Positions 1 through 64,000 of a DNA stretch of 64,000 nt are shown one piece after another. This DNA is from an uncultured Chloroflexia bacterium (GTDB lineage: Bacteria > Chloroflexota > Dehalococcoidia > DSTF01 > JALHUB01): the NCBI GenBank assembly GCA_963703345.1, contig OY969814.1:1472001-1536000 (forward strand). The letters are read 5' to 3'. The notes beneath the pieces are model-generated. The model saw only the letters and a program-made list of their open reading frames with translations, was not told where the DNA came from and did not search any database. Made by a program: the position numbers and the translations under genes. How positions within the stretch are numbered: the stretch's first letter is position 1; each line of letters opens with the position of its first letter.

Positions 1-216
1 ACGAAGGAGAAGAAACTCACCAACATCCGCTCGTCAACATCGGATATTGCGGTGCAACTGCTGCCGGTGCGGCGCATGTCGCTAGAGCAGGCGCTGGAGT
101 GGATCGCCGAGGACGAGATGCTGGAGGTAACGCCGAAGAGCTTGCGACTGCGAAAGCGGCTGCTCGCGGCAAGCGAGCGAGCAAGCGAGCGGGCGAGGGA
201 CGCGCGGCGGGACTAG
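1..216 (+). CDS. typA: Translational GTPase TypA/BipA, C-terminal end (partial at window edge)
   Basis: Frame 1 reads [50 protein letters not shown]; stop TAG at 214-216. Confidence 0.93.
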
Positions 217-266
217 GAAGTGCGGGCTCGTGTTACTATCCTGACGAAAGCAGAAGGAGGGACACG

Positions 267-347
267 ATGGGACGCAAGGATAAGGGCGGCAAGAAGGTCA
301 AGAAGCCAAAGCAGGAGAAGATCAAGAAGGCGCCGAACGCGAAGTAA
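267..347 (+). CDS. 26-aa lysine-rich small protein MGRKDKGGKKVKKPKQEKIKKAPNAK
   Basis: SD GAAGGAGG 6-7 nt before ATG267; extended -10 TGtTACTAT at 231-239; host-like codons (all Lys AAG). Confidence 0.7.
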   Translation: MGRKDKGGKKVKKPKQEKIKKAPNAK

Positions 348-486
348 GGCGATGTCGATATCCTGGACGACGCAGCTGACAAGACCGGTCGAGATGGAGC
401 CCGGGCGACATGCGGGAGCGGAGCCTGGCGGAAGATCCGGCGTCATCCTAGGTTTATCGGCTGCACTTGAGTCGGTTACTCCGTTT

Positions 487-531
487 CTTCCAAGCAGGAT
501 GTCGCGGGTTCGAATCCCGTCCCCCGCTCCA
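487..531 (+). other. 3' half of tRNA-Gly(TCC), att-like relic
   Basis: CTTCCAA anticodon loop, GCAGG, T-arm GCGGG-TTCGAAT-CCCGT and acceptor strand CCCCCGC-T-CCA; no recognisable 5' half or D-arm. Confidence 0.8.
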
Positions 532-672
532 CCGGCCTACCGCCGCCTACACCGGGGGCTGTTCGGCCACGGCGTGCACCAAAATGGACTGTGGTGCCGT
601 TCTTGGGGGCGAGACCGTCGCCGAAGCGCCGCCCAAACCGATGGAGCCGTAGGGACATTCCCTTGGTAGCGC

Positions 673-699
673 TCAACCCTTGGCGGAAAGTGCCGATGA
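673..699 (+). promoter_or_regulatory. sigma-28 (FliA/WhiG)-like promoter
   Basis: TCAA-N15-GCCGATGA, 40 nt before ATG739. Confidence 0.45.
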
Positions 700-738
700 T
701 CTCCTCAGACGGGAATCTTCGGTGCAGGAGGCACGGCA

Positions 739-1083
739 ATGAAAAAACCAGCCAAGCGAGAGCATGGAATCCACTACGCCCTCATTAGCAAGGCCAGCAA
801 ACCTTGCCCCAGTTGTGGCGGCGAAAAGGGCTGGCACAAACATGCTCACTGCGAAGGGCTCCGCGCACGCTGGGGCTCCTGTGTCGTAACTCATGAGGAC
901 GAGAAGCGCGGCGCCCGCCGCTGCCGCCTGCCGCTCGGCTGGGACGTAGGGCACCGCATGTCCTGGCGGGGAGGGCGCCTGCACTTCCATCAGTACACGG
1001 GCGACGGGCTCTACTGCGAGCATCACGCGCGCGAGCTGGCGACGCACTTGAACCTGCCGGACGAACAACACCACGTGGCTTAG
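739..1083 (+). CDS. Hypothetical Cys/His-rich protein (114 aa), possibly Zn-binding
   Basis: SD AGGAGG before the ATG; CPSC, HAHC and CEHH motifs. Confidence 0.6.
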   Translation: MKKPAKREHGIHYALISKASKPCPSCGGEKGWHKHAHCEGLRARWGSCVVTHEDEKRGARRCRLPLGWDVGHRMSWRGGRLHFHQYTGDGLYCEHHARELATHLNLPDEQHHVA

Positions 1084-1174
1084 GTCCGATGGTGGCCCTC
1101 GCTGAGGTCTGCGCGGATATGAACGGGGGCCCGACACGCGTAGAGCCCCTTTTGATGCCAACCGTCCAGCCTCT

Positions 1175-2701
1175 CTAGGACCCTGGGACTCCTTCGTACA
1201 TTAGATCGGTGTCGCCGGGATAGTCGCCCGCGATCACGTCTCCCAGGGCAACGATCGGCTTGTCCGAATCGATTACCATCGAGCCGGTGAAAGACGCCGG
1301 CAGATTGTTTTCCCACGCCTGGAGAAGCTTCGCCGTCCCGTTCACCTTCATCTTGTAGGAGTATTGCCCTCCCGGCAGGTCGCCGCTGACGTAGCGAATT
1401 GTCAGATTCGCAGCGCCGCCGTCGGCCGTCGCCACCTGCACCCATGAGGTCAGACCGGCGCGGCTGGCCCCGTCCGGCGAGTTCTTGTCGACGAGCGGCA
1501 GGTAGACGCGCTTGCCCGCCGTGTCGGTGCGCAGGCCGCGATAGCTGGTATAGACATCGCCGCGGTTCGACGAGCGCGACACGACGACGCCGACCGGCCG
1601 GTTCGACGTTATCAGCGCCGTGCCGTCGTGGAAGTTCTGCGGCAGCGTGTCGCCGGGAGCCAGGCAGTTGGCGACGTCGCTGTCCTGGAAGCACTGCCGC
1701 GACGCCTGGACGAGGAAGCTGCTGCTCTTGCTCACCGGCTGGTTGTTCCCGTCCAGGCCGTCGATCTTGACAGTAACCGTCGCCGCCTGGGCCGGATCGC
1801 TGTTCATTACCTCGAAGTCCGTGCTCCACTCGCCGCCGGCGGTGCGCTCGATGATCGGCAACAGGATCGAAGTGCCCATATCGTTGCTCGTGAAGCCGCT
1901 GTAGCCGGCGAACTGGTGTGTGTCGACGTTGAACGTGTTGGCCGTCGCGACGACGAACTGCTGCGACGGGGGCACGCCCTGCGCGTTAGGGTAGAGGTCG
2001 ACGCGCACGGAGCCCGCGAAGTTGTTATCAACGCCCATCGTTTGGTACGAGCGGAAAAGCGTCGCGCCCGCCTGGATGGGGGTGCCGCCCTGCGGACAAC
2101 CGTCCTGGGGCGTGAAGCCGCCGACCTGCGGGTTGAACGGGTCCCAGTGGACCGCCGAATCGCTGTAGTTGCTCGTGTAGACGAGCGTCGCACAGGCGAT
2201 CGTGCCGCCCATGTTCTGAACGGCGAAGCGGGAGTTCCAGGCCTGCGCCGGGCCGTCCTTTTTGATCACCAGCGGCAGGTAGAGCTTGCCTGAGCCTGCG
2301 TTCACCGCTACTGTGTCGCCGGCCGTCTGGTAGAAGCCATCGCCGGCATCGACGTCGCTTGCCAGGAGGACGGCGATCGGCTGGTCGCTCGTGACAACCG
2401 CTGAACCGATAAAGCCCGTAGGAAGAGTGCCGCTGCGTCCCTCAATGAACGTCCAGCCGCCGCCCGGCGGGATGGCTGGACAGGTCCCCGGGCATGATTC
2501 GCTGGCGACGACGTTGCCCTGCGCGCCCAGATACCTTATCTCGACGTTCGCGGCCGCGCTGCCCATATTCTGGATGCGAATCCAGGAGTTCTCGGTGTGC
2601 AGCGTGTAGCAGGACGATTGAAGGAGAATCAGGATTGCGGCCAGCGGTAGCAGGAAGATCGTTCGGTGATGTCGTCCGCGGACGAGAACTGAAGCTCGCA
2701 T
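1175..2701 (-). CDS. Secreted or lipoprotein surface protein with about 4 internal beta-rich repeats
   Basis: SD GGAGGG before ATG2701; hydrophobic signal with lipobox-like LQSSC; repeated (I/V)QN.G and (L/V)YLPLV.K motifs. Confidence 0.8.
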   Translation of the reverse strand: MRASVLVRGRHHRTIFLLPLAAILILLQSSCYTLHTENSWIRIQNMGSAAANVEIRYLGAQGNVVASESCPGTCPAIPPGGGWTFIEGRSGTLPTGFIGSAVVTSDQPIAVLLASDVDAGDGFYQTAGDTVAVNAGSGKLYLPLVIKKDGPAQAWNSRFAVQNMGGTIACATLVYTSNYSDSAVHWDPFNPQVGGFTPQDGCPQGGTPIQAGATLFRSYQTMGVDNNFAGSVRVDLYPNAQGVPPSQQFVVATANTFNVDTHQFAGYSGFTSNDMGTSILLPIIERTAGGEWSTDFEVMNSDPAQAATVTVKIDGLDGNNQPVSKSSSFLVQASRQCFQDSDVANCLAPGDTLPQNFHDGTALITSNRPVGVVVSRSSNRGDVYTSYRGLRTDTAGKRVYLPLVDKNSPDGASRAGLTSWVQVATADGGAANLTIRYVSGDLPGGQYSYKMKVNGTAKLLQAWENNLPASFTGSMVIDSDKPIVALGDVIAGDYPGDTDLMYEGVPGS

Positions 2702-2830
2702 GTCATCCCTCCACCCTCGAAGCCCGTCCGTGTGATGATAAGCAAAGGGCCTTCCGCCCGTCAAGCGAAGGAGCGCAATCGTCGACAGAGAATATGGCAT
2801 CCGCGTCGCTTCACGCTTATACTTCGGTTG

Positions 2831-4453
2831 ATGCTCGCTGAAGCCACGACCTCACGCCAACGAATGCCGCTGCTTCGGGCTGTCGCCGCCGTTCGCCTCT
2901 GGTTCCGGCGATACCGCCTCGTATGCGGCGCCTTCCTGGTCGTCCTCCTGCTTGGCCTGCCAACGCTCATCGTGCCCTTCTTTACCGATGCGGCCGACTT
3001 TGCCCTCGGCGCCCGCACGATACTCTCCGGCGGCGTGCTGTATCGCGACTTCTGGGAGGTGAAGTCGCCGGCCATCTACTTCGTCTACGCGTTCGCCTTC
3101 GTTCCGCTCGGCCAGCACATGGTCAGCGTCCGCATCCTCGACCTCGCCAACACCGGACTCGCCATGGGCGTCGTCTATCTGCTTGGCCGGCGCTTCTTCG
3201 GTGAGCGGGCGGGCATTCTTGCCGGCTGTCTCTATGGCGTGACGTATCTGACGCGCGCCGGCTTCGAGGGGCTGGGCGAAGTGGAGAGCTTTCTGGCGCT
3301 GCCGGTCGTCCTGTCCATTCTGTTCTATCGCCCAAATTCCGAGCGCGGCGTCAATGCCGGCGCATTCCTCTCCGGCGTCCTGCTTGGCCTGGCGTTCAGC
3401 ATCAAGTTGTCCGCCCTCTTCTTCGTCCTGGCCCTTCCGGCCGTGGAGGTCATGTTCGCAGAGAGGCCGCTTCGGATTGCACCCGCGCTGAAGCGCCTGT
3501 CGATTGCCGCGACCGGTTTTCTGGTGATACCCGCCGTCTTTGTCGTCTACCTGGCGGCGGGAGGCGCCCTCCGCGACTTCATCGACATCCAGCGACTGCA
3601 CGTCTGGCCCTACACGTCACTTCGCTGGTCGCCGCCGGGCGAATCCTACCTCCACTTCCTGGCCCGCGCTACCCATGACTATATGCTGCACAACCTGTTC
3701 CTCGTCGTGCCTGCTGCCGGCGCCCTCTTCGTTGCGCTGGCGGGCTCGCGACGCAAAGAGACCGCACTCGTCGCCATCCTGGCGATTGCGTCGCTGGCCG
3801 GCGTCTGGAGCCAGGGCAAATTCTTCGCCTACCACTATCTGGCGATGATCTTTCCGCTGGCGCTTCTCGCCGGCTTTGCAATCGACAGAGTCGTCGCTTA
3901 TGTGAGTGGACCTGGCTTCCCTGCTCAGCGATGGGCCGCCTATGGGCTGGCGGGCGCTTTCCTCGTCCTGCTCACGCCGAGCCTGCTCTCCAACCCCTAC
4001 GAACAGTACCGTCAGTTCCTGGGCTATGCGACGGGCAGGGTGACGCGGGAGGACAACGAGGGCCAGTGGGGGCCGTTTTTCCGTCTCGATCGTGAGGTGC
4101 TGGACTATGTGAGGGCGAACGGCGACGGCGACACGAGCCTCTTCATCTGGGGGAATTGGCCCGTCATCTACTGGTGGGCCGACCAGCCGTTGGTCAGCAG
4201 GTTCATCTTTGAAACGCCACTCTCTGCGACTTGGGCCCCCGAGGCGTGGCGAAGCGAGCTCGTCGACGATCTCCAGACGCAGCAACCCCACTTCATCGCC
4301 GTCGCGGCCAGTGCCCCCCAGCCGTGGCTAACCGGCACGAACGAGACCACGGTCGAGGCGCTCGCGGCTTATCCCGGGTTGAGCGACCTTCTGGCGCAAA
4401 GCTACGAGGCGAGGTGGGCGAACGACCTCTTTCGCGTTTACGTGCGGAAATGA
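2831..4453 (+). CDS. GT-C fold membrane glycosyltransferase (ArnT/PMT-like, GT39/83)
   Basis: Multi-TM protein; LYRDFWEVKSPAIY and YHYLAM motifs; ATG2831 lies 7 nt after TATACT (ORF track start 2732). Confidence 0.8.
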   Translation: MLAEATTSRQRMPLLRAVAAVRLWFRRYRLVCGAFLVVLLLGLPTLIVPFFTDAADFALGARTILSGGVLYRDFWEVKSPAIYFVYAFAFVPLGQHMVSVRILDLANTGLAMGVVYLLGRRFFGERAGILAGCLYGVTYLTRAGFEGLGEVESFLALPVVLSILFYRPNSERGVNAGAFLSGVLLGLAFSIKLSALFFVLALPAVEVMFAERPLRIAPALKRLSIAATGFLVIPAVFVVYLAAGGALRDFIDIQRLHVWPYTSLRWSPPGESYLHFLARATHDYMLHNLFLVVPAAGALFVALAGSRRKETALVAILAIASLAGVWSQGKFFAYHYLAMIFPLALLAGFAIDRVVAYVSGPGFPAQRWAAYGLAGAFLVLLTPSLLSNPYEQYRQFLGYATGRVTREDNEGQWGPFFRLDREVLDYVRANGDGDTSLFIWGNWPVIYWWADQPLVSRFIFETPLSATWAPEAWRSELVDDLQTQQPHFIAVAASAPQPWLTGTNETTVEALAAYPGLSDLLAQSYEARWANDLFRVYVRK

Positions 4454-4475
4454 GGCTGACGGTCTCCGGCGACGC

Positions 4476-5303
4476 TCAGGCTCGGGCGCGGTAGCCCGTC
4501 CCCTGCGCCGAGACGTCCATTCCCGCCGTAAGAATGCGCTCCGCTGGCAGTGGACGCTCTTTCGTCTCGCGGAGGTCTATCGTCTTCAGATAGCGACGGC
4601 AGCGTTCGCAGACAGCCAGGCGGTGGACCTTGTCGTCGCTGGGGAAGAAGGCCAGCTCCTTCGGGTCGTCGTTGCCGCAGAACGGGCAGCCCAGGCGGCG
4701 AAACGCCCATTCCGCGTCGCAGCGCGAGCAGAGCAATCGCCTGCGGCCGCCGCTTCTCTCCAGCGCAGCCATGTCGGGCTCGCCGCCGCAGATCGGGCAA
4801 TAGCCGCGATACCAACTGCTCGCATCGACGAGGCGGCTGAGCGATTCGGCCCGTGCCCGCAGGAACGGGTACAGGGCGTTGTGCATGATAAACGCGAGCA
4901 GCGCGCCGTCTATGTTGCTGTTGCTCTCCGGCATGATTCCGCCGCTGAGATAAGCTACCGCCAGCGACTTCATGCGGTGCCGGCGACGGTGCAGCCAGGC
5001 GTGGATGTCGGCGAGCTGCTTGACGCGCTCCCGCCGGCACTCCGCAATCGCGAAGGCGATCTGCATAGCCAGGTCCGTCAGCTTGTCGGGGTCAACGTCC
5101 AACTCCTCGATCACGAGCAGCGGGTTACCGCGTTGCAGGCGGGTCCGCGCTTCCTCGGGCTTCGGAACGTCCGCTTCCATCGAGACCTGCACGCGCGATT
5201 GGATTTCCAGCAGCTTGCAGCACAGGTCGACGGTCTCCGCCAGCTCGGGGCGCTCCGCGGCTCCCTGTTCGAGGGCGGCCATGATTTCGCTGTAATCGTT
5301 CAT
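4476..5303 (-). CDS. fdhE: Formate dehydrogenase accessory protein FdhE
   Basis: CPICGGEP, R.L.CSRC..EW...RLGCPFCGN and CERCRRYLKTID motifs. Confidence 0.88.
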   Translation of the reverse strand: MNDYSEIMAALEQGAAERPELAETVDLCCKLLEIQSRVQVSMEADVPKPEEARTRLQRGNPLLVIEELDVDPDKLTDLAMQIAFAIAECRRERVKQLADIHAWLHRRRHRMKSLAVAYLSGGIMPESNSNIDGALLAFIMHNALYPFLRARAESLSRLVDASSWYRGYCPICGGEPDMAALERSGGRRRLLCSRCDAEWAFRRLGCPFCGNDDPKELAFFPSDDKVHRLAVCERCRRYLKTIDLRETKERPLPAERILTAGMDVSAQGTGYRARA

Positions 5304-5333
5304 CTCAGGTTCCAGTCTAGATGCTTTCGCGGC

Positions 5334-5366
5334 AAAAGAAAAAGGCGACCCTCGCGAGCCGCCTTT
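5334..5366 (-). terminator. Rho-independent terminator
   Basis: AAAGGCGGC..GTCGCCTTT stem followed by TTCTTTT on the minus strand. Confidence 0.7.
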
Positions 5367-5387
5367 GCCTCTCCCATACGTTCACTC

Positions 5388-5894
5388 TTAGCTTGAGCCG
5401 GCTGCCCCGTCGTGGGGCGCCTGGCCGAACAGCGGCAGGTACTTCGCCGCGACGTAGAATACCAGCGCCAGGCCGGCCCACAGCCCGAACGTGAAGCCGA
5501 ACTCCAGCGGGTGCGGGATGTACGTCGGCGATCCCGGCGGCCTGGCCCAGGAGATGATGCTGACGTCGACGCGGTTCAGCATCAGCCCCAGCACGACCAT
5601 CAGGGCCGCCGTGAAGCGCAGCGCTGCGTTCTCCCGCGCGCCTTTCGAGAGGAGCAGCAGCATCGGGATGATGATGCCCACGGACACCTCGAGCCAGTAG
5701 ACGGCGCTGCTCCGCGTCCCCTCAAACAGAAGGCCCAGCTCACGCGCGCCGGCCAGGTCGGCGACCTTGGCGACGAGGTAGATCCCCAGCAAGAAGGGAA
5801 GCGCCTTCGCCAGCGTAGCCATCGCCTCGCCGTCCGGCTTGCGGCCCAGCGCCTTCGACGTCGAGCGCAATCGCGATGGAAGCTGGAGCCTCAC
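5388..5894 (-). pseudogene. 5'-truncated NrfD/HybB-family membrane anchor subunit (C-terminal part)
   Basis: SKALGRKP..LAKA..YL.AK..DL, GL.LNR.DV and TYIPHP.E motifs match the NrfD C-half; in-frame stop just upstream, N-half absent. Confidence 0.7.
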
Positions 5895-5994
5895 CGACGC
5901 CAGCGATGTCGCCTACGACCTCTCCGGCAACTTGGGGCAACCTCCCTGGTAGCGATCCCGCTCGAACAGGGCGGTTGCCACACATGAGATGAGC

Positions 5995-6020
5995 AAGACC
6001 TGCGCAAGGACGCAGGTCTT
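5995..6020. terminator. Perfect 10-bp hairpin downstream of the HD-GYP gene
   Basis: AAGACCTGCG-caagga-CGCAGGTCTT. Confidence 0.5.
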
Positions 6021-6108
6021 CTCTTTACGCTATTGTCGATTGCCCGGGTGTGGTGGGATCGCGCGAAGGCGGCTAATCGGTGGAGTTGCGGCGGTGCTCG
6101 GCCGTCGT

Positions 6109-9100
6109 CTAGGCGGCCCTCATGAGAGCGGAGATGCCGCGCCGCTGGACCGAGGCTATGCGAGCGATCTCGCCGGACGCCACCGCCCGCTCGAACGCTT
6201 CGACGACTTCCGGCGAATACCGCGTGCCCTTCGTTGCCCGCAGCTCCCGCATGGCGCGGGCCGATGGCCAGGCGCCCTTATAAGGTCGCCGTGAGGTCAT
6301 GGCGTCGAAGCCGTCCGCCACTGCGACGATCATTGCAGCGAGGGGAATCTGATCGCCCGCCATGCGATCCGGGTAGCCCGTGCCGTCCCAGTTCTCATGA
6401 TGCCAGCGGGCGATCTGACGCGCCGTCTGGAACCAGGGATCGCGCGGCAGCAGCCTCTCTCCCCAGGCGGTGTGGCGTCGCATGATTTGCCATTCCTCTT
6501 CGGTGAGAGGCCCCGGCTTCGTCAATATTGCGTCCGGCACGCGCGTCTTGCCAAGGTCATGCAGCAAAGCCGCAAGTCCTATCTCCTTGGCGACCTCCGC
6601 GCCCAAGCCCATCTGCAGGGCGATCGCCTCCGAGTAGCCGCGTATTCGGAAGAGGTGATGTTCAGTGTACGGATCACGGGCCTCGGCAGCGAGCGCCAGG
6701 AGGAGCGTCGTCTTCTCGTAGGCATCTTGCCGCTCCCGCTCCAGGTTCGTATGCTCGGTTATGTCTTCCAGCGTGCCCACAAGCCCCGTCCGCTCGCCTT
6801 CGCCTGACAGGATGGACGTGACGTGCACGCGGGCCCATCGCGTTTCGCCGGATGCGGTCGTGATGCGAAACTCGTGCGAGAGCTCGTAGACCGGCTGACG
6901 GGCGGCCTCCTCATGCTTCTGCCAGGTCGCCTCCCGGTCTTCTGAGTGCACGATTGCGTTCAGCGCGTCCGTGACATCCTCCGGAATGCTTCCAACAATC
7001 GCCTGGAGGCACTCGTTGACATAAGTAACCCTATCTTCGGCGTCCACGAGGAAGATGCCGACGGGCGCGGAGGCGCTCAGCGACCGGAATCTTTCCTCGC
7101 TCTGCCGCAACGCCTGCTGGGCCTGGCGGCGCTCGGTAATATCCTCAATCGTGCCGACAAGGCCGGCAAAGCGCCCGTCTTTGGAGCGGAGATAAGTCGC
7201 GCGCGCGTACACCCAGCGCGTGACGCCGTAAGGCGTCAGAAGGCGCAGCTCTTGCGAGAACTCGCTTCGTTCCTTGATAGAGTTGATCATTCTGGTGATC
7301 ACATCGTCACGGTCGTCGGGATGGACCACTGCGAACCAGTTGGCATCGGGGTTCTCGATAAAGGAGAAGCCGGCGATTTCGGTGAAGCGTTCGTTTACAA
7401 ACGTCACCCTGCCCATAGGGTCGGACTGGAAGATACCGATGGGCGCCGAGGCGCCGAGAGAGCGGAACTTCTCCTCGCTCTGTCGCAGCGCATCTTCCGC
7501 CAGCTTACGAACAGTTATGTCCTCCAGTGTGCCGACGCGGGCGCCCTGGTTGCCGATGGGCGTCGACCGGGCGCTCACCCAGCGCGTCTCTCCGGCCGGC
7601 GTGACGATTCGAAAGTCCTCCGCAAACTCGTGACCCTCAGCGTTCGCGGCCCTCTTCGCTTCGATGACGCGCTCGCGGTCGTCGGGATGAATTACTCTCA
7701 GCCAGCCCAGGCCCAAGGACTCCTCGGTGGTTAGGCCGCAGATGGCGAGCATGCGCTCATTAACGTAGATGGTCCCCCCTTGCGCATCGGTCAAGAATAT
7801 GCCGACCGGCGCTGCGGCGCTGAGCGAACGGAATCGCTCTTCGCTCTCACGTAGCGCCTCTTCCGAGCGCAGACGCTCCGTAACGTCGCGCGCCATCCCA
7901 TGCGCAGCCGGCGGCCCGCCCGGCCTCTGTACCGCCGCGGCCAGCGTCTCGATTTCAATGCATGTCCCGTCCCTCCGGCGCAGCCTGAAGATCAGCGGCT
8001 CCGACTGCCGGCCTATTGTCTCAAGCTCCTCGACGAGCGCGGCAACGGGGCGAGAATAGTCCTCGGCCCAAAGGTCAGCGAAGTTCAGTTTCGCCATCTC
8101 CTCCCGGGAGTAGCCGAAGAGCTGCAAATACCTGTCGTTGGAGTCCAGGAAGCGGCCCTTGAAGTCGTAGAGATAGACCGCGTCCGGCGAGCGCTCGAAG
8201 AGCATGCGGTATCTCTCTTCGCTCTCGCGCAACGCCTGCTCCGCCCGCTTGCGCTCGATGAACGACGCCGTGCTCTCCGCTGCCAGCCGCACGAGTCTTA
8301 CGTCCTGATCGTGCCAGATGTGGGAGCCGCGCGTATCACCGAACGCCATGAAACCCGCCAGCTTGCCGTGGTTGCTGAACGGCACGGCGAGCAGCGAGCG
8401 TACCCGCATGTTCTGGAGCAGTTCCTTCTCGGCCGATGCCTCCGCCGGCAACTGGTGCAGGTCATGGAGGACGATGTCCTCGTTTCGCTCCAGCTTGCCC
8501 ACCCACCAGGCGTAAGTTGCCGTGTCGAGTCCCTGGAAGCGGTCTCTCGTAGGTCTCCTGCCGGGAACATTCCACTCATGTGTGTTGTCCAGCCGGCTGC
8601 CGTCTCTATTGAACATGAAGACGTAGGCGTGCTCGACGTCTACGGTCTCGCCGAGAATGCGCAGCGCCGCGATAAGCGCGCCGTTGACGCTGTTCGCCGT
8701 GGCCAGCACCGTCGATACCCGCGCCACCGCCGATTCCAGTCTTACCCGCTGCCGCATCTGGTCCGTTACGCCGTCCAGCCTCCCGACCATCTCGTTGAAA
8801 TCGCTGGCGAGCGAAGCCACCTCCGTCGGCCCCGAAACCTCGACGCGTGACTGCATGTCGCCTGACGCCACAGCTCGGACGCCGCGCTGGAGGGACGCAA
8901 GAGGCTTCACGACCGAACGAAGGAAGCTTGTGAGCACAGCAATCGCCAATAGGGCGCCGGCGGTGCCGATTATCGAAAGCAGCCAGAGATTCAGGTTCGC
9001 CTGGGAATTCGCGTTGGAAACGTCGGCGGAAACGGCCTCCTGCTCCGCCTGCGACACTTGAGCCAGGTTGGCGAGAAGGAGGTTAGCAACGGGCAGGAGC

Positions 9101-9564
9101 TTGGACATGTAATCGGCAACGGCTGTTTGCGAATCGCCCTGAGGCGCATATGAGTTTATCATCTCGCTTACCTGGCCCGCGTATTCTTGGGCGCGGTCCA
9201 TGTCGCTGATGAGGTAGGCGTCTCCTTCCGCCTGAATGTTATTCCGGGCCATCTGAAGGAAAGCCTGCCCTTGAGCGACGGCGTTATAGTAGGAATCGTT
9301 GAGGGGGTGGGGGTTGTTTGTGAGCACCGAAGTGGCGAAGAACATGCCGGCGGAGAAGAACTGAGCCCGCGCTTCCTCGAGATCGAGAACTGTGGTGGTC
9401 TTCTGTTCGAGGGCCTTGTGAGTCTTGCGGTCCGCGTTCATCCGGCTGATGCCCAACAGGGCAACGGCGGCAAGCAAGGCAAGCAAAACAAAGCTGGCCA
9501 GTAGCGAGCGCCCCTTAATAGTGCCGAACGCGCACCTTCCAAACCACCTGGAGAATTTTGCCAT
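6109..9564 (-). CDS. Membrane sensor: HAMP, GAF, 4x PAS and HD-GYP c-di-GMP phosphodiesterase
   Basis: Two TM segments and HAMP; SEE(R/K)FRSL..AP.GIF PAS repeats; HDLGK and HHENWDGTGYP. Confidence 0.9.
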   Translation of the reverse strand: MAKFSRWFGRCAFGTIKGRSLLASFVLLALLAAVALLGISRMNADRKTHKALEQKTTTVLDLEEARAQFFSAGMFFATSVLTNNPHPLNDSYYNAVAQGQAFLQMARNNIQAEGDAYLISDMDRAQEYAGQVSEMINSYAPQGDSQTAVADYMSKLLPVANLLLANLAQVSQAEQEAVSADVSNANSQANLNLWLLSIIGTAGALLAIAVLTSFLRSVVKPLASLQRGVRAVASGDMQSRVEVSGPTEVASLASDFNEMVGRLDGVTDQMRQRVRLESAVARVSTVLATANSVNGALIAALRILGETVDVEHAYVFMFNRDGSRLDNTHEWNVPGRRPTRDRFQGLDTATYAWWVGKLERNEDIVLHDLHQLPAEASAEKELLQNMRVRSLLAVPFSNHGKLAGFMAFGDTRGSHIWHDQDVRLVRLAAESTASFIERKRAEQALRESEERYRMLFERSPDAVYLYDFKGRFLDSNDRYLQLFGYSREEMAKLNFADLWAEDYSRPVAALVEELETIGRQSEPLIFRLRRRDGTCIEIETLAAAVQRPGGPPAAHGMARDVTERLRSEEALRESEERFRSLSAAAPVGIFLTDAQGGTIYVNERMLAICGLTTEESLGLGWLRVIHPDDRERVIEAKRAANAEGHEFAEDFRIVTPAGETRWVSARSTPIGNQGARVGTLEDITVRKLAEDALRQSEEKFRSLGASAPIGIFQSDPMGRVTFVNERFTEIAGFSFIENPDANWFAVVHPDDRDDVITRMINSIKERSEFSQELRLLTPYGVTRWVYARATYLRSKDGRFAGLVGTIEDITERRQAQQALRQSEERFRSLSASAPVGIFLVDAEDRVTYVNECLQAIVGSIPEDVTDALNAIVHSEDREATWQKHEEAARQPVYELSHEFRITTASGETRWARVHVTSILSGEGERTGLVGTLEDITEHTNLERERQDAYEKTTLLLALAAEARDPYTEHHLFRIRGYSEAIALQMGLGAEVAKEIGLAALLHDLGKTRVPDAILTKPGPLTEEEWQIMRRHTAWGERLLPRDPWFQTARQIARWHHENWDGTGYPDRMAGDQIPLAAMIVAVADGFDAMTSRRPYKGAWPSARAMRELRATKGTRYSPEVVEAFERAVASGEIARIASVQRRGISALMRAA

Positions 9565-9717
9565 ACGCGCCTAGATCGCTATCCAAACGTAGCGGTTAAC
9601 AGTTCCCCTCGAAGGATTGTCGGACTTGCAATCTCCCTTCGGTAGACGTGCCGAGGGCAATCGTCCGCCGCGAAGGGTGGACGGGCTGTGGAACAGGGGT
9701 ACGAAGTACTCGCGGAG

Positions 9718-12435
9718 CTACTCGAGCGGCCGGAGCAGGACCCGCGCGTTGACGACGCAACAGCCCTCGCCCGGCGGCAGCACCTTCACTGGATTGAGGT
9801 CCATCTCGGCTATCTCTGGAACCTCCTCCACCATCGCCGAGACGCGCAACAGGAGTTGTTCCAAGGCAGTGACATCGGTGGGCGGAGAGCCTCGATAGCC
9901 CGTCAGCAGCGGATAGCCCTTCACCACCCGCACCATCTCGCGGGCATCCAAATCGGTCAGCGGATGGATGCGGAAAGCGACGTCCTTGATCAGCTCTACC
10001 TGAATGCCGCCCAGTCCGAACATGATCAGCGGCCCGAAAGATGCGTCCTGCGTCAGCCCGACGATGACCTCGACGCCGCCTGGCACCATCTCCTGCACGA
10101 TCACGCCCTCCATCGCCTCCAGCTTTCCGGCGGCGCGCAGCCTCTCGCGGATCTGTTCGAACGCCCGGCGCACCGCGTCCTCCGATTCCAGCCCCAGGAT
10201 CACGCCGCCGACATCGGTCTTGTGCATGATCGTCGAAGAGACGAGCTTGACCGCAACCGGAAAGCCCATCGACTTTGCCGCCTCGGCCGCCTCGTCGGCC
10301 GTCGTCGCCAGCCGGGCGCCGGCGCTTCGTATCCCGTACGCATCCAGCAGCTCGACGCAGCCGTCCGGCGGCAGCCAGATGCCGGTCGTCTTGTCGCCGG
10401 CAAGCACACGCTCAATGATCGCCCGCGCCCTCTCTGGCACCAGTCCGTCTATCTTGGGGATGGAGCCCTTCGGCCGGCGACACCAGTCGGCGTAGTCCGC
10501 GGCGCGGGAAAGCGCCATCGCCGTTGCCTCCGGGAACGTGAGCGAGGGGATGACGTAATCGCCGGCCGCCAACTCCTCGGGCGGTCCGCCGGAGCTCATG
10601 AAGCAGGCGAGGATGGCCTTCTTGTCGCGGAAGTGACGCGCGACCTCGTGGACCTCCGCCGCTACTTCCTTCGGCATGCTCACCAGCGGCGCGATGTAGA
10701 TCACGATCACGGCATCGATGTCGTCCTGCTCGCACAGGACCCGCAGCGCCCGGCCGAAGTCCTTCGGCGATGCCGAGGCGATGAGGTCGATGGGATTGGC
10801 CAGGCCGGCTGCGGCTGGCAGGAAAGTGCGTAGCGCCGCCTTCACCTCGTCCGACAGGGGTGGCACGCGCAGCCCGTAGCTCTCGCAGGCGTCGGCGGCA
10901 AGGATGGCCGGACCGCCGGAGTTCGTCAGTATGGCGACGTTCCGTCCGTCCGGCAGCGGCTGGTGCGAGAGCAGGTTCGCCACGTCGAAGAGCTGCTGAA
11001 GCGTATCCATGCGGATGACACCCGCCTGCCGGAAGAGCGCGTCCGCCGCAACGTCCAGGCCCGCCAGCGCGCCGGTGTGCGACGCCGCCGCCCGCGAGCC
11101 GGCGCTGCTCCGACCGCTCTTCAATGCCAGGATTGGCTTCGCATTCGCGATGCGGCGCGCCAGCCGGGCGAACTTGCGCGGGTTCCCAAACGATTCCAGG
11201 TACAGCAGGATAACGTCCGTCGAAGGGTCCTGCTCCCAGTACTGGATGAGGTCGTTGCTGGAGACGTCCGCCTTGTTGCCGACGCTGACGAACGTCGACA
11301 GGCCCAGCTTCAGACTGCGCGCATAGTCGAGGAGCGCCAGCCCCAGCGCGCCGCTTTGCGACAGCAGAGCGACGTTGCCCCGCGGCGGGAACACCGGCGA
11401 GAACGTGGCGTTCAGGCTCACCTCCGGATCGGTGTTGAGGACACCCATGCAGTTGGGGCCCAGCATGCGCATCCCGTAATTGCGTACCTTCGTCAGCAGC
11501 GCCGCTTCGCGCTCCGCTCCCTCGGCGCCCGTCTCCCTGAAGCCGGCGGATATTACGACGATGCCGCGCACGCCTTTGCGCCCGCACTGGTCGACGACGT
11601 CCAGCACCTGCTCAGCGGGCACAATGATGATGGCGAGGTTGACTTCGTCCGGGATGTCGAGGACCGAGGCATAGGCGCGCACGGCCCCGACGGCGTTGGT
11701 CGTCGGGTTCACCGGATAGGCGATGCCGTTGAAGCCGGTGTCGAGGACGTTGTTGAACAGCTCGGCGCCGATGGTGCCGCGGTAGCGCGACGCGCCGATG
11801 ACGGCGATCTTCGTCGGATTGAAGAAGACCCGCACCGAGGCGGTGGCCGCCACCAGCTCCCGCTGCTCGGTCCGCTGCTCGACGACCTCCGTGTGCTCGA
11901 TGGGGAACACGACGTGGAACGTGCCCTCCGCGTACTTCGCGTCGACGGTAAAGCCGAAATCCTGGAATACCTCCATCATGTCCCGGTTCTCAGACAGCAC
12001 CTCCGCCTCGAAGACGTGGATCCCCTTCTCGCGCGCCGCGATCGCCAGGTGCTCCAGCAGGTGCGTCGAGATGCCGCGGCCCTGATGGCTGTCCTCGACG
12101 AGGAAAGCCACCTCCGCGCGCTCCGGGTTCGCCAGTCGCGCGAAGCGTCCGATCGCGATGATCCGCTGGTCCGGCGGCTCGCCCAGAATGGCCACCAGCG
12201 CAAAGTTGTTCTCGTAGTCGATGTTGGTGTACGTCTCCGCTTCTGCCCGCGTCACTTCGGCGATGACGTGATGGAAGCGCATGTAGATCGTGCGCGGGCT
12301 GAGGCGGCTGAAGAGGAAGAGCCAGGCGTCGGTGTCGTCGGGCCGTATCGGACGGAGGCGCACTTTGGAGCCGTCGCGGAGCAAGACTTCCGCCTGGTAG
12401 TTACGGAGATCGCGGACTCGCGGTTGCATGGCCAA
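9718..12435 (-). CDS. GNAT plus ADP-forming acyl-CoA synthetase fusion (Pat-type protein acetyltransferase architecture)
   Basis: N-terminal GNAT (AEVAF.V.D.HQGRG); GPNCMG, SQSG, SHTG and ATP-grasp HKTDVGGV motifs. Confidence 0.88.
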   Translation of the reverse strand: MAMQPRVRDLRNYQAEVLLRDGSKVRLRPIRPDDTDAWLFLFSRLSPRTIYMRFHHVIAEVTRAEAETYTNIDYENNFALVAILGEPPDQRIIAIGRFARLANPERAEVAFLVEDSHQGRGISTHLLEHLAIAAREKGIHVFEAEVLSENRDMMEVFQDFGFTVDAKYAEGTFHVVFPIEHTEVVEQRTEQRELVAATASVRVFFNPTKIAVIGASRYRGTIGAELFNNVLDTGFNGIAYPVNPTTNAVGAVRAYASVLDIPDEVNLAIIIVPAEQVLDVVDQCGRKGVRGIVVISAGFRETGAEGAEREAALLTKVRNYGMRMLGPNCMGVLNTDPEVSLNATFSPVFPPRGNVALLSQSGALGLALLDYARSLKLGLSTFVSVGNKADVSSNDLIQYWEQDPSTDVILLYLESFGNPRKFARLARRIANAKPILALKSGRSSAGSRAAASHTGALAGLDVAADALFRQAGVIRMDTLQQLFDVANLLSHQPLPDGRNVAILTNSGGPAILAADACESYGLRVPPLSDEVKAALRTFLPAAAGLANPIDLIASASPKDFGRALRVLCEQDDIDAVIVIYIAPLVSMPKEVAAEVHEVARHFRDKKAILACFMSSGGPPEELAAGDYVIPSLTFPEATAMALSRAADYADWCRRPKGSIPKIDGLVPERARAIIERVLAGDKTTGIWLPPDGCVELLDAYGIRSAGARLATTADEAAEAAKSMGFPVAVKLVSSTIMHKTDVGGVILGLESEDAVRRAFEQIRERLRAAGKLEAMEGVIVQEMVPGGVEVIVGLTQDASFGPLIMFGLGGIQVELIKDVAFRIHPLTDLDAREMVRVVKGYPLLTGYRGSPPTDVTALEQLLLRVSAMVEEVPEIAEMDLNPVKVLPPGEGCCVVNARVLLRPLE

Positions 12436-12511
12436 TCCCTGCCTTTCTCTCCCCTATCAATCGATTATATCCCAATCAGTATCCCCTCGGGCGTATCTCT
12501 GAAGGTTCAGC

Positions 12512-12541
12512 TTGACACCTGCTCGGCCGTAAACGTATAAG
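12512..12541 (+). promoter_or_regulatory. sigma-70 promoter of treT-pfkA
   Basis: TTGACA-N18-TATAAG. Confidence 0.6.
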
Positions 12542-12596
12542 GGGCAGGAGGCCCCTCGAGAGCGAACACGACGCGTCGATATGGAGGACCACTGGG

Positions 12597-13826
12597 ATGC
12601 TTGACCACGTCGACGTTGGAACGGTCGATTTCAAGAGCTACGAACCGTTTACGGACCCGGAGATGGCGAAGGAGATACGCGCGCGCGCCGCTCAGTTGAA
12701 GGGCGCCCGCCTTCTCCAGGTCAACGCCACGCCCTACGGCGGCGGCGTCTCTGAGCTGCTGCGGGCCGTCATTCCCATCTACCGCGGCCTTGGCATAAAA
12801 GCCGACTGGAAGTGCATCTACGGCGACCCTCAGTTCTTCGCCATCACCAAAGCGTTCCACAATGCCTTGCAGGGCGCTCAGGAGGAGCTCACGCGGCTGG
12901 CCGGTGAGACCTACCTGATGTACAACAAGCTCAACGCCGACCTGCTCGACGAAGAGTACGATTTTGTCGTCATCCACGATCCGCAGCCGCTGGCCATACG
13001 CCACTTCAAGGGCCCCAACGGCGCGAAATGGGTATGGCGCTGTCACATCGATACCTCCAGCCCGAACGAAGACGTCCTCGCCTTCATCTCCCGCTACTTC
13101 CTGGAGTACGACGCGCTCGTCTTCACGATGCAGCGCTTCGTGCCGCCGGGCCTCGAGCACAAAAAGCTGGCCATAATCCCACCGTCCATCGACCCGCTGA
13201 GCCCGAAGAACGTCAACCTTCCCGACGACCTCTGCCGCGAGATGCTGGTCTGGCTCGGCGTGAAGCCGGACAAGCCGCTGATGACACAGGTGTCCCGTTT
13301 CGACCCCTGGAAGGACCCCTTCGGCGTCATCGAAGTCTACCGCATGGTGCGGGAGGAGGTGCCCGGCCTCCAGCTTGCCCTGCTTGGCTTCATGGCCCTC
13401 GACGACCCTGAAGGCTGGGGCATCTACAACGACGTCATCGCCGAGACGAAGAATGACGCCGACATCCACGTCCGCACCAACCTCGTCGGCGTGAGCAACA
13501 TGGAGATCAACGCCTTTCAGCGCAAGTCCGACGTCATCATCCAGAAGTCGATCCGTGAGGGCTTCGGCCTCATCATCTCCGAGAGCCTATGGAAGGGCAC
13601 TGCCGTCGTCGCCAACCGCGCCGGGGGCATTCCGCTTCAAATGGAAGACGGCATCGGCGGCTTTCTCGTCGACAGCACGGAGCAGTGCGCCGAGAAGGCC
13701 CTCTACCTCTTGCGCCACCCCGCCGAGGCGAAGAAAATGGGGAAGCTGGGCCAGCAGCGGGTTCGCGAGCGCTTCCTGACGCCGCGCCTCGTCCGCGACT
13801 GGCTGCGGCTTCTCACCGAGCTCTAG
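12597..13826 (+). CDS. treT: Trehalose glycosyltransferring synthase (GT4)
   Basis: NAT.YGGGV.E, HDPQP, WRCHID, SRFDPWKDP and EGFGL motifs. Confidence 0.88.
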   Translation: MLDHVDVGTVDFKSYEPFTDPEMAKEIRARAAQLKGARLLQVNATPYGGGVSELLRAVIPIYRGLGIKADWKCIYGDPQFFAITKAFHNALQGAQEELTRLAGETYLMYNKLNADLLDEEYDFVVIHDPQPLAIRHFKGPNGAKWVWRCHIDTSSPNEDVLAFISRYFLEYDALVFTMQRFVPPGLEHKKLAIIPPSIDPLSPKNVNLPDDLCREMLVWLGVKPDKPLMTQVSRFDPWKDPFGVIEVYRMVREEVPGLQLALLGFMALDDPEGWGIYNDVIAETKNDADIHVRTNLVGVSNMEINAFQRKSDVIIQKSIREGFGLIISESLWKGTAVVANRAGGIPLQMEDGIGGFLVDSTEQCAEKALYLLRHPAEAKKMGKLGQQRVRERFLTPRLVRDWLRLLTEL

Positions 13827-13871
13827 TACAGACCACCACTTCAGCAGCCGAAAGGATTCCGGCCGGCAGCA

Positions 13872-14837
13872 GTGAAGCGCATTGCTATCCTGGCGAGCGG
13901 CGGCGACGCGCCCGGTATGAACGCCTGCGTCCGGGCCGTCGTGCGCGCCGGCTCCCACCGCGGCCTGGAGACGCTGGGTGTCAAGGACGGCTACGCCGGC
14001 CTTCTCAACCGCCAGCTAGTCGTCCTCCACCGGCATGACGTCAGCAACATCATCCAGCGCGGCGGCGTCTTCCTGGGCTCTCTACGTTGCGAGGAGTTCT
14101 ACACGCCGGAGGGGCGAGCCCGCGCCGCCGAAGTCCTACGCGCCTTCAACGTCGACGGCCTCGTCACCATCGGCGGCGACGGCACGCTTCGTGGCGCCCG
14201 CGCTCTCTCCAGCGAGCAAGGCATCGCCGTCGTCCTCGTGCCGGCGACCATCGACAACGACGCTCCGGGCACCGACTGGTGTATCGGCTTCGATACCGCC
14301 GTCAACACCGCCGTCGAGGCCGTGGACCGCCTGCGCGACACGGCGGAGGCGACCGAGCGAGTCTTCTTCGTCGAGGTGATGGGCCGGGAAAGCGGCGCCC
14401 TCGCTCTCCATGCCGGCCTGGCCGCCGGCGCCGATGCCATCCTCGTGCCGGAGGTAGAGACGAACCTCGAAGAGCTCGCCGACCTGCTGAATCGCGCCAT
14501 ACTGCGCCGCTCGCGGAGCCTCATCGTCGTCGTCGCCGAGGGTGATACGGCTGGCGGCGCTTTCGCCATAGCCGAGCACGTGCGACCATACGTCAAGGCC
14601 GACTATCGCGTGACAGTGCTGGGCCACATTCAGCGCGGCGGCACACCCTCCGCCCGCGACCGCCTGTTGGCCTCGCGACTGGGGATCTGCGCGGTGGAGG
14701 CGCTGATGGAGGGCAAGACGGGACACGTCGTCGGCGAGATCTGCGGTGAGGTGCGCGACACCCCCTTCGAGGAGCTCACTACGGACAAGCGACTGGCGCC
14801 GCTGGCGCTCCTCCAGCTTCTTCCCGACCTCTTCTAG
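13872..14837 (+). CDS. pfkA: 6-phosphofructokinase
   Basis: SGGDAPGMNA, GGDG, TIDND, EVMGR and LGHIQRGG motifs. Confidence 0.95.
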   Translation: MKRIAILASGGDAPGMNACVRAVVRAGSHRGLETLGVKDGYAGLLNRQLVVLHRHDVSNIIQRGGVFLGSLRCEEFYTPEGRARAAEVLRAFNVDGLVTIGGDGTLRGARALSSEQGIAVVLVPATIDNDAPGTDWCIGFDTAVNTAVEAVDRLRDTAEATERVFFVEVMGRESGALALHAGLAAGADAILVPEVETNLEELADLLNRAILRRSRSLIVVVAEGDTAGGAFAIAEHVRPYVKADYRVTVLGHIQRGGTPSARDRLLASRLGICAVEALMEGKTGHVVGEICGEVRDTPFEELTTDKRLAPLALLQLLPDLF

Positions 14838-16094
14838 CTACGTGATGTGGGCGTCGATGAGCTGCCGCGCGCCGGCGAGCGCCAGCATGTCGTTGGCGCC
14901 GTCCTCGATCATCGCCGAGCGAGCGTCGCGGAACAGCTTCTCGACGAGGCAGCCCTTCGACAGCCCCATGCCGCCAAAGAGCTGGACGGCGTCGCTCGCC
15001 ACCTGGAACGCGACCTCCGTGCAATAGACCTTCGCCGCGATGCCCAATCGCGACAGAGGCGGCATTGCCGTCGCGTTGTAGGTGAGTACAGCCCGCGAAA
15101 GCTGCCTTGCCGACTCCACTTTCACGAACATGTCGAAGAGCTTGCGCTGCACAAGCTGGTGCTCGCAGAGCGGCTTGCCTCCCTGCACCCGCTGCTTGCA
15201 GTAGCCCATCGCCTCCTCGTAGGCGGCGCGCGCCAGGCCGGTGAACCAGGCGCCCATAACGCCGTTCGCCGTAGCCAGAATCATGTCGGCGGCGAGGACA
15301 TACAACTCCGGCTCGACAATGACGTACTCTTTCGGGATGCGCACGTCGTCGAAGAAGATCTCGCCCTGGTTCAGGGCGCGCTGCCCCAGCTTGTTCAGTG
15401 GCTTACCCCGTGAGACGCCGGGAAGAACCAGCGGGACGACGGCGATGGCGCTGGCCGTCATTCCCTTGGAGCGGTCCACAGCGAAGTGGACCATGGCGTG
15501 CGAGGCGATGCTGCCGTTCGACACCCAGGCAGCCTTGGCGCCGCTGATCAGCCAGTCGTCGCCGTCGCGGCGGCCGCGGGTATCGAAGGCGGTACGCTCG
15601 TCGTTGATGTCCCCCACACCAATGGCCAGGCAGTCGGAGCCGTGCTGCGGCTCGGTGATCGCCCAGCAGCCGATAACCTTCGCCTCCCTGTCCTTGACAT
15701 AAGGCATCACGATATCATCCATCAGCCGCTGGTTGCCGGTCATCTGCACGGACAGGAGCGCGGTCCTGAAAGGGATAGCGGCGACGCCCAGCGCGACGGC
15801 GAAGTCGGCGGCGCCCCAGCCCATCTCCTCCGCGACGATGTGGGCCTCGAGGCCCATCACGTTCGCGCCGCCCAGGTCTTCCGGCATCTCCATCAGGTGG
15901 CGCTCCAGCTCGTAGTGCTTGCGGAACACCCGCCACAGCGGCGATCCCGGGTTGATCACGTCCTGCGGGTCCGCCAGGCTGTCGAGCTCGATGCTGGCCG
16001 GTCGCGCTATCTCCGCCGCGAACCGGTGCATCGCTTGCTTCAGCGTCTGCTGCGTCTCCGTCAATTGGGGATTGAGGTCGAGAGGGGCGCTCAT
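14838..16094 (-). CDS. Acyl-CoA dehydrogenase
   Basis: AITEP.HGSD, GAKAWVSNG, RVQGGK.L, QLFGG.G and RDAR motifs; SD-preceded ATG16094. Confidence 0.9.
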   Translation of the reverse strand: MSAPLDLNPQLTETQQTLKQAMHRFAAEIARPASIELDSLADPQDVINPGSPLWRVFRKHYELERHLMEMPEDLGGANVMGLEAHIVAEEMGWGAADFAVALGVAAIPFRTALLSVQMTGNQRLMDDIVMPYVKDREAKVIGCWAITEPQHGSDCLAIGVGDINDERTAFDTRGRRDGDDWLISGAKAAWVSNGSIASHAMVHFAVDRSKGMTASAIAVVPLVLPGVSRGKPLNKLGQRALNQGEIFFDDVRIPKEYVIVEPELYVLAADMILATANGVMGAWFTGLARAAYEEAMGYCKQRVQGGKPLCEHQLVQRKLFDMFVKVESARQLSRAVLTYNATAMPPLSRLGIAAKVYCTEVAFQVASDAVQLFGGMGLSKGCLVEKLFRDARSAMIEDGANDMLALAGARQLIDAHIT

Positions 16095-16271
16095 GTTTTT
16101 GCTCCTTCTGCCGTGCCGAGTGTGGTGTCGCGATGGGCGGATGATGGCACAGAAGGCATCAGCGGGCAACCGCCAACGCCCGGCGGACGGTTGCCTCCTC
16201 TCACTGGCTGTACTAGAGTTGACGTATCGTTATGGCGTCCTTGAAGCCACTAGTGCTAGGAGGAAAAACCG

Positions 16272-17705
16272 ATGGCAATGGTAAGTTCCAGCGAATACCG
16301 GCAGCGGCTGCTGCGAATGCGCCCTAACGTGTACATAGACGGCGAGCTCGTGGGAAGGGACGACCCGCGGCTCGAGCCCGGCATCAACGTCATTGCGCAG
16401 ACCTTCGACCTGGCGACGGAGCCGGAGTACGAGGGCGTCATGACGGCAACTTCCCACCTCAGCGGCGAGAAGATCAATCGCTTCACCAACATTCATCGTA
16501 GCGTCGAGGACCTCCTCAACAAGCAGAAGATGACCCGCCTCTTCTGCCAGAAGCTGGGCGGCTGCGTTCAGCGCTGCATGGGCATCGACGCCACGAACGC
16601 GCTGTCAGTCGTCACTTACGACACCGACCAGAAGTACGGCACGGAGTACAACAAGCGCTTCCTCAACTGGCTGGCGAACTTCCAGAAGAAAGACCTGGTC
16701 GGCAACTGCGCCCAGACCGACGTGAAGGGAGACCGCAGCAAGCGCCCGCACGAGCAGGTCGATCCGGACCTGTACCTGCGGGTCGTGGAGAAGAAGTCGG
16801 ACGGCATCGTGGTGCGCGGCGCCAAGGCGCACAATACGTGCGGGCCCTACGTCGACGAGATCATCGCCGTGCCGACGCGCTTCCTGACGCCGGAAGAGGG
16901 CGACTGGGCGGTGGCCTTCGCCATTCCTGCCGATTGGGAGGGCGTTCACCTGTCATGTCGCATCGCCTCGCCGCGGCCCCGCAAGCGCCTCGATGCGCCC
17001 CATGCGCACTACGGCGACGTCGAATCGTTCACCATCTTCGACGACGTGTTCGTCCCCTGGGAGCGCGTCTTCCTCTGCGGCGAGAGCGAGTTCGGCGGGC
17101 AGCTCGCCCTCCTGTTCGCGCTCTACCATCGTCATAGCTACTGCGGCTGCAAGCCGGCCGTTACCGACATCATGATGGGCGCGACGGCTCTAGCCGCCGA
17201 GTACAACGGCGTGCCGAACGCCCAGCATGTCAAGGGGAAGCTGGCGGAGCTCATCTCCGTGGCGGAGCTGGTCTACGCGGCCGGCATCGCCGCGGCGGTG
17301 ACCGGCAAGCAGGCGCCCTCCGGGACGTATGTGCCGGACGTCATCTACGCCAACGTCGGCCGGCGCCACGCCGGGCTACACATCTACCACGAGCACGAGA
17401 CGGTCGCGGACGTCGGCGGCGGCCTCATCGCGACCCTGCCCACAGAGGGCGACTTCTACAACGAGGTCACCGGTCCGCTGCTCAACAAGTACATCATGCG
17501 GAACCCGAAGATCTCCGCCGAAGACCAGCACCGTCTCTTCCGCTTGATGGGCGACTTGGTCTGCTCCGGTCTTGGGAGCGTGCAGCAGATAGCCGGCATT
17601 CACGGCGGCGGCTCGCCGGTGATGGAAGAGATCGCGATTCTCGGCGCCTACGACATGGAGGCGAAGAAGGCGCTGGTAAAGTACCTGGCGGGGATCAAGG
17701 ACTAG
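16272..17705 (+). CDS. 4-hydroxybutyryl-CoA dehydratase (AbfD)-like FAD/[4Fe-4S] enzyme
   Basis: CVQRCMG.D, TDVKGDRS, YHRHSY.GCK and HGGGSP motifs. Confidence 0.85.
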   Translation: MAMVSSSEYRQRLLRMRPNVYIDGELVGRDDPRLEPGINVIAQTFDLATEPEYEGVMTATSHLSGEKINRFTNIHRSVEDLLNKQKMTRLFCQKLGGCVQRCMGIDATNALSVVTYDTDQKYGTEYNKRFLNWLANFQKKDLVGNCAQTDVKGDRSKRPHEQVDPDLYLRVVEKKSDGIVVRGAKAHNTCGPYVDEIIAVPTRFLTPEEGDWAVAFAIPADWEGVHLSCRIASPRPRKRLDAPHAHYGDVESFTIFDDVFVPWERVFLCGESEFGGQLALLFALYHRHSYCGCKPAVTDIMMGATALAAEYNGVPNAQHVKGKLAELISVAELVYAAGIAAAVTGKQAPSGTYVPDVIYANVGRRHAGLHIYHEHETVADVGGGLIATLPTEGDFYNEVTGPLLNKYIMRNPKISAEDQHRLFRLMGDLVCSGLGSVQQIAGIHGGGSPVMEEIAILGAYDMEAKKALVKYLAGIKD

Positions 17706-17779
17706 CGCCTCGACGGCTGCAACCCGGCGACGTCGATCTGAGCTGGAGCGCTCTTCCGCAAGGGAGCGCCGCCTCGCTG

Positions 17780-18616
17780 CTAGCGCATCAGCACAACCAG
17801 AGCCAGCACGAAGATCGCCAGCCCCAATCGATAGGCCACGAACGGGTAAAACGTGTGCGTCCGCAGGAAGCGCAGCAGGAAGCCTATCGTAAAGTACCCC
17901 GTAAGCGCCGCCAGCGAGAAGCCGACGACGAAGAACGCCAGGTCCTCGCGACCCAACGTGCCGTGGTGCGCCTCTTTCAGCGCATCGTACACGCCCTTCG
18001 CGCCGGCCCCGGCGACAATGGGCGCCGACAGCAGGAAAGCGAACGTCGCCGCCTGGGCGCGGTCCAGCTTGGCGAACAGGCCCGCCGACATAGTGATGCC
18101 AGAGCGCGAGACGCCCGGAATGACCGCAATCGCCTGCGCTATGCCGACGAACAGCGCTTCCTTCGGGCCAAGTTGCGTCGCGCGCAGCTTCCGGGTGCCC
18201 CAGACCTCCGCCATCACGAGCACGCCGGCGAAGATGATGAGCATGACAGCGATCGTGACCGGCTGACGCAGCTTGTTCTCGATTGTGCTCTCGAAAAAGA
18301 AGCCGACGAATCCCCCCGGCACCGTCGCCAGCGCGATAAGCCAGGCCAGGCGCGAGTCGATGGTCAGGTCCCAGTCGCGCTCGCGGATGCTGGCAATCCA
18401 GGCCGCGACCAGGCGCACGATCGTCCCCCAGAAGAAGATGAGAATGGCGAGCAGCGTTCCCAGGTGGAGAGCCGCGTCGAAGGGCAGCCCCAGCCGGCTC
18501 TCCGACAGGCCGAGCGCCTTCTCAAGCAGGATCAGGTGCCCGGTAGACGAGACGGGGAGGAACTCCGTCAGCCCCTGCGCGATCCCTAAGATCACGGCCT
18601 TGATCAAGTCGGGCAT
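17780..18616 (-). CDS. uppP: Undecaprenyl-diphosphatase
   Basis: QGLTEFLPVSSTGH and PGVSRSG.T motifs. Confidence 0.95.
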   Translation of the reverse strand: MPDLIKAVILGIAQGLTEFLPVSSTGHLILLEKALGLSESRLGLPFDAALHLGTLLAILIFFWGTIVRLVAAWIASIRERDWDLTIDSRLAWLIALATVPGGFVGFFFESTIENKLRQPVTIAVMLIIFAGVLVMAEVWGTRKLRATQLGPKEALFVGIAQAIAVIPGVSRSGITMSAGLFAKLDRAQAATFAFLLSAPIVAGAGAKGVYDALKEAHHGTLGREDLAFFVVGFSLAALTGYFTIGFLLRFLRTHTFYPFVAYRLGLAIFVLALVVLMR

Positions 18617-18646
18617 TTTGTCTCCACAGGGGCCGAGAGTTTGCTG

Positions 18647-19432
18647 CTAGGGTCGCGCCGCTCGCAACCGTTGTGTCAGGGCGGGCATGGATTCGCCGGC
18701 GGGGGCTCGCAGCACGACCTGACAGAATGGCGAAAGGGGCGTCTCTTCCGGATTGACTTCGATCAGCGTGGCGCCGGCCCGCAGGGCGATCAGCGGAAAC
18801 TCGGCCGCCGGATAGACCACCGCCGACGTGCCGACGAGCAGCATGCAATCGCAGAGCCCCGTGTGGTCGTGGCAGGAGCGCAGCGCGTCTACCGGTATCG
18901 GCTCGCCGAACATGACCGTGTCGGTCTTGAGGATGCCGCGACAGTCCGGACAGCGCGGTGGCACCTCGTCAAGAGGGAATCCCTCTAGCGGGAAGCGCGC
19001 GCCGCATTCAATGCAGCGCAGCTTGAAGCGATTGCCGTGAATCTCGGTAATCGCCGTGCTGCCGGCTTCCTGGTGCAGATTGTCGATGTTCTGCGTGATG
19101 ATGTGCTGCAGGAAGCCGAGCCGCTCCATCTCAGCCATCGCCTGGTGCGCGGCGTTGGGCTTCGCGCCGTCCAGCGCCTTCATAAACTCCGCCAGGTCGT
19201 CGCGGTCGGAGAGACGTTCCTCCCACCAACCTTTCGGGTCGTCCATGAAGCGCTGATAGCCGCTCATGGCCGGCTCGCCGATCTTCGTCCAGATGCCGCC
19301 GGGGCCGCGGAACGGCGGGATGCCGCTTTCGACCGAGATGCCGGCGCCGACGAGCGCGACGACGTAGTTTGAAAGCGCCATGAGGCGCGCGGCGTCATCC
19401 AGCCCTGTATCGAGCTCGTTGCTTGTGGACAT
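18647..19432 (-). CDS. cobB: NAD-dependent deacylase (sirtuin)
   Basis: GAGISVESGIP.FRG, TQNIDNLH, HG..C..C and GTS..VYPAA motifs. Confidence 0.92.
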   Translation of the reverse strand: MSTSNELDTGLDDAARLMALSNYVVALVGAGISVESGIPPFRGPGGIWTKIGEPAMSGYQRFMDDPKGWWEERLSDRDDLAEFMKALDGAKPNAAHQAMAEMERLGFLQHIITQNIDNLHQEAGSTAITEIHGNRFKLRCIECGARFPLEGFPLDEVPPRCPDCRGILKTDTVMFGEPIPVDALRSCHDHTGLCDCMLLVGTSAVVYPAAEFPLIALRAGATLIEVNPEETPLSPFCQVVLRAPAGESMPALTQRLRAARP

Positions 19433-19449
19433 AATCTTGCTGAAGCCCT

Positions 19450-19629
19450 TTAACCCATCATAGCGCTGCGCCGGTGGCGTCTCAAGCAGTCGCGACCGGT
19501 CGGAGCCCTAGCCGCGGACTGCTCCCACATGACGGCCCTTTCCGCCTCGGTCATGTCGGCGGGGAAAGTCGGCCGCGGCGGGTTGAGCTTCAGGAAGAAG
19601 TGGGTGGTGCCAGGGCTCGCGGCGCTCAT
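19450..19629 (-). pseudogene. Truncated YciI-like protein (59 codons)
   Basis: Reads MSAASPGTTHFFLKLNPPRPTFPADMTEAERAVM and then diverges; below the ORF track cutoff. Confidence 0.6.
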
Positions 19630-19636
19630 CGCGGTT

Positions 19637-20386
19637 CTATTTCCAGCCGCTGCGGGCGCCGGCGGTCATCGCCAGCGGGCCCACCGGCCAGTTGAAGCCG
19701 TACACCATCGCCTTGTTGATGTCGTCTTCCGTAGCGACGCCCTCTTCGAGGATCTTTCGCGCCTCGGCCACAGCCGCGTAGTAGATTCGATTCGCGACGA
19801 AGCCGTACTTTCCCGGCGCGTCCTTCACGCGAATGGTGACCTTGCCCGCCTTCTCGCCGACCGCCTCCAGCCGGCGCACGGTCTCTTCCGACGTCTCGGG
19901 AGTGCTGATGATCTCGACAAGCTTCATCGCCGGCACGGGGCTGAACCAGTGCATCCCAGCGAAGCGCTCCCTCCGTGAGATGGCCTGGCTCAAGTCGGCG
20001 AGGGCGAAGCCCGACGTGTTGGTGGCGATTATCGCGTCCGGCCGGACGAGGGCGTCCAGCTCGGCGAATACCTTGCGCTTCAGGTCGAGGTTCTCGGGGA
20101 TCGCTTCGATCAGCAGGTCAACATCGCGCAGGTCTGCCATGTTCGTCGTAAAGGCAATCCTGGCCAGCGCCGCTTCCATTTCGGCTTCCGTCAGCTTGCC
20201 GCGCTGCACGCCAGCCCGCAGCCCGAACCGCCCGTCGACAATCGTCTCCCGCGTTTTGTCGAGGAGCTCCGGCGTCAGGTCGCGCAACACCACTCGATAG
20301 CCCGCGACTGCCAGCACTTGAGATATGCCGCCTCCCATCACGCCGCCGCCCATCATGCCTACCTTCGTTATGTCCTCTGACGCCAT
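19637..20386 (-). CDS. 3-hydroxyacyl-CoA dehydrogenase (short C-terminus)
   Basis: G.G.MG Rossmann fold; EAIPE, TNTS, GMH.F.P, GFVANR and P.GPL motifs. Confidence 0.88.
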   Translation of the reverse strand: MASEDITKVGMMGGGVMGGGISQVLAVAGYRVVLRDLTPELLDKTRETIVDGRFGLRAGVQRGKLTEAEMEAALARIAFTTNMADLRDVDLLIEAIPENLDLKRKVFAELDALVRPDAIIATNTSGFALADLSQAISRRERFAGMHWFSPVPAMKLVEIISTPETSEETVRRLEAVGEKAGKVTIRVKDAPGKYGFVANRIYYAAVAEARKILEEGVATEDDINKAMVYGFNWPVGPLAMTAGARSGWK

Positions 20387-20426
20387 GTCTCCTCCCATTC
20401 TCTCGGCGGGCCATCGCCGCGCCGTT

Positions 20427-21734
20427 CTACGTGCAGATTCGCCGCACGATCTCGTACAGCATCCGGACTCCCGTCGCCAGCTTCTCGACGGGGATTCGCT
20501 CGTCGTTGCCGTGTATCGTCGCTAGCTCTGCCGGCTCCAGCAGGCAGGGAACGAAGCCGTACGCAGTGACGCCGCGTCGCCGGAAAGCGCGCGAGTCCGT
20601 AAAGCCCGTCGCGATCGACGGGACGACGATGGCGTCGGGCACGACCTCAAGCGTGACCGCCTCGATGGTCCGGAACAGCTCTGTCTCCGCCGGCGAGATC
20701 GGCGTGTGCGACTCCATTACCTGCTCTATCTCGACTTGCGGGTCGCCGATCACAGACCGCACCTGCTCGATGAACGTCGCCGGGTCATGGCCGGGCAGCA
20801 GCCGGCAATCGAGCGTCGCCTCGGCGACCGAGGGGATGACGTTGGCTTTGACGCCGGCGTTGCACATCGTCGTGCTAACCGTGTCCGTCAGCAGCGCCGC
20901 AAGCAGCGGATTGCCCTCGGCAAGGCGGGCCAGCGCCGCCTCCGATGTCTCTTCGCCGGCGAGGCCGGCTTCCCGCAGGCGCTCCAGCATCGCCCGCACC
21001 TCCGGGAGCAGCTTGACCGGCCGTCGCCAGGACTGGACGTTGTAGAGCGCTCGGACCAGCCGCTCCAGGCAGTTATCCGCGTGGGGCACCGAGCCGTGTC
21101 CGGGCGCGCCGTGGGCGACGAGCCGCAGCCATAGCGGTCCCTTCTCGCCGATAGAGCAGGAAAAGATAGGACGCCGCAGTCCGAACATCTCAGTGCTGCC
21201 GTAGCCGCCCTCATTGATGACGTACTCGGCGTCGAACAGCTTCGGGTGGTTGGCGTCCAGCCAGTCGATGCCGCGGATGCCGCCTTGCTCCTCGTCGGCG
21301 CAGGCGAGGAAGAGGATGTCGCGCTGGAGCCGCAGCCCCTGGCGCTTCAGGATAAGCAGCGTCATCAACTCCATGACGCCCATCGACTTCATGTCGAGGG
21401 CGCCGCGGCCCCAGATGATGCCGTCCTTGACCAGCGCCGCGAAGGGGTCGACCTGCCAGAAGTCGCGCTCGGCGGGAACGACGTCGATGTGGTTGAGGAG
21501 GACGAGCGGGCGCTTCGAGCCGTCGCCGTGCAGCCGGGCCGCCAGGTTCGCGCGCTCCGGCTCCGAGGCGTGCGTCTCGCTGGCGATGCCGTTGTCTTTG
21601 AGCACGCTTGCCAGGAACTCGGCGCCGGCGCACTCGTTGCCCGGCGGGTTGCTCGTGTCGATGGCGATGTAGCGGCAGAGGAGGTCCGTCGCCTCGCGGC
21701 TCATAGCCTCCCAGTCGGTCCCTGCTTCGCTCAT
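20427..21734 (-). CDS. M20/M25/M40 metallopeptidase (ArgE/DapE-like)
   Basis: HIDVVP, GRGALDMK, DEE, GHGS and HG.DER motifs. Confidence 0.9.
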   Translation of the reverse strand: MSEAGTDWEAMSREATDLLCRYIAIDTSNPPGNECAGAEFLASVLKDNGIASETHASEPERANLAARLHGDGSKRPLVLLNHIDVVPAERDFWQVDPFAALVKDGIIWGRGALDMKSMGVMELMTLLILKRQGLRLQRDILFLACADEEQGGIRGIDWLDANHPKLFDAEYVINEGGYGSTEMFGLRRPIFSCSIGEKGPLWLRLVAHGAPGHGSVPHADNCLERLVRALYNVQSWRRPVKLLPEVRAMLERLREAGLAGEETSEAALARLAEGNPLLAALLTDTVSTTMCNAGVKANVIPSVAEATLDCRLLPGHDPATFIEQVRSVIGDPQVEIEQVMESHTPISPAETELFRTIEAVTLEVVPDAIVVPSIATGFTDSRAFRRRGVTAYGFVPCLLEPAELATIHGNDERIPVEKLATGVRMLYEIVRRICT

Positions 21735-21858
21735 GCAGTCTCCACCGTTCGCCGAAGTCGAGCGCATCATAACGCCTGTGCCGCTAAAGCTGTAGCAGCG
21801 CCTTCTGTCGCGGCACTGTGACTCCCGCCGCGTTCTTGGAAAAAGCTGACGAAACCCC

Positions 21859-21910
21859 TTGACATGATCGCCATATCTAGCTAGGCTATATATCTAGCGA
21901 GGCTAGCTAT
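21859..21910 (+). promoter_or_regulatory. sigma-70 promoter overlapped by tandem palindromic operators
   Basis: TTGACA-N17-TAGGCT; ATATCTAGC(T/G)AGGCTA repeated at 21873 and 21890, each part of an imperfect ATATCTAG-N5-CTAGATAT. Confidence 0.75.
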
Positions 21911-21929
21911 CAGGAACGCGGGAGGAGAC

Positions 21930-22349
21930 GTGGAAGCGCGCAGCAACGACTACTGGGAGATGCTCATCAACCGCAGCGTGCAGCGGTTCTTCCTTCTCTT
22001 CGCCCTGCACGAGCGCCCGCGCCACGGCTACGAGCTGGCCCGCGCCATACGCGAGGCTTGCGCCGGCTGCTGCGATCCTACCGACGCCATGATCTATCCG
22101 GCCCTGCGAGAGCTGGTCAACGGCGGCTACGTCGATTGCCGCGACGAAGTCGTCGGCGGGCGAACGCGCAAAGTCTGCCAGCTCACCGACAGGGGCGAAG
22201 AAGCGTATCGCGCGGCCGCGACGGCCTGGCAGCACATGCTGACGCCGCTGAACCGCGCCATCGATGCCGCGCTGCAATCATCGACGAAGAAAGCGACTTG
22301 CTGCTCTGGAATGGCAACGAAACGACCTGCGAAGTCGAAAGGAGACTGA
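21930..22349 (+). CDS. PadR-family regulator, Cys-rich
   Basis: HGYEL, IYPAL..L and R.RK...LT..G motifs; Cys clusters CAGCC and TCC. Confidence 0.88.
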   Translation: MEARSNDYWEMLINRSVQRFFLLFALHERPRHGYELARAIREACAGCCDPTDAMIYPALRELVNGGYVDCRDEVVGGRTRKVCQLTDRGEEAYRAAATAWQHMLTPLNRAIDAALQSSTKKATCCSGMATKRPAKSKGD

Positions 22350-22350
22350 C

Positions 22351-23157
22351 ATGCCCGAGAACAACGCCGAAGACATCAAGCGGGCGGTCCTGAGCCGCTA
22401 CAGCCTGCACGCCCAGCGACGCCTCGCCGCGCTCCAGGAGACCGGCGGTTCGTCCTGCTGCGGCGCGCCGTCCCCCGAAGTAACGAGTTGCGGCTGCGGC
22501 GAAAGCGACGCCCTCGCTGACGCCAACGTCGCCGGGATGCTCTACTCCGCCGAAGAGCTGCGCGACCTGCCGGAGGACGTGCTCACCTCGCTCGGCTGCG
22601 GCAATCCGACCGCCATCGCCGCTCTCAGCGAAGGCGAATCGGTGCTGGACCTGGGCAGCGGCGGCGGCCTCGACTGCTTCCTCGCCGCGGGGAAGGTCGG
22701 GCCAGCGGGCAAAGTCGTCGGTCTCGACATGAGCGCCGACATGATTCAGCTCGCCCGTCGCAACGCCGGCCGCATCGGCGCTGAAAACGTGCGCTTCCGC
22801 CTCGGCGAGATGGAGGACATGCCCTTCGACGACGGCTCCTTCGACGTCATCATTTCCAACTGCGTCATCAACCTCTCGCCGGACAAGGACGCCGTCCTAG
22901 GCGAGGCGCACCGCGTCCTGAAGCCCGGCGGACGGCTGCGCGCCTCCGACATCGTCTGGACGCGAGAGCCGACGGAGCAGCAGCGAGCGGACCTCGAAGG
23001 CTGGACCGCCTGCGTCGCCGGCGCCCTCACCGATGCCGACTACGTCGCCAAGCTGCGTGTCGCCGGCTTCGAGGACATCCGCGTCGAGCCGAAAGAGGGC
23101 ACGGCCCCGGACAGCAGCCTCTTCAGCGCCTATATCTCCGCGGAGAAGAACCGCTAA
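22351..23157 (+). CDS. arsM: Arsenite S-adenosylmethionine methyltransferase
   Basis: SSCCG, LGCGNP, VLDLGSGGG.DC, SNCVINL and W..CVAGAL motifs. Confidence 0.88.
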   Translation: MPENNAEDIKRAVLSRYSLHAQRRLAALQETGGSSCCGAPSPEVTSCGCGESDALADANVAGMLYSAEELRDLPEDVLTSLGCGNPTAIAALSEGESVLDLGSGGGLDCFLAAGKVGPAGKVVGLDMSADMIQLARRNAGRIGAENVRFRLGEMEDMPFDDGSFDVIISNCVINLSPDKDAVLGEAHRVLKPGGRLRASDIVWTREPTEQQRADLEGWTACVAGALTDADYVAKLRVAGFEDIRVEPKEGTAPDSSLFSAYISAEKNR

Positions 23158-23178
23158 GCCGCGCTGGATCCACGAAAC

Positions 23179-23433
23179 CTAGTTGATCGGATGACCGCAG
23201 TTGGGGCAGGCCGTAATGGGTCCGCCTGGAGAAACGATGAGCCCGAAGGTGGAGTGGCACTTTGGGCATGTGTAATTGGCCAGAGATTCAGGAGCGGTGG
23301 GACCCGTTGCCGGGACGAGAGGACCGCCACAACGCGGACAGTCGCGTTCGGCCTGGCCCACCTGGACGAGCGCGCCAAAGGTGCTGCCACATCGTGTGCA
23401 TCGGTACCCAAAGCTAACGTTCGCCTCGCTCAT
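23179..23433 (-). CDS. Double zinc-ribbon small protein (4x CxxC)
   Basis: CTRC, CPRC, CPKC and CPNC; ATGA overlap with the HNH stop; SD GGAGGGG. Confidence 0.65.
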   Translation of the reverse strand: MSEANVSFGYRCTRCGSTFGALVQVGQAERDCPRCGGPLVPATGPTAPESLANYTCPKCHSTFGLIVSPGGPITACPNCGHPIN

Positions 23434-23894
23434 TTCTCCCCTCCAATGTCGATACCTGTTACCCGTTTTGCGTCGGAGGCATCCACTATTACTTTGGTGC
23501 CAGACTTTATGCGTGTGGGCTTTCTGATGCGCGCTCCCGCCACATCGTCAGCGTTCTGAGCCCGAACCGTTATCTCCCCCGCCAGTTCGCTCACCGTGCC
23601 TTCATCTAGATGACGAACGTACTCCTCGTGTGCAGCTTTTTCTCGTTTTAGTCGTTCAACGGTCCACGCATTGATGTCCCCGTCGACCGTGCTGTGGCAA
23701 TTTGGGCACAATAGAATCAGGTTTTCATAGGCGTTCAAGTCCCGAGGGAGCATATGCGGATCGGCCCTCGGCCCACCTGCCTCACGGGCGAATATGTGAG
23801 CCTCCTCCAGCTCAACCTCCGAGTGAGGACGCTTGCACAGCGAACACATACCGCGGGCTAGACCCCAGAGCTTCTTGCGATCGGATTGGCGCAT
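23430..23894 (-). CDS. HNH endonuclease
   Basis: LW..A.G.CS.C, EAHI....GGPR, N.YENLILLCPNCH..VD and K..HE motifs. Confidence 0.85.
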   Translation of the reverse strand: MRQSDRKKLWGLARGMCSLCKRPHSEVELEEAHIFAREAGGPRADPHMLPRDLNAYENLILLCPNCHSTVDGDINAWTVERLKREKAAHEEYVRHLDEGTVSELAGEITVRAQNADDVAGARIRKPTRIKSGTKVIVDASDAKRVTGIDIGGEK

Positions 23895-24171
23895 CGCCGT
23901 TACTCTACCACGATACGAGTTCGTTAAGGAATAGCGTTTTCAACTAACACTGATCGGAATCTCACCCCAAGTTGTGGGTGGGGAGAAACGGACAGCCGCC
24001 CTCATGAGGCCCAGTAACCCGCCCCGTTCTCCCGGACCCGTGTCTGCCGCCGCTCTCTTCCGGCCGGCCGACTGCGGCTTCTCCCTGTTCTTGACGACTA
24101 TCTGTACGGCTGCCACAATACGACAGCCCTCCCGTAGGCCGCGCTGTGGCCCTAGCGAAAGGAACGGGGAC

Positions 24172-24996
24172 ATGGTCAAGAAAGCACTCATCCTCGCCGG
24201 CCTGCTGCTCGTAGCCCTGGCCGTTGCCTGTGGCGGCTCATCGAAGTCGTCGGAGAAAAACGACAACAGCGCCACGACCGCCGCGACGAGAGAGGCCGCG
24301 CCCACGTCGAAAGCCGCGCCTAGCGCGGAGGCGACCGCCAGCGGCTCCTCCGATAGCTCCTTCAACCCCCTCAGCTTTCTGACGGGCGATCTGTTCGGCG
24401 CCGACGCGCTGGCGGCGGAAGCCGCGGTTGTGGGCGAGGCAGACCCGGACCTGAAGGCGGTCCTCCTGACCGAGAGCGACCTGCCTTCCGACTACCAGGC
24501 CGCCGCCGGTGACATGGGCTTCACGATGGACATGCCCGACGGCCAGATGAAGATGGCGATGCGCTCGCTCGCGCAGGGCGGCTCCGCCGAATCAGGCCCA
24601 GTCGTCATGTCGGCGGCGATGACTCTGCCCGCCTCGGAGCTGTCGAAGTTCAATTCGCAGCTTGACCAGCTCGACCAGATGTCCACGGTCGACTTGGAAC
24701 AGCAAATGACCGGCACCTCGGCCCTGGGCATGGCGTTCAAGGACTTCAGTGTGAAGAAGACCGACATCGGCGACGGCGGAGTTTCGATGCACATAGTCAT
24801 GGACATGAGCGGCCTGGCCCAGGCCTTCGGCGGTAGCTCCGACCAGTTGGGCGCGTTCCAGAGCGGCATCGCCTTCGACGCCTACGTCTTCAAGCACGGT
24901 GACCGCGTCCTAATGACGATGTCGATGTGGCCGGCGGGCCAGGACGCGCCCGTCGACGCCGAGGCGCTGGCGAAGAAGATGGACTCGCGCGCCTAG
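24172..24996 (+). CDS. Lipoprotein of unknown function
   Basis: Signal MVKKALILAGLLLVALAVA-C (lipobox); Ser/Thr/Ala linker; upstream TTGACG-N17-CACAAT. Confidence 0.8.
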   Translation: MVKKALILAGLLLVALAVACGGSSKSSEKNDNSATTAATREAAPTSKAAPSAEATASGSSDSSFNPLSFLTGDLFGADALAAEAAVVGEADPDLKAVLLTESDLPSDYQAAAGDMGFTMDMPDGQMKMAMRSLAQGGSAESGPVVMSAAMTLPASELSKFNSQLDQLDQMSTVDLEQQMTGTSALGMAFKDFSVKKTDIGDGGVSMHIVMDMSGLAQAFGGSSDQLGAFQSGIAFDAYVFKHGDRVLMTMSMWPAGQDAPVDAEALAKKMDSRA

Positions 24997-25021
24997 GCGC
25001 CCCTACGATTCGCACCCACCG

Positions 25022-25060
25022 AGGCCGCGGGGCGGAACGGCGTCCCGCGGCCTTTCTTTT
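25022..25060 (+). terminator. Rho-independent terminator
   Basis: AGGCCGCGGG..CCCGCGGCCT followed by TTCTTTT. Confidence 0.75.
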
Positions 25061-25128
25061 GGCCCAATCTCGCCTCGGTCCGCTTCGTGGCATTTCCGTG
25101 CAAAAACTGCATAAAACGCCAATAAGTC

Positions 25129-25157
25129 TTGACACCGTCTCGGGCGCATCCTATAGT
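25129..25157 (+). promoter_or_regulatory. sigma-70 promoter of the suf operon
   Basis: TTGACA-N17-TATAGT. Confidence 0.75.
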
Positions 25158-25209
25158 TGGGGTAGATAGGCGCGCTTTCTCGAAGGAAGCGATAGCAAGG
25201 TGGTGTCGA

Positions 25210-25977
25210 GTGCCCGCGAAAGAGCCTTTCTTCAAGATCGACAATCTCCACGTCAATGTCGAGTCCCGCGAGATCGTCAAAGGCCTCAGCCTGGAAGTCG
25301 GTCGTGGCGAAGTGCACGCGATAATGGGCCCCAACGCCTCCGGCAAAAGCACCCTCGCCAACGCCATCATGGGACACCCGCGCTACGAGGTGACCGCGGG
25401 AAGAGTGCTGTTCAAGGGCGAAGACATCACATCGCTCGGCTCGGACGAGCGGGCCCGCCGTGGTCTCTTCCTCGCCTTCCAGTACCCGCTGGCGATTCCC
25501 GGCGTCACGATGGTCAATTTCCTCCGCACGGCGCTGCGTGCTGTCCGCGGCAGTGACGTGCCGGTCCGCGAGTTCCGGGCGATGCTGCATGAGACCATGG
25601 CGAAGCTGAAGATCGACGAGGACTTCGCCCGCCGCTACGTCAACGATGGCTTCTCTGGCGGCGAGATGAAGCGGGCCGAGGTGCTGCAAATGGGCATCCT
25701 CCAGCCCGACATGGCGATTCTCGACGAGACCGACTCCGGCCTGGATATCGACGCCCTCCGCACCGTCTCCGAAGGCGTCAACAGCCTGATGAGCAAGGAC
25801 CGCGCCATGCTGGTGATCACCCACTATCAGCGCATCCTGAACTACGTTCAGCCGCAGTTCGTCCACGTCCTCTTCGACGGGCGCATCATCAAGTCCGGCG
25901 GCCGCGAGCTGGCCGAGGAACTGGAAGCGGAAGGTTATGAACGCCTTACCGGCGCCGCTTCGGAGGTGGCTTCATGA
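25210..25977 (+). CDS. sufC: Fe-S assembly ATPase
   Basis: [20 protein letters not shown] and DETDSGLD motifs; GTG start inferred downstream of the promoter. Confidence 0.93.
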
Positions 25978-27380
25978 CCGACCGCAAGGCCGTCGAGATA
26001 GCCGAAGACGGCTACAAGTGGGGCTTCCACGACGAGGCGCGCTACATCTTCCGGACCGAGAAGGGCCTCTCGCGCAAGGTCGTCCAGCAGATCGCGGGCA
26101 TCAAAGAGGAGCCGGAGTGGATGCGGGAGATGCGACTTCGCGCGCTCGAGGTCTTCGAGTCGAAGCCGATGCCCGGCTGGGGGCCCGACCTTTCGGCGGT
26201 GAACCTGGACGATATGTACTACTACGCGCGCGCCAGCGACCGCGCTGAACGTGACTGGGAGGACGTGCCGGACTACATCCGTCAGACGTTCGACCGGCTG
26301 GGCATACCGGAGGCGGAGCGCAAGTTCCTCGCCGGCGTCGGCGCCCAGTACGACTCGGAGACCGTCTATCACAACATCCGCCAGGAGCTGTCGAAGCAAG
26401 GCGTCATCTTCGTCAACATGGACACGGCTGTCCGCGAGTACCCGGAGCTGGTCCGCCGCTACTTTGGCACCATCGTGCCGCCCGGCGACAACAAGTTTTC
26501 GGCTTTGAATAGCGCCGTCTGGAGCGGCGGCAGCTTCATCTACGTGCCGGAGGGCGTGCGCGTCAACGTGCCGCTTCAGGCCTACTTCCGCATCAATGCC
26601 GAGAACATCGGCCAGTTCGAGCGCACGCTCATCATCGCCGAGCCCGGCAGCTTCGTCCACTATATCGAAGGCTGCACGGCGCCTATATACACCAGCAACT
26701 CCCTGCACGCCGCCGTGGTCGAAGTCATCGTCAAGAAGGGCGCGCGGGTGCGCTACAGCACCGTCCAGAACTGGTCGACGAACGTCTACAACCTTGTGAC
26801 GAAGCGCTCCGTCGCTTATGAGGACGCCGTAATTGAGTGGGTCGACGGCAATCTCGGCAGCAAAGTCACGATGAAGTACCCGGCGATCTATCTCATGGAG
26901 CCGGGCGCCCGCGGCGAGGTGCTGTCTCTCAGCTTCGCCGGCCGCGGCCAGCATCAGGACGCCGGCGCCAAAGCCGTCCATGTGGCGCCGTACACCAACT
27001 CCGTCATAACCTCCAAGTCCATCAGCAAGGACGGCGGCCGCGCCAGCTACCGCGGCCTGGTGAAGGCCTACCGTGGCGCGAAGGGCATCCGTTCCTCCGT
27101 CCGCTGCGACGCTTTGCTTCTCGACGAAGACTCGCGCTCCGACACCTACCCGACGATGGAGATCGACGAGCGCGACGTCTCGGTCAGCCACGAGGCGAGC
27201 GTCAGCAAGGTCAGCGAAGAGCAGCTCTTCTACCTGCGCAGTCGCGGCATCGACGAGCAGGAGGCGACGAAGATGATCGTCAACGGCTTCGTGGAGCCGG
27301 TCGTGAAAGAGCTGCCGATGGAGTACGCGGTCGAGCTGAACCGGCTCATTGAGCTGCAACTGGAGGGGGCGATAGGCTAG
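25974..27380 (+). CDS. sufB: Fe-S scaffold
   Basis: [16 protein letters not shown] and GSKVTMKYP motifs. Confidence 0.96.
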
Positions 27381-27384
27381 CGCC

Positions 27385-28692
27385 ATGTTGAGCTCCGTTG
27401 CCAGCCGCGAACATCAGGCCATCGAGCAAATATCCGCTCGCAACGACGAGCCGGTCTGGCTCCTCCAGCATCGTCTGAAGGCCTCCCGCCTCTACGGCGA
27501 CATGTTGCTGCCGACCGGCCAGGAGGAAGAATGGCGCCGGGTGGACCTGCGGGCCGCGAACGTAGATGGCCTGGACCTGTCGGCGGGACCATCAGATGCG
27601 ACGGCGTCAGCCACGTTGCATGACGAAGAAGGCTACGGCGGCCAGATCGTGCAGCAGGACGGACTGACGCTGCGCCGGCGCCTCTCCCGCGAGATCGAAC
27701 GGCAGGGCGTGATCTTCACGGACCTTCATGCCGCCGCCCGAGAGCAGCCGGATCTCTTCCGAGCCAATTTCATGACAGAAGCCGTGCAGCCGATAGTCTG
27801 GAAGCTGGTCGCCTTGCACGCCGCTCTCTGGAAAGGCGGCGTCTTTCTACACGTCCCCGCCGGCGCTAATATCACCGTTCCTCTCCACGCCCGCGTGGGC
27901 GGGTCTGATGCCGAAGCCATCTTTCCGCACACCCTCATCGTCGCCGAAGAGGGCAGCAGCGCCACCCTCGTCGAAGAGCAGGTTTCCGACGAGAGCGGAC
28001 GCCACAAGTTCAGCAGCGGCGTCGTCGAGATCCTCGTGCGACGCGGCGCCGGCGTCCGCTACGTCGGCGTCCAGGACTGGAGCCGGAACGCCAACGCCTT
28101 CGCGACCATCCGCGCGATTGTCGACGAAGAAGGATACCTGGAGCTCGGCCTTATCGGCACCGGCGGCCGCACCACGAAGACCAACGTTGAAGTCATCCTT
28201 TCGGCGCCGGGGGCTACAGCCAGCATCGCCGGCCTCTTCCTGGCCTCAGGCGAGCAGCAGATGAGCTACGCCACTCTCCAGGACCATCGCGCGCGCAACA
28301 CGACGAGCGATCTGCTTCTGAAGTCCGCCATAAAGGACAGCGCCCTGCTGGTCTGGAACGGCCTGACGCGCATTCGTAAGGGCGCCGGCGAAAGCGATGC
28401 CAATCAGACCAGCCGCAACCTGCTTCTCGGCGAGAACGCCCGCGTAGCGCCGATTCCCGTGCTCGAGATCGAGGCGCACGACGTCGCCCGCTGCAGCCAC
28501 GGGGTCACCGTTAGCTCGGTGGACGAAGACCAGCTCTACTACATGATGTCGCGCGGTCTTAGCCGGCAGGAGGCGACAGAAGCCATCGTCGACGGCTTCT
28601 TCCGGCAGGGGCTGGAGCGCCTGAGCCTCGTCCGCGCCTACGATTTCGTCGGCCGTCTCCTTGAGCGCCGGCTGGTGGCGAAGGCAGCCTGA
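27385..28692 (+). CDS. sufD: Fe-S assembly protein
   Basis: EEWRR, P.LEI...DV.RCSHG and YYMMSRG motifs. Confidence 0.92.
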   Translation: MLSSVASREHQAIEQISARNDEPVWLLQHRLKASRLYGDMLLPTGQEEEWRRVDLRAANVDGLDLSAGPSDATASATLHDEEGYGGQIVQQDGLTLRRRLSREIERQGVIFTDLHAAAREQPDLFRANFMTEAVQPIVWKLVALHAALWKGGVFLHVPAGANITVPLHARVGGSDAEAIFPHTLIVAEEGSSATLVEEQVSDESGRHKFSSGVVEILVRRGAGVRYVGVQDWSRNANAFATIRAIVDEEGYLELGLIGTGGRTTKTNVEVILSAPGATASIAGLFLASGEQQMSYATLQDHRARNTTSDLLLKSAIKDSALLVWNGLTRIRKGAGESDANQTSRNLLLGENARVAPIPVLEIEAHDVARCSHGVTVSSVDEDQLYYMMSRGLSRQEATEAIVDGFFRQGLERLSLVRAYDFVGRLLERRLVAKAA

Positions 28693-28694
28693 AA

Positions 28695-29033
28695 ATGATG
28701 CGCGAGGCTGTGAAGGTAGCGGCAACGCGGGATATCCCGCCGGGAGCGGTCAAGGTAGTGGACACAATGGGACGCCGGATCGCAATCTGCAACCTCGGCG
28801 GTGAGTACTTCGCGGTCGACGACGTTTGCACGCACGACGGCGGACCGCTGGGCAGCGGCAGGCTCTGCGACGGCGAGATCGAATGCCCGCGCCACGGCGG
28901 TCGCTTCGATGTTCGCAGCGGTCGCGCCACCGTCTTTCCGGCTGTGAATGCGATTCGTACCTACCAGGTGTCAGTCAGCGGCGGAGACGTGGTGCTGTCG
29001 ATTCCCGGGGGGGCAGGAGGACGCGATGTTTGA
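28695..29033 (+). CDS. Rieske ferredoxin
   Basis: CTH and CPRHG..FD motifs. Confidence 0.88.
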   Translation: MMREAVKVAATRDIPPGAVKVVDTMGRRIAICNLGGEYFAVDDVCTHDGGPLGSGRLCDGEIECPRHGGRFDVRSGRATVFPAVNAIRTYQVSVSGGDVVLSIPGGAGGRDV

Positions 29034-30270
29034 CGTTGAAGCGATACGCAAGGACTTCCCGATCCTCGAGCGCACCGTGCATGGCAAGCCCCTGGTCTAC
29101 CTGGACAACGCCGCCACCACACAGAAGCCGCACGCCGTCATCGACGCGCTCGTTGAGTACTACGAGCACTATAACTCCAACATCCATCGCGGCCTGCACA
29201 CCCTCGCCGAGGAGTCGACAGCCCGCTACGAAGAGGCGCGGCAGAAAGTCGCGCGCTTTATCAATGCGCCGGGCCCGGAGAGTATCATCTTCACCCGCAA
29301 CGCCACCGAGTCGATCAACCTCGTCGCACAGGGCTGGGGACGCACGCATATCAGAGCCGGCGACGAGATCGTCCTCACGGTCATGGAGCACCACAGCAAT
29401 CTGGTGCCCTGGCAGATGCTGGCGAAGGAGACCGGCGCCGTTCTCCGATTCGTCGATATCGATGACGAAGGCCGGCTGCGCCCCGAGGACTGGCCACGCC
29501 TTGTCGGCGAGAGGACGAAGCTGGTCACGCTGACGCAGATGTCGAACGTGCTCGGCACTATCAACCCCGTGCGCGAGATCGCTGCCCTTGCCCACCGGTA
29601 CGGCGCTCTCGTCTTCGTCGACGGCGCCCAGAGCGTGCCCCACATGCCGGTAGACGTCCAGGATCTGGATTGCGATTTCCTGGTCTTCTCCAGCCACAAG
29701 ATGCTGGGCCCCACCGGCGTCGGCGTCGTCTACGCCCGGCTCAGCGTCCTTGAAGAGACAACGCCGTTCCTGACCGGTGGCCACATGATCAGCAGGGTAA
29801 CGCTGGAAGACTCCACCTGGAACGACCTCCCGTGGCGCTTCGAGGCGGGCACGCCGAACATCGCCGACGTAATCGCATTCGGCGCTGCCATAGACTACCT
29901 CACGGGCATCGGCATGAGAGCGGTGCGCCGCCACGAGATCGAGCTCACGGCCTACGCCTTGCAGGTGCTGTCGGAGATACCAGACGTGACACTTTACGGG
30001 CCGAAGGATGCGTCTGTACGCGGCGCCGCGGTCTCCTTCAACCTTGGGGAGCTCCATCCCCACGACATCGGCACCGTCCTCGACAGCTACGGGATCGCTA
30101 TTCGCGCCGGCCACCACTGCGCTCAGCCCCTGATGACGCGCCTGGGCGTTGTCGCCACCGCGCGCGCCAGCTTCTATCTTTACAACACTCGCGAAGAAAT
30201 CGACGCTCTGGTGCGGGGAGTCAAGGAGGCCGCGAAGTTCTTTGGAAATGTCATCAGCAGCCGAACCTGA
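29026..30270 (+). CDS. sufS: Cysteine desulfurase
   Basis: YLDNAATTQKP, SSHKM.GP and RAGHHCAQP motifs. Confidence 0.95.
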   Translation: MFDVEAIRKDFPILERTVHGKPLVYLDNAATTQKPHAVIDALVEYYEHYNSNIHRGLHTLAEESTARYEEARQKVARFINAPGPESIIFTRNATESINLVAQGWGRTHIRAGDEIVLTVMEHHSNLVPWQMLAKETGAVLRFVDIDDEGRLRPEDWPRLVGERTKLVTLTQMSNVLGTINPVREIAALAHRYGALVFVDGAQSVPHMPVDVQDLDCDFLVFSSHKMLGPTGVGVVYARLSVLEETTPFLTGGHMISRVTLEDSTWNDLPWRFEAGTPNIADVIAFGAAIDYLTGIGMRAVRRHEIELTAYALQVLSEIPDVTLYGPKDASVRGAAVSFNLGELHPHDIGTVLDSYGIAIRAGHHCAQPLMTRLGVVATARASFYLYNTREEIDALVRGVKEAAKFFGNVISSRT

Positions 30271-30709
30271 GCTCGACGAGCTCTACAAAGACCTGATCCT
30301 CGACCACTACCGGCGGCCGCGAAACCGTCACTCCGTCGCGGAGCCGAAGGTTGTCGGCGAGGGCTATAACCCTCTCTGTGGCGATGAGATCGCCGTCGAG
30401 GCCCACATCGAGGGCGACGTTCTTGCCGACGTTGGCTTTCAGGGGCGCGGCTGCTCCCTCAGCCAGGCCTCCGGCTCCATGATGACCGAGGCGATCAAGG
30501 GGAAGACGCTTCAGGAAGCGCGGTCGCTCATCGCCCAGTTCACGCGCATGATGACCAATCCGGCATCTCCGGCGTCCGAAGAACTTGGCGACCTGGAGGC
30601 ATTCATCGGCGTCGCCAAGTACCCGGTCCGCGTGAAGTGCGCCACGCTCGCCTGGCACGCTCTAATAGACCTGCTGAACCAGTACGAGCAGACGCAGGAG
30701 AGTTGCTAG
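30248..30709 (+). CDS. sufU: SufU/NifU-type protein
   Basis: NPLCGD, G.GC..SQAS and RVKCATL motifs. Confidence 0.92.
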   Translation: MSSAAEPELDELYKDLILDHYRRPRNRHSVAEPKVVGEGYNPLCGDEIAVEAHIEGDVLADVGFQGRGCSLSQASGSMMTEAIKGKTLQEARSLIAQFTRMMTNPASPASEELGDLEAFIGVAKYPVRVKCATLAWHALIDLLNQYEQTQESC

Positions 30710-30711
30710 CC

Positions 30712-31017
30712 GTGCTCTTCTCGGAAGAAGTGGTCCGCGAACGCCTGCGCGACGTGCTCGATCCGGAGATGCGTCTCAGCGTCGTCGACCTTGGTCTCAT
30801 CTACGCGATCGACATTGAAGGCGACACTGTGCGCGTCACCTATACTCTTACCAGCCCCGCCTGCCCTCTCGGCGGCCTCATCGCCGAGCAGATCCGTCGC
30901 GCCGTGCTGGATATCCCGGGCGTGCGGGACATCGAGCTGTTGCTCACGTTCAGCCCGCCCTGGGACCCAAACACCATGGCCAGCGAAGACGCGCGGATGG
31001 AGATGGGCATCTGGTAG
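30712..31017 (+). CDS. sufT: DUF59/PaaD-like Fe-S maturation factor
   Basis: V.DPE, VVDLGLIY, TLTSPACP and PPW motifs. Confidence 0.85.
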   Translation: MLFSEEVVRERLRDVLDPEMRLSVVDLGLIYAIDIEGDTVRVTYTLTSPACPLGGLIAEQIRRAVLDIPGVRDIELLLTFSPPWDPNTMASEDARMEMGIW

Positions 31018-31350
31018 GTTGCGCCCGCTCCGCGCGGACCTTCCCAGGCTGTTGAAGAACTACCCTAGCCGAGACTTTCTAGTCTCGGCGCCGAACCTGC
31101 GGCCAGGCTGGGAAGCGTGGCCTACGCGCCTTTCGAGCTTCGGCTTTCTGCGATTTCGGCCGTTCAGGGGCTATCCCCCAAGTTAAGTCGGGTGCTGACA
31201 CCCTTCATCCAGCCCTCCTGAGTATCGACATACAAACAGACCCTTAATGGTTGGAAGCGGTAGCCAGGAGGATGGCTGCCGCAAGCCCCGCCCAACGGCG
31301 GGAGACGGGCCGCGTCTTACAGGGCCCCGCTCCGAATAAGGAGGGAGTGA

Positions 31351-31938
31351 ATGAGCAGACTACTCAAGCTATTCAGAAAGGCAACCGGGAAAGAGGAAGG
31401 CATCACCGGTCTGGAGACCGCCATCATATTGATTGCCTTCGTAGTTGTGGCGACCGTCTTCGCGTTCGTCGTGCTGAGCACAGGTCTATTCAGCTCTGAG
31501 CGAGGCAAAGAAGCGGTCTACGCAGGACTCGCGAAGACCGAGGGTTCGCTGGAGTTGAGGGGAGCCGTTATCGCTAACACCGACGGCTCGATCGTGGACA
31601 CTCTCGTCTTCGACCTGGCCAACGCCGCCGGCGGCGAACCCGTCAACCTCGACCCGACCGCCGTCAGCAACAAGATGGTCATCGCCTACCGCGACGCCAA
31701 CACCACCATCCCCAGCATCGCCTGGGACGTCAACTTCCTGGTGCCAGCAACGCCGCCAGCGAACAACAGCTACCTGCTAATGGAAGGTGAGCTGGCGGAA
31801 ATCACGGTGGACATCACGGCTGAGGCTCTTGGGCCGAACCAGCCGTTCACCATTGAGGTGAAGCCACCGCTCGGCGGTACCATGACCATCGCCAGGACGA
31901 CACCTGCCGGCCTGGATACAGTGGTTGACCTCCATTAA
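31351..31938 (+). CDS. arlB: Archaellin (archaeal-type flagellin ArlB/FlaB)
   Basis: Class III signal ..KEEG|ITGLETAIILIAFVVVA.VFAF.VLSTG; C-terminal GE..EI and F.IEVKPP.G motifs. Confidence 0.9.
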   Translation: MSRLLKLFRKATGKEEGITGLETAIILIAFVVVATVFAFVVLSTGLFSSERGKEAVYAGLAKTEGSLELRGAVIANTDGSIVDTLVFDLANAAGGEPVNLDPTAVSNKMVIAYRDANTTIPSIAWDVNFLVPATPPANNSYLLMEGELAEITVDITAEALGPNQPFTIEVKPPLGGTMTIARTTPAGLDTVVDLH

Positions 31939-32008
31939 GGAGCAACTGCTCTCCTTAAGGAAAGCCAGGCGGACGCGGCCGTAGGATTCCAACAATAGAG
32001 CCCAAAAT

Positions 32009-32040
32009 CTGGGCACCCGCTCGAAAGAGTGGGTGCCCAG
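32009..32040 (+). terminator. Strong hairpin after the archaellin gene
   Basis: CTGGGCACCCGCTC-GAAA-GAGTGGGTGCCCAG. Confidence 0.6.
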
Positions 32041-32200
32041 TCATCTCCTTGAAGCCCCCTTTCACCGGCTCTGCACGCTTCGCTCAAACACGTCCCGAGG
32101 CACCCACGATAGGCCTGTGCTGCCAGTGGACATTTAGCCGGAAGGCGTGCTATAGATATCCACAATCGGGAATCGAAGCAGGAAATAGGAGGTTTCTTTC

Positions 32201-32851
32201 GTGGCAAACGACATCGAGGCAAGACTCGAAGCCCTGAAAAGAGAGGTGGAGGGGCTGAAGGGCAAGGCCGTCACGGTCACGGAGACTATTGCGAACCCCG
32301 CGCCTCTGGGTCTCGCCGGCTTTGGTCTCACCACGCTGCTGCTCAACGTGGTGAACGCAGGCATCATCAACAAGACCGACATTGGGATGGTGTTGCCCGT
32401 CGGTCTCTTCTACGGCGGTCTCGCGCAGTTGCTGGCCGGCCAGTGGGAGTTCAAGAAGAACAACACCTTTGGCGCGACCGCCTTCACGTCCTTCGGCGCC
32501 TTCTGGCTGTCCTTCGCTGTGATGGAGATACTGATCGGCAACAAAATTCTGGGTCCGGTATCGGCTCCGGGCGGCATCACGGTGTTCCTGATCGGATGGG
32601 GAATCTTCACCACCTACATGTTTGTCGGCACCATGAGGATCTCAGTGGCGCTGATGGTCGTGTTCGCAGCGCTGGCGATTCTCTTCTATCTGCTGGCCTG
32701 GGGCGCACACAGCGGAAACTCGAATGTCGAACACTTCGCTGGCTATGAAGGTCTCTTCACTGCCGGCGCGGCGCTGTACGCCTCATTCGCCCAGATCGTC
32801 AACGAGACCTGGGGCCGCGTACTCCTGCCCCTGGGCGTAATCAAGAAATAG
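32201..32851 (+). CDS. satP: GPR1/FUN34/YaaH acetate uptake transporter
   Basis: ANPAPLGLAGF, FYGG.AQ and NTFGATAF motifs. Confidence 0.9.
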   Translation: MANDIEARLEALKREVEGLKGKAVTVTETIANPAPLGLAGFGLTTLLLNVVNAGIINKTDIGMVLPVGLFYGGLAQLLAGQWEFKKNNTFGATAFTSFGAFWLSFAVMEILIGNKILGPVSAPGGITVFLIGWGIFTTYMFVGTMRISVALMVVFAALAILFYLLAWGAHSGNSNVEHFAGYEGLFTAGAALYASFAQIVNETWGRVLLPLGVIKK

Positions 32852-32922
32852 CAGGCGCTCTTAGCGAGAAGAGGGCGCTCGCGGAGGCAACCGCCTAGAC
32901 GCGAGCGGGCCAGGAACCATTG

Positions 32923-32961
32923 GGCCGCCGGCGAAGGATTCTTCGTCGGCGGCCTCTCTTT
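32923..32961 (+). terminator. Rho-independent terminator
   Basis: GGCCGCCGGCGAAG-gatt-CTTCGTCGGCGGCC followed by TCTCTTT. Confidence 0.7.
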
Positions 32962-33072
32962 GTCCGGCCCCGTCCGACCCTGCGCTGGACAAGCAGAAGC
33001 GACGGCCGAACGGCCGCCGCTTCCATCGCTGGCCCCCTGGTCTTCTTATGGGCTGCCCGTTCCCTGGCCGGA

Positions 33073-33522
33073 TTAGGCCGCCGTTATCAGCAGGACCGGC
33101 ACGTGCGACTCCCTTAGCACCTGGTCGGCGACGCTTCCGAACATCAGTCGCGCCACGCCCCGTCGCGAACGCGTGGCCATGGCGATGATATCCGTGCCGT
33201 ATTCGGCCGCCGCCTTCAGTATCTCGCTCGACGGGTTGCCGAAGCGAACTTCCATCTCCGGCTTCAGGCCGTGGTCCTCAAAGCGCTCCGCCACAGGCCG
33301 GAGATGGTTCTCCGCCTCCTCTATCTGCGACTCGACCCAGGCAAGGCTGGCCACCTCGTCGCTGTCGCCATCCTGCGTAACCTGGCTGTTACGCTTGTCG
33401 AGATCGACGACCGTAAGCAGCCGAATGCTGCATCCAAATGCCTTCGCTGTCTCGGCGGCATGCTGTACTACGACTTCGGAACGAAGGGAACCATCCACCG
33501 GGACCAGCATCTTCTTGTACAT
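33073..33522 (-). CDS. Universal stress protein
   Basis: MYKKMLVPVDGS and FGSVADQVLR....PVL motifs. Confidence 0.92.
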   Translation of the reverse strand: MYKKMLVPVDGSLRSEVVVQHAAETAKAFGCSIRLLTVVDLDKRNSQVTQDGDSDEVASLAWVESQIEEAENHLRPVAERFEDHGLKPEMEVRFGNPSSEILKAAAEYGTDIIAMATRSRRGVARLMFGSVADQVLRESHVPVLLITAA

Positions 33523-33577
33523 GGCGTCCTACCTCCGACCTGAAAGCAGTAAGCGCTATATTGCTAGGCTCAAGAAG

Positions 33578-33605
33578 ATATCGGCAGACGCCAGACCGAT
33601 CTATA
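33578..33605 (-). promoter_or_regulatory. sigma-28-like promoter of the usp gene
   Basis: TATA-N16-GCCGATAT on the minus strand. Confidence 0.55.
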
Positions 33606-33676
33606 TAGTGGCAGTTCCCTATATGCGGGCCACGATGCGAGCCGGTTCGCGCGAGGAAGCGACGAAGCCGGCACCT

Positions 33677-34498
33677 TTAGGAGATGGGGACCTCCGGCGC
33701 GAACGAGATCGGCGCATAGCCCCCGGACAGGAATCCGCCTTCGACCGCGATGCCCTGGCCTGTGATGTAGCTGGAGGCGTCGGAGGCGAGAAACACAGTC
33801 AGCGGGCCCAGTTCCCACGGTTCGCCGACGCGCTGAGCCGGGAAGAACTTGCCCCTGTCCTTCCAGTAGCGCTCCTCCTGCTCGTTCGCCGACGGCCGCT
33901 TCGCGAACTCGCCGGGGATGATGCAGTTCACCCGAATGTTGTAACGGGCCAGCATGATTGCAAACGACTTGGTGAGGGAGACGATACCGGCCTTTGCGGC
34001 CGCATATGGGAGTATATGGGGAGCCCCGCGGAAGGCAGTGCCGGAGCTAAGGGTAATGATGGAGCCGCTACCCTGGTCGATCATCGGTTTGGCGACGGCG
34101 CGGGCGCAGTAGAAGGCGCTGGAAAGATTTACGTCGATGTTGTCGTGCCAGTCTTCGTCGGTCACTTCCCACAGAGGTCGGTTGAGACCGCGCGCCTCGC
34201 CGATGCCGGCGTTGGCCACGATCACGTCGACCCGCCCGAACTCATCCAGCGCGGCGCCTACGAGCCGGTCGACCTGCGCCGAATCACGCACGTCCGTCCG
34301 CACGGCGATGGCCCTGCGTCCGCCGCCCATGGCGATGACGTCACGCGCTATCGCATCGATGTATTCTTGCGTGCGCGCGGCGGCGACGATGTGAGCGCCT
34401 GCCTTCGCCAGGGCCAGGGTCATGTCCTTCCCCAACCCGCGGCCGGCGCCGGTAATCACGACCACTTTTCCAGTCAGGTCGAACCTCTCCATCACCAT
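33677..34498 (-). CDS. SDR oxidoreductase
   Basis: TGAGRGLG, NAG and YAAAK motifs. Confidence 0.92.
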   Translation of the reverse strand: MVMERFDLTGKVVVITGAGRGLGKDMTLALAKAGAHIVAAARTQEYIDAIARDVIAMGGGRRAIAVRTDVRDSAQVDRLVGAALDEFGRVDVIVANAGIGEARGLNRPLWEVTDEDWHDNIDVNLSSAFYCARAVAKPMIDQGSGSIITLSSGTAFRGAPHILPYAAAKAGIVSLTKSFAIMLARYNIRVNCIIPGEFAKRPSANEQEERYWKDRGKFFPAQRVGEPWELGPLTVFLASDASSYITGQGIAVEGGFLSGGYAPISFAPEVPIS

Positions 34499-34606
34499 CG
34501 CTGTTCATCCTCCCTGTTGCTGCTCGTCCGATTGTGGGCAGTATATGGGATGGCCTGCCTGACGGCAACGTCGAAAGAGACCTGGGTGGATCGGCTGGGG
34601 GGCAGG

Positions 34607-35602
34607 TCAGACAGTCCAGACGCTCTGAAGCCGCTTGATGTCCATCGTGCCACTGTTGGCGATATTTTCGGCCGGAATACCGGCTTCCTCGGCCGCGGCC
34701 AGCGGGTTCAGGCCGCCATCAAGAATAAGGCCCACCTTGTTCAGCCCAACGGGTATCTGGCAAACAGGCTGGCTGGGGTAGCCGGTGACGACCACGCCGC
34801 CGATTCCCACGCCCCGCAGCTTCTCGATGATCTCCTCAGCCATCGGTTTCGCCGCACCCGGTATCTCGCGGAAATTCGCGAGGATCTTGCCGTTGCCGTT
34901 GATAGCCGCCTCGCGCACGCTGGTCATGCCCGCCTTGATGTAGGCTAACGAGGGGTCTAGCGACGAGCCGGCGTAGTGGATTATGGCGACGAATCGCCGC
35001 GGCTGGCCATCACGCACTTCCAGGATGCCGCCGAAGCGGGAGTCCATCGGAATGCCGGCCTTGAGCAGCACGCCGTTGATCGTCGCGCTGCAAACGGTTG
35101 CCAGCCCGACCCTACCTTCGGGGACGATAACGTCACCTAGCTTCTCGCCTTCGTCGGCCACGGCAACGAGCTCACTCACGCAGACGCCGGCGACAAACGC
35201 GTCCTTCATCGCCGCCAGCGCCTTCCGGAACCTGTCCTTCGGGAAAATCGACGTGTTTATCACGACCTCGCCGGTGCCGCGGGTCGGGTCCAGCGTCGTC
35301 TGAAAGGCAAGCGAGGCGATGCGTTCAATGACGAAACCGAGCTGCTCCGGCGCCAGCGCGTTCGACAGCTCTTCGTGCCCCCGGCGCGTCAGCATCCGGC
35401 CATCCCTGCCCAGCGGCTGGGTGAAGCCGCGGGCATCGGTGATCCGCAAGTGATAGCGGACCGTGCGCTCGTTCAGGTAGATGCCCTGGTTCTCTAGCTC
35501 GCGGGCGATGCTGATCGAGCCCAGCGGCTCTTTCGACTCGCTGAGCACCTTCAGTATCGCGACCGTCTTTCTCTCCGTGTCGCGGGCTTCGCTCTCCAAC
35601 AT
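34607..35602 (-). CDS. nrpR: NrpR-family regulator (wHTH plus a single DUF128/NRD domain)
   Basis: ERTVRYHL, G.V..NTS, CS.TINGVLL..GIP, Y.GSSLDP, ANFREIP and GGLNP motifs. Confidence 0.85.
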   Translation of the reverse strand: MLESEARDTERKTVAILKVLSESKEPLGSISIARELENQGIYLNERTVRYHLRITDARGFTQPLGRDGRMLTRRGHEELSNALAPEQLGFVIERIASLAFQTTLDPTRGTGEVVINTSIFPKDRFRKALAAMKDAFVAGVCVSELVAVADEGEKLGDVIVPEGRVGLATVCSATINGVLLKAGIPMDSRFGGILEVRDGQPRRFVAIIHYAGSSLDPSLAYIKAGMTSVREAAINGNGKILANFREIPGAAKPMAEEIIEKLRGVGIGGVVVTGYPSQPVCQIPVGLNKVGLILDGGLNPLAAAEEAGIPAENIANSGTMDIKRLQSVWTV

Positions 35603-35859
35603 GGACCGATTCTACCTTTGGCGATGTGCGATTCTGTTCGACGACTTGTAGCAGTCAATAGTATTGTAGTGCGCCGCATTCCTTGTGCCAAATGGGGGCG
35701 GAGGGTGCCGGCGGCCAGGGGTAGAGACCTCGGGTCTCGATAGCGTTGAACGACGCGGCCCGACGCCTGGAGCGGTCGAGACCGCGGTGCTGGAAGGGAC
35801 GATGATCCGCCATCCTCGGGCCGCTCGGGTTGCCGAGCGGCCTGGCACTCGTTTCGACG

Positions 35860-36723
35860 CTAGGAGAACAGGTCCTCGGGGCGCGCCTTCGGCGCTCGGA
35901 GAGTTGCGTGGCGGGAGCGGTAGTACTCCTCCGGACTGCAGCCTATCTCGCGACGAAATGCGCGATTGAACTGCGCATAGCTCCCGAAGCCCGCTTCTTT
36001 GGCGACCCCGAACAGCACCTTCTGTTTGTGTTGCGGCCGAATTCGCAGGAACTTCTGCAGGCGAACATGGTTGCGGAAATCGCTGATGTTCATCCCGACC
36101 TGGCGTTTAAACAGACGGCTCAACTGACCGGGGCTGATGCCCGCCTTCCTCGCCAGCGCCGTCAGGTCGCGCGACGGATCGTGGAGCAGGAAGGACATGG
36201 CGCGCGACACTCCGGGGTGAAGCGCCTTCGCGTCCCGAGAATCGCCGTAGGCGAAGGCGTTCCAGGCCGACGCCAGCCACCAGGCCATGCCGTACTCATA
36301 GCAATCGAGCGGCTGGAAGCCGGCGTACAGCTCTTGGGCGATGTTGTTTAGCGTCCGAACGCATCCAGCCGGGAGGACGCGCGTCATGCCTAAGGCAGGG
36401 CCCTTTCCGGCAACGATGGGGATTCGCGGCTTCATCTGCTCGAACATCTGGGACGAGACACCGATCAGCCACATTGAGAAATCCGGCGTGTATTCCATGA
36501 TGACGTGTTCCAGCTCCGGCGGGAGCCAGAGCAGACTGCGCGCTTGGAGATTGAATCTCTCACCGCCGACCTCGTAGACGCAGCTTCCAGCCGTAACGAG
36601 CACGACCTCCAGCGTATCGTGGCAGTGCACCTCTCCCTTCAGCACCTGGGCGACGTCCCGTCGCGGAAACCGCCAGGCCACACCGCTTCTGCCCTTCGGC
36701 AGCGCCACCACTCTTCTAAACAT
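35860..36723 (-). CDS. AraC-family regulator with cupin domain
   Basis: H.H..LE; LSRLFK..VG; AGFGS..QF.R.F....G.SP.EY. Confidence 0.88.
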   Translation of the reverse strand: MFRRVVALPKGRSGVAWRFPRRDVAQVLKGEVHCHDTLEVVLVTAGSCVYEVGGERFNLQARSLLWLPPELEHVIMEYTPDFSMWLIGVSSQMFEQMKPRIPIVAGKGPALGMTRVLPAGCVRTLNNIAQELYAGFQPLDCYEYGMAWWLASAWNAFAYGDSRDAKALHPGVSRAMSFLLHDPSRDLTALARKAGISPGQLSRLFKRQVGMNISDFRNHVRLQKFLRIRPQHKQKVLFGVAKEAGFGSYAQFNRAFRREIGCSPEEYYRSRHATLRAPKARPEDLFS

Positions 36724-36900
36724 GCGAGAAGACTACATCCTTGTGATGGAATGTGCAATGAGCGCTCAATATCCGCCTGCGAAAGTGGAGAGATCATATT
36801 AACGAATGGACTTACACGGGTCGGACGGCGCTTGAAGTCAGCGCGTCTCAGGCATATCTTGCAGTTACCGGTCCTCTCTTGAAAAGGCGGAAGGCAGGGT

Positions 36901-38121
36901 GTGATGAGACAAGTCGCTGTCGTTGGAGCGGGGATGACCCGCTTTGGCAAGTACCTGGAGCGCGGACTGAAAGACCTGGCGAGAGAGGCCGTCGAAGGGG
37001 CGCTGGCCACCGCGGGGACGGAGAGATCGTCCTTGCAGGTCGCGGTCGTTGGAAACGGCGCCGCGGGCCTCATCACCGGCCAGGAGATGGTGCGCGCGGA
37101 GGTCATGCTGCGGGAGATGGGGATCGGCGGCATCCCCATGCTCAACGCCGAGAACGCCTGCGCCAGCTCCTCGACCGCCTTTCACCTCGCCTGGCTCTAC
37201 GTCGCCTCCGGCATGTACGACCTGGCGCTCGCGCTCGGCGTCGAAAAACTTTACCACACCGACAAACAGCGCTCCTTCGCCGCCATCGGCTCTGCCGTCG
37301 ACGTGGAGCTGACGGAGCAGATGGTCGCCGAGGCCCAGGCGGACCAGGCGCGTGAAGGCCTGGCCGCGGGCGCCGGCTCCTCGCGCAGCCTCTTCATGGA
37401 CCTCTATGCGGCCCTTGCCCGCGACCACATGCGTCGCTACGGCACTACGAAGGAGCAGTACGCTCGCATAGCCGTCAAGAACCACTTCAACGGCAGCCTC
37501 AATCCCCATGCCCAGTACAGGGAGCGCTACACGCTCGAAGAGGTGCTGGCGTCGCCGCCCGTCACCGAGCCGCTCACCCGTCTCATGTGCTCTCCCATCG
37601 GCGACGGTGCCGCCGCGCTCGTCCTCTGTTCGGAGGAGAAGGCGCGTCAGCTCACAACGAAACCGGTCTGGGTGCGTGCCAGCGTCCTCACGACAGGCGA
37701 GGACCATTCTCCCGACGAGCCGGGCCTGGGCGAACGCGCCGCCGCTGCCGCCTACGAGATGGCCGCGCTCACGCCCGAAGACGTCAACGTCGCCGAGCTG
37801 CACGATGCCACGGCCTCTGCTGAGCTTATCCTCTGCGAAGAGATGGGCTTTTGCCCGCGGGGCGAGGGCGGCCGCCTCATCGACAGCGGCTGGACGTCTC
37901 TAGGAGGGAAGCTTCCCGTGAACACGAGCGGCGGCCTCATCTCCAAGGGCCACCCGATAGGCGCAACCGGCGCGGCGCAGATATTCGAGGCGTTCCTTCA
38001 GTTGCGCGGAGAGGCCGGCGACCGGCAAGTGGTTGGAGCCAAGGTCGCGCTCGCGGAGAACAGCGGCGGCATGATGCGGGGCGAAAACGCCGTCGCCAGC
38101 GTGCACATCTTCTCGCTGTGA
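36901..38121 (+). CDS. Thiolase (SCP2/lipid-transfer type)
   Basis: ENACASS, CSP..DGAAA, ELHDA and GHPIGATG motifs. Confidence 0.9.
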   Translation: MMRQVAVVGAGMTRFGKYLERGLKDLAREAVEGALATAGTERSSLQVAVVGNGAAGLITGQEMVRAEVMLREMGIGGIPMLNAENACASSSTAFHLAWLYVASGMYDLALALGVEKLYHTDKQRSFAAIGSAVDVELTEQMVAEAQADQAREGLAAGAGSSRSLFMDLYAALARDHMRRYGTTKEQYARIAVKNHFNGSLNPHAQYRERYTLEEVLASPPVTEPLTRLMCSPIGDGAAALVLCSEEKARQLTTKPVWVRASVLTTGEDHSPDEPGLGERAAAAAYEMAALTPEDVNVAELHDATASAELILCEEMGFCPRGEGGRLIDSGWTSLGGKLPVNTSGGLISKGHPIGATGAAQIFEAFLQLRGEAGDRQVVGAKVALAENSGGMMRGENAVASVHIFSL

Positions 38122-38136
38122 CGGCGCCTCAAGCGT

Positions 38137-38739
38137 CTACTGGACGCTCGTGAGACAGAAGAGGTTCGTCTTCTTCGTGTGGTCATAGAAGCGCTGCTCG
38201 CACTTCTCCGGCGATGCGTCGGCCGGCGAGTCAACGCCCGCGATCAGCGTGAACGTCTTGCCGTCAGAGACGTACCAGTAGCCGTTGGTCACGGGATTCC
38301 CGTCCGGATCGGTTGGTATCGGGTCCAGATAGTCTTTAATCTTGCAGAGCGCGTCCAGGTCCTTGTAGCTGCAACCTGACTGGACGTTGTTGTTGTTGCT
38401 CGGGAACTCCCCCTTGTCGGCCTTGTACTGCTCCAGGGCCACGCCGATCTTGTACAGGTCCGAAAGCCGTGTCTGGTCCCGCTCCTGCGCCACGATGGCG
38501 GGAATCGCGGTCGGCCCCGGCGTGGGGATCTCTGTCGCCGCGGGGGCCCACGGCGTCGGCGAAACCGGTGCGGCTTCGACGGTGGCGCGGACCACGTCCG
38601 GCGACTGGGCCTGGTTCTGTGGTTGCGCGTTCGTCGGAGCGCCCAGCGTCAGGTCAAGCGCCAGCGCGATGAGGACGACGAGGATAGCCGACGCTATGGG
38701 AACATAGGGAAGCCACTTGCGCCATTCTTCTCGCGACAC
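38137..38739 (-). CDS. Membrane-anchored pilin/GspG-like protein
   Basis: N-terminal TM; Pro/Thr linker; RDQTRLSDL..I..ALEQY..DKG.FP and YL..IPTDP motifs. Confidence 0.7.
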   Translation of the reverse strand: MSREEWRKWLPYVPIASAILVVLIALALDLTLGAPTNAQPQNQAQSPDVVRATVEAAPVSPTPWAPAATEIPTPGPTAIPAIVAQERDQTRLSDLYKIGVALEQYKADKGEFPSNNNNVQSGCSYKDLDALCKIKDYLDPIPTDPDGNPVTNGYWYVSDGKTFTLIAGVDSPADASPEKCEQRFYDHTKKTNLFCLTSVQ

Positions 38740-38751
38740 GTCATCCTCCTC

Positions 38752-39795
38752 CTAACATATTCTCGGTAGCTGCTCCCCGCTCATAACGTCGACGATCCGT
38801 TCGCCGCCTATGCGCGTTCTCATGACGACCACGCCGCCGTTCTCAGCCACCGCCCGCCCGATGACCGCCGCTTCCCTGCCGCAAGGATGGCGCCGCAGCG
38901 CCTCGACCGCCCGCTTTCCCTCGCCTGCCGATACAAAAGCGAGGAAGTTGCCCTCATTCGCCACGTACAGCGGGTCCAGGCCGAGAATCTCACACACGCC
39001 CTGCACGCCTGGCCCAACGGCGATGCTCTCCTCCTCGATCACCACGCCCTTGCCGCTCTTCTTCGCGATCTCGTTCAGCGCCGACGACACGCCGCCGCGC
39101 GTCGGGTCGCGCAGCATGTGAATGTCGATCCCTTCGTTAGCCAGCGCTTCCACCATCGGAAACAGCGGCGCCGAGTCGCTCTCGATGGCAACGTCGAGGT
39201 CGAGCCCTTCGCGTAGAGCCATTATAGCGATTCCATGCCGCCCGAGCGAGCCGCTCAAGACGATCTCGTCGCCCGGCCGGACGCGTTGCGGCCCCACGTC
39301 AACGTCGGGAAGGACGGCGCCGATGCCCGCCGTGTTGATGAACAGGCCATCGCCCTTGCCGCGCTCGACCACCTTGCTGTCGCCGGTGACGATCTGGACG
39401 CCCGCCTCCCGCGCGGCCTCCTTTAGCGATACGACGACGCGCCAGAGGTCCGCCATCGGCAGGCCCTCCTCGATGATCAGGCCGCAGCTCAGGAACAGCG
39501 GCCGCGCGCCGCACATCGCCAAGTCGTTCGCCGTCCCGAAGACCGCCAGACTGCCGATGTCGCCGCCGGGGAAGAACAGCGGCTGCACGACGTAGGAGTC
39601 GGTCGAAAGCGCCAGCCGCTGCCCGCCGATGTCGAGCAGGGCGCCGTCGTGCAGCGGCGCCAGGTACGGGTTGTCGAAGGAAGGGAGGAGCACGCGCTCG
39701 ATGAGGTTTTGCGTTAGCCGGCCGCCGCCGCCGTGGGCCAGAAGGACGCGCGGGTACTCGTCGAGAGGCAGCGGGCATTCCGGGAAGAGAGTCAC
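38752..39795 (-). CDS. hypE: Hydrogenase maturation protein HypE
   Basis: [21 protein letters not shown] and C-terminal LPRIC. Confidence 0.95.
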
Positions 39796-40892
39796 CGGGG
39801 CGCTCCCTGACGTGCGTAGTGATAGTACGCGGCGCAGGCGCCCTCGGAGGAGACCATCGGCGCGCCCAGGCAGTGCTCCGGCGTGCACTCGACGCCGAAG
39901 GCCGGGCAATCCGCCGGCTTCCTGATCCCCTGGAGGACGAGGCCGGCAATGCAGACGGTCTCCGCTTGCGGCCGGGCCGTCACCGCGACGTCGAAGGCGC
40001 GCAGCGCGTCGAAGCGGGCGTAGCGCCCCTTCAGCCGCAGACCGCTCCTCGGGATGACGCCGATGCCGCGCCAGCCGTGGTCGACGACCTCGAACACGCT
40101 CTCCATCAACGCCAGCGCCTGCCCGTTGCCCTCCCGCTTCACCGAGCGCGCGTACTGGTTCTCGACCTCGCAGCGGCCCTCTTCGAGCTGGCGGACGAGC
40201 ATGTACGTCGCCTGCAGCAGGTCCAGCGGCTCGAAACCGCTGACGACCATGGGCATGCGGTATCTCCCCGCTAGCCGCTCGTACGCGACGTAGCCGGTCA
40301 CGGTGCAGACGTGCCCCGGCGCCAGGAATCCCTGGACGCGGTTCTCCGGCGATGACGCTATCGCTTCGAGGGCCGGCGGCACCAGGACGTGCGAAGTTAA
40401 CATAAAGAAGTTGTCGATGCCCTCGCGCTCCGCCACGACGACAGCCATGGCGTTCGCCGGCGCCGTCGTCTCGAAGCCGATGGCGAAGAAGACGACCTTT
40501 CGATCCGGGTGCTCGCGCGCCAGCTTGAGCGCGTCGAGCGACGAATAGACCATCCGCACGTCGCCGCCTTCGGCCTTGACGCTGAGCAGGTCCTTGACGT
40601 TGCCCGGCACCCGCAGCATGTCGCCGTAGGAGACCAGGGTGACGTCGGGACGCTCCGCCAGCGCAATCGCCTGGTCGATAATCTCGACCGGCGTGACGCA
40701 GACCGGACAGCCCGGCCCGTGGATGAGCGTGACCTCCGGCGGCAGCATCTGGTCGATGCCGTATTTGAGGAACGAGTGCGTCTGGCTGCCGCAGACCTCC
40801 ATGATGGTCCACGGGCGCGTCACGGCGGCGGCAATGGCGTCGAGCAGCCTGCGGGAGGCGTCGCCGTCGCGGTATTCATCGAGGTAGCGCAC
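39792..40892 (-). CDS. hypD: Hydrogenase maturation protein HypD
   Basis: MEVCG, GPGCPVC, GFETT and SSEGACAA motifs. Confidence 0.96.
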
Positions 40893-41109
40893 TAGGGCCC
40901 TCCCAGCGTTCGCAACATCTCGAAGACGTTTCCCGCCTCCTCGGCGTCGACCCTGCTCAGGGCGAAGCCGACGTGAACGATCACGTAATCGCCGACCTGC
41001 GCGTCCGGCACGAGGTTGAGGTGAACGTCGCGCGTTGCGCCGCCGAAGCGCACCTTCGCCGTCCGCAGCTCCGACGCCTCGTCAATCGAAATGATCTCTC
41101 CCGGTATTC

Positions 41110-41119
<10 letters not shown>
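40892..41119 (-). CDS. hypC: Hydrogenase chaperone HypC
   Basis: MCLGIPG and [11 protein letters not shown] motifs. Confidence 0.96.
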
Positions 41120-43373
<2,254 letters not shown>

Positions 43374-43374
<1 letters not shown>

Positions 43375-43751
43375 CAGACTTCGAGCTCGATTCGCCTGAG
43401 GATGCAGTCCTGCCGGGCCTCGACCGTGACGTTGGCGGAGCCGCAGCGCGGGCATTGCAGCGGCGGCAGCGGCATATGGTGGTCGTGGTATTCCGGGACT
43501 GCGGGCTGACCGCGGAAGGCGCAATCGGGGCAGCTCAGCTCTGATTCGACGACGTCGATATTGATGGCGGCGTCCTTCGCGGGGCCGTTAGCAAGCGCCT
43601 GCCGCAGCCACATCCCCAGGCTGGCCGTGTCGAGAAAGGCGAGATCGCCCAGCTCCAACTCCACGGCGACCACGCGCTTGGCTTCGGCCCGCTCCGCTGC
43701 GCGCGTTACCTTCTCGGCGATCTCCCGGGCAATCATAATCTCGTGCGTCAA
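43374..43751 (-). CDS. hypA: Nickel metallochaperone HypA
   Basis: (M)THE..IA, CPDC and CPRCGS; TTG start after GAGGGG. Confidence 0.88.
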
Positions 43752-43864
43752 GACGAATGCCCCCTCATAGATTCGCACATCTATCTTAGCAAAGGGCGTT
43801 CCTTGGCGCAGTCGCCCACGCGCCCCTCACTGTCCGCCGCCCTGTCGGCGCGAACCCACACCCG

Positions 43865-43893
43865 TTGACTGCCCTTCCGGCCCGTGCTATAGT
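43865..43893 (+). promoter_or_regulatory. sigma-70 promoter of the infC operon
   Basis: TTGACT-N17-TATAGT with extended TG. Confidence 0.8.
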
Positions 43894-43945
43894 TTCAGAA
43901 CAAATTGGGTATGTTGCCGAAGAAGACGCTGAAGAGGTTACAGGC

Positions 43946-44512
43946 ATAGTTCGCGAACTCCGTATCAATGAGGCCATAAGGGCCCCAGAAGTACTCGTAA
44001 TCGGAGCGAACGGCGAAAAACTGGGCGTTATGCCTGTCGCCCGCGCGCTCGAGATCGCCCGCGAGCAGGACTCCGACCTGGTGGAGGTCGCCCCGAACGT
44101 GCGGCCCCCCGTCTGCCGCGTCCTCGACTACGGCAAGTTCAAGTACGAGCAGGCCCGGCGAGAGCGCGAAGCGCGCAAGCACCAGCGACAGGTCGTCACC
44201 CGCCAGGTGCGCTTCCGGCCCAAGATCACGCCGCACGATATGGAACTGAAGGCGCGCGTGACCGAGAAGCTCCTGAAAGAGGGCGACAAGGTCAAGGTAT
44301 CGGTGATGTTTCGCGGTCGGGAGGTCACCTACCCGGAGCTGGGCAGGAACCTTCTCGATCAGATTTATGAGCACGTCAGGGAGATAGCCGCTCTCGAGAA
44401 GCCGGCCTCCCTTGAGGGGCGCTTCATGACGATGATCCTGGCGCCGGTTGCTTTCAAGCAGCCCAAGCCGCACGAAAACCATCCGCCCACGGAGGCGGTC
44501 GCGGAGCAGTAG
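43946..44512 (+). CDS. infC: Translation initiation factor IF-3 (ATA start inferred)
   Basis: RINE.IR, DLVEVAP, PPVC, DYGKFKYE and FRGRE motifs. Confidence 0.93.
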   Translation: MVRELRINEAIRAPEVLVIGANGEKLGVMPVARALEIAREQDSDLVEVAPNVRPPVCRVLDYGKFKYEQARREREARKHQRQVVTRQVRFRPKITPHDMELKARVTEKLLKEGDKVKVSVMFRGREVTYPELGRNLLDQIYEHVREIAALEKPASLEGRFMTMILAPVAFKQPKPHENHPPTEAVAEQ

Positions 44513-44513
44513 A

Positions 44514-44714
44514 TTGCCGAAGATGAAGACGCACAAGGGCGCCAAACGACGCTTCCACATAACCGGAACCGGCAAGATCATGCGCCGCAAGGGCAACATC
44601 AGCCACTTCCGCCGTCGCAAGGCCAACCGCAGCAAGGGCGACATCAGCGGCAAGCTGCCCGTCGCTAACGCCTTCAAGAAGACTATGCGCAAGCTCCTGC
44701 CCTACGGGAGATAG
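44514..44714 (+). CDS. rpmI: 50S ribosomal protein L35
   Basis: MPKMKTHKGAKRRF. Confidence 0.95.
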   Translation: MPKMKTHKGAKRRFHITGTGKIMRRKGNISHFRRRKANRSKGDISGKLPVANAFKKTMRKLLPYGR

Positions 44715-44732
44715 CGCGGAAGAGGATAGGCT

Positions 44733-45095
44733 GTGACCAGAGTCAAGCGGGGCGTCACCGCCCACCACCGGCACAAGAAGATAATCTCGATGGCCCAGGG
44801 CCACCGCGGCCAGCGCCATCGCATCTTCCGTCGCGCCAACGAGTCCGTCCTCCACGCCCTCGACTACGCCTACCGCGACCGTCGCGACCGCAAGGGCCAG
44901 TTCCGACGCCTCTGGATCCAGCGCATCAACGCCGCTGCGCGGGCGGAAGGCATCACCTACGGCCGCTTCATCGAAGGCTTGAGCAAGGCCGGTGTCGAAG
45001 TGGACCGCAAGATGCTCGCCGACCTGGCCGTCCGCGACGCCCCCGTCTTCGCCGCCCTCGTCGGCACCGCCAAGAGCGCCCTCGCCGCTTCTTAG
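44733..45095 (+). CDS. rplT: 50S ribosomal protein L20
   Basis: MTRVKRGV and [12 protein letters not shown] motifs. Confidence 0.97.
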
Positions 45096-45127
45096 CGCTC
45101 CGCTCCCCGCGACCTCAGACAAAACTG

Positions 45128-45160
45128 GGCCCCAGCTTTCAGGCTGGGGTCTCGTTCTCT
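45128..45160 (+). terminator. Hairpin between convergent rplT and pheT
   Basis: GGCCCCAGC-tttcag-GCTGGGGTC. Confidence 0.55.
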
Positions 45161-45186
45161 CCTAAACCGAAGGGCTAGGGGTCGGC

Positions 45187-47586
45187 TCAACTTCGCAGCG
45201 ACGCGCCGACCTCGTGCTTCAGCCGCTCCACAATCCCCCGCTGCGCCCGCGCTACCTCCTCGTCGGTCAGCGTGTGCTCCGACGACTGGTACGTAATCGA
45301 GAACGCCAGCGATTTCTTTCCCGCGCCTACCTGCTCGCCCGTGTAGTAGTCGAACAGGCGCACCTCCCGCACCATCGGCGCCTTCCGGATGATCGAGGCG
45401 ATGCGCTGTGCCGGCACGTCCTCGCTCACGATCAGCGCGATGTCCTGCACCACCGGCGGGAAGCGCGGCACAGCCTCGTAGCGACGCGGCCCGGCGACGG
45501 ACGGCAGTAGCCTGTCGAGCACGACCTCAAACACATACGCCTCGCCCTCGACGTCGAAGCCGGCGGCAACGCGCGGCTCCACCTGGCCGATGATCGCGAC
45601 CCGCTCTCCCTGCACGCGCACCTCGCCCGATCGTCCGCGGCTCATGCCGAAGACGTCCGTCTCCACGAACTCCGCCTCGATGCCCAGCCCGCCGAGCAGC
45701 GCCTCCAGGTAGCCCTTGGCATCGTAGAAGTCCACCGACTCCGCCGCCGGATGGCCCCAGCGGTCCTCGCGCCGCCCGCCGATCGCTGCTGTCAGGTGCT
45801 CCTCCTCCAGCGGCAGCTCCGGCCCCCGGGGGAGGTAGACGCGCGCCGCTTCAAAGAGGGCCATCTCACCCTTGTCGTAGCGCAGGTTGCCCGCCAGGCT
45901 TTGGAGCAGGCTCGCCCGCAGCGTCGTTCGGAGGTACTCGTGCTGGCTGCTTAGGCTGTTGACGACCCGCAACGGCGGCTGCTCGGCGAGAAGCTCCGGC
46001 GGCACGACCTGTTGGAGCGAGTCCAGCGTAGTCAGCGAGTAGTTGATGACCTCCTGCATGCCGGATGCGGCAGCCAGGTCGCGGGCGCGCTCCCGCAGCT
46101 CCCGCAGCGGCTGCGGAATGAACGACGGCACTTCGCCGCGGAGGTTCGTCATCGGCAGCTCATCGTAGCCGACCATGCGCGCCACTTCCTCCGCCACGTC
46201 GTCGGCGATGCGCGCGTCCATGCGCCAGTACGGCACGTCGACGACGTAGTCGCCGTCGCCGGCGCGGCAGCCGAACTGCAACCCTTCGAGGACGCCACAC
46301 ACTTTGTCGGGCGACAGGTCGAGCCCGAGGATCATCTGCAGGCGCTTCCGCGGCACCCGAATCGCGACCGGTCCCGCCTTCCGCGGGTAGGCGTCGACGA
46401 CGCCGGAGGCTGCGCGCCCGCCGGCCAGCTCCACCATTAGCTTCGTCGCGCGCCTGGCAGCAACTATCGATAGCTCTGGGCTCAGCCCCTTCTCGAACCG
46501 GCTCGACGCCTCACTGCGCGCCTTCAGCCGGACGCTGGTGTGCCGGATGCTCGCCGCGTTGAAGTTCGCTGACTCCAGCAGCACAGTGCGCGTATCGTCT
46601 CCCACCTCGCTGTTGGCGCCGCCCATCACGCCCGCCAGTGCGACGGCCCCCTGGGCGTCGGCGATGACGAGCATGTCCGGCGAAAGCTCATGGTCGACGC
46701 CGTCGAGCGTCCTCAACTTCTCATCGGCGCGCGCCCGGCGCACGATGATCTTGCCGCCGCGCAGGAGGCTGAAGTCGAACGCGTGCAACGGCTGGCCGAG
46801 CTCCAGCATGACATAATTCGTGATGTCGACGATGTTGCTGATCGGCCGCATGCCCGCCGCGATGAGCCGCTCCTGCATCCAGGGCGGCGATTGACCCAGC
46901 CGCACGTCCTCCACCAGCGTCGCGACATAGCGCGAGCAGAGGTCATCGTCCGCTATCTCCACGCTCACCCGCTCGCCGATGGGGCCGCCCGCCTCGTCGT
47001 AGGAGCCGTTCGGGTAGCGGACGGTCTTTCCCGTCAGCGCCGCCACCTCGCGCGCAATGCCCACCATCGACAGGCAGTCGCCGCGGTTCGGCGTCACCGC
47101 GATGTCGAAGATGGTGTCGCCCATATACTGCTGGAGGGGCATGCCGACCGGCGCGTCCGCGTCCAGCTCCAGAATGCCGACGTGCTCGTCGGAGATGCCC
47201 AGCTCGCGCTCCGAGAGCACCATTCCCGCCGACTCGACGCCGCGGATCGTCGCCGGCGTCAGCGTGACAGCTTCGCGCGTCTGCGGGTTCGTGATGTGGG
47301 CGCCGACGCGTCCGAAGGCGATCTTCTGCCCCGCCGCGACGTTCGGCGCGCCGCAGACGACCGTTATCTGCTCGCCGCCGAGGTCGACGGTCGCCAGCTT
47401 GAGGCGGTCCGCGTTGGGATGCGGCTCGACTTTGACGACGAGCCCGACGGAGATGCCCTCCCAATCGCCGCCCGTGCTCTCGATGCGGTCGACGCCGAGG
47501 CCGGCCATCGTCAGACGGTGGGCCAGCTCCTTCGGCGGCAAATCGATATCGACGTAGTCGCTCAGCCAGCGGAACGATACTCTCAT
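45187..47586 (-). CDS. pheT: Phenylalanyl-tRNA synthetase beta subunit
   Basis: HPNADRL, VCGAPN, TPNRGDC, VDITNYVM and KKSLA motifs. Confidence 0.96.
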   Translation of the reverse strand: MRVSFRWLSDYVDIDLPPKELAHRLTMAGLGVDRIESTGGDWEGISVGLVVKVEPHPNADRLKLATVDLGGEQITVVCGAPNVAAGQKIAFGRVGAHITNPQTREAVTLTPATIRGVESAGMVLSERELGISDEHVGILELDADAPVGMPLQQYMGDTIFDIAVTPNRGDCLSMVGIAREVAALTGKTVRYPNGSYDEAGGPIGERVSVEIADDDLCSRYVATLVEDVRLGQSPPWMQERLIAAGMRPISNIVDITNYVMLELGQPLHAFDFSLLRGGKIIVRRARADEKLRTLDGVDHELSPDMLVIADAQGAVALAGVMGGANSEVGDDTRTVLLESANFNAASIRHTSVRLKARSEASSRFEKGLSPELSIVAARRATKLMVELAGGRAASGVVDAYPRKAGPVAIRVPRKRLQMILGLDLSPDKVCGVLEGLQFGCRAGDGDYVVDVPYWRMDARIADDVAEEVARMVGYDELPMTNLRGEVPSFIPQPLRELRERARDLAAASGMQEVINYSLTTLDSLQQVVPPELLAEQPPLRVVNSLSSQHEYLRTTLRASLLQSLAGNLRYDKGEMALFEAARVYLPRGPELPLEEEHLTAAIGGRREDRWGHPAAESVDFYDAKGYLEALLGGLGIEAEFVETDVFGMSRGRSGEVRVQGERVAIIGQVEPRVAAGFDVEGEAYVFEVVLDRLLPSVAGPRRYEAVPRFPPVVQDIALIVSEDVPAQRIASIIRKAPMVREVRLFDYYTGEQVGAGKKSLAFSITYQSSEHTLTDEEVARAQRGIVERLKHEVGASLRS

Positions 47587-47593
47587 TCCGGCC

Positions 47594-48643
47594 TCAGAAC
47601 TGCTTCAAGAAACGCAGGTCGTTCGCGTAGAACAGCCGTATGTCTTCGATGCCGTGCCGCAGCATGCAGATCCGCTCGATCCCCATGCCGGCGGCGAAAC
47701 CGGTGTAGCGGTCGGCGTCGTAGCCCATGTTCGACAGGATCTCCGGGTGTACCATGCCGGAGCCCAGTATCTCGATCCAGCCTTCGCCGCCGCACGTCCG
47801 GCAGCCGCCGCCGCCGCAGATCATGCAGTCGATGGCCATCTCCGCGCCCGGCTCGACGAACGGGAAGTAGTCGCAGCGAAAGCGTACCTTGCGCTCCTGG
47901 CCGAAGAGTCGCTTGGCGAACTCGAACAGCGTGCCCTTCAGGTCCGACATGCTGATCCCCTCGTCGACCGCCAGCACTTCGACCTGCGTCTGCATCCACT
48001 CGTGCGTAGGGTCCGTCGCCTCGTTGCGATAGCAGCGACCCGGCGAGACGATGCGGATCGGCGGGCGCGTCTTCTCCATCACCCGCACCTGGTTCGGCGA
48101 CGTGTGCGTGCGCATAACCACGTCGTACTCGCCGTCGTGCGGGATATCGACGTAGAGCGTGTCCATCGTGTCGCGGGCGGGATGGTCCTTGGGGATGCGC
48201 AGCGCCTCGAAGTTGTAGTAGTCGGACTCCACCTCCGGCCCTTCGACGACCGAGAAGCCCATCGAGACGAAGGCGGCAAGAACGTCGCGCAACGTCTGCG
48301 TTACCGGGTGCAGGCCGCCGATCTTCTTCGGGCGACCCGGCAGCGTCACGTCCAGGCGGCCCGCAGTCGTCGCTTCCAGCCGCTCCGCCTCGACCTCCGC
48401 GCGTCTTGCCTCCAGCGCCTCCTCCAGCGCCTGCTTGAGCCGGTTGGCGACCGCGCCGGCGTTACGTCGTTCCTCGGCGGGAAGTTCGATGAGTCCGCGT
48501 AGCAGACCCGTCAGGCGCCCCTTGCGCCCGAGAAACGTCACGCGCCACGCCTCCAGCGACGCCTCGTCACCGGCGGCGGCAAGAGCGCTGCGGGCCTGCT
48601 CTTCGACCTGTTTCAGCTCATCGATCATGGCAGTCAAGGGCAT
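47594..48643 (-). CDS. pheS: Phenylalanyl-tRNA synthetase alpha subunit
   Basis: HPARD, RTHTSP, YFPFVEP and G.GMVHP motifs. Confidence 0.96.
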   Translation of the reverse strand: MPLTAMIDELKQVEEQARSALAAAGDEASLEAWRVTFLGRKGRLTGLLRGLIELPAEERRNAGAVANRLKQALEEALEARRAEVEAERLEATTAGRLDVTLPGRPKKIGGLHPVTQTLRDVLAAFVSMGFSVVEGPEVESDYYNFEALRIPKDHPARDTMDTLYVDIPHDGEYDVVMRTHTSPNQVRVMEKTRPPIRIVSPGRCYRNEATDPTHEWMQTQVEVLAVDEGISMSDLKGTLFEFAKRLFGQERKVRFRCDYFPFVEPGAEMAIDCMICGGGGCRTCGGEGWIEILGSGMVHPEILSNMGYDADRYTGFAAGMGIERICMLRHGIEDIRLFYANDLRFLKQF

Positions 48644-48808
48644 GCCTCCACCTACCTGAGGAGAATTGGCGAAATGCCGGGGTGGAAGCTGCGCGCTATC
48701 GAGGCTATTATGAAGACGCGTATTTGCTGGGTCAACAGCCGATACTTCAGGGGCGAAGCTGGCTAGGCGTGGCCTTTAGGACCGGCGCATTGTAAGATCG
48801 ATGTGCAA

Positions 48809-48885
<77 letters not shown>

Positions 48886-48902
48886 GTGAAGGATCGCTGG
48901 TC

Positions 48903-48987
48903 GGGGAAGTGTCGGAACTGGCAGACGAGCATGATTTAGGATCATGTGCCGAAAGGCGTAGGGGTTCGAGTCCCCTCTTCCCCACCA
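48903..48987 (+). tRNA. tRNA-Leu(TAG)
   Basis: GGGGAAG..CATGA-TTTAGGA-TCATG, long variable arm, CTTCCCC-A-CCA. Confidence 0.96.
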
Positions 48988-49081
48988 GATTAGCGACAGG
49001 ACCGGGCCTCCAGTGGCGCACGATGCCGCCGGCTCCGCCCGCACGGCAGGCATCAGGTAGCGAGGGACGAAGAGACCTCCA

Positions 49082-50071
49082 ATGGCAACTCTGCTGGAGG
49101 TGAAAAACCTAAGAACGCACTTCTTCACCGACGACGGCATCGTCAAGGCGGTGGACGGCGTCAGCTACGACCTGGACGAGGGCGAGACCATCGGCCTGGT
49201 CGGCGAAAGCGGCTGCGGCAAGAGCGTCAGCGCCCTCTCCCTCCTGCGACTCATCCCAACGCCGCCCGGCCGCATCCTCGACGGCGAGGTCTGGTTCGAA
49301 GGCAGGGACCTCCTGAAGCTCAGCGAAAACGAGATCCGCCACGTCCGCGGCAATCGCATCGCTATGATCTTCCAGGAGCCGATGACCTCCCTCAATCCCG
49401 TCCTCACCATCGGCCGCCAGATTACCGAGACGCTGGAGCTCCACATGCACATGGACGGGTCCAGCGCGACCCGGCGCGCCGTCGAGCTGCTGGAGATGGT
49501 CGGAATTCCGTCCGCCGCCTCGCGTATCAAGGACTACCCGCACCAGTTCTCCGGCGGCATGCGACAGCGCGTCATGATCGCTATGGCGCTCTCCTGCAAC
49601 CCCAGGCTCCTCCTCGCCGATGAGCCAACGACGGCGCTGGACGTGACCATCCAGGCGCAGATCCTGGAGATACTTGCCAGCCTGAGCCGGGACTTCGGGA
49701 CGGCCGTCATCATCATCACCCACAACCTGGGCGTGATTGCCCGCTATGCCAGCCGCGTGAACGTCATGTACGCTGGCAAGATCGTCGAGTCCTCCACCTC
49801 GCGCGAGGTCTACGGCAATCCCAGGCATCCCTACACGCTGGGGCTGCTGAAATCGGTGCCGCGGCTCGACCAGGCGCGACGGAGCAAGCTGAATCCCATC
49901 GAGGGCTTTCCGCCCGACCTTGTGCACATGCCGTCGGGCTGCAGCTTCTACCCGCGCTGCGGCTATCGCGACGAGAGGTGCCGCGCCGAAGAGCCACCGC
50001 TTATGCTCGTTGGCGAGAAGCACTACTCGGCCTGCTGGCACGCCGCTGAAGTCGAAAAGGCCGCGGTATGA
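49082..50071 (+). CDS. oppD: Oligopeptide ABC transporter ATPase
   Basis: [19 protein letters not shown] and SGGMRQR motifs. Confidence 0.9.
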
Positions 50072-51090
50072 CGACTGAGCCTGACACCATCGTCGACAGC
50101 GCAGCGACGAGGAGCAGCGACGAAGTCCTCATCGACGTTCGCGGCCTGAAGATGTATTTCCCCGTTACCGCGGGTATCATCTTTCAGCGCAAGATCGCCG
50201 ACGTTAAAGCGGTCGACGGCATCACCTTCTCCATCCAACGAGGCGAAACGCTGGGGCTCGTCGGCGAGAGCGGCTGCGGCAAGACGACGGCCGGCCGCGC
50301 CATCCTTCAGCTCTACCGGCCTACCGCCGGCCAGGTGCTCTTCGACGGACGCGACCTCTGCTGCATCAAGGGGAACGAGCTTCGCCTCGTCCGGCGCAAG
50401 ATGCAGATGATTTTCCAGGACCCCTATGCGTCCCTGAATCCCCGTATGAGCGTCGGCAGCATCATCGGCGAGCCGCTGGCGATCCACAAGCTCGCCTCCG
50501 GCAAGCGGCGCCGCGAGCGCGTCCAGGAGCTGATGCGCATCGTCGGCCTGAACCCGTATTACGCCAACCGCTATCCGCACGAGTTCAGCGGCGGCCAGCG
50601 ACAGCGCATCGGCGTGGCGCGGGCGCTCGCCGTTGAGCCCGACTTCATCGTTTGCGACGAGCCGGTGTCCGCGCTGGACGTCTCCATCCAGGCGCAGATC
50701 ATCAACCTGCTGCAGGACCTCCAGGAGCGGTTCCGCCTGACGTACCTCTTCATCGCTCACGACCTCTCCGTCGTGCGGCACATAAGCGACCGCGTGGCGG
50801 TCATGTACCTGGGAAAGCTGATGGAGATGGCGGACCGGCTGGAGCTGTATGAGAACCCGCTGCACCCCTACACGAAAGCGCTGCTGTCCGCGGTGCCGAT
50901 TCCGGACCCGAAGATAGAGGCGACGCGGGAGCGGATCATCCTCCACGGCGACGTCCCGAGCCCGATGTTCCCGCCGCCCGGTTGCGTCTTTCACACCCGC
51001 TGCCCGATTGCCGTCGGCGAGTGCAGCGAGCACGTCCCGGAATGGCGCGAAAAGTCGCCTGGCCACCGGGTCGCCTGCTGGCGTGTCTAG
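50068..51090 (+). CDS. oppF: Oligopeptide ABC transporter ATPase
   Basis: [19 protein letters not shown] and SGGQRQR motifs. Confidence 0.9.
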
Positions 51091-51653
51091 GCGCTCCCGC
51101 AGGACCGAATATCGCCCTCCGTCGCTCGGTTCGCCTCTTCTGTCGGAGGTACTGTCTCTTCGACGAGTGCCTTGCGCATGAAGGTCACGTCGAACGGCAG
51201 CGCAGCGAACGAGGCGACGCGCGTGACCTCGAACCCCTGCCGCTCGTACCACCGCCGCAGCTCCGTCTGCGCGGCAATCGTCCCGATCTCGATGGCCCGC
51301 AAGCGGAGCCCGCGCGCTCTCGCGACGACGTGGTTCACCAGCGCCTCGCCGAAGCCGTTGCGACGGAGCGCCGGCAGCACCGCCAGCCGTTCCAGGTAGC
51401 ACACGTCGTCGCTGACGCGTTCCAGCGCGACGCAGCCTGCCGGGCCCTTCGCGGTCTGGAGTATGTAGTACTTGACGCCCTTGGCGAAGGCGGCCGTGAT
51501 CCACTCAGGCTGGCAGTTCGATGGGTGCGTCGGGCAGTTCTCCGGTGTCAGGCCGAAACGCTGAGCGACGTCGGCGAACGCCCCGCGGATGAGCGACGCC
51601 AGCAGCTCAGCGTCGTCTTCCGATGCGTCGGTTATCACCTGGTCTACAGCCAT
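51087..51653 (-). CDS. GNAT acetyltransferase
   Basis: [12 protein letters not shown] and WY...GF motifs. Confidence 0.85.
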
Positions 51654-51718
51654 GCAGCACCTCTACCCCCTTCCGCCAAATTGAACGCGCTGATCCCCTA
51701 TGCTACCATCGATTTGCC

Positions 51719-53548
<1,830 letters not shown>

Positions 53549-53663
53549 GGAGGGCCTGCCCGAACGGAGGGACTTTGGTCCTCCCGTGTCGAGAAGCGCT
53601 TCTGCGGGATGATGAATCCCGCAGCCTTCCCGGAAAGACGGTTGTTGGCAAAGGCTGAGGGTT

Positions 53664-54971
53664 TCAACCCTCAGATCGTTCCCCCCCCCCTTCCCGCCCC
53701 TGCCGATCGAGTTCCACCAACCCTTCTAGCGTCTGCCACACAGTTCTCGGCCCCTGGCCGCCGGCACCTATCGCGTTGTAGATAGAGTGCGCCTGTCGGA
53801 GATGCTCCTTCGCCTTTCCGAGCTCGCCGCGCTGGCCGTAGACGATCCCTAGGTTGCCCAGCGCGTCGGCCTGGCCCAAACGGTAGGCGATCTGCTCGGC
53901 TATCTCGAGGGCCTGCGTGTAGCGTTTCTCCGCCCGCTCTGACTGAGCGCGCTGGTGGTAGACATTGCCCAGGCCAAGTAGGTCTTGGGCCTGGCCCAAG
54001 CGGTTGCCGATCTCGCTGTCTATGTTCAGGGCTTGCTTATAGGCCTTTTCTGCCAGTTCCAACCGGCCGCGTTGGTAGTAGACGTTGCCCAGGCCAAGTA
54101 GGTCTTGGGCCTGGCCCAAGCGGTTGCCGTCCATATTCAGGGCCCGCTCGAGGTTCTTTTCCGCCTTCCCCAATTCGCCGCGCAGGATGTATACGCTCCC
54201 CAGGTTACCTAGGTTTTGGGCTTCGCCGTGGCGGTTGCTGATCTTCCTCTGTATCTTTAACGCCTTCTTGAAGTGCTCCTCCGCCTCGTGCAGCTTGCCC
54301 TGCCGGAGGTACACGCCGCCCAGGTTGCACAAAGCACCGGCCTCACCCAGGCGGTCTCCGGTCTCCCGGTGTATGGTCACCGCCTCCTTCTGGTGCTTCT
54401 CAGCCTTCCCCAACTCGCCGCGCGCGGCGTAGGTGATACCCAGGTTGCTCAGAACGACGGCACGAGCGGTCAACGCGTCTCTATCCGGCGAGATGCGCGC
54501 GGCGACCTTCAGTACCTCCTTGTAGTCTGCCTCCGCCTTGCCATAATCGCTGACGGACTCGTAGCTGTTGCCACGGAGGATGCGGAGGGCGGCCCGCTGG
54601 GAGTCCGTCTCGGCCAGCACCAGAGCCCTCGTGAAGCGGTCAATGGCGTCCCGGTGCTTGTCGGCGCTCTGGGCCTCGTAACCCTCAAGCTGGAGGATGC
54701 GGGCCTCCTGGTATGCGGCCCTGAGCTTCTCGTTGACCGCCTGCGGCAGGCCGTCCACCCACTCCGACCCACGGTCGAGCTTGTTCTCTAAGTCCTTGAT
54801 CTGCTGTGCGACAGCACCGATGTCCACTGTGGTGGCCGGTCGGGGCTTGCCACGGTTCAGCCACCAGCGCACAGGAAAGGTGATGATAGCCCAGATGATC
54901 GCAGCCGCTCCGATCAGAGTAGCAATGGCCAGGACGGTCGGGTCGTGAATGAAGTCGCTTAGCTGGTGCAT
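53664..54971 (-). CDS. Membrane-anchored TPR protein
   Basis: N-terminal TM followed by about 8 GoLoco/NLR-type TPRs (GNRLGQA..L.NLG.VY). Confidence 0.85.
   Translation of the reverse strand: MHQLSDFIHDPTVLAIATLIGAAAIIWAIITFPVRWWLNRGKPRPATTVDIGAVAQQIKDLENKLDRGSEWVDGLPQAVNEKLRAAYQEARILQLEGYEAQSADKHRDAIDRFTRALVLAETDSQRAALRILRGNSYESVSDYGKAEADYKEVLKVAARISPDRDALTARAVVLSNLGITYAARGELGKAEKHQKEAVTIHRETGDRLGEAGALCNLGGVYLRQGKLHEAEEHFKKALKIQRKISNRHGEAQNLGNLGSVYILRGELGKAEKNLERALNMDGNRLGQAQDLLGLGNVYYQRGRLELAEKAYKQALNIDSEIGNRLGQAQDLLGLGNVYHQRAQSERAEKRYTQALEIAEQIAYRLGQADALGNLGIVYGQRGELGKAKEHLRQAHSIYNAIGAGGQGPRTVWQTLEGLVELDRQGREGGGERSEG
53965..54129. repeat. 45-bp perfect direct repeat with 120-bp period inside the TPR gene
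   Basis: TTGCCCAGGCCAAGTAGGTCTTGGGCCTGGCCCAAGCGGTTGCCG at 53965 and 54085. Confidence 0.9.
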
Positions 54972-54977
54972 TTCGGG

Positions 54978-55778
54978 CTAGGCCGTTATCTCCTCGCCGC
55001 CGTCTACGCCGATGACGTTGCCCGTCATCCAGTACAGCCGCTCGTCGCACAGCGCCGCAATCGCTTGCGATACGTCCTCCACCGTCGTCGCCCGACCGCT
55101 CGGGTTCTGCGCCGCCGACCGCTTGTACAGCGCCAGCGCGCCCGCTATCTTCCGCATCGCCGGCGTGTCCGTTATGCCCGCGCGAATGGAGTTGACGGCG
55201 ATTCCCGACGGCGCCAGCTCGACCGCAAGCTGCCGCACGTGCGACTCCAGCGCCGCCTTCGCCGCCGATACCGGCCCGTAGTTCGGGATCACCCGCGTCG
55301 AGCCGGAGCTGGTCATCGCAAACACGCGGCTGCCGCGACGCATCAGCTTCAGCGCCACAAGCTCCTGCGCCCAGTACACCAGGCTGTTCGCCATCACGTC
55401 GAGCGTCATCTCCATCTGGCGCTGGCTCACGCGCTGCTTCGGCCCCTCGGCGATGTATGGGACAAGCGTCCCGAACGCCAGCGAGTGCATGAACACGCGC
55501 ACGAACCCGTCGGGCTGCTCGCGCAGCGTCTCCTGAATCGACGATAGGACGGCGGCGCGCTTTTCGGCGTCGGCGGCGTTCGTGTTGAAGAAGACCGCCC
55601 GCCGTCCCAGCGACTCGACTTGTGCCATGACCCGCTGCGCGTTGGGCAGCGTCGAGCGCAGGTCCAGGTGGACGCCGAAGACGTTCATGCCGCTGCGCGC
55701 CAGCTCGACAGCCGTCGCCGCGCCGAAGCCGCTGGAGGCGCCGAGGATGAGCGCCCACTCCTGACTTTCCTTAGTCAA
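54978..55778 (-). CDS. SDR, enoyl-ACP reductase (FabL-like)
   Basis: LGASSGFG, Y..VSAAKAALE and T.A....AG motifs. Confidence 0.8.
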   Translation of the reverse strand: MTKESQEWALILGASSGFGAATAVELARSGMNVFGVHLDLRSTLPNAQRVMAQVESLGRRAVFFNTNAADAEKRAAVLSSIQETLREQPDGFVRVFMHSLAFGTLVPYIAEGPKQRVSQRQMEMTLDVMANSLVYWAQELVALKLMRRGSRVFAMTSSGSTRVIPNYGPVSAAKAALESHVRQLAVELAPSGIAVNSIRAGITDTPAMRKIAGALALYKRSAAQNPSGRATTVEDVSQAIAALCDERLYWMTGNVIGVDGGEEITA

Positions 55779-55827
55779 AGCAATGCCTCCTTGTTGCTGA
55801 GATGGCCGGCGATTGGAAGAAGAAGGT

Positions 55828-56694
55828 TCAACTCAGGTCAAGCGACCGGAGGTACTGGCGTAGCTGAGGCGCCAGGTCCGGACGTTGCAGCATCAGCTCC
55901 AGCGACGCCTGCAGCAGCCCGAGGGGGCGGCCCGTGTCGTAGCGCTTGCCCTGGAAGCGATAGGCGAAGATAGGATGCGTCTTCAGCAGCAGCGCCAGGC
56001 CGTCGGTGATCTGGATCTCGCCGCCGATGCCGGGCTTCGTCTCGTGGAGGGCGGCGAAGACGTCCGGCGTGAGCACGTAGCGCCCCACGACGCCCAGGTC
56101 CGACGGCGCCTCTTCCGGCCTCGGCTTCTCGACCAGCGCCTTGACGCGAAAGACGTCCTCCTCCAGCAGCTCCACGGCCATCGAGCCGTAGTGGCTTATC
56201 TCCTCGTGCGGCACCTGCTCGACGGCCAGCACGCAGCCGTCGTGCCGATCGTAGACGTCGATGAGCTGGCGCGTGACCGGTGGGTCCGCGACGATGATGT
56301 CGTCGGGAAAGTACAGCACGAACGGCTCGCCGCAGATGATCGTCTCGGCGGCCAGCACGGCGTGCCCGATGCCCTTCTGCTCCTTCTGGCGCACGAAGAC
56401 CATCTCCGCCATGTCCGCGATGCCGCGGATCTCGTCCCGTCGCGCCAGGTCGCCCTTCTCTTCCAGCGCGCGCTCCAACGCCGGCGCGTAGTCGAAGTAG
56501 TTCTCGACGGCGCGTTTTCCGGCGGAAGTTACGATAATGATCTGCTCGATGCCCGAAGCTACCGCCTCCTCAACGACGTAATGGATGACCGGCTTATCGA
56601 CGAGCGGCAGCATCTCTTTCGGGCTTGCCTTGGTGACGGGGAGCATGCGGGTGCCGTAGCCGGCGGCGAGGATGAGACCTTTGCGAACGCGCAT
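55828..56694 (-). CDS. galU: UTP-glucose-1-phosphate uridylyltransferase
   Basis: AAG.GTR.LP.TK..PKEMLP, VEKP and GGEIQITD motifs. Confidence 0.93.
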   Translation of the reverse strand: MRVRKGLILAAGYGTRMLPVTKASPKEMLPLVDKPVIHYVVEEAVASGIEQIIIVTSAGKRAVENYFDYAPALERALEEKGDLARRDEIRGIADMAEMVFVRQKEQKGIGHAVLAAETIICGEPFVLYFPDDIIVADPPVTRQLIDVYDRHDGCVLAVEQVPHEEISHYGSMAVELLEEDVFRVKALVEKPRPEEAPSDLGVVGRYVLTPDVFAALHETKPGIGGEIQITDGLALLLKTHPIFAYRFQGKRYDTGRPLGLLQASLELMLQRPDLAPQLRQYLRSLDLS

Positions 56695-57010
56695 CCTTGT
56701 CTCCGTTCGTTCGTGGGGCAACGAAAGGCTTCTGCAAGCGATTCTACGACGGGCGTGCTGCGCGGGCAAGGCGATATTCGACTGCCGCGTCGAGGCGGAA
56801 GGGGCGTGCCTACCCTAAGCGGCAAGGAGGGGCATTCCAGCTTCGGTGACGCGTCGGTTTGCCAGGGGTTGCCGGCCTCTGGTATAGTACTTACTTGGTC
56901 TGGCTTTCCCAGCCAGGGAAATGCTTCAGGCTTTGGAAAGCCTTGGAACGGTGGGCACCTTTACGTCCTCAGGGGTTGACTTTAGACAATAACCCCATGG
57001 TAGGATGTCG

Positions 57011-57281
57011 CGGTCGTGCTAGACGGGGAGCTAGCGGTGCCCTGAACCCGCAATCCGCTATAGCGGGGTTGAATTCCCGTTCGAGGCCTCAGGCACCGGG
57101 GGACTGGTGCCGCTGCGCGGCGTAGAAGGCCTGGTCCTACGCGGCGAAACCCTATGAACCCCGTCAGGTCCGGAAGGAAGCAGCGGTAAGTAGTGGTCTT
57201 CGGGTGCCGTAGGGCAACCGGGCCAGAGCAAGCGGACGGCGCTAAGCCCGCGGGCCGGGTCGACAACGGGTGCACGACCGT
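57011..57281 (+). ncRNA. ffs: Large bacterial SRP RNA (with Alu domain)
   Basis: CGTGCTAGACGGGGAG.TAGCGGTGCCCTG Alu 5' end; S-domain TCAGGTCCGGAAGGAAGCAGC; terminal CGGTCGTGC/GCACGACCG pairing. Confidence 0.93.
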
Positions 57282-57322
57282 CATTTTCCTTGGCCGCTCC
57301 GCGGTAGTTAAAGAGAGAGCTT

Positions 57323-58813
57323 TTGCCCGCTCGACAAAACGGAGCACGAATCCTCAGGGCGCTGAGGGGCCGGCTGTTCAAGGCCAATTCGGGCCCGCCG
57401 GCCGGCTTTCCCATCAGCCGCTCTGGCCTCGCCTTCCTCGTCGCCCTCGCTTTCATCGCCCTCCTCACGTTCGTCGTCTTTCCCGCGCGCCGCATGACCG
57501 TCGTCGCCGATGGTGTCAGCCACTTCGTCCAGAGCCGCGAGAAGTCCGACGCGGCGATACTCCATCGCGCCAACGTTACCCTGGAAGTTGGCGACCGGGT
57601 CCTGCACCAGGCGGACCCCCGCGGCGAGCCGCAGCTTTCCGTGTCGCGGGCGACGCCGGTAGTGGCCGAAGTATCCGGTCATCTCGTCTACTGGCGCACG
57701 CAGGCGAAGACGCTCGGCGGCGCCCTGTCCGAGATCGGCGTGACCCTCGATGACGGCGACAGGGTTCTGGTCAACGGCGTCGTCACCTCGCCGCGCGACC
57801 CACTTGTGCCGCTGGCGCCGCGCATGGTCGCCAGCGCCCTCAGCCTGGCGCGACTGCCCTCGCTGACGCTTTCCGACGACCATCCGCTGTCGATCACCGT
57901 GAGGCGCGCCGTGCCGCTCACGGTTCTTGAGGACGGCCACAGCCTCAGTCTGCGCTCCACCGAGCCGACGCTGGCGCTGGCCCTTAAGGAAAACGCGATC
58001 CTTCTCGGCCCCGGCGACCTCGTTCGGCCCGATCCCGAGACGCCGCTCACCGCCGGCCTCAGCGCCGAGGTAGACCACGCGGCGAAGGTCACGATATCCC
58101 TGCCGGAGGGTGCGACCGTCGTTTACAGCCGCGCTAAGACCGTAGGCGATGCGCTGGATGAGGCAGGCATCGGCCTGACGCCGCTCGACGAAGTGTGGCC
58201 GGCCCGCGATGAGCCCTTATCGCCCGACATGCAGGTGGAGGTAATCCGCGTAACGGTCGGGTCCGTCGTCGACCGCGAGGACATCCCCTACCGAACGGTC
58301 TTCCGCGGCGATCCCGCGCTCGCCTGGGGAGACTCGCGCCGCGTCGAGGGGCAGCCGGGCGTTCACGCGTCGGAGTACCAGGTAACCTACGAGAACGGTC
58401 AGGAGACCGGTCGCGTCCTCGTCCGGGACTGGGTGGAGCAGGAGCCGCAAGACGCCGCAGTCTACTACTCCGCCGCCTCCAACTCCAGCGCCGCCGGCAT
58501 CCCAGACGGCATGCAGGTCGTCGAAGTCAAGCACGTCTACGCCACCTGGTATGATCCCGCCTCCGCCGGCAAGCCCCGCTCTTCTCCCGGCTACGGCTAC
58601 ACCAGCACCGGCGTCCAGGTCACGCGGGGCATTGTCGCCGTCGATCCGTCGGTGATACCATACGGAACGAAGATGTTCATTCCCGGGTACGGCTTCGCCG
58701 TTGCGGCCGACTGCGGCGGCGGCGTCAAGGGGAACATGATCGACCTCGGCTATCCCGACGACTACCCCGTCGATTGGTCTCCCCACTCGGTCGACATCTA
58801 CATTCTTGGTTGA
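57323..58813 (+). CDS. YabE/RpfB-like cell-wall enzyme (DUF348 repeats, G5, 3D domain)
   Basis: N-terminal TM; T...T...AL.E.G..L...D repeats; AVDP.VIP.GT....PGYG..VAAD.GG..KGN.ID; start uncertain. Confidence 0.85.
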   Translation: MPARQNGARILRALRGRLFKANSGPPAGFPISRSGLAFLVALAFIALLTFVVFPARRMTVVADGVSHFVQSREKSDAAILHRANVTLEVGDRVLHQADPRGEPQLSVSRATPVVAEVSGHLVYWRTQAKTLGGALSEIGVTLDDGDRVLVNGVVTSPRDPLVPLAPRMVASALSLARLPSLTLSDDHPLSITVRRAVPLTVLEDGHSLSLRSTEPTLALALKENAILLGPGDLVRPDPETPLTAGLSAEVDHAAKVTISLPEGATVVYSRAKTVGDALDEAGIGLTPLDEVWPARDEPLSPDMQVEVIRVTVGSVVDREDIPYRTVFRGDPALAWGDSRRVEGQPGVHASEYQVTYENGQETGRVLVRDWVEQEPQDAAVYYSAASNSSAAGIPDGMQVVEVKHVYATWYDPASAGKPRSSPGYGYTSTGVQVTRGIVAVDPSVIPYGTKMFIPGYGFAVAADCGGGVKGNMIDLGYPDDYPVDWSPHSVDIYILG

Positions 58814-59706
58814 CGAGCCCGACAACGCCGCGACGCAATAGCAGCACTGCTCATCGCTTCCGACTGCGTAGCGCTCTCCCGCGCGACCTCGCGCTCGCCG
58901 GCCTCACCGCACGCAAGAGCCTCGGCCAGCACTTCCTGACCGATCGCCGCATCCTTCGACGCATCGTCAACGCCGCCAGACTCACTCCCGAAGACACCGT
59001 CGTCGAGGTCGGCGCCGGCCTGGGCGTGCTGACGGCGCAACTCGCGAAGCGGGCCGGCAAGGTGATCGCCGTGGAGGTCGACGAGGCTCTCTGCGAGCAC
59101 TTGCGCCGTCGCTTCGAGGGTACCCCGAACCTTTCCCTCGTCTGCGCCGACGTCATGGCCGTCTCGCCGGAAGAGTTGCTGCGTGCACAAGGCGCCCGGC
59201 CGCCGTACGTTGTCGCTGGCAACCTGCCCTACAACATCGCGGCCGCCGTGCTGCGCCACTTCCTCGAGGCGTCGCAGCCGCCGCAGAGGATGGTTGTCAT
59301 GGTGCAGAAGGAGGTAGCGGAGAGGATCGTCGCTGGCCCCGGACGAATGAGCTTGCTGGCGCTCAGCATTCAGCTCTATGCCGTCCCGCGACTCCTCTTC
59401 ACCGTGCCGCCGTCCGCCTTCCGTCCGCCGCCGAGAGTGGAGTCGGCGGTGCTGAGACTGGACGTGCGCGAGGAGCCCGCCGTGCCCGTCGACGACGTTG
59501 ACGCCTTCTTTCGCATCCTGAGGGCCGGCTTCAGCGCGCCGCGCAAACAGTTGCGGAACGCCCTCAGCCACGCCCTCGGCCGCGACGCCGTCGAAATCGA
59601 AGGAGCGGTGCGCCGCGCGGGCGTCGATCCAACGTTGCGTGCGCAGGCGCTGAGTCTGGAGCAATGGTCCGCGCTGTTCCGCGCTCTCCGGGAGGAACCC
59701 GCATGA
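58810..59706 (+). CDS. rsmA: 16S rRNA dimethyladenosine transferase
   Basis: KSLGQHFL, EVGAG.G.LT, NLPYNI and QKEVAER motifs. Confidence 0.95.
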   Translation: MTSPTTPRRNSSTAHRFRLRSALPRDLALAGLTARKSLGQHFLTDRRILRRIVNAARLTPEDTVVEVGAGLGVLTAQLAKRAGKVIAVEVDEALCEHLRRRFEGTPNLSLVCADVMAVSPEELLRAQGARPPYVVAGNLPYNIAAAVLRHFLEASQPPQRMVVMVQKEVAERIVAGPGRMSLLALSIQLYAVPRLLFTVPPSAFRPPPRVESAVLRLDVREEPAVPVDDVDAFFRILRAGFSAPRKQLRNALSHALGRDAVEIEGAVRRAGVDPTLRAQALSLEQWSALFRALREEPA

Positions 59707-60584
59707 AGCTGCGCCTCATCGCCGCCGCGAAGATCAACTGGACGCTGGAGGCGCTTCGCCGCCGCGACGACGGCTACCACGAGATACGGACGGTCTTCCA
59801 GACCATCGCCTTGCACGACAGCGTCGTTCTCTCTTCCGCCGACGCTCTGGAGTTGCGACTTGTCGGGCCGTCGCCGTCGCAGGCCTGGTCGCCCGAAGAC
59901 GATCTCGCGTATCGAGCGGCGAACGCCCTGCGCGAGGAGGTTGGCGATCCATCTTTCGGCGCGCTCATCGAGCTTGAGAAGATCGTGCCCGCCTCGGCGG
60001 GCCTCGGCGGAGGTAGCAGCGACGCCGCCGCGGTGCTGCGGGGCCTGAATCGTCTCTGGCGACTGGACTTCGACCTGGCGCGCCTCGCCCGCATCGCCGC
60101 CTCGCTCGGCAGCGACGTTCCATTCTTCTTGACGGGCGGCACCGCCATGGCCGGCGGCCGCGGCGACGAAGTCGCCCCCCTGGCGGACGTTCCGCTTGAG
60201 GAAGTGGTCATCGCCGTCCCGCGCGACCGCCTGCCGCAGAAGACCGCTCTCATGTACGGTCAATTGCGACCCGAGAACTGCACGTCCGGTGAGCACACCA
60301 ATCGCCTCGTCGAGAAGCTGACGCACGGGGCCGCCGTCTCCGACGACGACGTCTTCAACGTCTTCGAGGCCGTTCTCTCCGATTCCATGCCGCTCGTCGC
60401 AGCCCTGGCGGAAGAGTGCGTGGAGGTCGGCGCCTGTCCGCATCTCGCCGGCAGCGGGCCCGCCTTCTTCTTCCTCTCGCCGCCTGCAGAGGGTGTGAAG
60501 GAGCGCCTCCTGCGCGCCGGCGTCGAGCTCTTTGAGACGACGACGCTGACGGCAGCCGAATCGACCGCGTGGGAGGAGCTCTAG
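59703..60584 (+). CDS. ispE: CDP-ME kinase
   Basis: AKIN..L, DGYHE, AGLGGGSSDAA and GSDVPF motifs. Confidence 0.93.
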   Translation: MKLRLIAAAKINWTLEALRRRDDGYHEIRTVFQTIALHDSVVLSSADALELRLVGPSPSQAWSPEDDLAYRAANALREEVGDPSFGALIELEKIVPASAGLGGGSSDAAAVLRGLNRLWRLDFDLARLARIAASLGSDVPFFLTGGTAMAGGRGDEVAPLADVPLEEVVIAVPRDRLPQKTALMYGQLRPENCTSGEHTNRLVEKLTHGAAVSDDDVFNVFEAVLSDSMPLVAALAEECVEVGACPHLAGSGPAFFFLSPPAEGVKERLLRAGVELFETTTLTAAESTAWEEL

Positions 60585-60590
60585 CGACCC

Positions 60591-61022
60591 ATGCCCGAAA
60601 TTTTCGCTGCCTTCGTCTGCGGCTTCGCGCTTTCCATTATCGCGACGCCGCCTTTCGCCCTCTGGGTGCTGAACGCCCGCGACGACATACCATTCATCCG
60701 CAACGCCGTCCCGCAGGGCATGCCGCTCACGCTTCTCTCCGTCCCGATATCGTCCTTCTTCTTCCTCCTCTGGACCGGCCTGGGCCTCATATACGGCATG
60801 GTGCTCATCGCCGCCAACAACTCGCATCCCAATCACGGTCTGGCCAGCCCCAACCTGCTCTATACGCTGTTCATCCTGCTCACCGCCGTCATCTTCCTGC
60901 CGTTCTACGTCCTGATCCCTTCGGCGCGACGCCTGGCCCTCTTCCTAGTCCTTACTTACGTCGCCCTCTTCGGCTGGGCCACGCCCTGGCTCGCTCACTA
61001 CGCCGCAACTCGCGTAAGCTGA
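60591..61022 (+). CDS. Small 4-TM membrane protein
   Basis: Hydrophobic ORF with host codon usage, in operon position. Confidence 0.7.
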   Translation: MPEIFAAFVCGFALSIIATPPFALWVLNARDDIPFIRNAVPQGMPLTLLSVPISSFFFLLWTGLGLIYGMVLIAANNSHPNHGLASPNLLYTLFILLTAVIFLPFYVLIPSARRLALFLVLTYVALFGWATPWLAHYAATRVS

Positions 61023-61058
61023 GGGTGCAATTTTGGCGGCAGGCCGGAGGCGAGACGC

Positions 61059-61751
61059 GTGACAAGCGTTATCGATATGCATATCCACACCACGCGCGGC
61101 GCGAGCGACAGCAGCCTGCGCCCCGTGGAGCTTGCCCGCATCGCCCGACGCCTCGGCCTCTCCGCCGTCGTTGTCACCGAGCACGACCGGCTGTGGGACC
61201 CGCTGGAGGTCGCGCGTTTCCGCGAGGAGCGCTCTCTACTGCTGATCAACGGCATGGAGGTCTCGACTAATCTCGGCCACGTGCTTGTGCTCGGGCTGCA
61301 CGCCTATCTGCCGGCGATGCGTTACGCGGAGGAGCTGCGACGCATCGTCAGCGACGCCGGCGGCTACATGATCGCGGCGCATCCCTTCCGGCACGAGTTC
61401 AGCCGCGTCGAGTGGGAGCGGCAGGGGCTGAAGCCGCGCCAGCTTTCGCCGGCTGAGGCGGCGCGCCTGCCTTTGCTCTGCCTCGTCGACGCCATCGAAG
61501 TGCTGAACGGCGGCAACAGCCCGGAGGAGAACGTCTTCGCCCTCGAAGTCGCGCAGGTGCTGGGGAAGCCCGGTGTCGGCGGCAGCGACGCGCACTCGCA
61601 CCAGGGCATCGGCATCCATACGACGGTCTTCGAGCGAACCCTGGAATCGGAAGCAGACCTCCTGCGCGAGCTGCATGCGGGGCGCTTCTACCCGGCAAGC
61701 GGCCTGCTGCAGGGCGACATGCAGCCCTTCACTTTGCCTGCGGACTTCTAG
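61059..61751 (+). CDS. PHP-domain phosphoesterase
   Basis: DMHIHT, TEHD, AHPFR and GGSDAH motifs. Confidence 0.9.
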   Translation: MTSVIDMHIHTTRGASDSSLRPVELARIARRLGLSAVVVTEHDRLWDPLEVARFREERSLLLINGMEVSTNLGHVLVLGLHAYLPAMRYAEELRRIVSDAGGYMIAAHPFRHEFSRVEWERQGLKPRQLSPAEAARLPLLCLVDAIEVLNGGNSPEENVFALEVAQVLGKPGVGGSDAHSHQGIGIHTTVFERTLESEADLLRELHAGRFYPASGLLQGDMQPFTLPADF

Positions 61752-61812
61752 CCCCTACCGCTTCGGCCGTTCCGACCGCTAGAATGAGATGGGTTTTCCC
61801 CCAAGGACAAGC

Positions 61813-64000
61813 ATGCCCACCTACGTCGCCCTCGACCTGGAGACCACCGGCCTCAGCGCCGACACCTGCGAGATCATCGAAATCGGCGCGGTCAAGTTCA
61901 CGCCTGAGCGCGAGATCGCCACCTTCCACACGTCGGTCAAGCCGGTCAGCGCCTTGCCCTATTTCATCCAGCGTCTCACCGGCATCCGGCCCGAAGACCT
62001 CAAAGACGCACCGCTCTTCGCCGAGGTCGCCTCCGACCTGGAGGACTTCCTCGCCGACCATCCCGTAGTCGGCCAGAACGTTTCCTTCGACCTGGGCTTT
62101 CTCGCGGCGCAGGGCATCGAGCGCGGGCTGTCGTTCGACACGCACGAGCTGGCCACGCTTCTCCTGCCGGGTCTCCCCGAGTACAACCTCCGCTCCCTGG
62201 CGCGTCACTTCGGCGTCGACTTCAACGTCCGCCATCGCGCTCTCGCCGACGCCCAGGCCGCGCGTGAGGTGTTCCTGCGCCTGCGCGAGCACCTGTCGGA
62301 GCTGCCCGTGGGCACTCTCGCCGAGCTGCACAACATCGCCGCCGGCGTCGACTGGCCCGTGCGGCACCTCTTCGCCGAGCTGCTGGAAGAGGCGCCGCTG
62401 CTCTCCGAGCCGTCCGCGCCGGCGGAAGCCCTGCCCCTGCCGGTCGAGGTCGGGGCGCCGCTCGTCGCCCGCTCGCCGCTCCAGCCGATAGCCGCCGACG
62501 AGGTGGAGGCGATTCTCCGCGCGCCGGAGGCAACTCCGAAGCTCTTCCCCGAGTTCGAGCTGCGGGCCGAGCAGCTTGCCATGGGGCGCGAGGTAACGGA
62601 GGCGCTGAACTCCGGCCAACCGCTGATAGTCGAAGCGGGCACCGGCACCGGCAAATCGCTCGCCTATCTGGCGCCGGCGGCCCGCTACGCGCTGGAGAAC
62701 GACGCCCGCGTCATCGTCTCCACGGACACCATCAACCTTCAAGAGCAGCTCATGGGAAAGGACATCCCGCTGCTGCGCCAACTCCTCCAGGCATCGCCGA
62801 ATGCGAAGGCTGCTGCTGCCAGGTTACGATTCGCGCAGCTCAAAGGCCGTCGCAACTACCTCTGCATGCTGCGCTTCGCCGCTCTCCGACGCTCCTCCTC
62901 GCTCAGTCAGCCGGAAGCGCGACTGCTCGCCCGCATCCTCGTCTGGCTGCGACGCACCGAGACCGGCGACCGCGCGGAGCTGAGCCTTTCGCCGCAGGAG
63001 GAGACCGTCTGGCAAGGCCTCAGCGCCGACAGCGAGTCCTGCGTCTCATTCGCCTGCCATTACGCCCGCCACGGCGCCTGCTTCCTCCAGCGGGCGAGGC
63101 GTCGCGCCGAAGGCTCCCATATCGTCGTGGTGAATCACGCTCTGCTTCTGTCCGACATCGCGACCGGTGGCCACGTGCTGCCCGAGTACCGTCACCTCAT
63201 CATCGACGAGGCGCATAACCTGGAGGGCGAGGCGACGCAGCAGTTCGGCTTTCAGGGCAGTGACGGCGACGTCCGTGCCCTCCTAGACCGCGTTCACCAT
63301 CGCTTGCCTCGTGGTCGCGCCGGCGGCCTCGTCGAGAGCCTGCGGGCGCAGCAACGCGCCGGCCGGCCCGACACTGCAACTGACCTGGAGGCCTTCGCTG
63401 GCGAGCTCGCCTCAGCCGCGGAAGGCGCTCGCCGCGCCCTGCCGGTCCTCTTCGACCTGCTGTCGTCGTTCCTCTTCGACCACGCCGCCGAGCAGGGAGA
63501 CTTCGACCCGCGTCTCCTCCTCAGCCGCGCCATGCGGGTTCAGCCCGACTGGTCGAACGTCGAAGTGGGGTGGGAGAACCTGGACGTATCTCTGGGCGGG
63601 CTCACCGGCCTCCTGGCGCGCCTGAACGAGAGCGTCGCCGCGGACGGCTCCGGCGAGGCGGAGGAGCTGCTCACGGAGATCTCCGGTGTCGGTCAGGAAG
63701 CCCAGCGTCTGCGCTTCGGCATCGCCTCCGTGCTGACGCGTGACGACCCGGAGACGATCGCCTGGTTGGCCTACGCGCGCCAGAGCGGCAGCGTCACGCT
63801 CTGCGCCGCGCCGTTGCAGGTCGCCGAGGCCTTGCGCGCGCGCCTCTTCGCCGATAGGGAGTCGGCGGTGCTCACCGGGGCCACGCTCAGCGTCGCCGGC
63901 CGCTTCGATTACATCTGCGATGCGCTGGGACTGGAAGAGCCGCGCCAGCTCCTCCTCGGCTCGCCCTTCGACTACGCTCGCTCGACGCTCATGCTCATCC
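61813..64000 (+). CDS. dinG: DnaQ exonuclease-DinG helicase fusion (partial at window edge)
   Basis: ALDLETTG and HRALADA; EAGTGTGKS; KGR.NYLC; DEAH; open to the end of the window. Confidence 0.92.
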   Translation, partial: MPTYVALDLETTGLSADTCEIIEIGAVKFTPEREIATFHTSVKPVSALPYFIQRLTGIRPEDLKDAPLFAEVASDLEDFLADHPVVGQNVSFDLGFLAAQGIERGLSFDTHELATLLLPGLPEYNLRSLARHFGVDFNVRHRALADAQAAREVFLRLREHLSELPVGTLAELHNIAAGVDWPVRHLFAELLEEAPLLSEPSAPAEALPLPVEVGAPLVARSPLQPIAADEVEAILRAPEATPKLFPEFELRAEQLAMGREVTEALNSGQPLIVEAGTGTGKSLAYLAPAARYALENDARVIVSTDTINLQEQLMGKDIPLLRQLLQASPNAKAAAARLRFAQLKGRRNYLCMLRFAALRRSSSLSQPEARLLARILVWLRRTETGDRAELSLSPQEETVWQGLSADSESCVSFACHYARHGACFLQRARRRAEGSHIVVVNHALLLSDIATGGHVLPEYRHLIIDEAHNLEGEATQQFGFQGSDGDVRALLDRVHHRLPRGRAGGLVESLRAQQRAGRPDTATDLEAFAGELASAAEGARRALPVLFDLLSSFLFDHAAEQGDFDPRLLLSRAMRVQPDWSNVEVGWENLDVSLGGLTGLLARLNESVAADGSGEAEELLTEISGVGQEAQRLRFGIASVLTRDDPETIAWLAYARQSGSVTLCAAPLQVAEALRARLFADRESAVLTGATLSVAGRFDYICDALGLEEPRQLLLGSPFDYARSTLMLI

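Follow-up and report, generated by a model that had tools for sequence, protein, structure and literature searches.

Sigma-28-type promoters and a predicted tandem operator at an orphan archaellin gene in an uncultured Chloroflexota genome

On balance, we favour a reading in which four sigma-28-type promoters in the analysed window (a stretch of 64,000 nucleotides) would be read by one of two FliA/WhiG-family sigma factors encoded in the same genome, and in which the weak promoter among them, that of an archaellin gene, would also need a NarL/LuxR-type regulator bound at a tandem box. That the sigma-28-type regulon itself is real appears highly probable. The host, an uncultured bacterium that is likely a member of the Dehalococcoidia, is represented by a one-contig genome of 2.28 Mb that is 95.9% complete. 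RNA run X1 comprised contigs only, in short pieces that make up a small share of the stretch.

The five bipartite motifs from which the initial annotation had proposed a candidate sigma-28 regulon were recovered with the sequences, spacers and orientations it gave: TATA-N16 before usp (33605-33578, minus), TCAA-N15 (673-699, plus), TCAA-N16 near GT-C (2761-2788, plus), TCAT-N15 at the archaellin gene (31205-31231, plus) and TACC-N16 at the HD-GYP gene (9644-9617, minus). Pfam assigns the downstream products to Usp, no family (ORF739), PMT_2/GT-C, archaellin and a PAS/GAF/HD_5 protein. Scored against the 12 positions of the consensus TAAA-N15/16-GCCGATAA, the usp and 673 sites reached 10, the GT-C and HD-GYP sites 8, and the archaellin site 6. 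The last three had been described as degenerate, and they are indeed at chance level on consensus alone, because matches of 8/12 or better are present in 490 of the 1215 upstream regions in the genome, and matches of 7/12 or better in 1062/1215.

Conservation was assessed by an ortholog footprint test, in which identity to the window sequence was compared between the -10 box and the spacer. At four sites (usp, ORF739, HD-GYP and archaellin) the CGA core of the -10 was kept at constant spacing in all orthologs aligned (CGA identity 1.00). The usp promoter (33578..33605, minus; T..AG-type -35, GCCGATAT -10) precedes a universal stress protein gene (33073..33522, minus; PF00582), has a -10 identity of 0.99 against 0.55 for the spacer (9 orthologs) and ranked 4 of 1215 under a matrix trained outside the genus. 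Values were similar (0.95 against 0.55, 8 orthologs) for the HD-GYP promoter (9617..9644, minus; weak -35, TCCGACAA -10), which lies before a HAMP/GAF/PAS/HD_5 (HD-GYP type) signalling protein identified by Pfam (6109..9564, minus) whose ATG at 9564 was kept in 5/5 close sequences. In the orthologs of both, only the first T of the -35 TAAA was retained. The ORF739 promoter (673..699, plus; 10/12) serves a Cys/His-rich protein of 114 aa with no Pfam match (739..1083, plus) that is restricted to its genus (7/8 same-genus genomes at 60-84% identity, 0/32 others), and its -10 identity was 0.90. An imperfect palindrome, TAGGG-N6-CACTA (33606..33621), is conserved in usp orthologs and ends 20 nt upstream of the usp -10, the same distance as the archaellin box described below.

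Chance matches in GC-rich DNA, or conservation of neighbouring sequence only, account for the GT-C site (-10 identity 0.38 and CGA identity 0.22 in 6 orthologs), which was dropped from the regulon. The frequency of 8/12 matches given above also speaks for this explanation, as do the six ORF739 orthologs, which come from one genus only and have a spacer identity of 0.70. For the set as a whole it is refuted and retains very little probability: at four sites the boxes are better conserved than the spacers and spacer length is fixed, the enrichment described below is specific to spacer and strand, and a GCCGA-type -10 stands before 24/30 csrA genes left out of training. Four of the five sites of the proposed regulon are conserved, and sigma factors that could read them exist.

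The orphan archaellin gene arlB (31351..31938, plus; 195 aa, PF01917 at 90 bits, best PDB match 9I5H) encodes a product 82% identical to the arlB heading an arl operon elsewhere in the genome. That locus (genome positions 1769376-1775869) brings together arlB, arlF/G-like, arlH, arlI and arlJ, with three PF01917 matches, FlaH and FlaI over cut-off, and a best ArlJ match below cut-off. The degenerate promoter of the orphan gene (31204..31231, plus) can be read as -35 TTCA-N16, or as the TCAT-N15 of the initial annotation, with ATCGACAT as -10; identities were 0.97 for the -35, 0.78 for the -10 and 0.67 for the spacer, whose length was fixed in 10/10 orthologs. Beside the -35 we noticed a tandem GGGTG-N4-CACCC box that was absent from the initial annotation. 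The proximal copy, a predicted operator (31190..31203), abuts the -35 and is centred at about -41; the distal copy (31166..31179), a degenerate RGGKG-N4-CMCCY palindrome centred at about -65 from the predicted start, was kept in 11/11 aligned orphan-arlB upstream regions. Exact copies of the box occur only twice in the 2.28 Mb genome, before the two arlB genes, and one-mismatch counts over the whole genome showed no peak at spacer 4, so the box is specific and not a global motif.

Across boxed promoters, a T at +0 (53/56) and CGA at +22 (49/56) reproduce the register of TAAA-N16. These promoters score 2-8/12, lack the AAA of the -35, which is mostly TGC, and lack the GC of the extended -10, whereas unboxed archaellin promoters reach 10-11/12 and a full TAAA is found before the regulator gene and at 8 of the 11 best archaellin sites. 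With the window site at 6/12 and the boxed class at 2-8/12, the sigma factor of arlB was assigned from the T, the CGA and their spacing only. On this basis the archaellin promoter would probably be read by a FliA/WhiG-family sigma, and the window promoter belongs to a degenerate, operator-flanked class that probably needs a regulator. For sigma-28, the CG of the -10 is described as the key determinant and the -35 contact as weak (10.1101/2020.01.02.893370). Control could instead be indirect, with sigma-28 making the regulator and the boxed promoters being read by another sigma, such as a BldN-family ECF factor. The deviating -35 and -10 of the boxed promoters fit that explanation, a BldN-family ECF sigma is encoded in the genome (position 1571046) downstream of a sigma-28-type promoter, and Streptomyces BldN is described as driving bldM (PMC4125116). 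We nevertheless consider it unlikely, since the distance from T to CGA is exactly that of TAAA-N16, full CCCTAAAG-14-GCCGACAA promoters stand before further archaellin copies of these genomes, the loose -10 forms are seen in fliC promoters of the class as well, and a search before arlB found no sigma-70 site.

The candidate regulator is encoded by a NarL-type gene that adjoins the arl operon and is divergent from it, behind a near-consensus sigma-28-type promoter (CCCTAAAG-14-CCCGATAA). Box and regulator were both present in 17 genomes and both missing in 11, with one genome having the box only and two the regulator only (one of the two has boxes beside the regulator); these genomes are relatives and not independent, and the co-occurrence rests on few evolutionary events. 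At what we take to be the acceptor position in the phosphorylation pocket, the 20 orthologs have Asp in 11 cases, Gly in seven, and Asn here and in one relative, and the LuxR helix-turn-helix sequence EKSVENHIN is invariant. A degenerate phosphorylation pocket with an intact LuxR HTH is the combination expected of a BldM/WhiI-type regulator; the best NCBIfam matches were generic NarL-family models, below cut-off. It is likely, judging from its co-occurrence with the box and its position beside the arl operon, that this protein would bind the GGGTG-N4-CACCC box, and there is a fair probability that it acts as an activator rather than a repressor.

If the regulator, itself a product of sigma-28 transcription, acted as a repressor at the tandem box, archaellin would be turned off in a negative feedback. 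The proximal box lies directly against the -35, where it could obstruct polymerase, and the precedent for an activator-dependent sigma-28 promoter, E. coli aer, is described as responding best to CRP at -49.5 and not at -41.5 (PMC2859248); unlike CRP at aer, the sites here are tandem, at about -41 and -65, with a NarL-type candidate. Repression is nonetheless quite improbable. It is the weak promoters that are boxed and the strong ones that are not, the pattern expected when an activator compensates for a poor core, and the distance from box to CGA is constant to the nucleotide, a precision that simple occlusion would not require. Under activation, sigma-28 would transcribe the regulator, which would bind at both box positions and recruit RNA polymerase carrying sigma-28 to the promoters of both archaellin genes; sigma-28 acting on the regulator, and both acting on archaellin, would form a feed-forward loop.

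The initial annotation had asked whether the motif exceeds a shuffled background. Among archaellin upstream regions of the host order it does: 11/61 contained a match of at least 10/12, against 0/61 on the antisense strand, 0-1 at six other spacer pairs, a shuffle mean of 0.57 and a genome baseline of 14/735. The plain consensus did not rise above chance on 87 held-out archaellin upstream regions (4 against 2 antisense, shuffle maximum 4), many of which are inner tandem copies or belong to other lineages; in the same 87 regions the CGA offset of 22 was seen 22 times. A first matrix built from 38 regions of other families gave the window archaellin site a total below zero, and under a model built without host-genome rows the two highest scores in the genome (25.7 and 25.1; next 20.5) belonged to the arlB promoters. 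Applied to flagellin promoters of flagellated Dehalococcoidia, the same matrix scored 9/20 at 12 bits or more and none antisense, although 6/20 also scored at a wrong spacer pair, so that the fliC spacing is not sharp; the plain consensus found 1/13 fliC upstream regions. The loose -10 forms CACGACAC and TTCGAAAC of these flagellin promoters recur in boxed archaellin promoters. Genome-wide enrichment was modest (20 regions against 7-14 at other spacers), and when loose bipartite matches were simply counted across the genome for each spacer, the 15/16 peak was only faint. HD-GYP/GGDEF genes and a Tad/Flp operon are among the predicted targets.

A search for a fliA/whiG gene, as the initial annotation had suggested, returned two family members with TIGR02479 scores of 201.8 and 185.2 bits, the second just under the cut-off of 189.6; the best PDB matches of both are WhiG/FliA chains, and a FliA/WhiG-family match was present in 41/41 genomes of the host order. 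Sigma-1 lacks some -10 contacts of the E. coli protein (P for Q73; Q, K and S for R94, R95 and R98). A quick tree, weakly supported (SH-aLRT 87-92) and with long-branch warnings, placed the two sigmas in order-wide clades of their own, nearer to second FliA paralogs of flagellated Dehalococcoidia that lie outside the flagellar locus. Flagellin (PF00669) and FliW (PF02623) had no match in this genome, FlgM (PF04316) gave only a hit at E 0.046, under cut-off, and no called protein below 250 aa matched an RsiG-type motif pattern. The idea that the archaellum was wired into the bacterial flagellar sigma regulon survives in the sigma-28-type promoters at archaellin, but the label flagellar is too strong, since flagellin, FliW and FlgM were not found.

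The second sigma gene lies behind a c-di-GMP riboswitch, through which c-di-GMP input may reach the circuit, and csrA is present with a GCCGATAA -10. The predicted 5' leader of arlB (31238..31350, plus; about 113 nt from the inferred start) is structured (fold z -2.9), and the loop of a hairpin at 31257-31282 contains a GGA that is a candidate for CsrA binding. In 30 archaellin leaders ANGGA occurred 45 times against 23.9+-4.2 in shuffles, and GGA density was 11.9/kb in archaellin leaders and 13.9/kb in fliC leaders, with 3.7/kb in the genome control. CsrA may thus adjust the translation of archaellin by way of GGA loops in long leaders, a proposal whose chances we put at about even. More tentatively, the host order could have rebuilt a full flagellar-style hierarchy after the transfer, with sigma-28 driving a NarL-type master activator, a tandem operator at every archaellin, CsrA metering as for flagellin and a riboswitch-gated second sigma-28.

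Parts of this arrangement resemble known systems. The WhiG regulon of Rubrobacter radiotolerans is described as combining a flagellar-clade sigma, TAAA/GCCGATAA promoters, a type IV filament and c-di-GMP enzymes (PMC8325347), and the predicted targets here are alike; unlike in that account, the filament here is an archaeal-derived archaellin, an RsiG-type motif was not found, there are two sigmas, one of them riboswitch-associated, and archaellin has a dedicated operator. The Streptomyces cascade from WhiG to WhiI/BldM is described as one in which a sigma-28-family factor transcribes an orphan regulator of NarL type whose receiver is degenerate (PMC4125116), as proposed here, and the BldM half-site GGGTGA equals that of the archaellin box. 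However, the archaellin box, GGGTG-N4-CACCC in tandem, is everted relative to the BldM palindrome CACCC-N4-GGGTG, and the target here is a filament gene rather than sporulation genes. The CGA-core -10, filament-subunit target, csrA and GGA-rich leaders recall the FliA/SigD class-3 regulon with Hag-FliW-CsrA as described in PMC6529632 and PMC4894983, unlike which fliC, fliW and flgM were not found here and the sigmas fall outside the flagellar-locus FliA group in the quick tree. The arl gene set, without flagellin and with an archaellin most like PDB 9I5H, matches the functional archaellum of Litorilinea aerophila as described (PMC12488501, PMC13319060), here as genes only; unlike the Litorilinea locus, the present genome has a second, orphan arlB with the promoter architecture of the operon. 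In the main texts of those two papers the word 'promoter' is absent and sigma factors are undiscussed, and no report of an archaellin/sigma-28 link was found in the accessible literature on the archaellum, Chloroflexota/Dehalococcoidia and sigma-28/FliA/WhiG.

It was not until 2025 that a bacterial archaellum was demonstrated. Archaeal promoters are not known to be readable by bacterial polymerase, and the transferred archaellum genes therefore had to be rewired. If true, the circuit would illustrate how bacterial gene regulation took in a machine of archaeal origin, and since the sigma family, a candidate regulator, the 14-bp operator and the exact positions of the promoters are given, it can be tested in vitro without culturing. 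The sigma-28/archaellin link is lineage-limited: four more distant archaellin-bearing Dehalococcoidia lack a FliA-family sigma over cut-off and a clear motif, and 9/9 of their upstream regions scored below 10 bits. The promoters of Litorilinea, Anaerolineae and SAR202 were left out of the analysis because archaellin occurred in only 4/250 other genomes of a phylum-wide sample. Wiring of this kind is thus not shared by all Chloroflexota archaella, an indication that the problem was solved in more than one way.

At the GT-C site, the TCAA taken as a sigma-28 -35 is the reverse complement of the -35 of a conserved sigma-70-type promoter, TTGACG-18-TATCAT (2735..2764, minus), which faces the divergent gene 1175-2701 and stands outside the regulon. 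Also outside the regulon, GT-C has a sigma-70-type promoter of its own, ATGGCA-18-TATACT (2794..2823, plus), whose TATACT is unchanged in 7/7 aligned sequences.

The sigma-28 regulon proposed in the initial annotation is very probably real and includes four of the five sites noted in the window. All five bipartite sequences were found with their spacers and orientations, and the genes downstream encode Usp, a 114-codon ORF (ORF739), a GT-C protein, an archaellin and an HD-GYP-type protein. Matches to TAAA-N15/16-GCCGATAA were 10 of 12 positions for usp and ORF739, 8 for GT-C and HD-GYP and 6 for the archaellin; since 490/1215 upstream regions of this genome (genes from an in-house hexamer gene caller) reach 8/12, the GT-C, archaellin and HD-GYP sites could at face value be chance matches. 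Ortholog footprints showed conserved promoters at four sites, with -10 identity above that of the spacer for usp (0.99 vs 0.55, 9 orthologs), HD-GYP (0.95 vs 0.55, 8 orthologs; of the -35 only the first T was kept) and ORF739 (0.90 vs 0.70; 6 orthologs, all of one genus, one ortholog at a contig end being left out). At the archaellin promoter (10 orthologs, 5 genera) identities were 0.97 for the -35, 1.00 for CGA and 0.67 for the spacer, without an indel. The GT-C site failed this analysis (6 orthologs; -10 0.38, CGA 0.22) and was rejected as a sigma-28 promoter; its TCAA is the reverse of a sigma-70-type -35 facing the divergent gene, and the GT-C gene has a sigma-70-type site of its own.

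A 95%-identical usp paralog in another stretch of the genome (L128, genome 1254579-1255025) has a different upstream region without a sigma-28-type motif, likewise in two relatives, and appears from its sequence to be a duplicate put under other control. The ORF739 product (window 739-1083; 114 aa) is Cys/His-rich, confined to one genus, without a Pfam family and possibly metal-binding.

The genome, a single contig of 2.28 Mb, encodes two FliA/WhiG-family sigma factors, sigma-1 and sigma-2 (matches of 201.8 and 185.2 bits; cut-off 189.6), bearing out the expectation of a fliA/whiG gene. Such matches occurred in 41/41 genomes of the order searched and in 42/201 genomes of the class, among them 24/24 with flagellin and 12/12 of this order. 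In a quick tree, sigma-1 (30 rows) and sigma-2 (21 rows) formed separate clades (SH-aLRT 99) that joined second, non-flagellar-locus paralogs (SH-aLRT 87-92, with long-branch warnings). Sigma-2 retains a larger share of the -10 contacts known from E. coli than sigma-1 does. A c-di-GMP-I riboswitch lies immediately before sigma-2 (L012:6974-7066, genome 1611973-1612065), with c-di-GMP-I-clan matches at 16/19 further sigma-2 loci and at none of three family-f2 loci, and an HD-GYP gene with TCAT-16-GCCGATAA comes after sigma-2. Near sigma-1 are a c-di-AMP riboswitch (L013:12186-12317) and csrA, which is present in 39/41 genomes of the order. Flagellin, FliW and FlgM were looked for in this genome and not found, and the regulon is thus not the canonical bacterial flagellar one initially suggested; flagella are described as ancestral in the class and later lost (PMC10284905, in part). 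In its workings the regulon resembles WhiG control in Rubrobacter (PMC8325347) and Streptomyces WhiG-WhiI (PMC4125116); the RsiG switch was rejected as a model, the RsiG-type motif being absent from called proteins shorter than 250 aa. The window also holds a large SRP RNA (57014-57277) and two tRNAs (48809-48984).

The arl operon (genome 1769376-1775869) comprises arlB with arlF/G-like, arlH, arlI and arlJ genes, and the window arlB (31351-31938, plus strand) is an orphan with 82% identity to the operon copy. Archaellin-family genes occur in 34/41 genomes of the order, and the nearest archaellin relatives in public records are labeled Dehalococcoidia or Chloroflexota, which makes Dehalococcoidia the likely class of this genome. 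Order-wide, 11 of 61 de-duplicated archaellin upstreams matched the consensus at 10/12 or better with spacer 15/16 (antisense 0; six other spacer pairs 0-1; shuffle mean 0.57; baseline in this genome 14/735); six of these belonged to a single family, and the window's genus contributed none. Among 87 held-out archaellin regions, the plain consensus was not above chance (4, vs 2 antisense and a shuffle maximum of 4), and a trained matrix gave 7 at ≥14 bits (antisense 0; other spacers 0-1; shuffles 0.5). An unseeded motif search upstream of archaellins, as initially advised, recovered a CCT..-N14/15-..CGA motif and a tandem GGGTG/CACCC motif.

The archaellin circuit predicted here is more specific and testable than the one first proposed. 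Two boxes lie in the window (31166-31179 and 31190-31203), the second abutting the -35, and only two places in the genome carry GGGTG-N4-CACCC as an exact 14-mer, one ahead of each arlB gene. When boxed promoters of the two archaellin sets were combined (56 in all; exact duplicates removed, kin kept), T directly followed the box in 53 and CGA lay 22 nt past it in 49; these promoters match the consensus at only 2-8 of 12. Because this T-to-CGA distance is the register of TAAA-N16, the window site is better read as TTCA-N16-ATCGACAT. With a model built on 53 rows, some from close kin but none from this genome, the two arlB promoters here took the top two ranks when both strands were scanned, and box density at held-out loci was 1.49 per kb before arlB vs 0.098 elsewhere (15-fold).

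That the boxed promoter is sigma-28-type is suggested by its TAAA-N16 register and by the C-13 G-12 pair being the key determinant and the -35 contact weak (10.1101/2020.01.02.893370, in part). The fliC promoters of flagellated Dehalococcoidia point the same way, as they score on the same matrix (9/20 at ≥12 bits; antisense 0, shuffles 0.27, wrong spacer pair 6/20) and include the forms ATCGATAA, CACGACAC and TTCGAAAC. So do four distant archaellin-bearing Dehalococcoidia, in which FliA-family matches over the cut-off were not found and archaellin upstreams score low (9/9 below 10 bits; 1/9 at 10/12). Counting against a sigma-28 type, the genome has a BldN-family ECF sigma. According to PMC2859248, the start lies 6 nt past the -10 octamer, which would put the box centres near -41 and -65, and CRP activates sigma-28 best from -49.5, a further point against.

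A protein with a receiver and a LuxR-HTH, encoded divergently from the arl operon, is on sequence grounds a candidate binder of the box. Orthologs (E below 1e-50) occur in 20/41 genomes; the HTH is invariant, and the receiver is often degenerate, what we take to be the acceptor Asp being replaced by Asn or Gly in 9/20. Archaeal regulators include EarA. In the 31 genomes with usable upstream sequence, 17 had both box and regulator, 1 the box only, 2 the regulator only and 11 neither, representing few independent events; the box-only genome is 82% complete, and one regulator-only genome carries tandem boxes beside the regulator. The regulator promoter, C[CG]CTAAAG-14-[CG]CCGATAA, was found in 12/12 same-family genomes. 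BldM, an atypical Streptomyces regulator whose partner WhiI is transcribed by WhiG, binds TCACcCgnncGgGTGA (PMC4125116, in part), with the same half-site as the archaellin box but a different geometry. Literature searches found no report linking the archaellum to a FliA-family sigma. By term search, promoters were absent from the main text of PMC12488501 and PMC13319060, and 'archael' gave no match in 10.64898/2026.01.14.699351. Mention of fliA or of the regulator next to the arl operon may exist in the supplements of PMC10284905 (where retained regulatory genes are listed) and PMC12488501 (with its locus tables).

Genome-wide, a matrix trained outside the genus placed 21/1215 upstream regions at ≥14 bits with spacer 15/16 (2-9 for eight other pairs; 9 antisense), and ranked usp 4, operon arlB 13, HD-GYP 33, window arlB 65 and GT-C 484. 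A two-mismatch search returned 20 regions at sigma-28 spacing, of which perhaps half are real, since other spacers give 7-14. Among the genes that these regions precede are those of the regulator and the ECF sigma, csrA, two further HD-GYP genes, one GGDEF-HD gene, cpaB of the Tad system and one gene for a glycosyltransferase-20. The BldN-family ECF sigma, Flp pilin and Tad operon have sigma-28-type promoters (L189:11047-18349, genome 1571046-1578351), near another c-di-GMP riboswitch (genome 1567868-1567985). A GCCGA-type -10 precedes csrA at 24/30 loci. In 30 archaellin leaders ANGGA occurs 45 times (23.9±4.2 expected) and loop GGA 19 times (7.6±2.3), a GGA density resembling that of fliC leaders; a single GGA loop is predicted in the window leader and is missing in 3/10 orthologs.

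A second CsrA-like protein (L194:1937-2224, genome 1153933-1154223) contains two partial CsrA matches in a single frame. The sole perfect 12/12 consensus precedes the glycosyltransferase-20 (trehalose-phosphate synthase type) gene (L191:3163-4416, genome 1970415), which is two ORFs in the in-house gene calls. Several sigma-28-type promoters have a palindrome of another family, TAGGG-N5/6-CCCTA, close by (window 650-664 and 33606-33621; genome 1570922, 1570967 and 188035), with 19 intergenic vs 8 coding one-mismatch matches at spacer 5. Its candidate binders are two further NarL-type genes (genome 1882505 and 1883387), and genomes without the regulator have boxes of a similar kind flanking their archaellin promoters.

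Follow-up and report, generated by a model that had tools for sequence, protein, structure and literature searches.

A padR-arsM unit in an uncultured Chloroflexota bacterium: a likely branch of the PadRars type of arsenic-responsive repressors

RESULTS AND DISCUSSION

A two-gene unit with palindromes in its predicted promoter

The 64-kb stretch of DNA analysed here (the window) contains a padR and an arsM gene in tandem, preceded by a TTGACA hexamer and two overlapping palindromes (Table 1). The arsM gene starts 1 nt past the padR stop codon, just as the original prediction had it, and the AAGGAG sequence inside the end of padR makes translational coupling of the two genes likely. Since the peptidase gene upstream is divergent and the zinc-ribbon gene downstream is convergent, the unit consists of these two genes; a terminator scan found none after arsM. 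A promoter scan of positions 21400-23600 called no promoters at its threshold, because the candidate -10 hexamer is too weak. Beyond arsM, positions 23179-23894 hold convergent zinc-ribbon (FmdB-like) and HNH genes, and the open reading frames at 25129-30270 resemble an Fe-S assembly (suf) operon, judged by eye only.

Table 1. Features of the padR-arsM unit (window coordinates)
Feature	Position	Strand	Description
-35 hexamer TTGACA	21859-21864	+	predicted padR-arsM promoter, from sequence
Operator 1	21873-21893	.	21-bp palindrome, one mismatch; overlaps predicted -10; score 30.5; putative binding site
Candidate -10 hexamer TAGGCT	21882-21887	+	17-nt spacer; 3/6 to consensus; predicted
Operator 2	21890-21910	.	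palindrome, one mismatch; covers predicted start site; score 23.8; 4 bp common with operator 1; putative binding site
RBS-like GGAGGAG	21921-21927	+	before padR GTG, from sequence
padR	21930-22349	+	139 aa, GTG start; predicted PadRars-type winged-helix repressor, Pfam PF03551
Cysteine loop C44-A-G-C47-C48	22059-22073	+	predicted metalloid site, by conservation
Wing cysteines C70 (22137-22139), C83 (22176-22178)	22137-22178	+	branch-specific, by conservation
C-terminal C124-C125	22299-22304	+	aligned with Cys133/134 of the A. halopraeferens PadR; dispensable in branch
RBS-like AAGGAG	22339-22344	+	for arsM, within padR 3' end, from sequence
arsM	22351-23157	+	268 aa, predicted arsenite methyltransferase with N-terminal Cys-rich arm, NCBIfam NF008823

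The unit had been predicted to carry two overlapping imperfect palindromes with a 17-bp period that cover the -10 box and start site of a TTGACA promoter. Both palindromes are there, with a single mismatch each, and so is the TTGACA hexamer; the -10 box and start site that they would cover are predicted only, and the 17-bp period proved to be local, as most relatives have 15 bp. The pattern ATATCTAG-N5-CTAGATAT has exactly two matches in the window, 17 bp apart, where a shuffled window is expected to have 0.01, and none of 100 shuffles reached two. When the complete 2.28-Mb genome was scored with a symmetric matrix trained on the 160 nt upstream of padR genes of the Chloroflexota branch described below, these two operators were the two best sites (30.5 and 23.8, with the next at 19.3). 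Only three further sites reached at least 13 bits and none was seen in a tandem array, and a wider regulon in this genome was rejected on these counts.

The PadR protein and its cysteines

The window PadR passes the Pfam PadR model (PF03551) with 56.4 bits against a cut-off of 27, and its structural model (pLDDT 87.4) has LmrR, Rv3488 and other PadR proteins as top fold matches, LmrR and Rv3488 being nearest to it among solved structures, at 20-26% identity and a TM of about 0.6 (by query length). It had no match to HTH_5 (PF01022) in Pfam, the three HTH_5 matches of the genome lying elsewhere, and none to the MarR models in Pfam and NCBIfam; no NCBIfam model for its subfamily passed. The protein contains seven cysteines. 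The CAGCC motif that the original prediction placed just before the recognition helix is present as C44-A-G-C47-C48: in the model C44 ends helix 33-43, C47 and C48 lie in the loop ahead of predicted helix 52-64, and C70 and C83 are on two wing strands, which neighbour each other in a predicted hairpin. The C-terminal TCC to which it also drew attention is found as T-C124-C125, but this pair is not conserved in the branch, being present in 14 of the 115 close homologues with the anchoring motif and in 28/80 genome loci, and it is rejected as an essential branch feature.

The protein is predicted to form a homodimer, with a score of 0.72 against 0.01 for the best control, contacts that agree to at least 95% and a pLDDT of at least 78; of 30 solved homodimers 20 reach the mark used for this score, as does one of 23 single chains. 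PadR-family proteins dimerise through their terminal helices, and as comparable complexes (LmrR) have been solved, the prediction shows likeness to solved PadR dimers, to which the score may be owed. Residues 43-45 and 47 contact the partner subunit in the predicted dimer.

The methyltransferase

The product of arsM passes the NCBIfam arsenite methyltransferase model NF008823 with 289 bits (cut-off 263), and its best matches among solved structures are arsenite methyltransferases. Its C83, C171 and C221 align with cysteines 72, 174 and 224 of CmArsM, which are named as arsenic ligands in PMC5552862, and they are kept in 68, 69 and 69 of the 70 padR-linked homologues, respectively. Thus at least three of the four cysteines equivalent to CmArsM 44, 72, 174 and 224 are present; the equivalent of Cys44 falls outside the aligned stretch, with C36, C37, C47 and C49 as candidates. 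That the enzyme acts on a non-arsenic substrate, so that the unit is no arsenic switch at all, could be argued from its modest margin over the NCBIfam cut-off and from a second arsM-like copy in a marine relative (L070) that scores below it, but the structure matches and the conserved ligand cysteines speak against this, and we regard it as highly improbable.

Conservation within the Chloroflexota branch

Close homologues of the window PadR were compared using the best 120 of 130, the window protein included. Within this set C44, C47, C48, C70 and C83 are kept in 112, 117, 118, 116 and 120 proteins, respectively, and hence the wing cysteines, to which the original prediction did not refer, are conserved as strongly as those of the loop; conservation thus holds for the cysteines of loop and wing, and fails for the C-terminal pair. 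Scanning genomes for the motif P[TS]DAMIYP yielded 93 relatives, and 80 of them, many being kin, were retained; judged by title, 77 are from Chloroflexota and two from Eisenbacteria. These loci are more diverse than the homologue set, and their cysteines have changed more. The loop CC is present in 77/80 of these loci and both wing cysteines in 57/80, while 24 of the 70 arsM-linked PadR proteins have two or fewer loop cysteines, and there is no single three-cysteine site common to all PadR proteins of the branch. The branch is also sparse: only seven of 401 genomes of the phylum matched at 1e-15, including the window's own genome, and one of these matches is an ordinary Cys-less PadR.

The linkage of padR to arsM proved to be widespread, with an arsM homologue downstream on the same strand in 70/80 loci, three loci cut by contig ends and seven without arsM. 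Five of these seven are close kin in which an ArsI/CadI gene and an MFS gene immediately precede padR (two of the five ArsI/CadI genes were scanned and both were above cut-off, the rest being 80-97% identical); of the other two, one has a DUF169 gene downstream and the other has no recognised arsenic gene. Arsenic genes of other kinds are found beside padR as well, with a divergent arsR-acr3-arsC block in one locus (L016) and acr3 upstream of padR in another (L042).

The operator is conserved along with the gene. Of the 76 branch loci with full upstream DNA, 67 have a site of at least 11 bits within 160 nt upstream, compared with 1/380 shuffles; these counts are in-sample for the matrix. Usually there are two to four sites with a 15-bp period, the 17-bp period being confined to the window's group and thus ruled out as the period of the family, and most close relatives have a TTGAC sequence no more than 45 nt before their best operator. 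Out of sample, two loci (L002 and L011) have a 53-codon gene inserted before padR, and there the tandem operator and TTGACA are shifted ahead of the insert, while in three others (L032, L037 and L043) a 13.6-bit site lies ahead of the MFS-arsI-padR block. The matrix trained on the branch also recognised the promoters of the more distant PadR group described in the next section: among 76 of these, two plasmid loci included, 67 score above 0 at offset +3 from the -35 hexamer, an anchor which fixes the first two matrix bases, and any other offset does so in at most five. A Cys-less PadR gene (L093) is also preceded by such a palindrome (score 18.3), so this operator type marks autoregulation by PadR proteins and not arsenic as such.

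We considered whether the palindromes could be read by another regulator, such as the genome's own ArsR, with padR as a mere passenger. The genome does encode an ArsR, which has an ELCVCE motif and is next to arsC and acr3; against this, there is no operator site scoring at least 7 in the last 12 kb, which hold the ArsR-arsC-acr3 cluster, and the palindrome accompanies padR in different phyla and next to different cargo genes, which leaves very little room for such an arrangement.

The window's genome has a second member of the branch (contig 43-456), which is 59% identical to the window PadR and has a C43-C44-G-C47-C48 loop and a His at position 83. The ArsR-led cluster lies at contig 2278159-2283752 and contains GcvH-like, DGC, arsC and acr3 genes. 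Reading the contig as a circle, the acr3 stop codon is at base 8, 34 nt before the second padR, which is without an operator; on that reading this padR may have been captured into the ArsR operon.

The wider PadR family

Three distant matches of the window PadR keep only G-C-C-x-P and precede ArsP-type permease genes (ArsP_1). A search with one distant member gave 1,074 matches, and in the best 120 of these C47/C48 are present in 120/120, with Thr at position 44 and Tyr at position 83 throughout; wing cysteines at positions 70 and 83 are found in 7/120 and 0/120, respectively, and the tail CC in 47/120. Gene order was read from the best 80 of 504 metagenome loci, 69 of which have at least 400 nt downstream of padR. 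The next gene encodes a flavin oxidoreductase in 37 of them, an ArsK-like protein (below the NCBIfam cut-off) in 11, ArsM in three and ArsP in two, and the remaining 16 include three ArsD (two of them scanned) and seven small Met-rich proteins of no arsenic family. The latter are found at L105, L106, L108, L113, L114, L116 (together with a SHOCT protein) and L158, belong to no family, and presumably resemble copper-type cargo.

The PadR protein of Azospirillum halopraeferens, WP_245593555.1 (135 aa), is 44% identical to the window PadR over 121 aa without gaps (E 8e-38), with C47/C48 falling on its Cys56/57 and C124/C125 on its Cys133/134. In a tree of 58 selected rows the 34 rows of the window's branch form one group (100/96), which is nested in a 54-row group that also holds the A. 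halopraeferens protein (98/86), and the four Cys-less PadR proteins of the outgroup fall outside the latter on long branches.

Comparison with PadRars and other arsenic repressors

From its species name and the reported cysteine numbers, we take WP_245593555.1 to be the studied PadRars, and its Cys56/57 and Cys133/134 to be the two cysteine pairs of that repressor, which reportedly heads a padR-arsV-arsW operon and is said to be released by MAs(III), As(III) and Sb(III), most strongly by MAs(III). As judged by sequence comparison, every testable feature of PadRars recurs in the window PadR: the PadR fold, a vicinal cysteine pair before the recognition helix, a C-terminal cysteine pair and a position at the head of an arsenic operon. 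Similarly, the window operator lies in the core promoter and shares its type with the operators of PadR proteins closely related to the one from A. halopraeferens. The differences lie in the cargo, which is arsM instead of the reported arsV-arsW, in the extra C44, C70 and C83 of the branch where the distant group has Thr, Ser/Ala and Tyr, in the C-terminal pair, which is mostly lost in the branch and present as Cys133/134 in PadRars, in the operators, which overlie the -10 box as tandem copies spaced by 15 or 17 bp, and in the hosts, which are mostly Chloroflexota.

PadRars of A. halopraeferens Au 4 is reported to be a PadR-family repressor responding to trivalent metalloids (Zhang, Wu, Tang, Chen, Rosen, Zhao 2022, Environ Microbiol 24:5139, PMID 35880613). 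The inverted repeat quoted for it is CCTTGA-N11-TCAAGG, which fits 55 of the 76 distant promoters at no more than two mismatches, and this repeat and the 21-bp operator of the branch are probably the same DNA in a different register. A second non-ArsR repressor is MarRars of Achromobacter As-55, which is reported to be released by As(III)/Sb(III) (bioRxiv 10.1101/2021.08.12.456183); like the proposed window repressor it is a winged-helix protein with a vicinal cysteine pair and a third cysteine, but it belongs to the MarR family, of which the window PadR matched no model, and it controls arsV. The original prediction had presented the unit as a candidate for a new kind of arsenic switch, and this is not borne out: with non-ArsR arsenic repressors on both PadR and MarR scaffolds already in print, categorical novelty is rejected, and the window PadR is a new branch of a published sensor type. 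Searches of the literature on PadR with arsM or arsenic gave no Chloroflexota padR-arsM unit, although the figures or supplement of the PadRars paper may list arsM-linked members, and those on PadR and metals gave nothing relevant.

ArsR/SmtB arsenic repressors, for which types 1-3, SpArsR and the ArArsR of an arsRMC operon are distinguished in PMC11868830, share with the proposed window repressor an autoregulated dimer, a cysteine site near the DNA-binding helix and control of arsM, and the window's C-x-x-C-C loop recalls the three-cysteine site of type 1 ArsR. They differ in carrying HTH_5, the window protein being a PadR and not HTH_5 by both Pfam and fold search. LmrR is without the loop cysteines in the printed alignment, and binds organic drugs, unlike what is proposed for the window PadR.

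Proposed regulation by arsenic

Taken together, we consider it likely that padR-arsM is an arsenic-controlled unit in which PadR represses its own promoter and is released by arsenic, as a Chloroflexota branch of the PadRars type. In this model two PadR dimers would bind both overlapping palindromes and block the -10 box and start region. Trivalent arsenic would bind to the Cys47-Cys48 pair beside the recognition helix, with the third sulfur provided by Cys44 or by Cys124/125 at the C-terminus of the partner subunit, and this would loosen the contact between PadR and DNA, so that ArsM is made and could methylate As(III) or MAs(III). The PadR-fold metalloid sensor at the heart of the original prediction is thus supported, as a candidate, by the cysteine conservation, the varied linkage to arsenic genes, the conserved operator and the homology to the A. 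halopraeferens PadR.

Another reading keeps PadR as the repressor of this promoter, but makes it a broad thiol sensor that leaves the DNA upon oxidation or contact with soft metals (Cu, Cd, Hg, Zn), with no specificity for arsenic. This would fit with the seven cysteines and the wing pair on neighbouring strands, with the Met-rich protein following 7/69 distant members, and with the glutaredoxin-like, CMD/AhpD, ferredoxin and UGSC-like genes that recur near padR at the branch loci; Rv3488, which we take to be a metal-binding PadR, is also among the top fold matches. The genes adjacent to padR are, on the other side, overwhelmingly of arsenic type and of several unrelated kinds, and the homologous cysteine pair is that of the PadRars species, which makes a broad thiol sensor unlikely and an arsenic-released repressor the better account.

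With regard to the inducer, we lean only slightly towards As(III) as an effective inducer, in view of the extra Cys44. The gain of this residue is the interesting variable, because published work on ArsR proteins (PMC11868830) has As(III) bound by three cysteines, and an ArsR with two cysteines responding to MAs(III) only. It is possible, though we would sooner doubt it, that the Chloroflexota branch has re-tuned an MAs(III)-preferring PadRars to As(III), by gaining Cys44, which completes a C-x-x-C-C triad inside a single subunit, and a further wing site (Cys70/Cys83), while its cargo shifted from defence against methylarsenite to methylation of arsenite. Six loci of one sub-branch are without Cys44 and Cys70 and also without arsM (five of them carry arsI), and the sister locus L035 keeps both Cys44 and arsM, a single event. 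Counter to such re-tuning are the 24/70 arsM-linked proteins with at most two loop cysteines, and three distant Thr44-type members which precede arsM.

An arsenic-released PadR at this locus would mean that a sensor type known from a single Azospirillum operon also governs arsenic methylation in uncultured Chloroflexota, and the family-wide 21-bp operator could be used to find target genes of PadRars proteins. The way in which anaerobes and sediment bacteria control their methylarsenic production bears on arsenic cycling, and the extra cysteines offer a compact test of how inducer preference evolves, as well as a possible new part for arsenic biosensors. If re-tuning did take place, arsenic methylation in Dehalococcoidia of soils, sediments and the sea would usually be under the control of PadR and not ArsR.

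Variation in gene content at the branch loci

Several branch loci contain additional genes close to padR. In the very close relatives L002 (4827-4988), L011 and L084, the gene between operator and padR encodes a 53-aa protein with C-x-x-C and a third cysteine, which has no match in Pfam or NCBIfam. At L084 (1905-2123), L004 and L008 the gap between padR and arsM is about 270 nt and contains a truncated copy of the C-terminal half of padR, of about 70 aa. Glutaredoxin-like genes just upstream of padR at L042 (4501-4707) and L010 (about 4500-4700) end with a TGA after a Gly codon, and from this sequence context they are possible selenoprotein genes.

At L043 (5415-9800), and also at L025, L027, L032, L037 and in part L048, an operator-like site heads a convergent block with a UGSC-like gene (below cut-off), a gene whose 475-aa product belongs to no family, and an acyl-CoA dehydrogenase gene; together with MFS-arsI on the other side this block may form a small regulon for handling organoarsenic compounds. 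The marine loci L070 and L077 (5389-8681), the latter from Candidatus Lucifugimonas marina, carry arsM-like genes as a tandem pair together with an APH-family kinase gene, and their PadR has a C-C-D loop and the tail CC and is without wing cysteines. Finally, among the loci L050 (5413-6069), L039 (6312-7034) and L053 (5686-6399) there is one with a CMD/AhpD gene separating padR from arsM and there are two in which a DUF169 gene follows, and these are candidate accessory arsenic genes.

What the first reader, a model, noticed from the sequence alone, without database searches (positions are those of the whole stretch)
31351..31938. Stand-alone archaellin in a bacterial chromosome
Seen: a clear archaellin N-terminus (G|ITGLETAIILIAFVVVA) between suf and satP, monocistronic, with no arlF/G/H/I/J or peptidase in 64 kb. 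The -2/-3 residues are acidic (EE) rather than the archaeal K/R, and there are two N-X-S/T sequons (NTT, NNS). Established: archaellum genes are known from some Chloroflexota, so the family is not new. The dispersed orphan copy and its processing and regulation are the open questions.
Basis: partly seen in the sequence, partly recalled or inferred. Interest (0 to 1): 0.7.

Follow-up and report, generated by a model that had tools for sequence, protein, structure and literature searches.

The report
Co-regulated satellite archaellin in a bacterium
This is an intact second copy of the filament protein of an archaeal-type swimming motor in a Chloroflexota bacterium whose motor genes lie elsewhere on the same chromosome (a published kind of system), and the two copies share an upstream DNA motif that likely puts both under bacterial flagellar-style control.

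Summary
The ORF is a real archaellin (PF01917, 90 bits; best structural match is L. aerophila ArlB, 9i5h), but it is not stand-alone. The same single-contig chromosome carries an 82%-identical arlB heading a full arlB-X-G-F-H-I-J cluster 266 kb away, plus an A24 prepilin peptidase. Chloroflexota archaella and scattered extra flaB copies are published, and this scan has noted satellite archaellins with sigma-28-type promoters on other DNA. What appears new (all computational): (1) the suf-arlB-satP satellite is kept in 13 of 41 genomes, five genera; (2) satellite and operon copies look partly homogenised by gene conversion (AU p=0.005); (3) both promoters share a tandem GGGTG-N4-CACCC box that tracks a NarL-type regulator, which itself has a sigma-28-type promoter; (4) a structured leader and a 9-bp helix joining the 5' and 3' UTRs, with one compensatory change, bracket the ORF. 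Verdict: a known system with an undescribed, untested regulatory design.

The parts
31351..31938 (+). arlB satellite archaellin, 195 aa; 82% identical to the operon arlB at C1:1769376
31351..31401 (+). Class III leader (17 aa, ends KEEG); predicted cleavage before I18
   Evidence: mature L. aerophila ArlB starts at the same ITxLETAI motif
31402..31539 (+). N-terminal filament-core helix (mature residues 1-46); the most homogenised part between the two copies
31166..31179 (.). Box 1, degenerate palindrome AGGGG-CTAT-CCCCC; candidate operator
31190..31203 (.). Box 2, palindrome GGGTG-CTGA-CACCC, 24 bp after box 1; the same tandem pair lies upstream of the operon arlB
31204..31231 (+). Putative sigma-28-family promoter TTCA-N16-ATCGACAT (weak -35, central CGA kept); inferred
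   Evidence: WhiG consensus in bioRxiv 10.64898/2026.01.14.699351
31235..31350 (+). Conserved structured leader (predicted 5' UTR): hairpin 31257-31282 with covariation and a GGA-containing loop, hairpin 31287-31302, SD 31338-31345
31308..31316 (+). 5' arm GGCCGCGTC of the predicted long-range closing helix
31972..31980 (+). 3' arm GACGCGGCC, exact reverse complement of the 5' arm
32009..32040 (+). Conserved 14-bp hairpin without a U tail; likely 3'-end protection or terminator
31699..31707 (+). Sequon NTT (residues 117-119); the operon copy reads STN here; likely unused
31762..31770 (+). Sequon NNS (residues 138-140), beside a PATP insertion shared only by this genome's two copies; likely unused
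30637..31017 (+). Upstream neighbour: last suf gene (PF01883); conserved synteny
32201..32851 (+). Downstream neighbour: satP acetate transporter, with its own promoter-like site at 32127-32157

Best explanation
It is an intact satellite archaellin gene whose product is likely cleaved by the genome's A24 prepilin peptidase and likely built into the archaellum by the ArlG/F/H/I/J motor encoded 266 kb away, probably as a separately transcribed, high-output source of filament subunit switched on together with the operon copy. Shown: family, fold (predicted model), intact leader, motor and peptidase genes in the genome, conserved synteny, shared upstream motif. Inferred steps: (a) a FliA/WhiG sigma transcribes the NarL-type regulator that lies back-to-back with the arl operon; (b) that regulator binds the tandem GGGTG-N4-CACCC boxes and activates both arlB promoters, which have a sigma-28-like CGA core but weak -35 elements; (c) the satellite mRNA is closed by a 5'-3' helix and a 3' hairpin that raise its stability; (d) occasional gene conversion keeps the filament-core halves of the two copies compatible while surface loops diverge. 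Odds: genuine archaellum subunit using the distant motor about 0.85; co-regulation through the boxes about 0.65; this regulator and sigma-28 being the agents about 0.45; closing helix real in vivo about 0.5.
For: Family and fold: pLDDT 86; 9i5h best, E 3e-17. Machinery: ArlH and ArlI over NCBIfam cut-offs, ArlG, ArlF and ArlJ below cut-off but in arl2 order; peptidase with both catalytic Asp motifs. Synteny: both flanks seen in 10 genomes, one flank in 3; the leader model hits once in the same 13 of 41 genomes (11 of them were training rows). Boxes: a matrix trained on other genomes' satellite sites ranks this genome's operon site second (15.6, next 11.0), and the reverse ranks the satellite next after the operon site; box score >=16/20 in 33 of 105 arlB upstream windows versus 7 of 300 sampled controls, 5 of them the divergent regulator itself; the exact double box occurs once in 9 of 41 genomes, beside arlB, all 9 among the 20 with the regulator, control pattern 0. 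Sigma-28: TIGR02479 over cut-off in this genome; TAAA-N15-CCCGATAA upstream of the regulator; sites with <=1 mismatch in 9 of 105 arlB windows and 9 of 695 control windows, all nine the regulator's orthologues. Conversion: satellite clade rejected, AU p=0.0048; by-genome site patterns exceed by-locus in 33 of 36 genome pairs; paralogue 4-fold divergence 0.10, 0.24, 0.24 in G012, G013, G015 against 0.41-0.63 for flanking genes to any other genome. RNA: leader z=-4.9; 4 of 9 pairs of hairpin 1 change on both sides; closing helix core p>=0.67 in 10 of 11 predicted mRNAs, with a C-G to U-A change in G010.
Against: No expression or binding data. This satellite's own promoter does not match the canonical sigma-28 pattern, and genome-wide the pattern is only modestly enriched (10 sites versus 6, 1, 2 in three shuffles). 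FliA-like sigmas are in all 41 genomes, including those without an archaellum, so co-occurrence says nothing. The box training sites were picked with the shared consensus (partly circular), and in one direction the margin is thin (22.8-25.0 versus 22.2 for a repeat elsewhere in the genome). The regulator's phospho-acceptor is Asn here, Asp in 9 close relatives and Gly in 5 distant ones. For this genome, synonymous evidence of recent conversion is equivocal (0.32 between copies, 0.31 to the nearest relatives' flanks), three close species group by locus, and the 227-nt identical tract in G012 could be an assembly artefact. The closing helix appeared in only 3 of 8 satellites when a longer upstream window was folded, is absent in G017 and has a mismatch in G015. 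The metal-site residues of L. aerophila ArlB are largely lost here.
Confidence: 0.65

Rival explanations
1. Ecoparalog: the satellite is expressed under different conditions from the operon copy and builds an alternative filament, as arlA2 and arlB do in Haloarcula marismortui.
For: Separate locus with its own leader and promoter context; the surface halves diverge (identity in the second half of the gene falls to 47-67% in several genomes); precedent in PMC10117864 passages.
Against: Both copies carry the same tandem box at the same 24-bp spacing and the same 20-nt distance to the CGA motif.
Confidence: 0.15
2. Co-regulated, but by another agent: the boxes are bound by a different factor or by a repressor, the promoter uses another sigma, and the 5'/3' complementary words are DNA-level sites, not an RNA helix.
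For: No binding data; 5 other NarL-type or sigma candidates seen in passing in this genome; the words are nearly invariant, which says little about pairing.
Against: The boxes track this one regulator across families f1 and f4 and were not found where it is not found; one compensatory change in the helix.
Confidence: 0.1
3. Silent donor for surface variation: the satellite is a reservoir whose variable loops are copied into the expressed operon copy, for example to escape filament-binding phages.
For: Signs of sequence exchange between the copies.
Against: It keeps an intact leader, a strong SD, a conserved promoter-like motif and structured UTRs in five genera; exchange is strongest in the conserved core, weakest in the surface half.
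Confidence: 0.05
4. It is a pilin for one of the genome's two Tad loci or its type IVa pilus, or a non-motility surface protein.
For: Those systems exist in the genome; metal-site residues are degenerate.
Against: 82% identity to the operon arlB; only archaellin or archaellin-N-terminus families match; all 13 satellite-bearing genomes have ArlI or part of it.
Confidence: 0.04
5. Assembly chimera or archaeal contamination.
For: GC dips slightly to 0.59-0.60 around the gene.
Against: Single contig, 0.59% contamination; same neighbours in 12 other genomes.
Confidence: 0.01

Closest known systems
ArlB of the Litorilinea aerophila archaellum (PDB 9i5h; PMC12488501)
   Same: Same family and fold, 49% structural identity, same cleavage motif, arlG-before-arlF cluster and peptidase outside the locus.
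   Different: There the paper describes arlB within one locus; here a second copy is 266 kb away. Metal ligands D121/D127/E131/E134 map to T/S/M/E here. The main text has no hits for FliA, promoter, transcription, LuxR or response regulator.
Scattered flaB copies of SAR202 'Ca. Lucifugimonas marina' (PMC10444878)
   Same: Extra archaellin genes away from the flaGFHIJ cluster in a Dehalococcoidia genome, with a PF01478 peptidase.
   Different: Six tandem plus six scattered copies there, one plus one here; the passages read say nothing on synteny, regulation or conversion.
Unlinked archaellins of haloarchaea (H. salinarum arlA/arlB loci; H. marismortui arlA2 ecoparalog; PMC10117864)
   Same: Archaellin genes at a second locus using one motor.
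   Different: Archaeal transcription and N-glycosylation there; a bacterial sigma and NarL-type regulator are predicted here, and no OST was found.
Sigma-28 (FliA/WhiG) regulons: flagellin genes; WhiG to WhiI; WhiG control of type IV pili in Rubrobacter (bioRxiv 10.64898/2026.01.14.699351)
   Same: Sigma-28 driving an orphan response regulator and a type IV filament; conserved central CGA.
   Different: The predicted target here is a horizontally acquired archaeal rotary filament, and the GGGTG-N4-CACCC double box turned up in none of my searches.
Concerted evolution of bacterial flagellin paralogues (fla in Alteromonadales; PMC6053082)
   Same: Paralogues closer within than between genomes.
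   Different: That paper has no hit for archaellin or flaB; homogenisation here is partial and mainly in the core helix.

Membership tests
Archaellin ArlB (PF01917) | Profile match over the curated cut-off | tested here: met
   90.3 bits versus 29.5, model positions 1-161 of 162. NCBIfam PRK08541 is matched only weakly, 22.6 versus 210.
Archaellin ArlB (PF01917) | Class III leader: charged -2/-3, Gly -1, hydrophobic helix, Gly +3 | tested here: met
   KEEG|ITG; TIGR02537 29.7 versus 20; acidic or basic allowed.
Archaellin ArlB (PF01917) | Long N-terminal helix plus beta-sandwich head | tested here: met
   Predicted model H3-46 plus 8 strands; top Foldseek hits are all archaella.
Archaellin ArlB (PF01917) | Acidic metal site in the head (D121, D127, E131, E134 in L. 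aerophila) | tested here: not met
   Only the E134 equivalent is kept; the S/M/E combination is 1 of 64. A common feature, not a membership criterion in the papers read; the operon copy has lost it too.
Archaellin ArlB (PF01917) | Cleavage and incorporation into a rotating filament | not testable with these tools
   Needs proteomics and microscopy.
Chloroflexota arl2-type archaellum | arlB, arlG, arlF, arlH, arlI, arlJ in one locus, G before F | tested here: met
   C1:1769376-1775869; ArlG, F and J score below their archaeal cut-offs.
Chloroflexota arl2-type archaellum | Class III peptidase elsewhere in the genome; no bacterial flagellum | tested here: met
   PF01478 at C1:1855465; flagellin PF00669 not found in 41 of 41 genomes.
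N-glycosylated archaellin | AglB/PglB oligosaccharyltransferase and conserved sequons | tested here: not met
   No PF02516 match in this genome, 95.85% complete; only weak partial matches in 21 of 41 relatives; sequons vary.
Sigma-28 (FliA/WhiG) regulon | TAAA-N15/16-GCCGATAA promoter directly upstream | tested here: inconclusive
   Satellite has TTCA-N16-ATCGACAT, not canonical; the divergent regulator has a 1-mismatch site.
Known RNA family | Rfam match for the leader or 3' region | tested here: not met
   No match in 31000-32200 at E<=1.

The most novel reading that the evidence does not exclude
After acquiring the archaellum from archaea, these Dehalococcoidia rebuilt a flagellum-like expression hierarchy for it from bacterial parts: sigma-28 switches on a dedicated NarL-type activator, which fires the motor operon and a satellite 'late' archaellin gene through a new tandem-palindrome operator. 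The satellite mRNA is clamped end to end by a long-range helix for high output, and gene conversion keeps the two subunits able to co-assemble.
Probability: 0.3. Interest if true: 0.7.

Novelty: new variant of a known kind. Interest (0 to 1): 0.42.

Why it matters
How a multi-gene archaeal machine came under bacterial transcriptional control is not addressed in the papers I read on the Chloroflexota archaellum. This locus yields a named candidate regulator, a 38-bp operator, a promoter and an RNA helix, each testable by EMSA, reporter or in vitro transcription without culturing the organism. The protein itself and the fact that it is dispersed are ordinary for this class.

Tried and rejected
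Acidic -2/-3 as an anomaly: rejected. N-glycosylation at the sequons: rejected as unlikely. Archaeal PibD/ArlK C-terminal domain PF06847: not found. FliW and CheW: not found, so the CsrA-FliW flagellin switch and a chemotaxis link have no support beyond CsrA itself and GGA motifs in the leader, which are not kept in three relatives. Sigma-70 promoter or U-tailed terminator on the + strand: none. Rfam: nothing relevant. Leader model: one hit per genome, always this locus, so no wider cis-regulatory family among the 41 genomes. 5'-3' complementarity in the operon copies: at chance level in 11 of 11; among 85 other arlB loci 12 had 9 nt or more, which I do not count as support. Sequencing runs: no RNA holder listed. 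Helix 1 was entered out of register, so that row is void; helices 2-4 stand. FliA co-occurrence is uninformative. PMC6098224 passages gave nothing relevant. No complex prediction was run.

Full report
1. Observation. The ORF at 31351-31938 (+) encodes 195 aa beginning MSRLLKLFRKATGKEEG|ITGLETAIILIAFVVVA. It lies 333 nt after the last gene of a suf cluster and 262 nt before satP. It matches PF01917 at 90.3 bits (cut-off 29.5), TIGR02537 and the L. aerophila ArlB chain 9i5h at E 1.5e-44. An AlphaFold2 model from a 37-row alignment (pLDDT 86) has a 44-residue helix and a beta-sandwich; its best Foldseek hit is 9i5h and the next dozen are archaella. The identification is secure.

2. It is not alone in the genome. 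The assembly is one contig of 2.28 Mb, 95.85% complete, 0.59% contaminated; its closest relatives by this protein are titled Dehalococcoidia or Chloroflexia/Chloroflexota MAGs. A second archaellin, 82% identical, starts at C1:1769376, 266 kb away. It heads arlB, an unassigned 262-aa ORF, arlG, arlF, arlH, arlI, arlJ, a small acidic ORF and an amidase. ArlH and ArlI pass their NCBIfam cut-offs; ArlG, ArlF and ArlJ match below cut-off. One PF01478 peptidase lies at C1:1855240 with DxxxxxxP and GLGD motifs; a separate short A24 N-terminal-domain ORF sits in the type IVa pilus locus. No PF06847, flagellin, FliW or CheW was found. This fits PMC12488501 (I read parts 1-3 of 9, term passages and a supplement search; one supplement was unreadable and one cut): 243 of 3,780 Chloroflexota genomes have the machinery, the peptidase is outside the locus, and L. 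aerophila swims with it. Scattered extra flaB copies are reported for SAR202 (PMC10444878, passages).

3. Among 78 archaellins in this genome and the loci, -1 is G in 78, -3 is E in 69, Q in 5, D in 4, and -2 is R 27, E 18, S 9, D 8, K 5, other 11. The genome's type IVa pilin also reads RGEAG|F, and a review legend marks these positions as acidic or basic in archaea (PMC10117864, passages). The sequons NTT and NNS are absent from the operon copy and vary among relatives; no STT3-family gene was found here, and relatives give only weak partial hits (21 of 41, best 30.6 bits). The solved bacterial filament shows likely O-glycans. A Wzy_C plus TPR membrane protein 2.7 kb downstream of arlJ is a candidate O-transferase; that PglL/PilO-type enzymes carry Wzy_C is recalled, not tested.

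4. An old, conserved satellite. Of 40 relatives, 33 have a match to this protein and 27 have ArlI over cut-off. The sufT-arlB-satP arrangement is seen with both flanks in 10 genomes including this one and with one flank in G007, G012 and G017: 13 of 41, five genera of one family. Three other genera of the family have tandem copies at the operon instead. Many more distant Dehalococcoidia loci have arlB with no arl gene in the flanks fetched, so satellites are common in the class.

5. Partial concerted evolution. With copies labelled by synteny beforehand, a tree of 19 proteins joins this genome's two copies (98/91) and does not separate satellites from operon copies. A satellite clade is rejected (AU p=0.0048), and by-genome site patterns exceed by-locus patterns in 33 of 36 genome pairs, 32 of 36 at synonymous sites; the pairs are not independent. 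Four-fold-site divergence between paralogues is 0.10, 0.24 and 0.24 in G012, G013 and G015, below the 0.41-0.63 that separates their flanking genes from any other genome. Both copies here share a PATP insertion found in none of the other 17 rows. Against: G002, G003 and G008 group by locus; G006's copies are far apart (0.54); for this genome the paralogue distance (0.32) equals the flank distance to its nearest relatives (0.31); and G012's 227-nt identical tract could be an assembly artefact. Leaders keep locus-specific starts. Reading: occasional conversion, mostly in the core helix. Precedent exists for bacterial flagellin (PMC6053082, passages); a search for archaellin plus gene conversion listed 4 papers, none on Chloroflexota by title, not read.

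6. A shared operator. Alignments of 11 satellite and 10 operon upstream regions show two 14-bp palindromes of consensus GGGTG-N4-CACCC, 24 bp apart, followed after 20 nt by xxCGA in both sets (two rows were mis-registered). A matrix from other genomes' satellite sites ranks this genome's operon site second of all positions; the reverse ranks the satellite site next after the operon site, by a thin margin over a repeat elsewhere in the genome (site choice used the shared consensus). A score of 16 of 20 or more occurs in 33 of 105 arlB upstream windows and 7 of 300 sampled control windows (of 695): five are the divergent regulator, two are other ORFs in one arl locus. The exact double box occurs once in 9 of 41 genomes, beside an arlB, with no control hits; all nine are among the 20 genomes with a close orthologue of the NarL/LuxR-type regulator that lies back-to-back with the operon. 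Kinship inflates this agreement. The regulator's phospho-acceptor is N here, D in 9 close and G in 5 distant orthologues, so it may work without phosphorylation.

7. Sigma-28. The genome has two FliA/WhiG-type sigmas (201 and 185.5 bits, cut-off 189.6) and CsrA next to the first, although no flagellin was found in any of 41 genomes. The regulator gene is preceded by TAAA-N15-CCCGATAA. Sites with at most one mismatch are in 9 of 105 arlB windows, in other families, and in 9 of 695 control windows, all orthologues of this regulator. The satellite here has TTCA-N16-ATCGACAT directly after box 2: not canonical, but with the central CGA and close to the WhiG1 -35 CTCA given in bioRxiv 10.64898/2026.01.14.699351 (passages; supplements closed), which also reports WhiG driving the orphan regulator WhiI and type IV pili. 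A box abutting a weak -35 is the layout of activator-dependent promoters (recalled). Genome-wide enrichment of the canonical site is modest and FliA is in all 41 genomes. Searches for archaellum+FliA+Chloroflexota (0 papers), Chloroflexota+archaellum+transcriptional regulation (2 listed, unrelated by title) and Dehalococcoidia+flagell+fliA (1 listed, not read), and term searches in PMC12488501 and PMC13319060, found no account of this; most subscription papers are outside the library. Earlier notes of this scan report sigma-28-type promoters on other satellites, seen.

8. RNA design. The predicted leader (31235-31350) folds at z=-4.9. In 11 sequences hairpin 1 has 4 of 9 pairs changed on both sides and 99% of cells paired. 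No Rfam family matches. A near-invariant leader word, GGCCGCGTC, is the exact reverse complement of a near-invariant word 34 nt after the stop codon. It is a perfect 9-mer in 10 of 12 satellites, including G010 where both sides change; G015 has a mismatch and G017 lacks the 3' arm; 2-7 of 100 shuffles reach 9 per locus. Folding from the predicted start gives a core pairing probability of 0.67 or more in 10 of 11, but a longer upstream window gave it in the minimum-energy fold of only 3 of 8. A conserved 14-bp hairpin without a U tail follows. The operon copies lack such a pair. A search for archaellin mRNA UTR stability returned 0 papers.

9. Mechanism and verdict. Most likely the satellite is a separately transcribed filament gene, switched on with the motor operon through the shared boxes, stabilised at the RNA level, processed by the A24 peptidase and assembled by the distant motor; conversion keeps the core compatible. 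Steps up to gene content, synteny and motif sharing are shown; binding, transcription, stability and assembly are inferred. The protein is a member of a known family in a known system; the regulatory layout is a new, untested variant. Interest 0.42.

Noticed in passing
L127:9075-11467 (C1:187075-189467): FliA/WhiG-type sigma facing csrA, with a histidine kinase and a NarL regulator nearby, in a genome without flagellin or FliW; a GCCGATAA word lies upstream of csrA. A second FliA-like sigma at C1:1612208 precedes an HD-domain phosphodiesterase-like gene.
   Followed up: partly
L128:5933-6280 (-): A 115-aa protein with two partial CsrA matches: possibly a single-chain tandem CsrA.
   Followed up: no
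L129:7985-8320 and L007:1276-1929: Prepilin peptidase apparently split: the zinc-binding A24 N-terminal domain is a short ORF in the type IVa pilus locus and the catalytic domain is 485 kb away.
   Followed up: partly
L133:537-3104: Wzy_C plus TPR membrane protein just downstream of the arl cluster, also beside it in 4 related loci; candidate O-glycosyltransferase for archaellin.
   Followed up: partly
L005:16873-18249: A small very acidic ORF and an Amidase_3 gene follow arlJ in the same direction, conserved in the family; may open the cell wall for the motor.
   Followed up: partly
L134:2726-4480 (-): GAF plus HD-domain (c-di-GMP phosphodiesterase-like) gene with a 1-mismatch sigma-28 site 69 nt upstream, about 21 kb from the arl cluster.
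   Followed up: no
window 31750-31791 and L005 equivalent: Both of this genome's archaellins have lost most acidic metal ligands of the head; the operon copy has Lys at the position that is Glu in 62 of 64 sequences.
   Followed up: partly
L109, L110, L111: In two other genera a tandem arlB copy has a different 10-nt 5'/3' complementary pair (CCGTTCCGCC and GGCGGAACGG), the 3' arm inside a hairpin loop: possibly the same RNA design with other letters.
   Followed up: partly
L107 and L108 (G010): In this relative the satellite lies only about 10 kb from the operon copy, on the opposite strand, which may mark the original duplication site.
   Followed up: no
G017: Both arlB copies are frameshifted; sequencing error or decay was not resolved.
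   Followed up: no
window 34607-35602 (-): NrpR-family nitrogen regulator (PF01995), a family mostly known from methanogenic archaea (recalled), 2.7 kb from the satellite and syntenic in relatives.
   Followed up: no
C1:1669864-1670660: Five or more ~153-nt repeats that score weakly against the box matrix; they look like a coding repeat.
   Followed up: no
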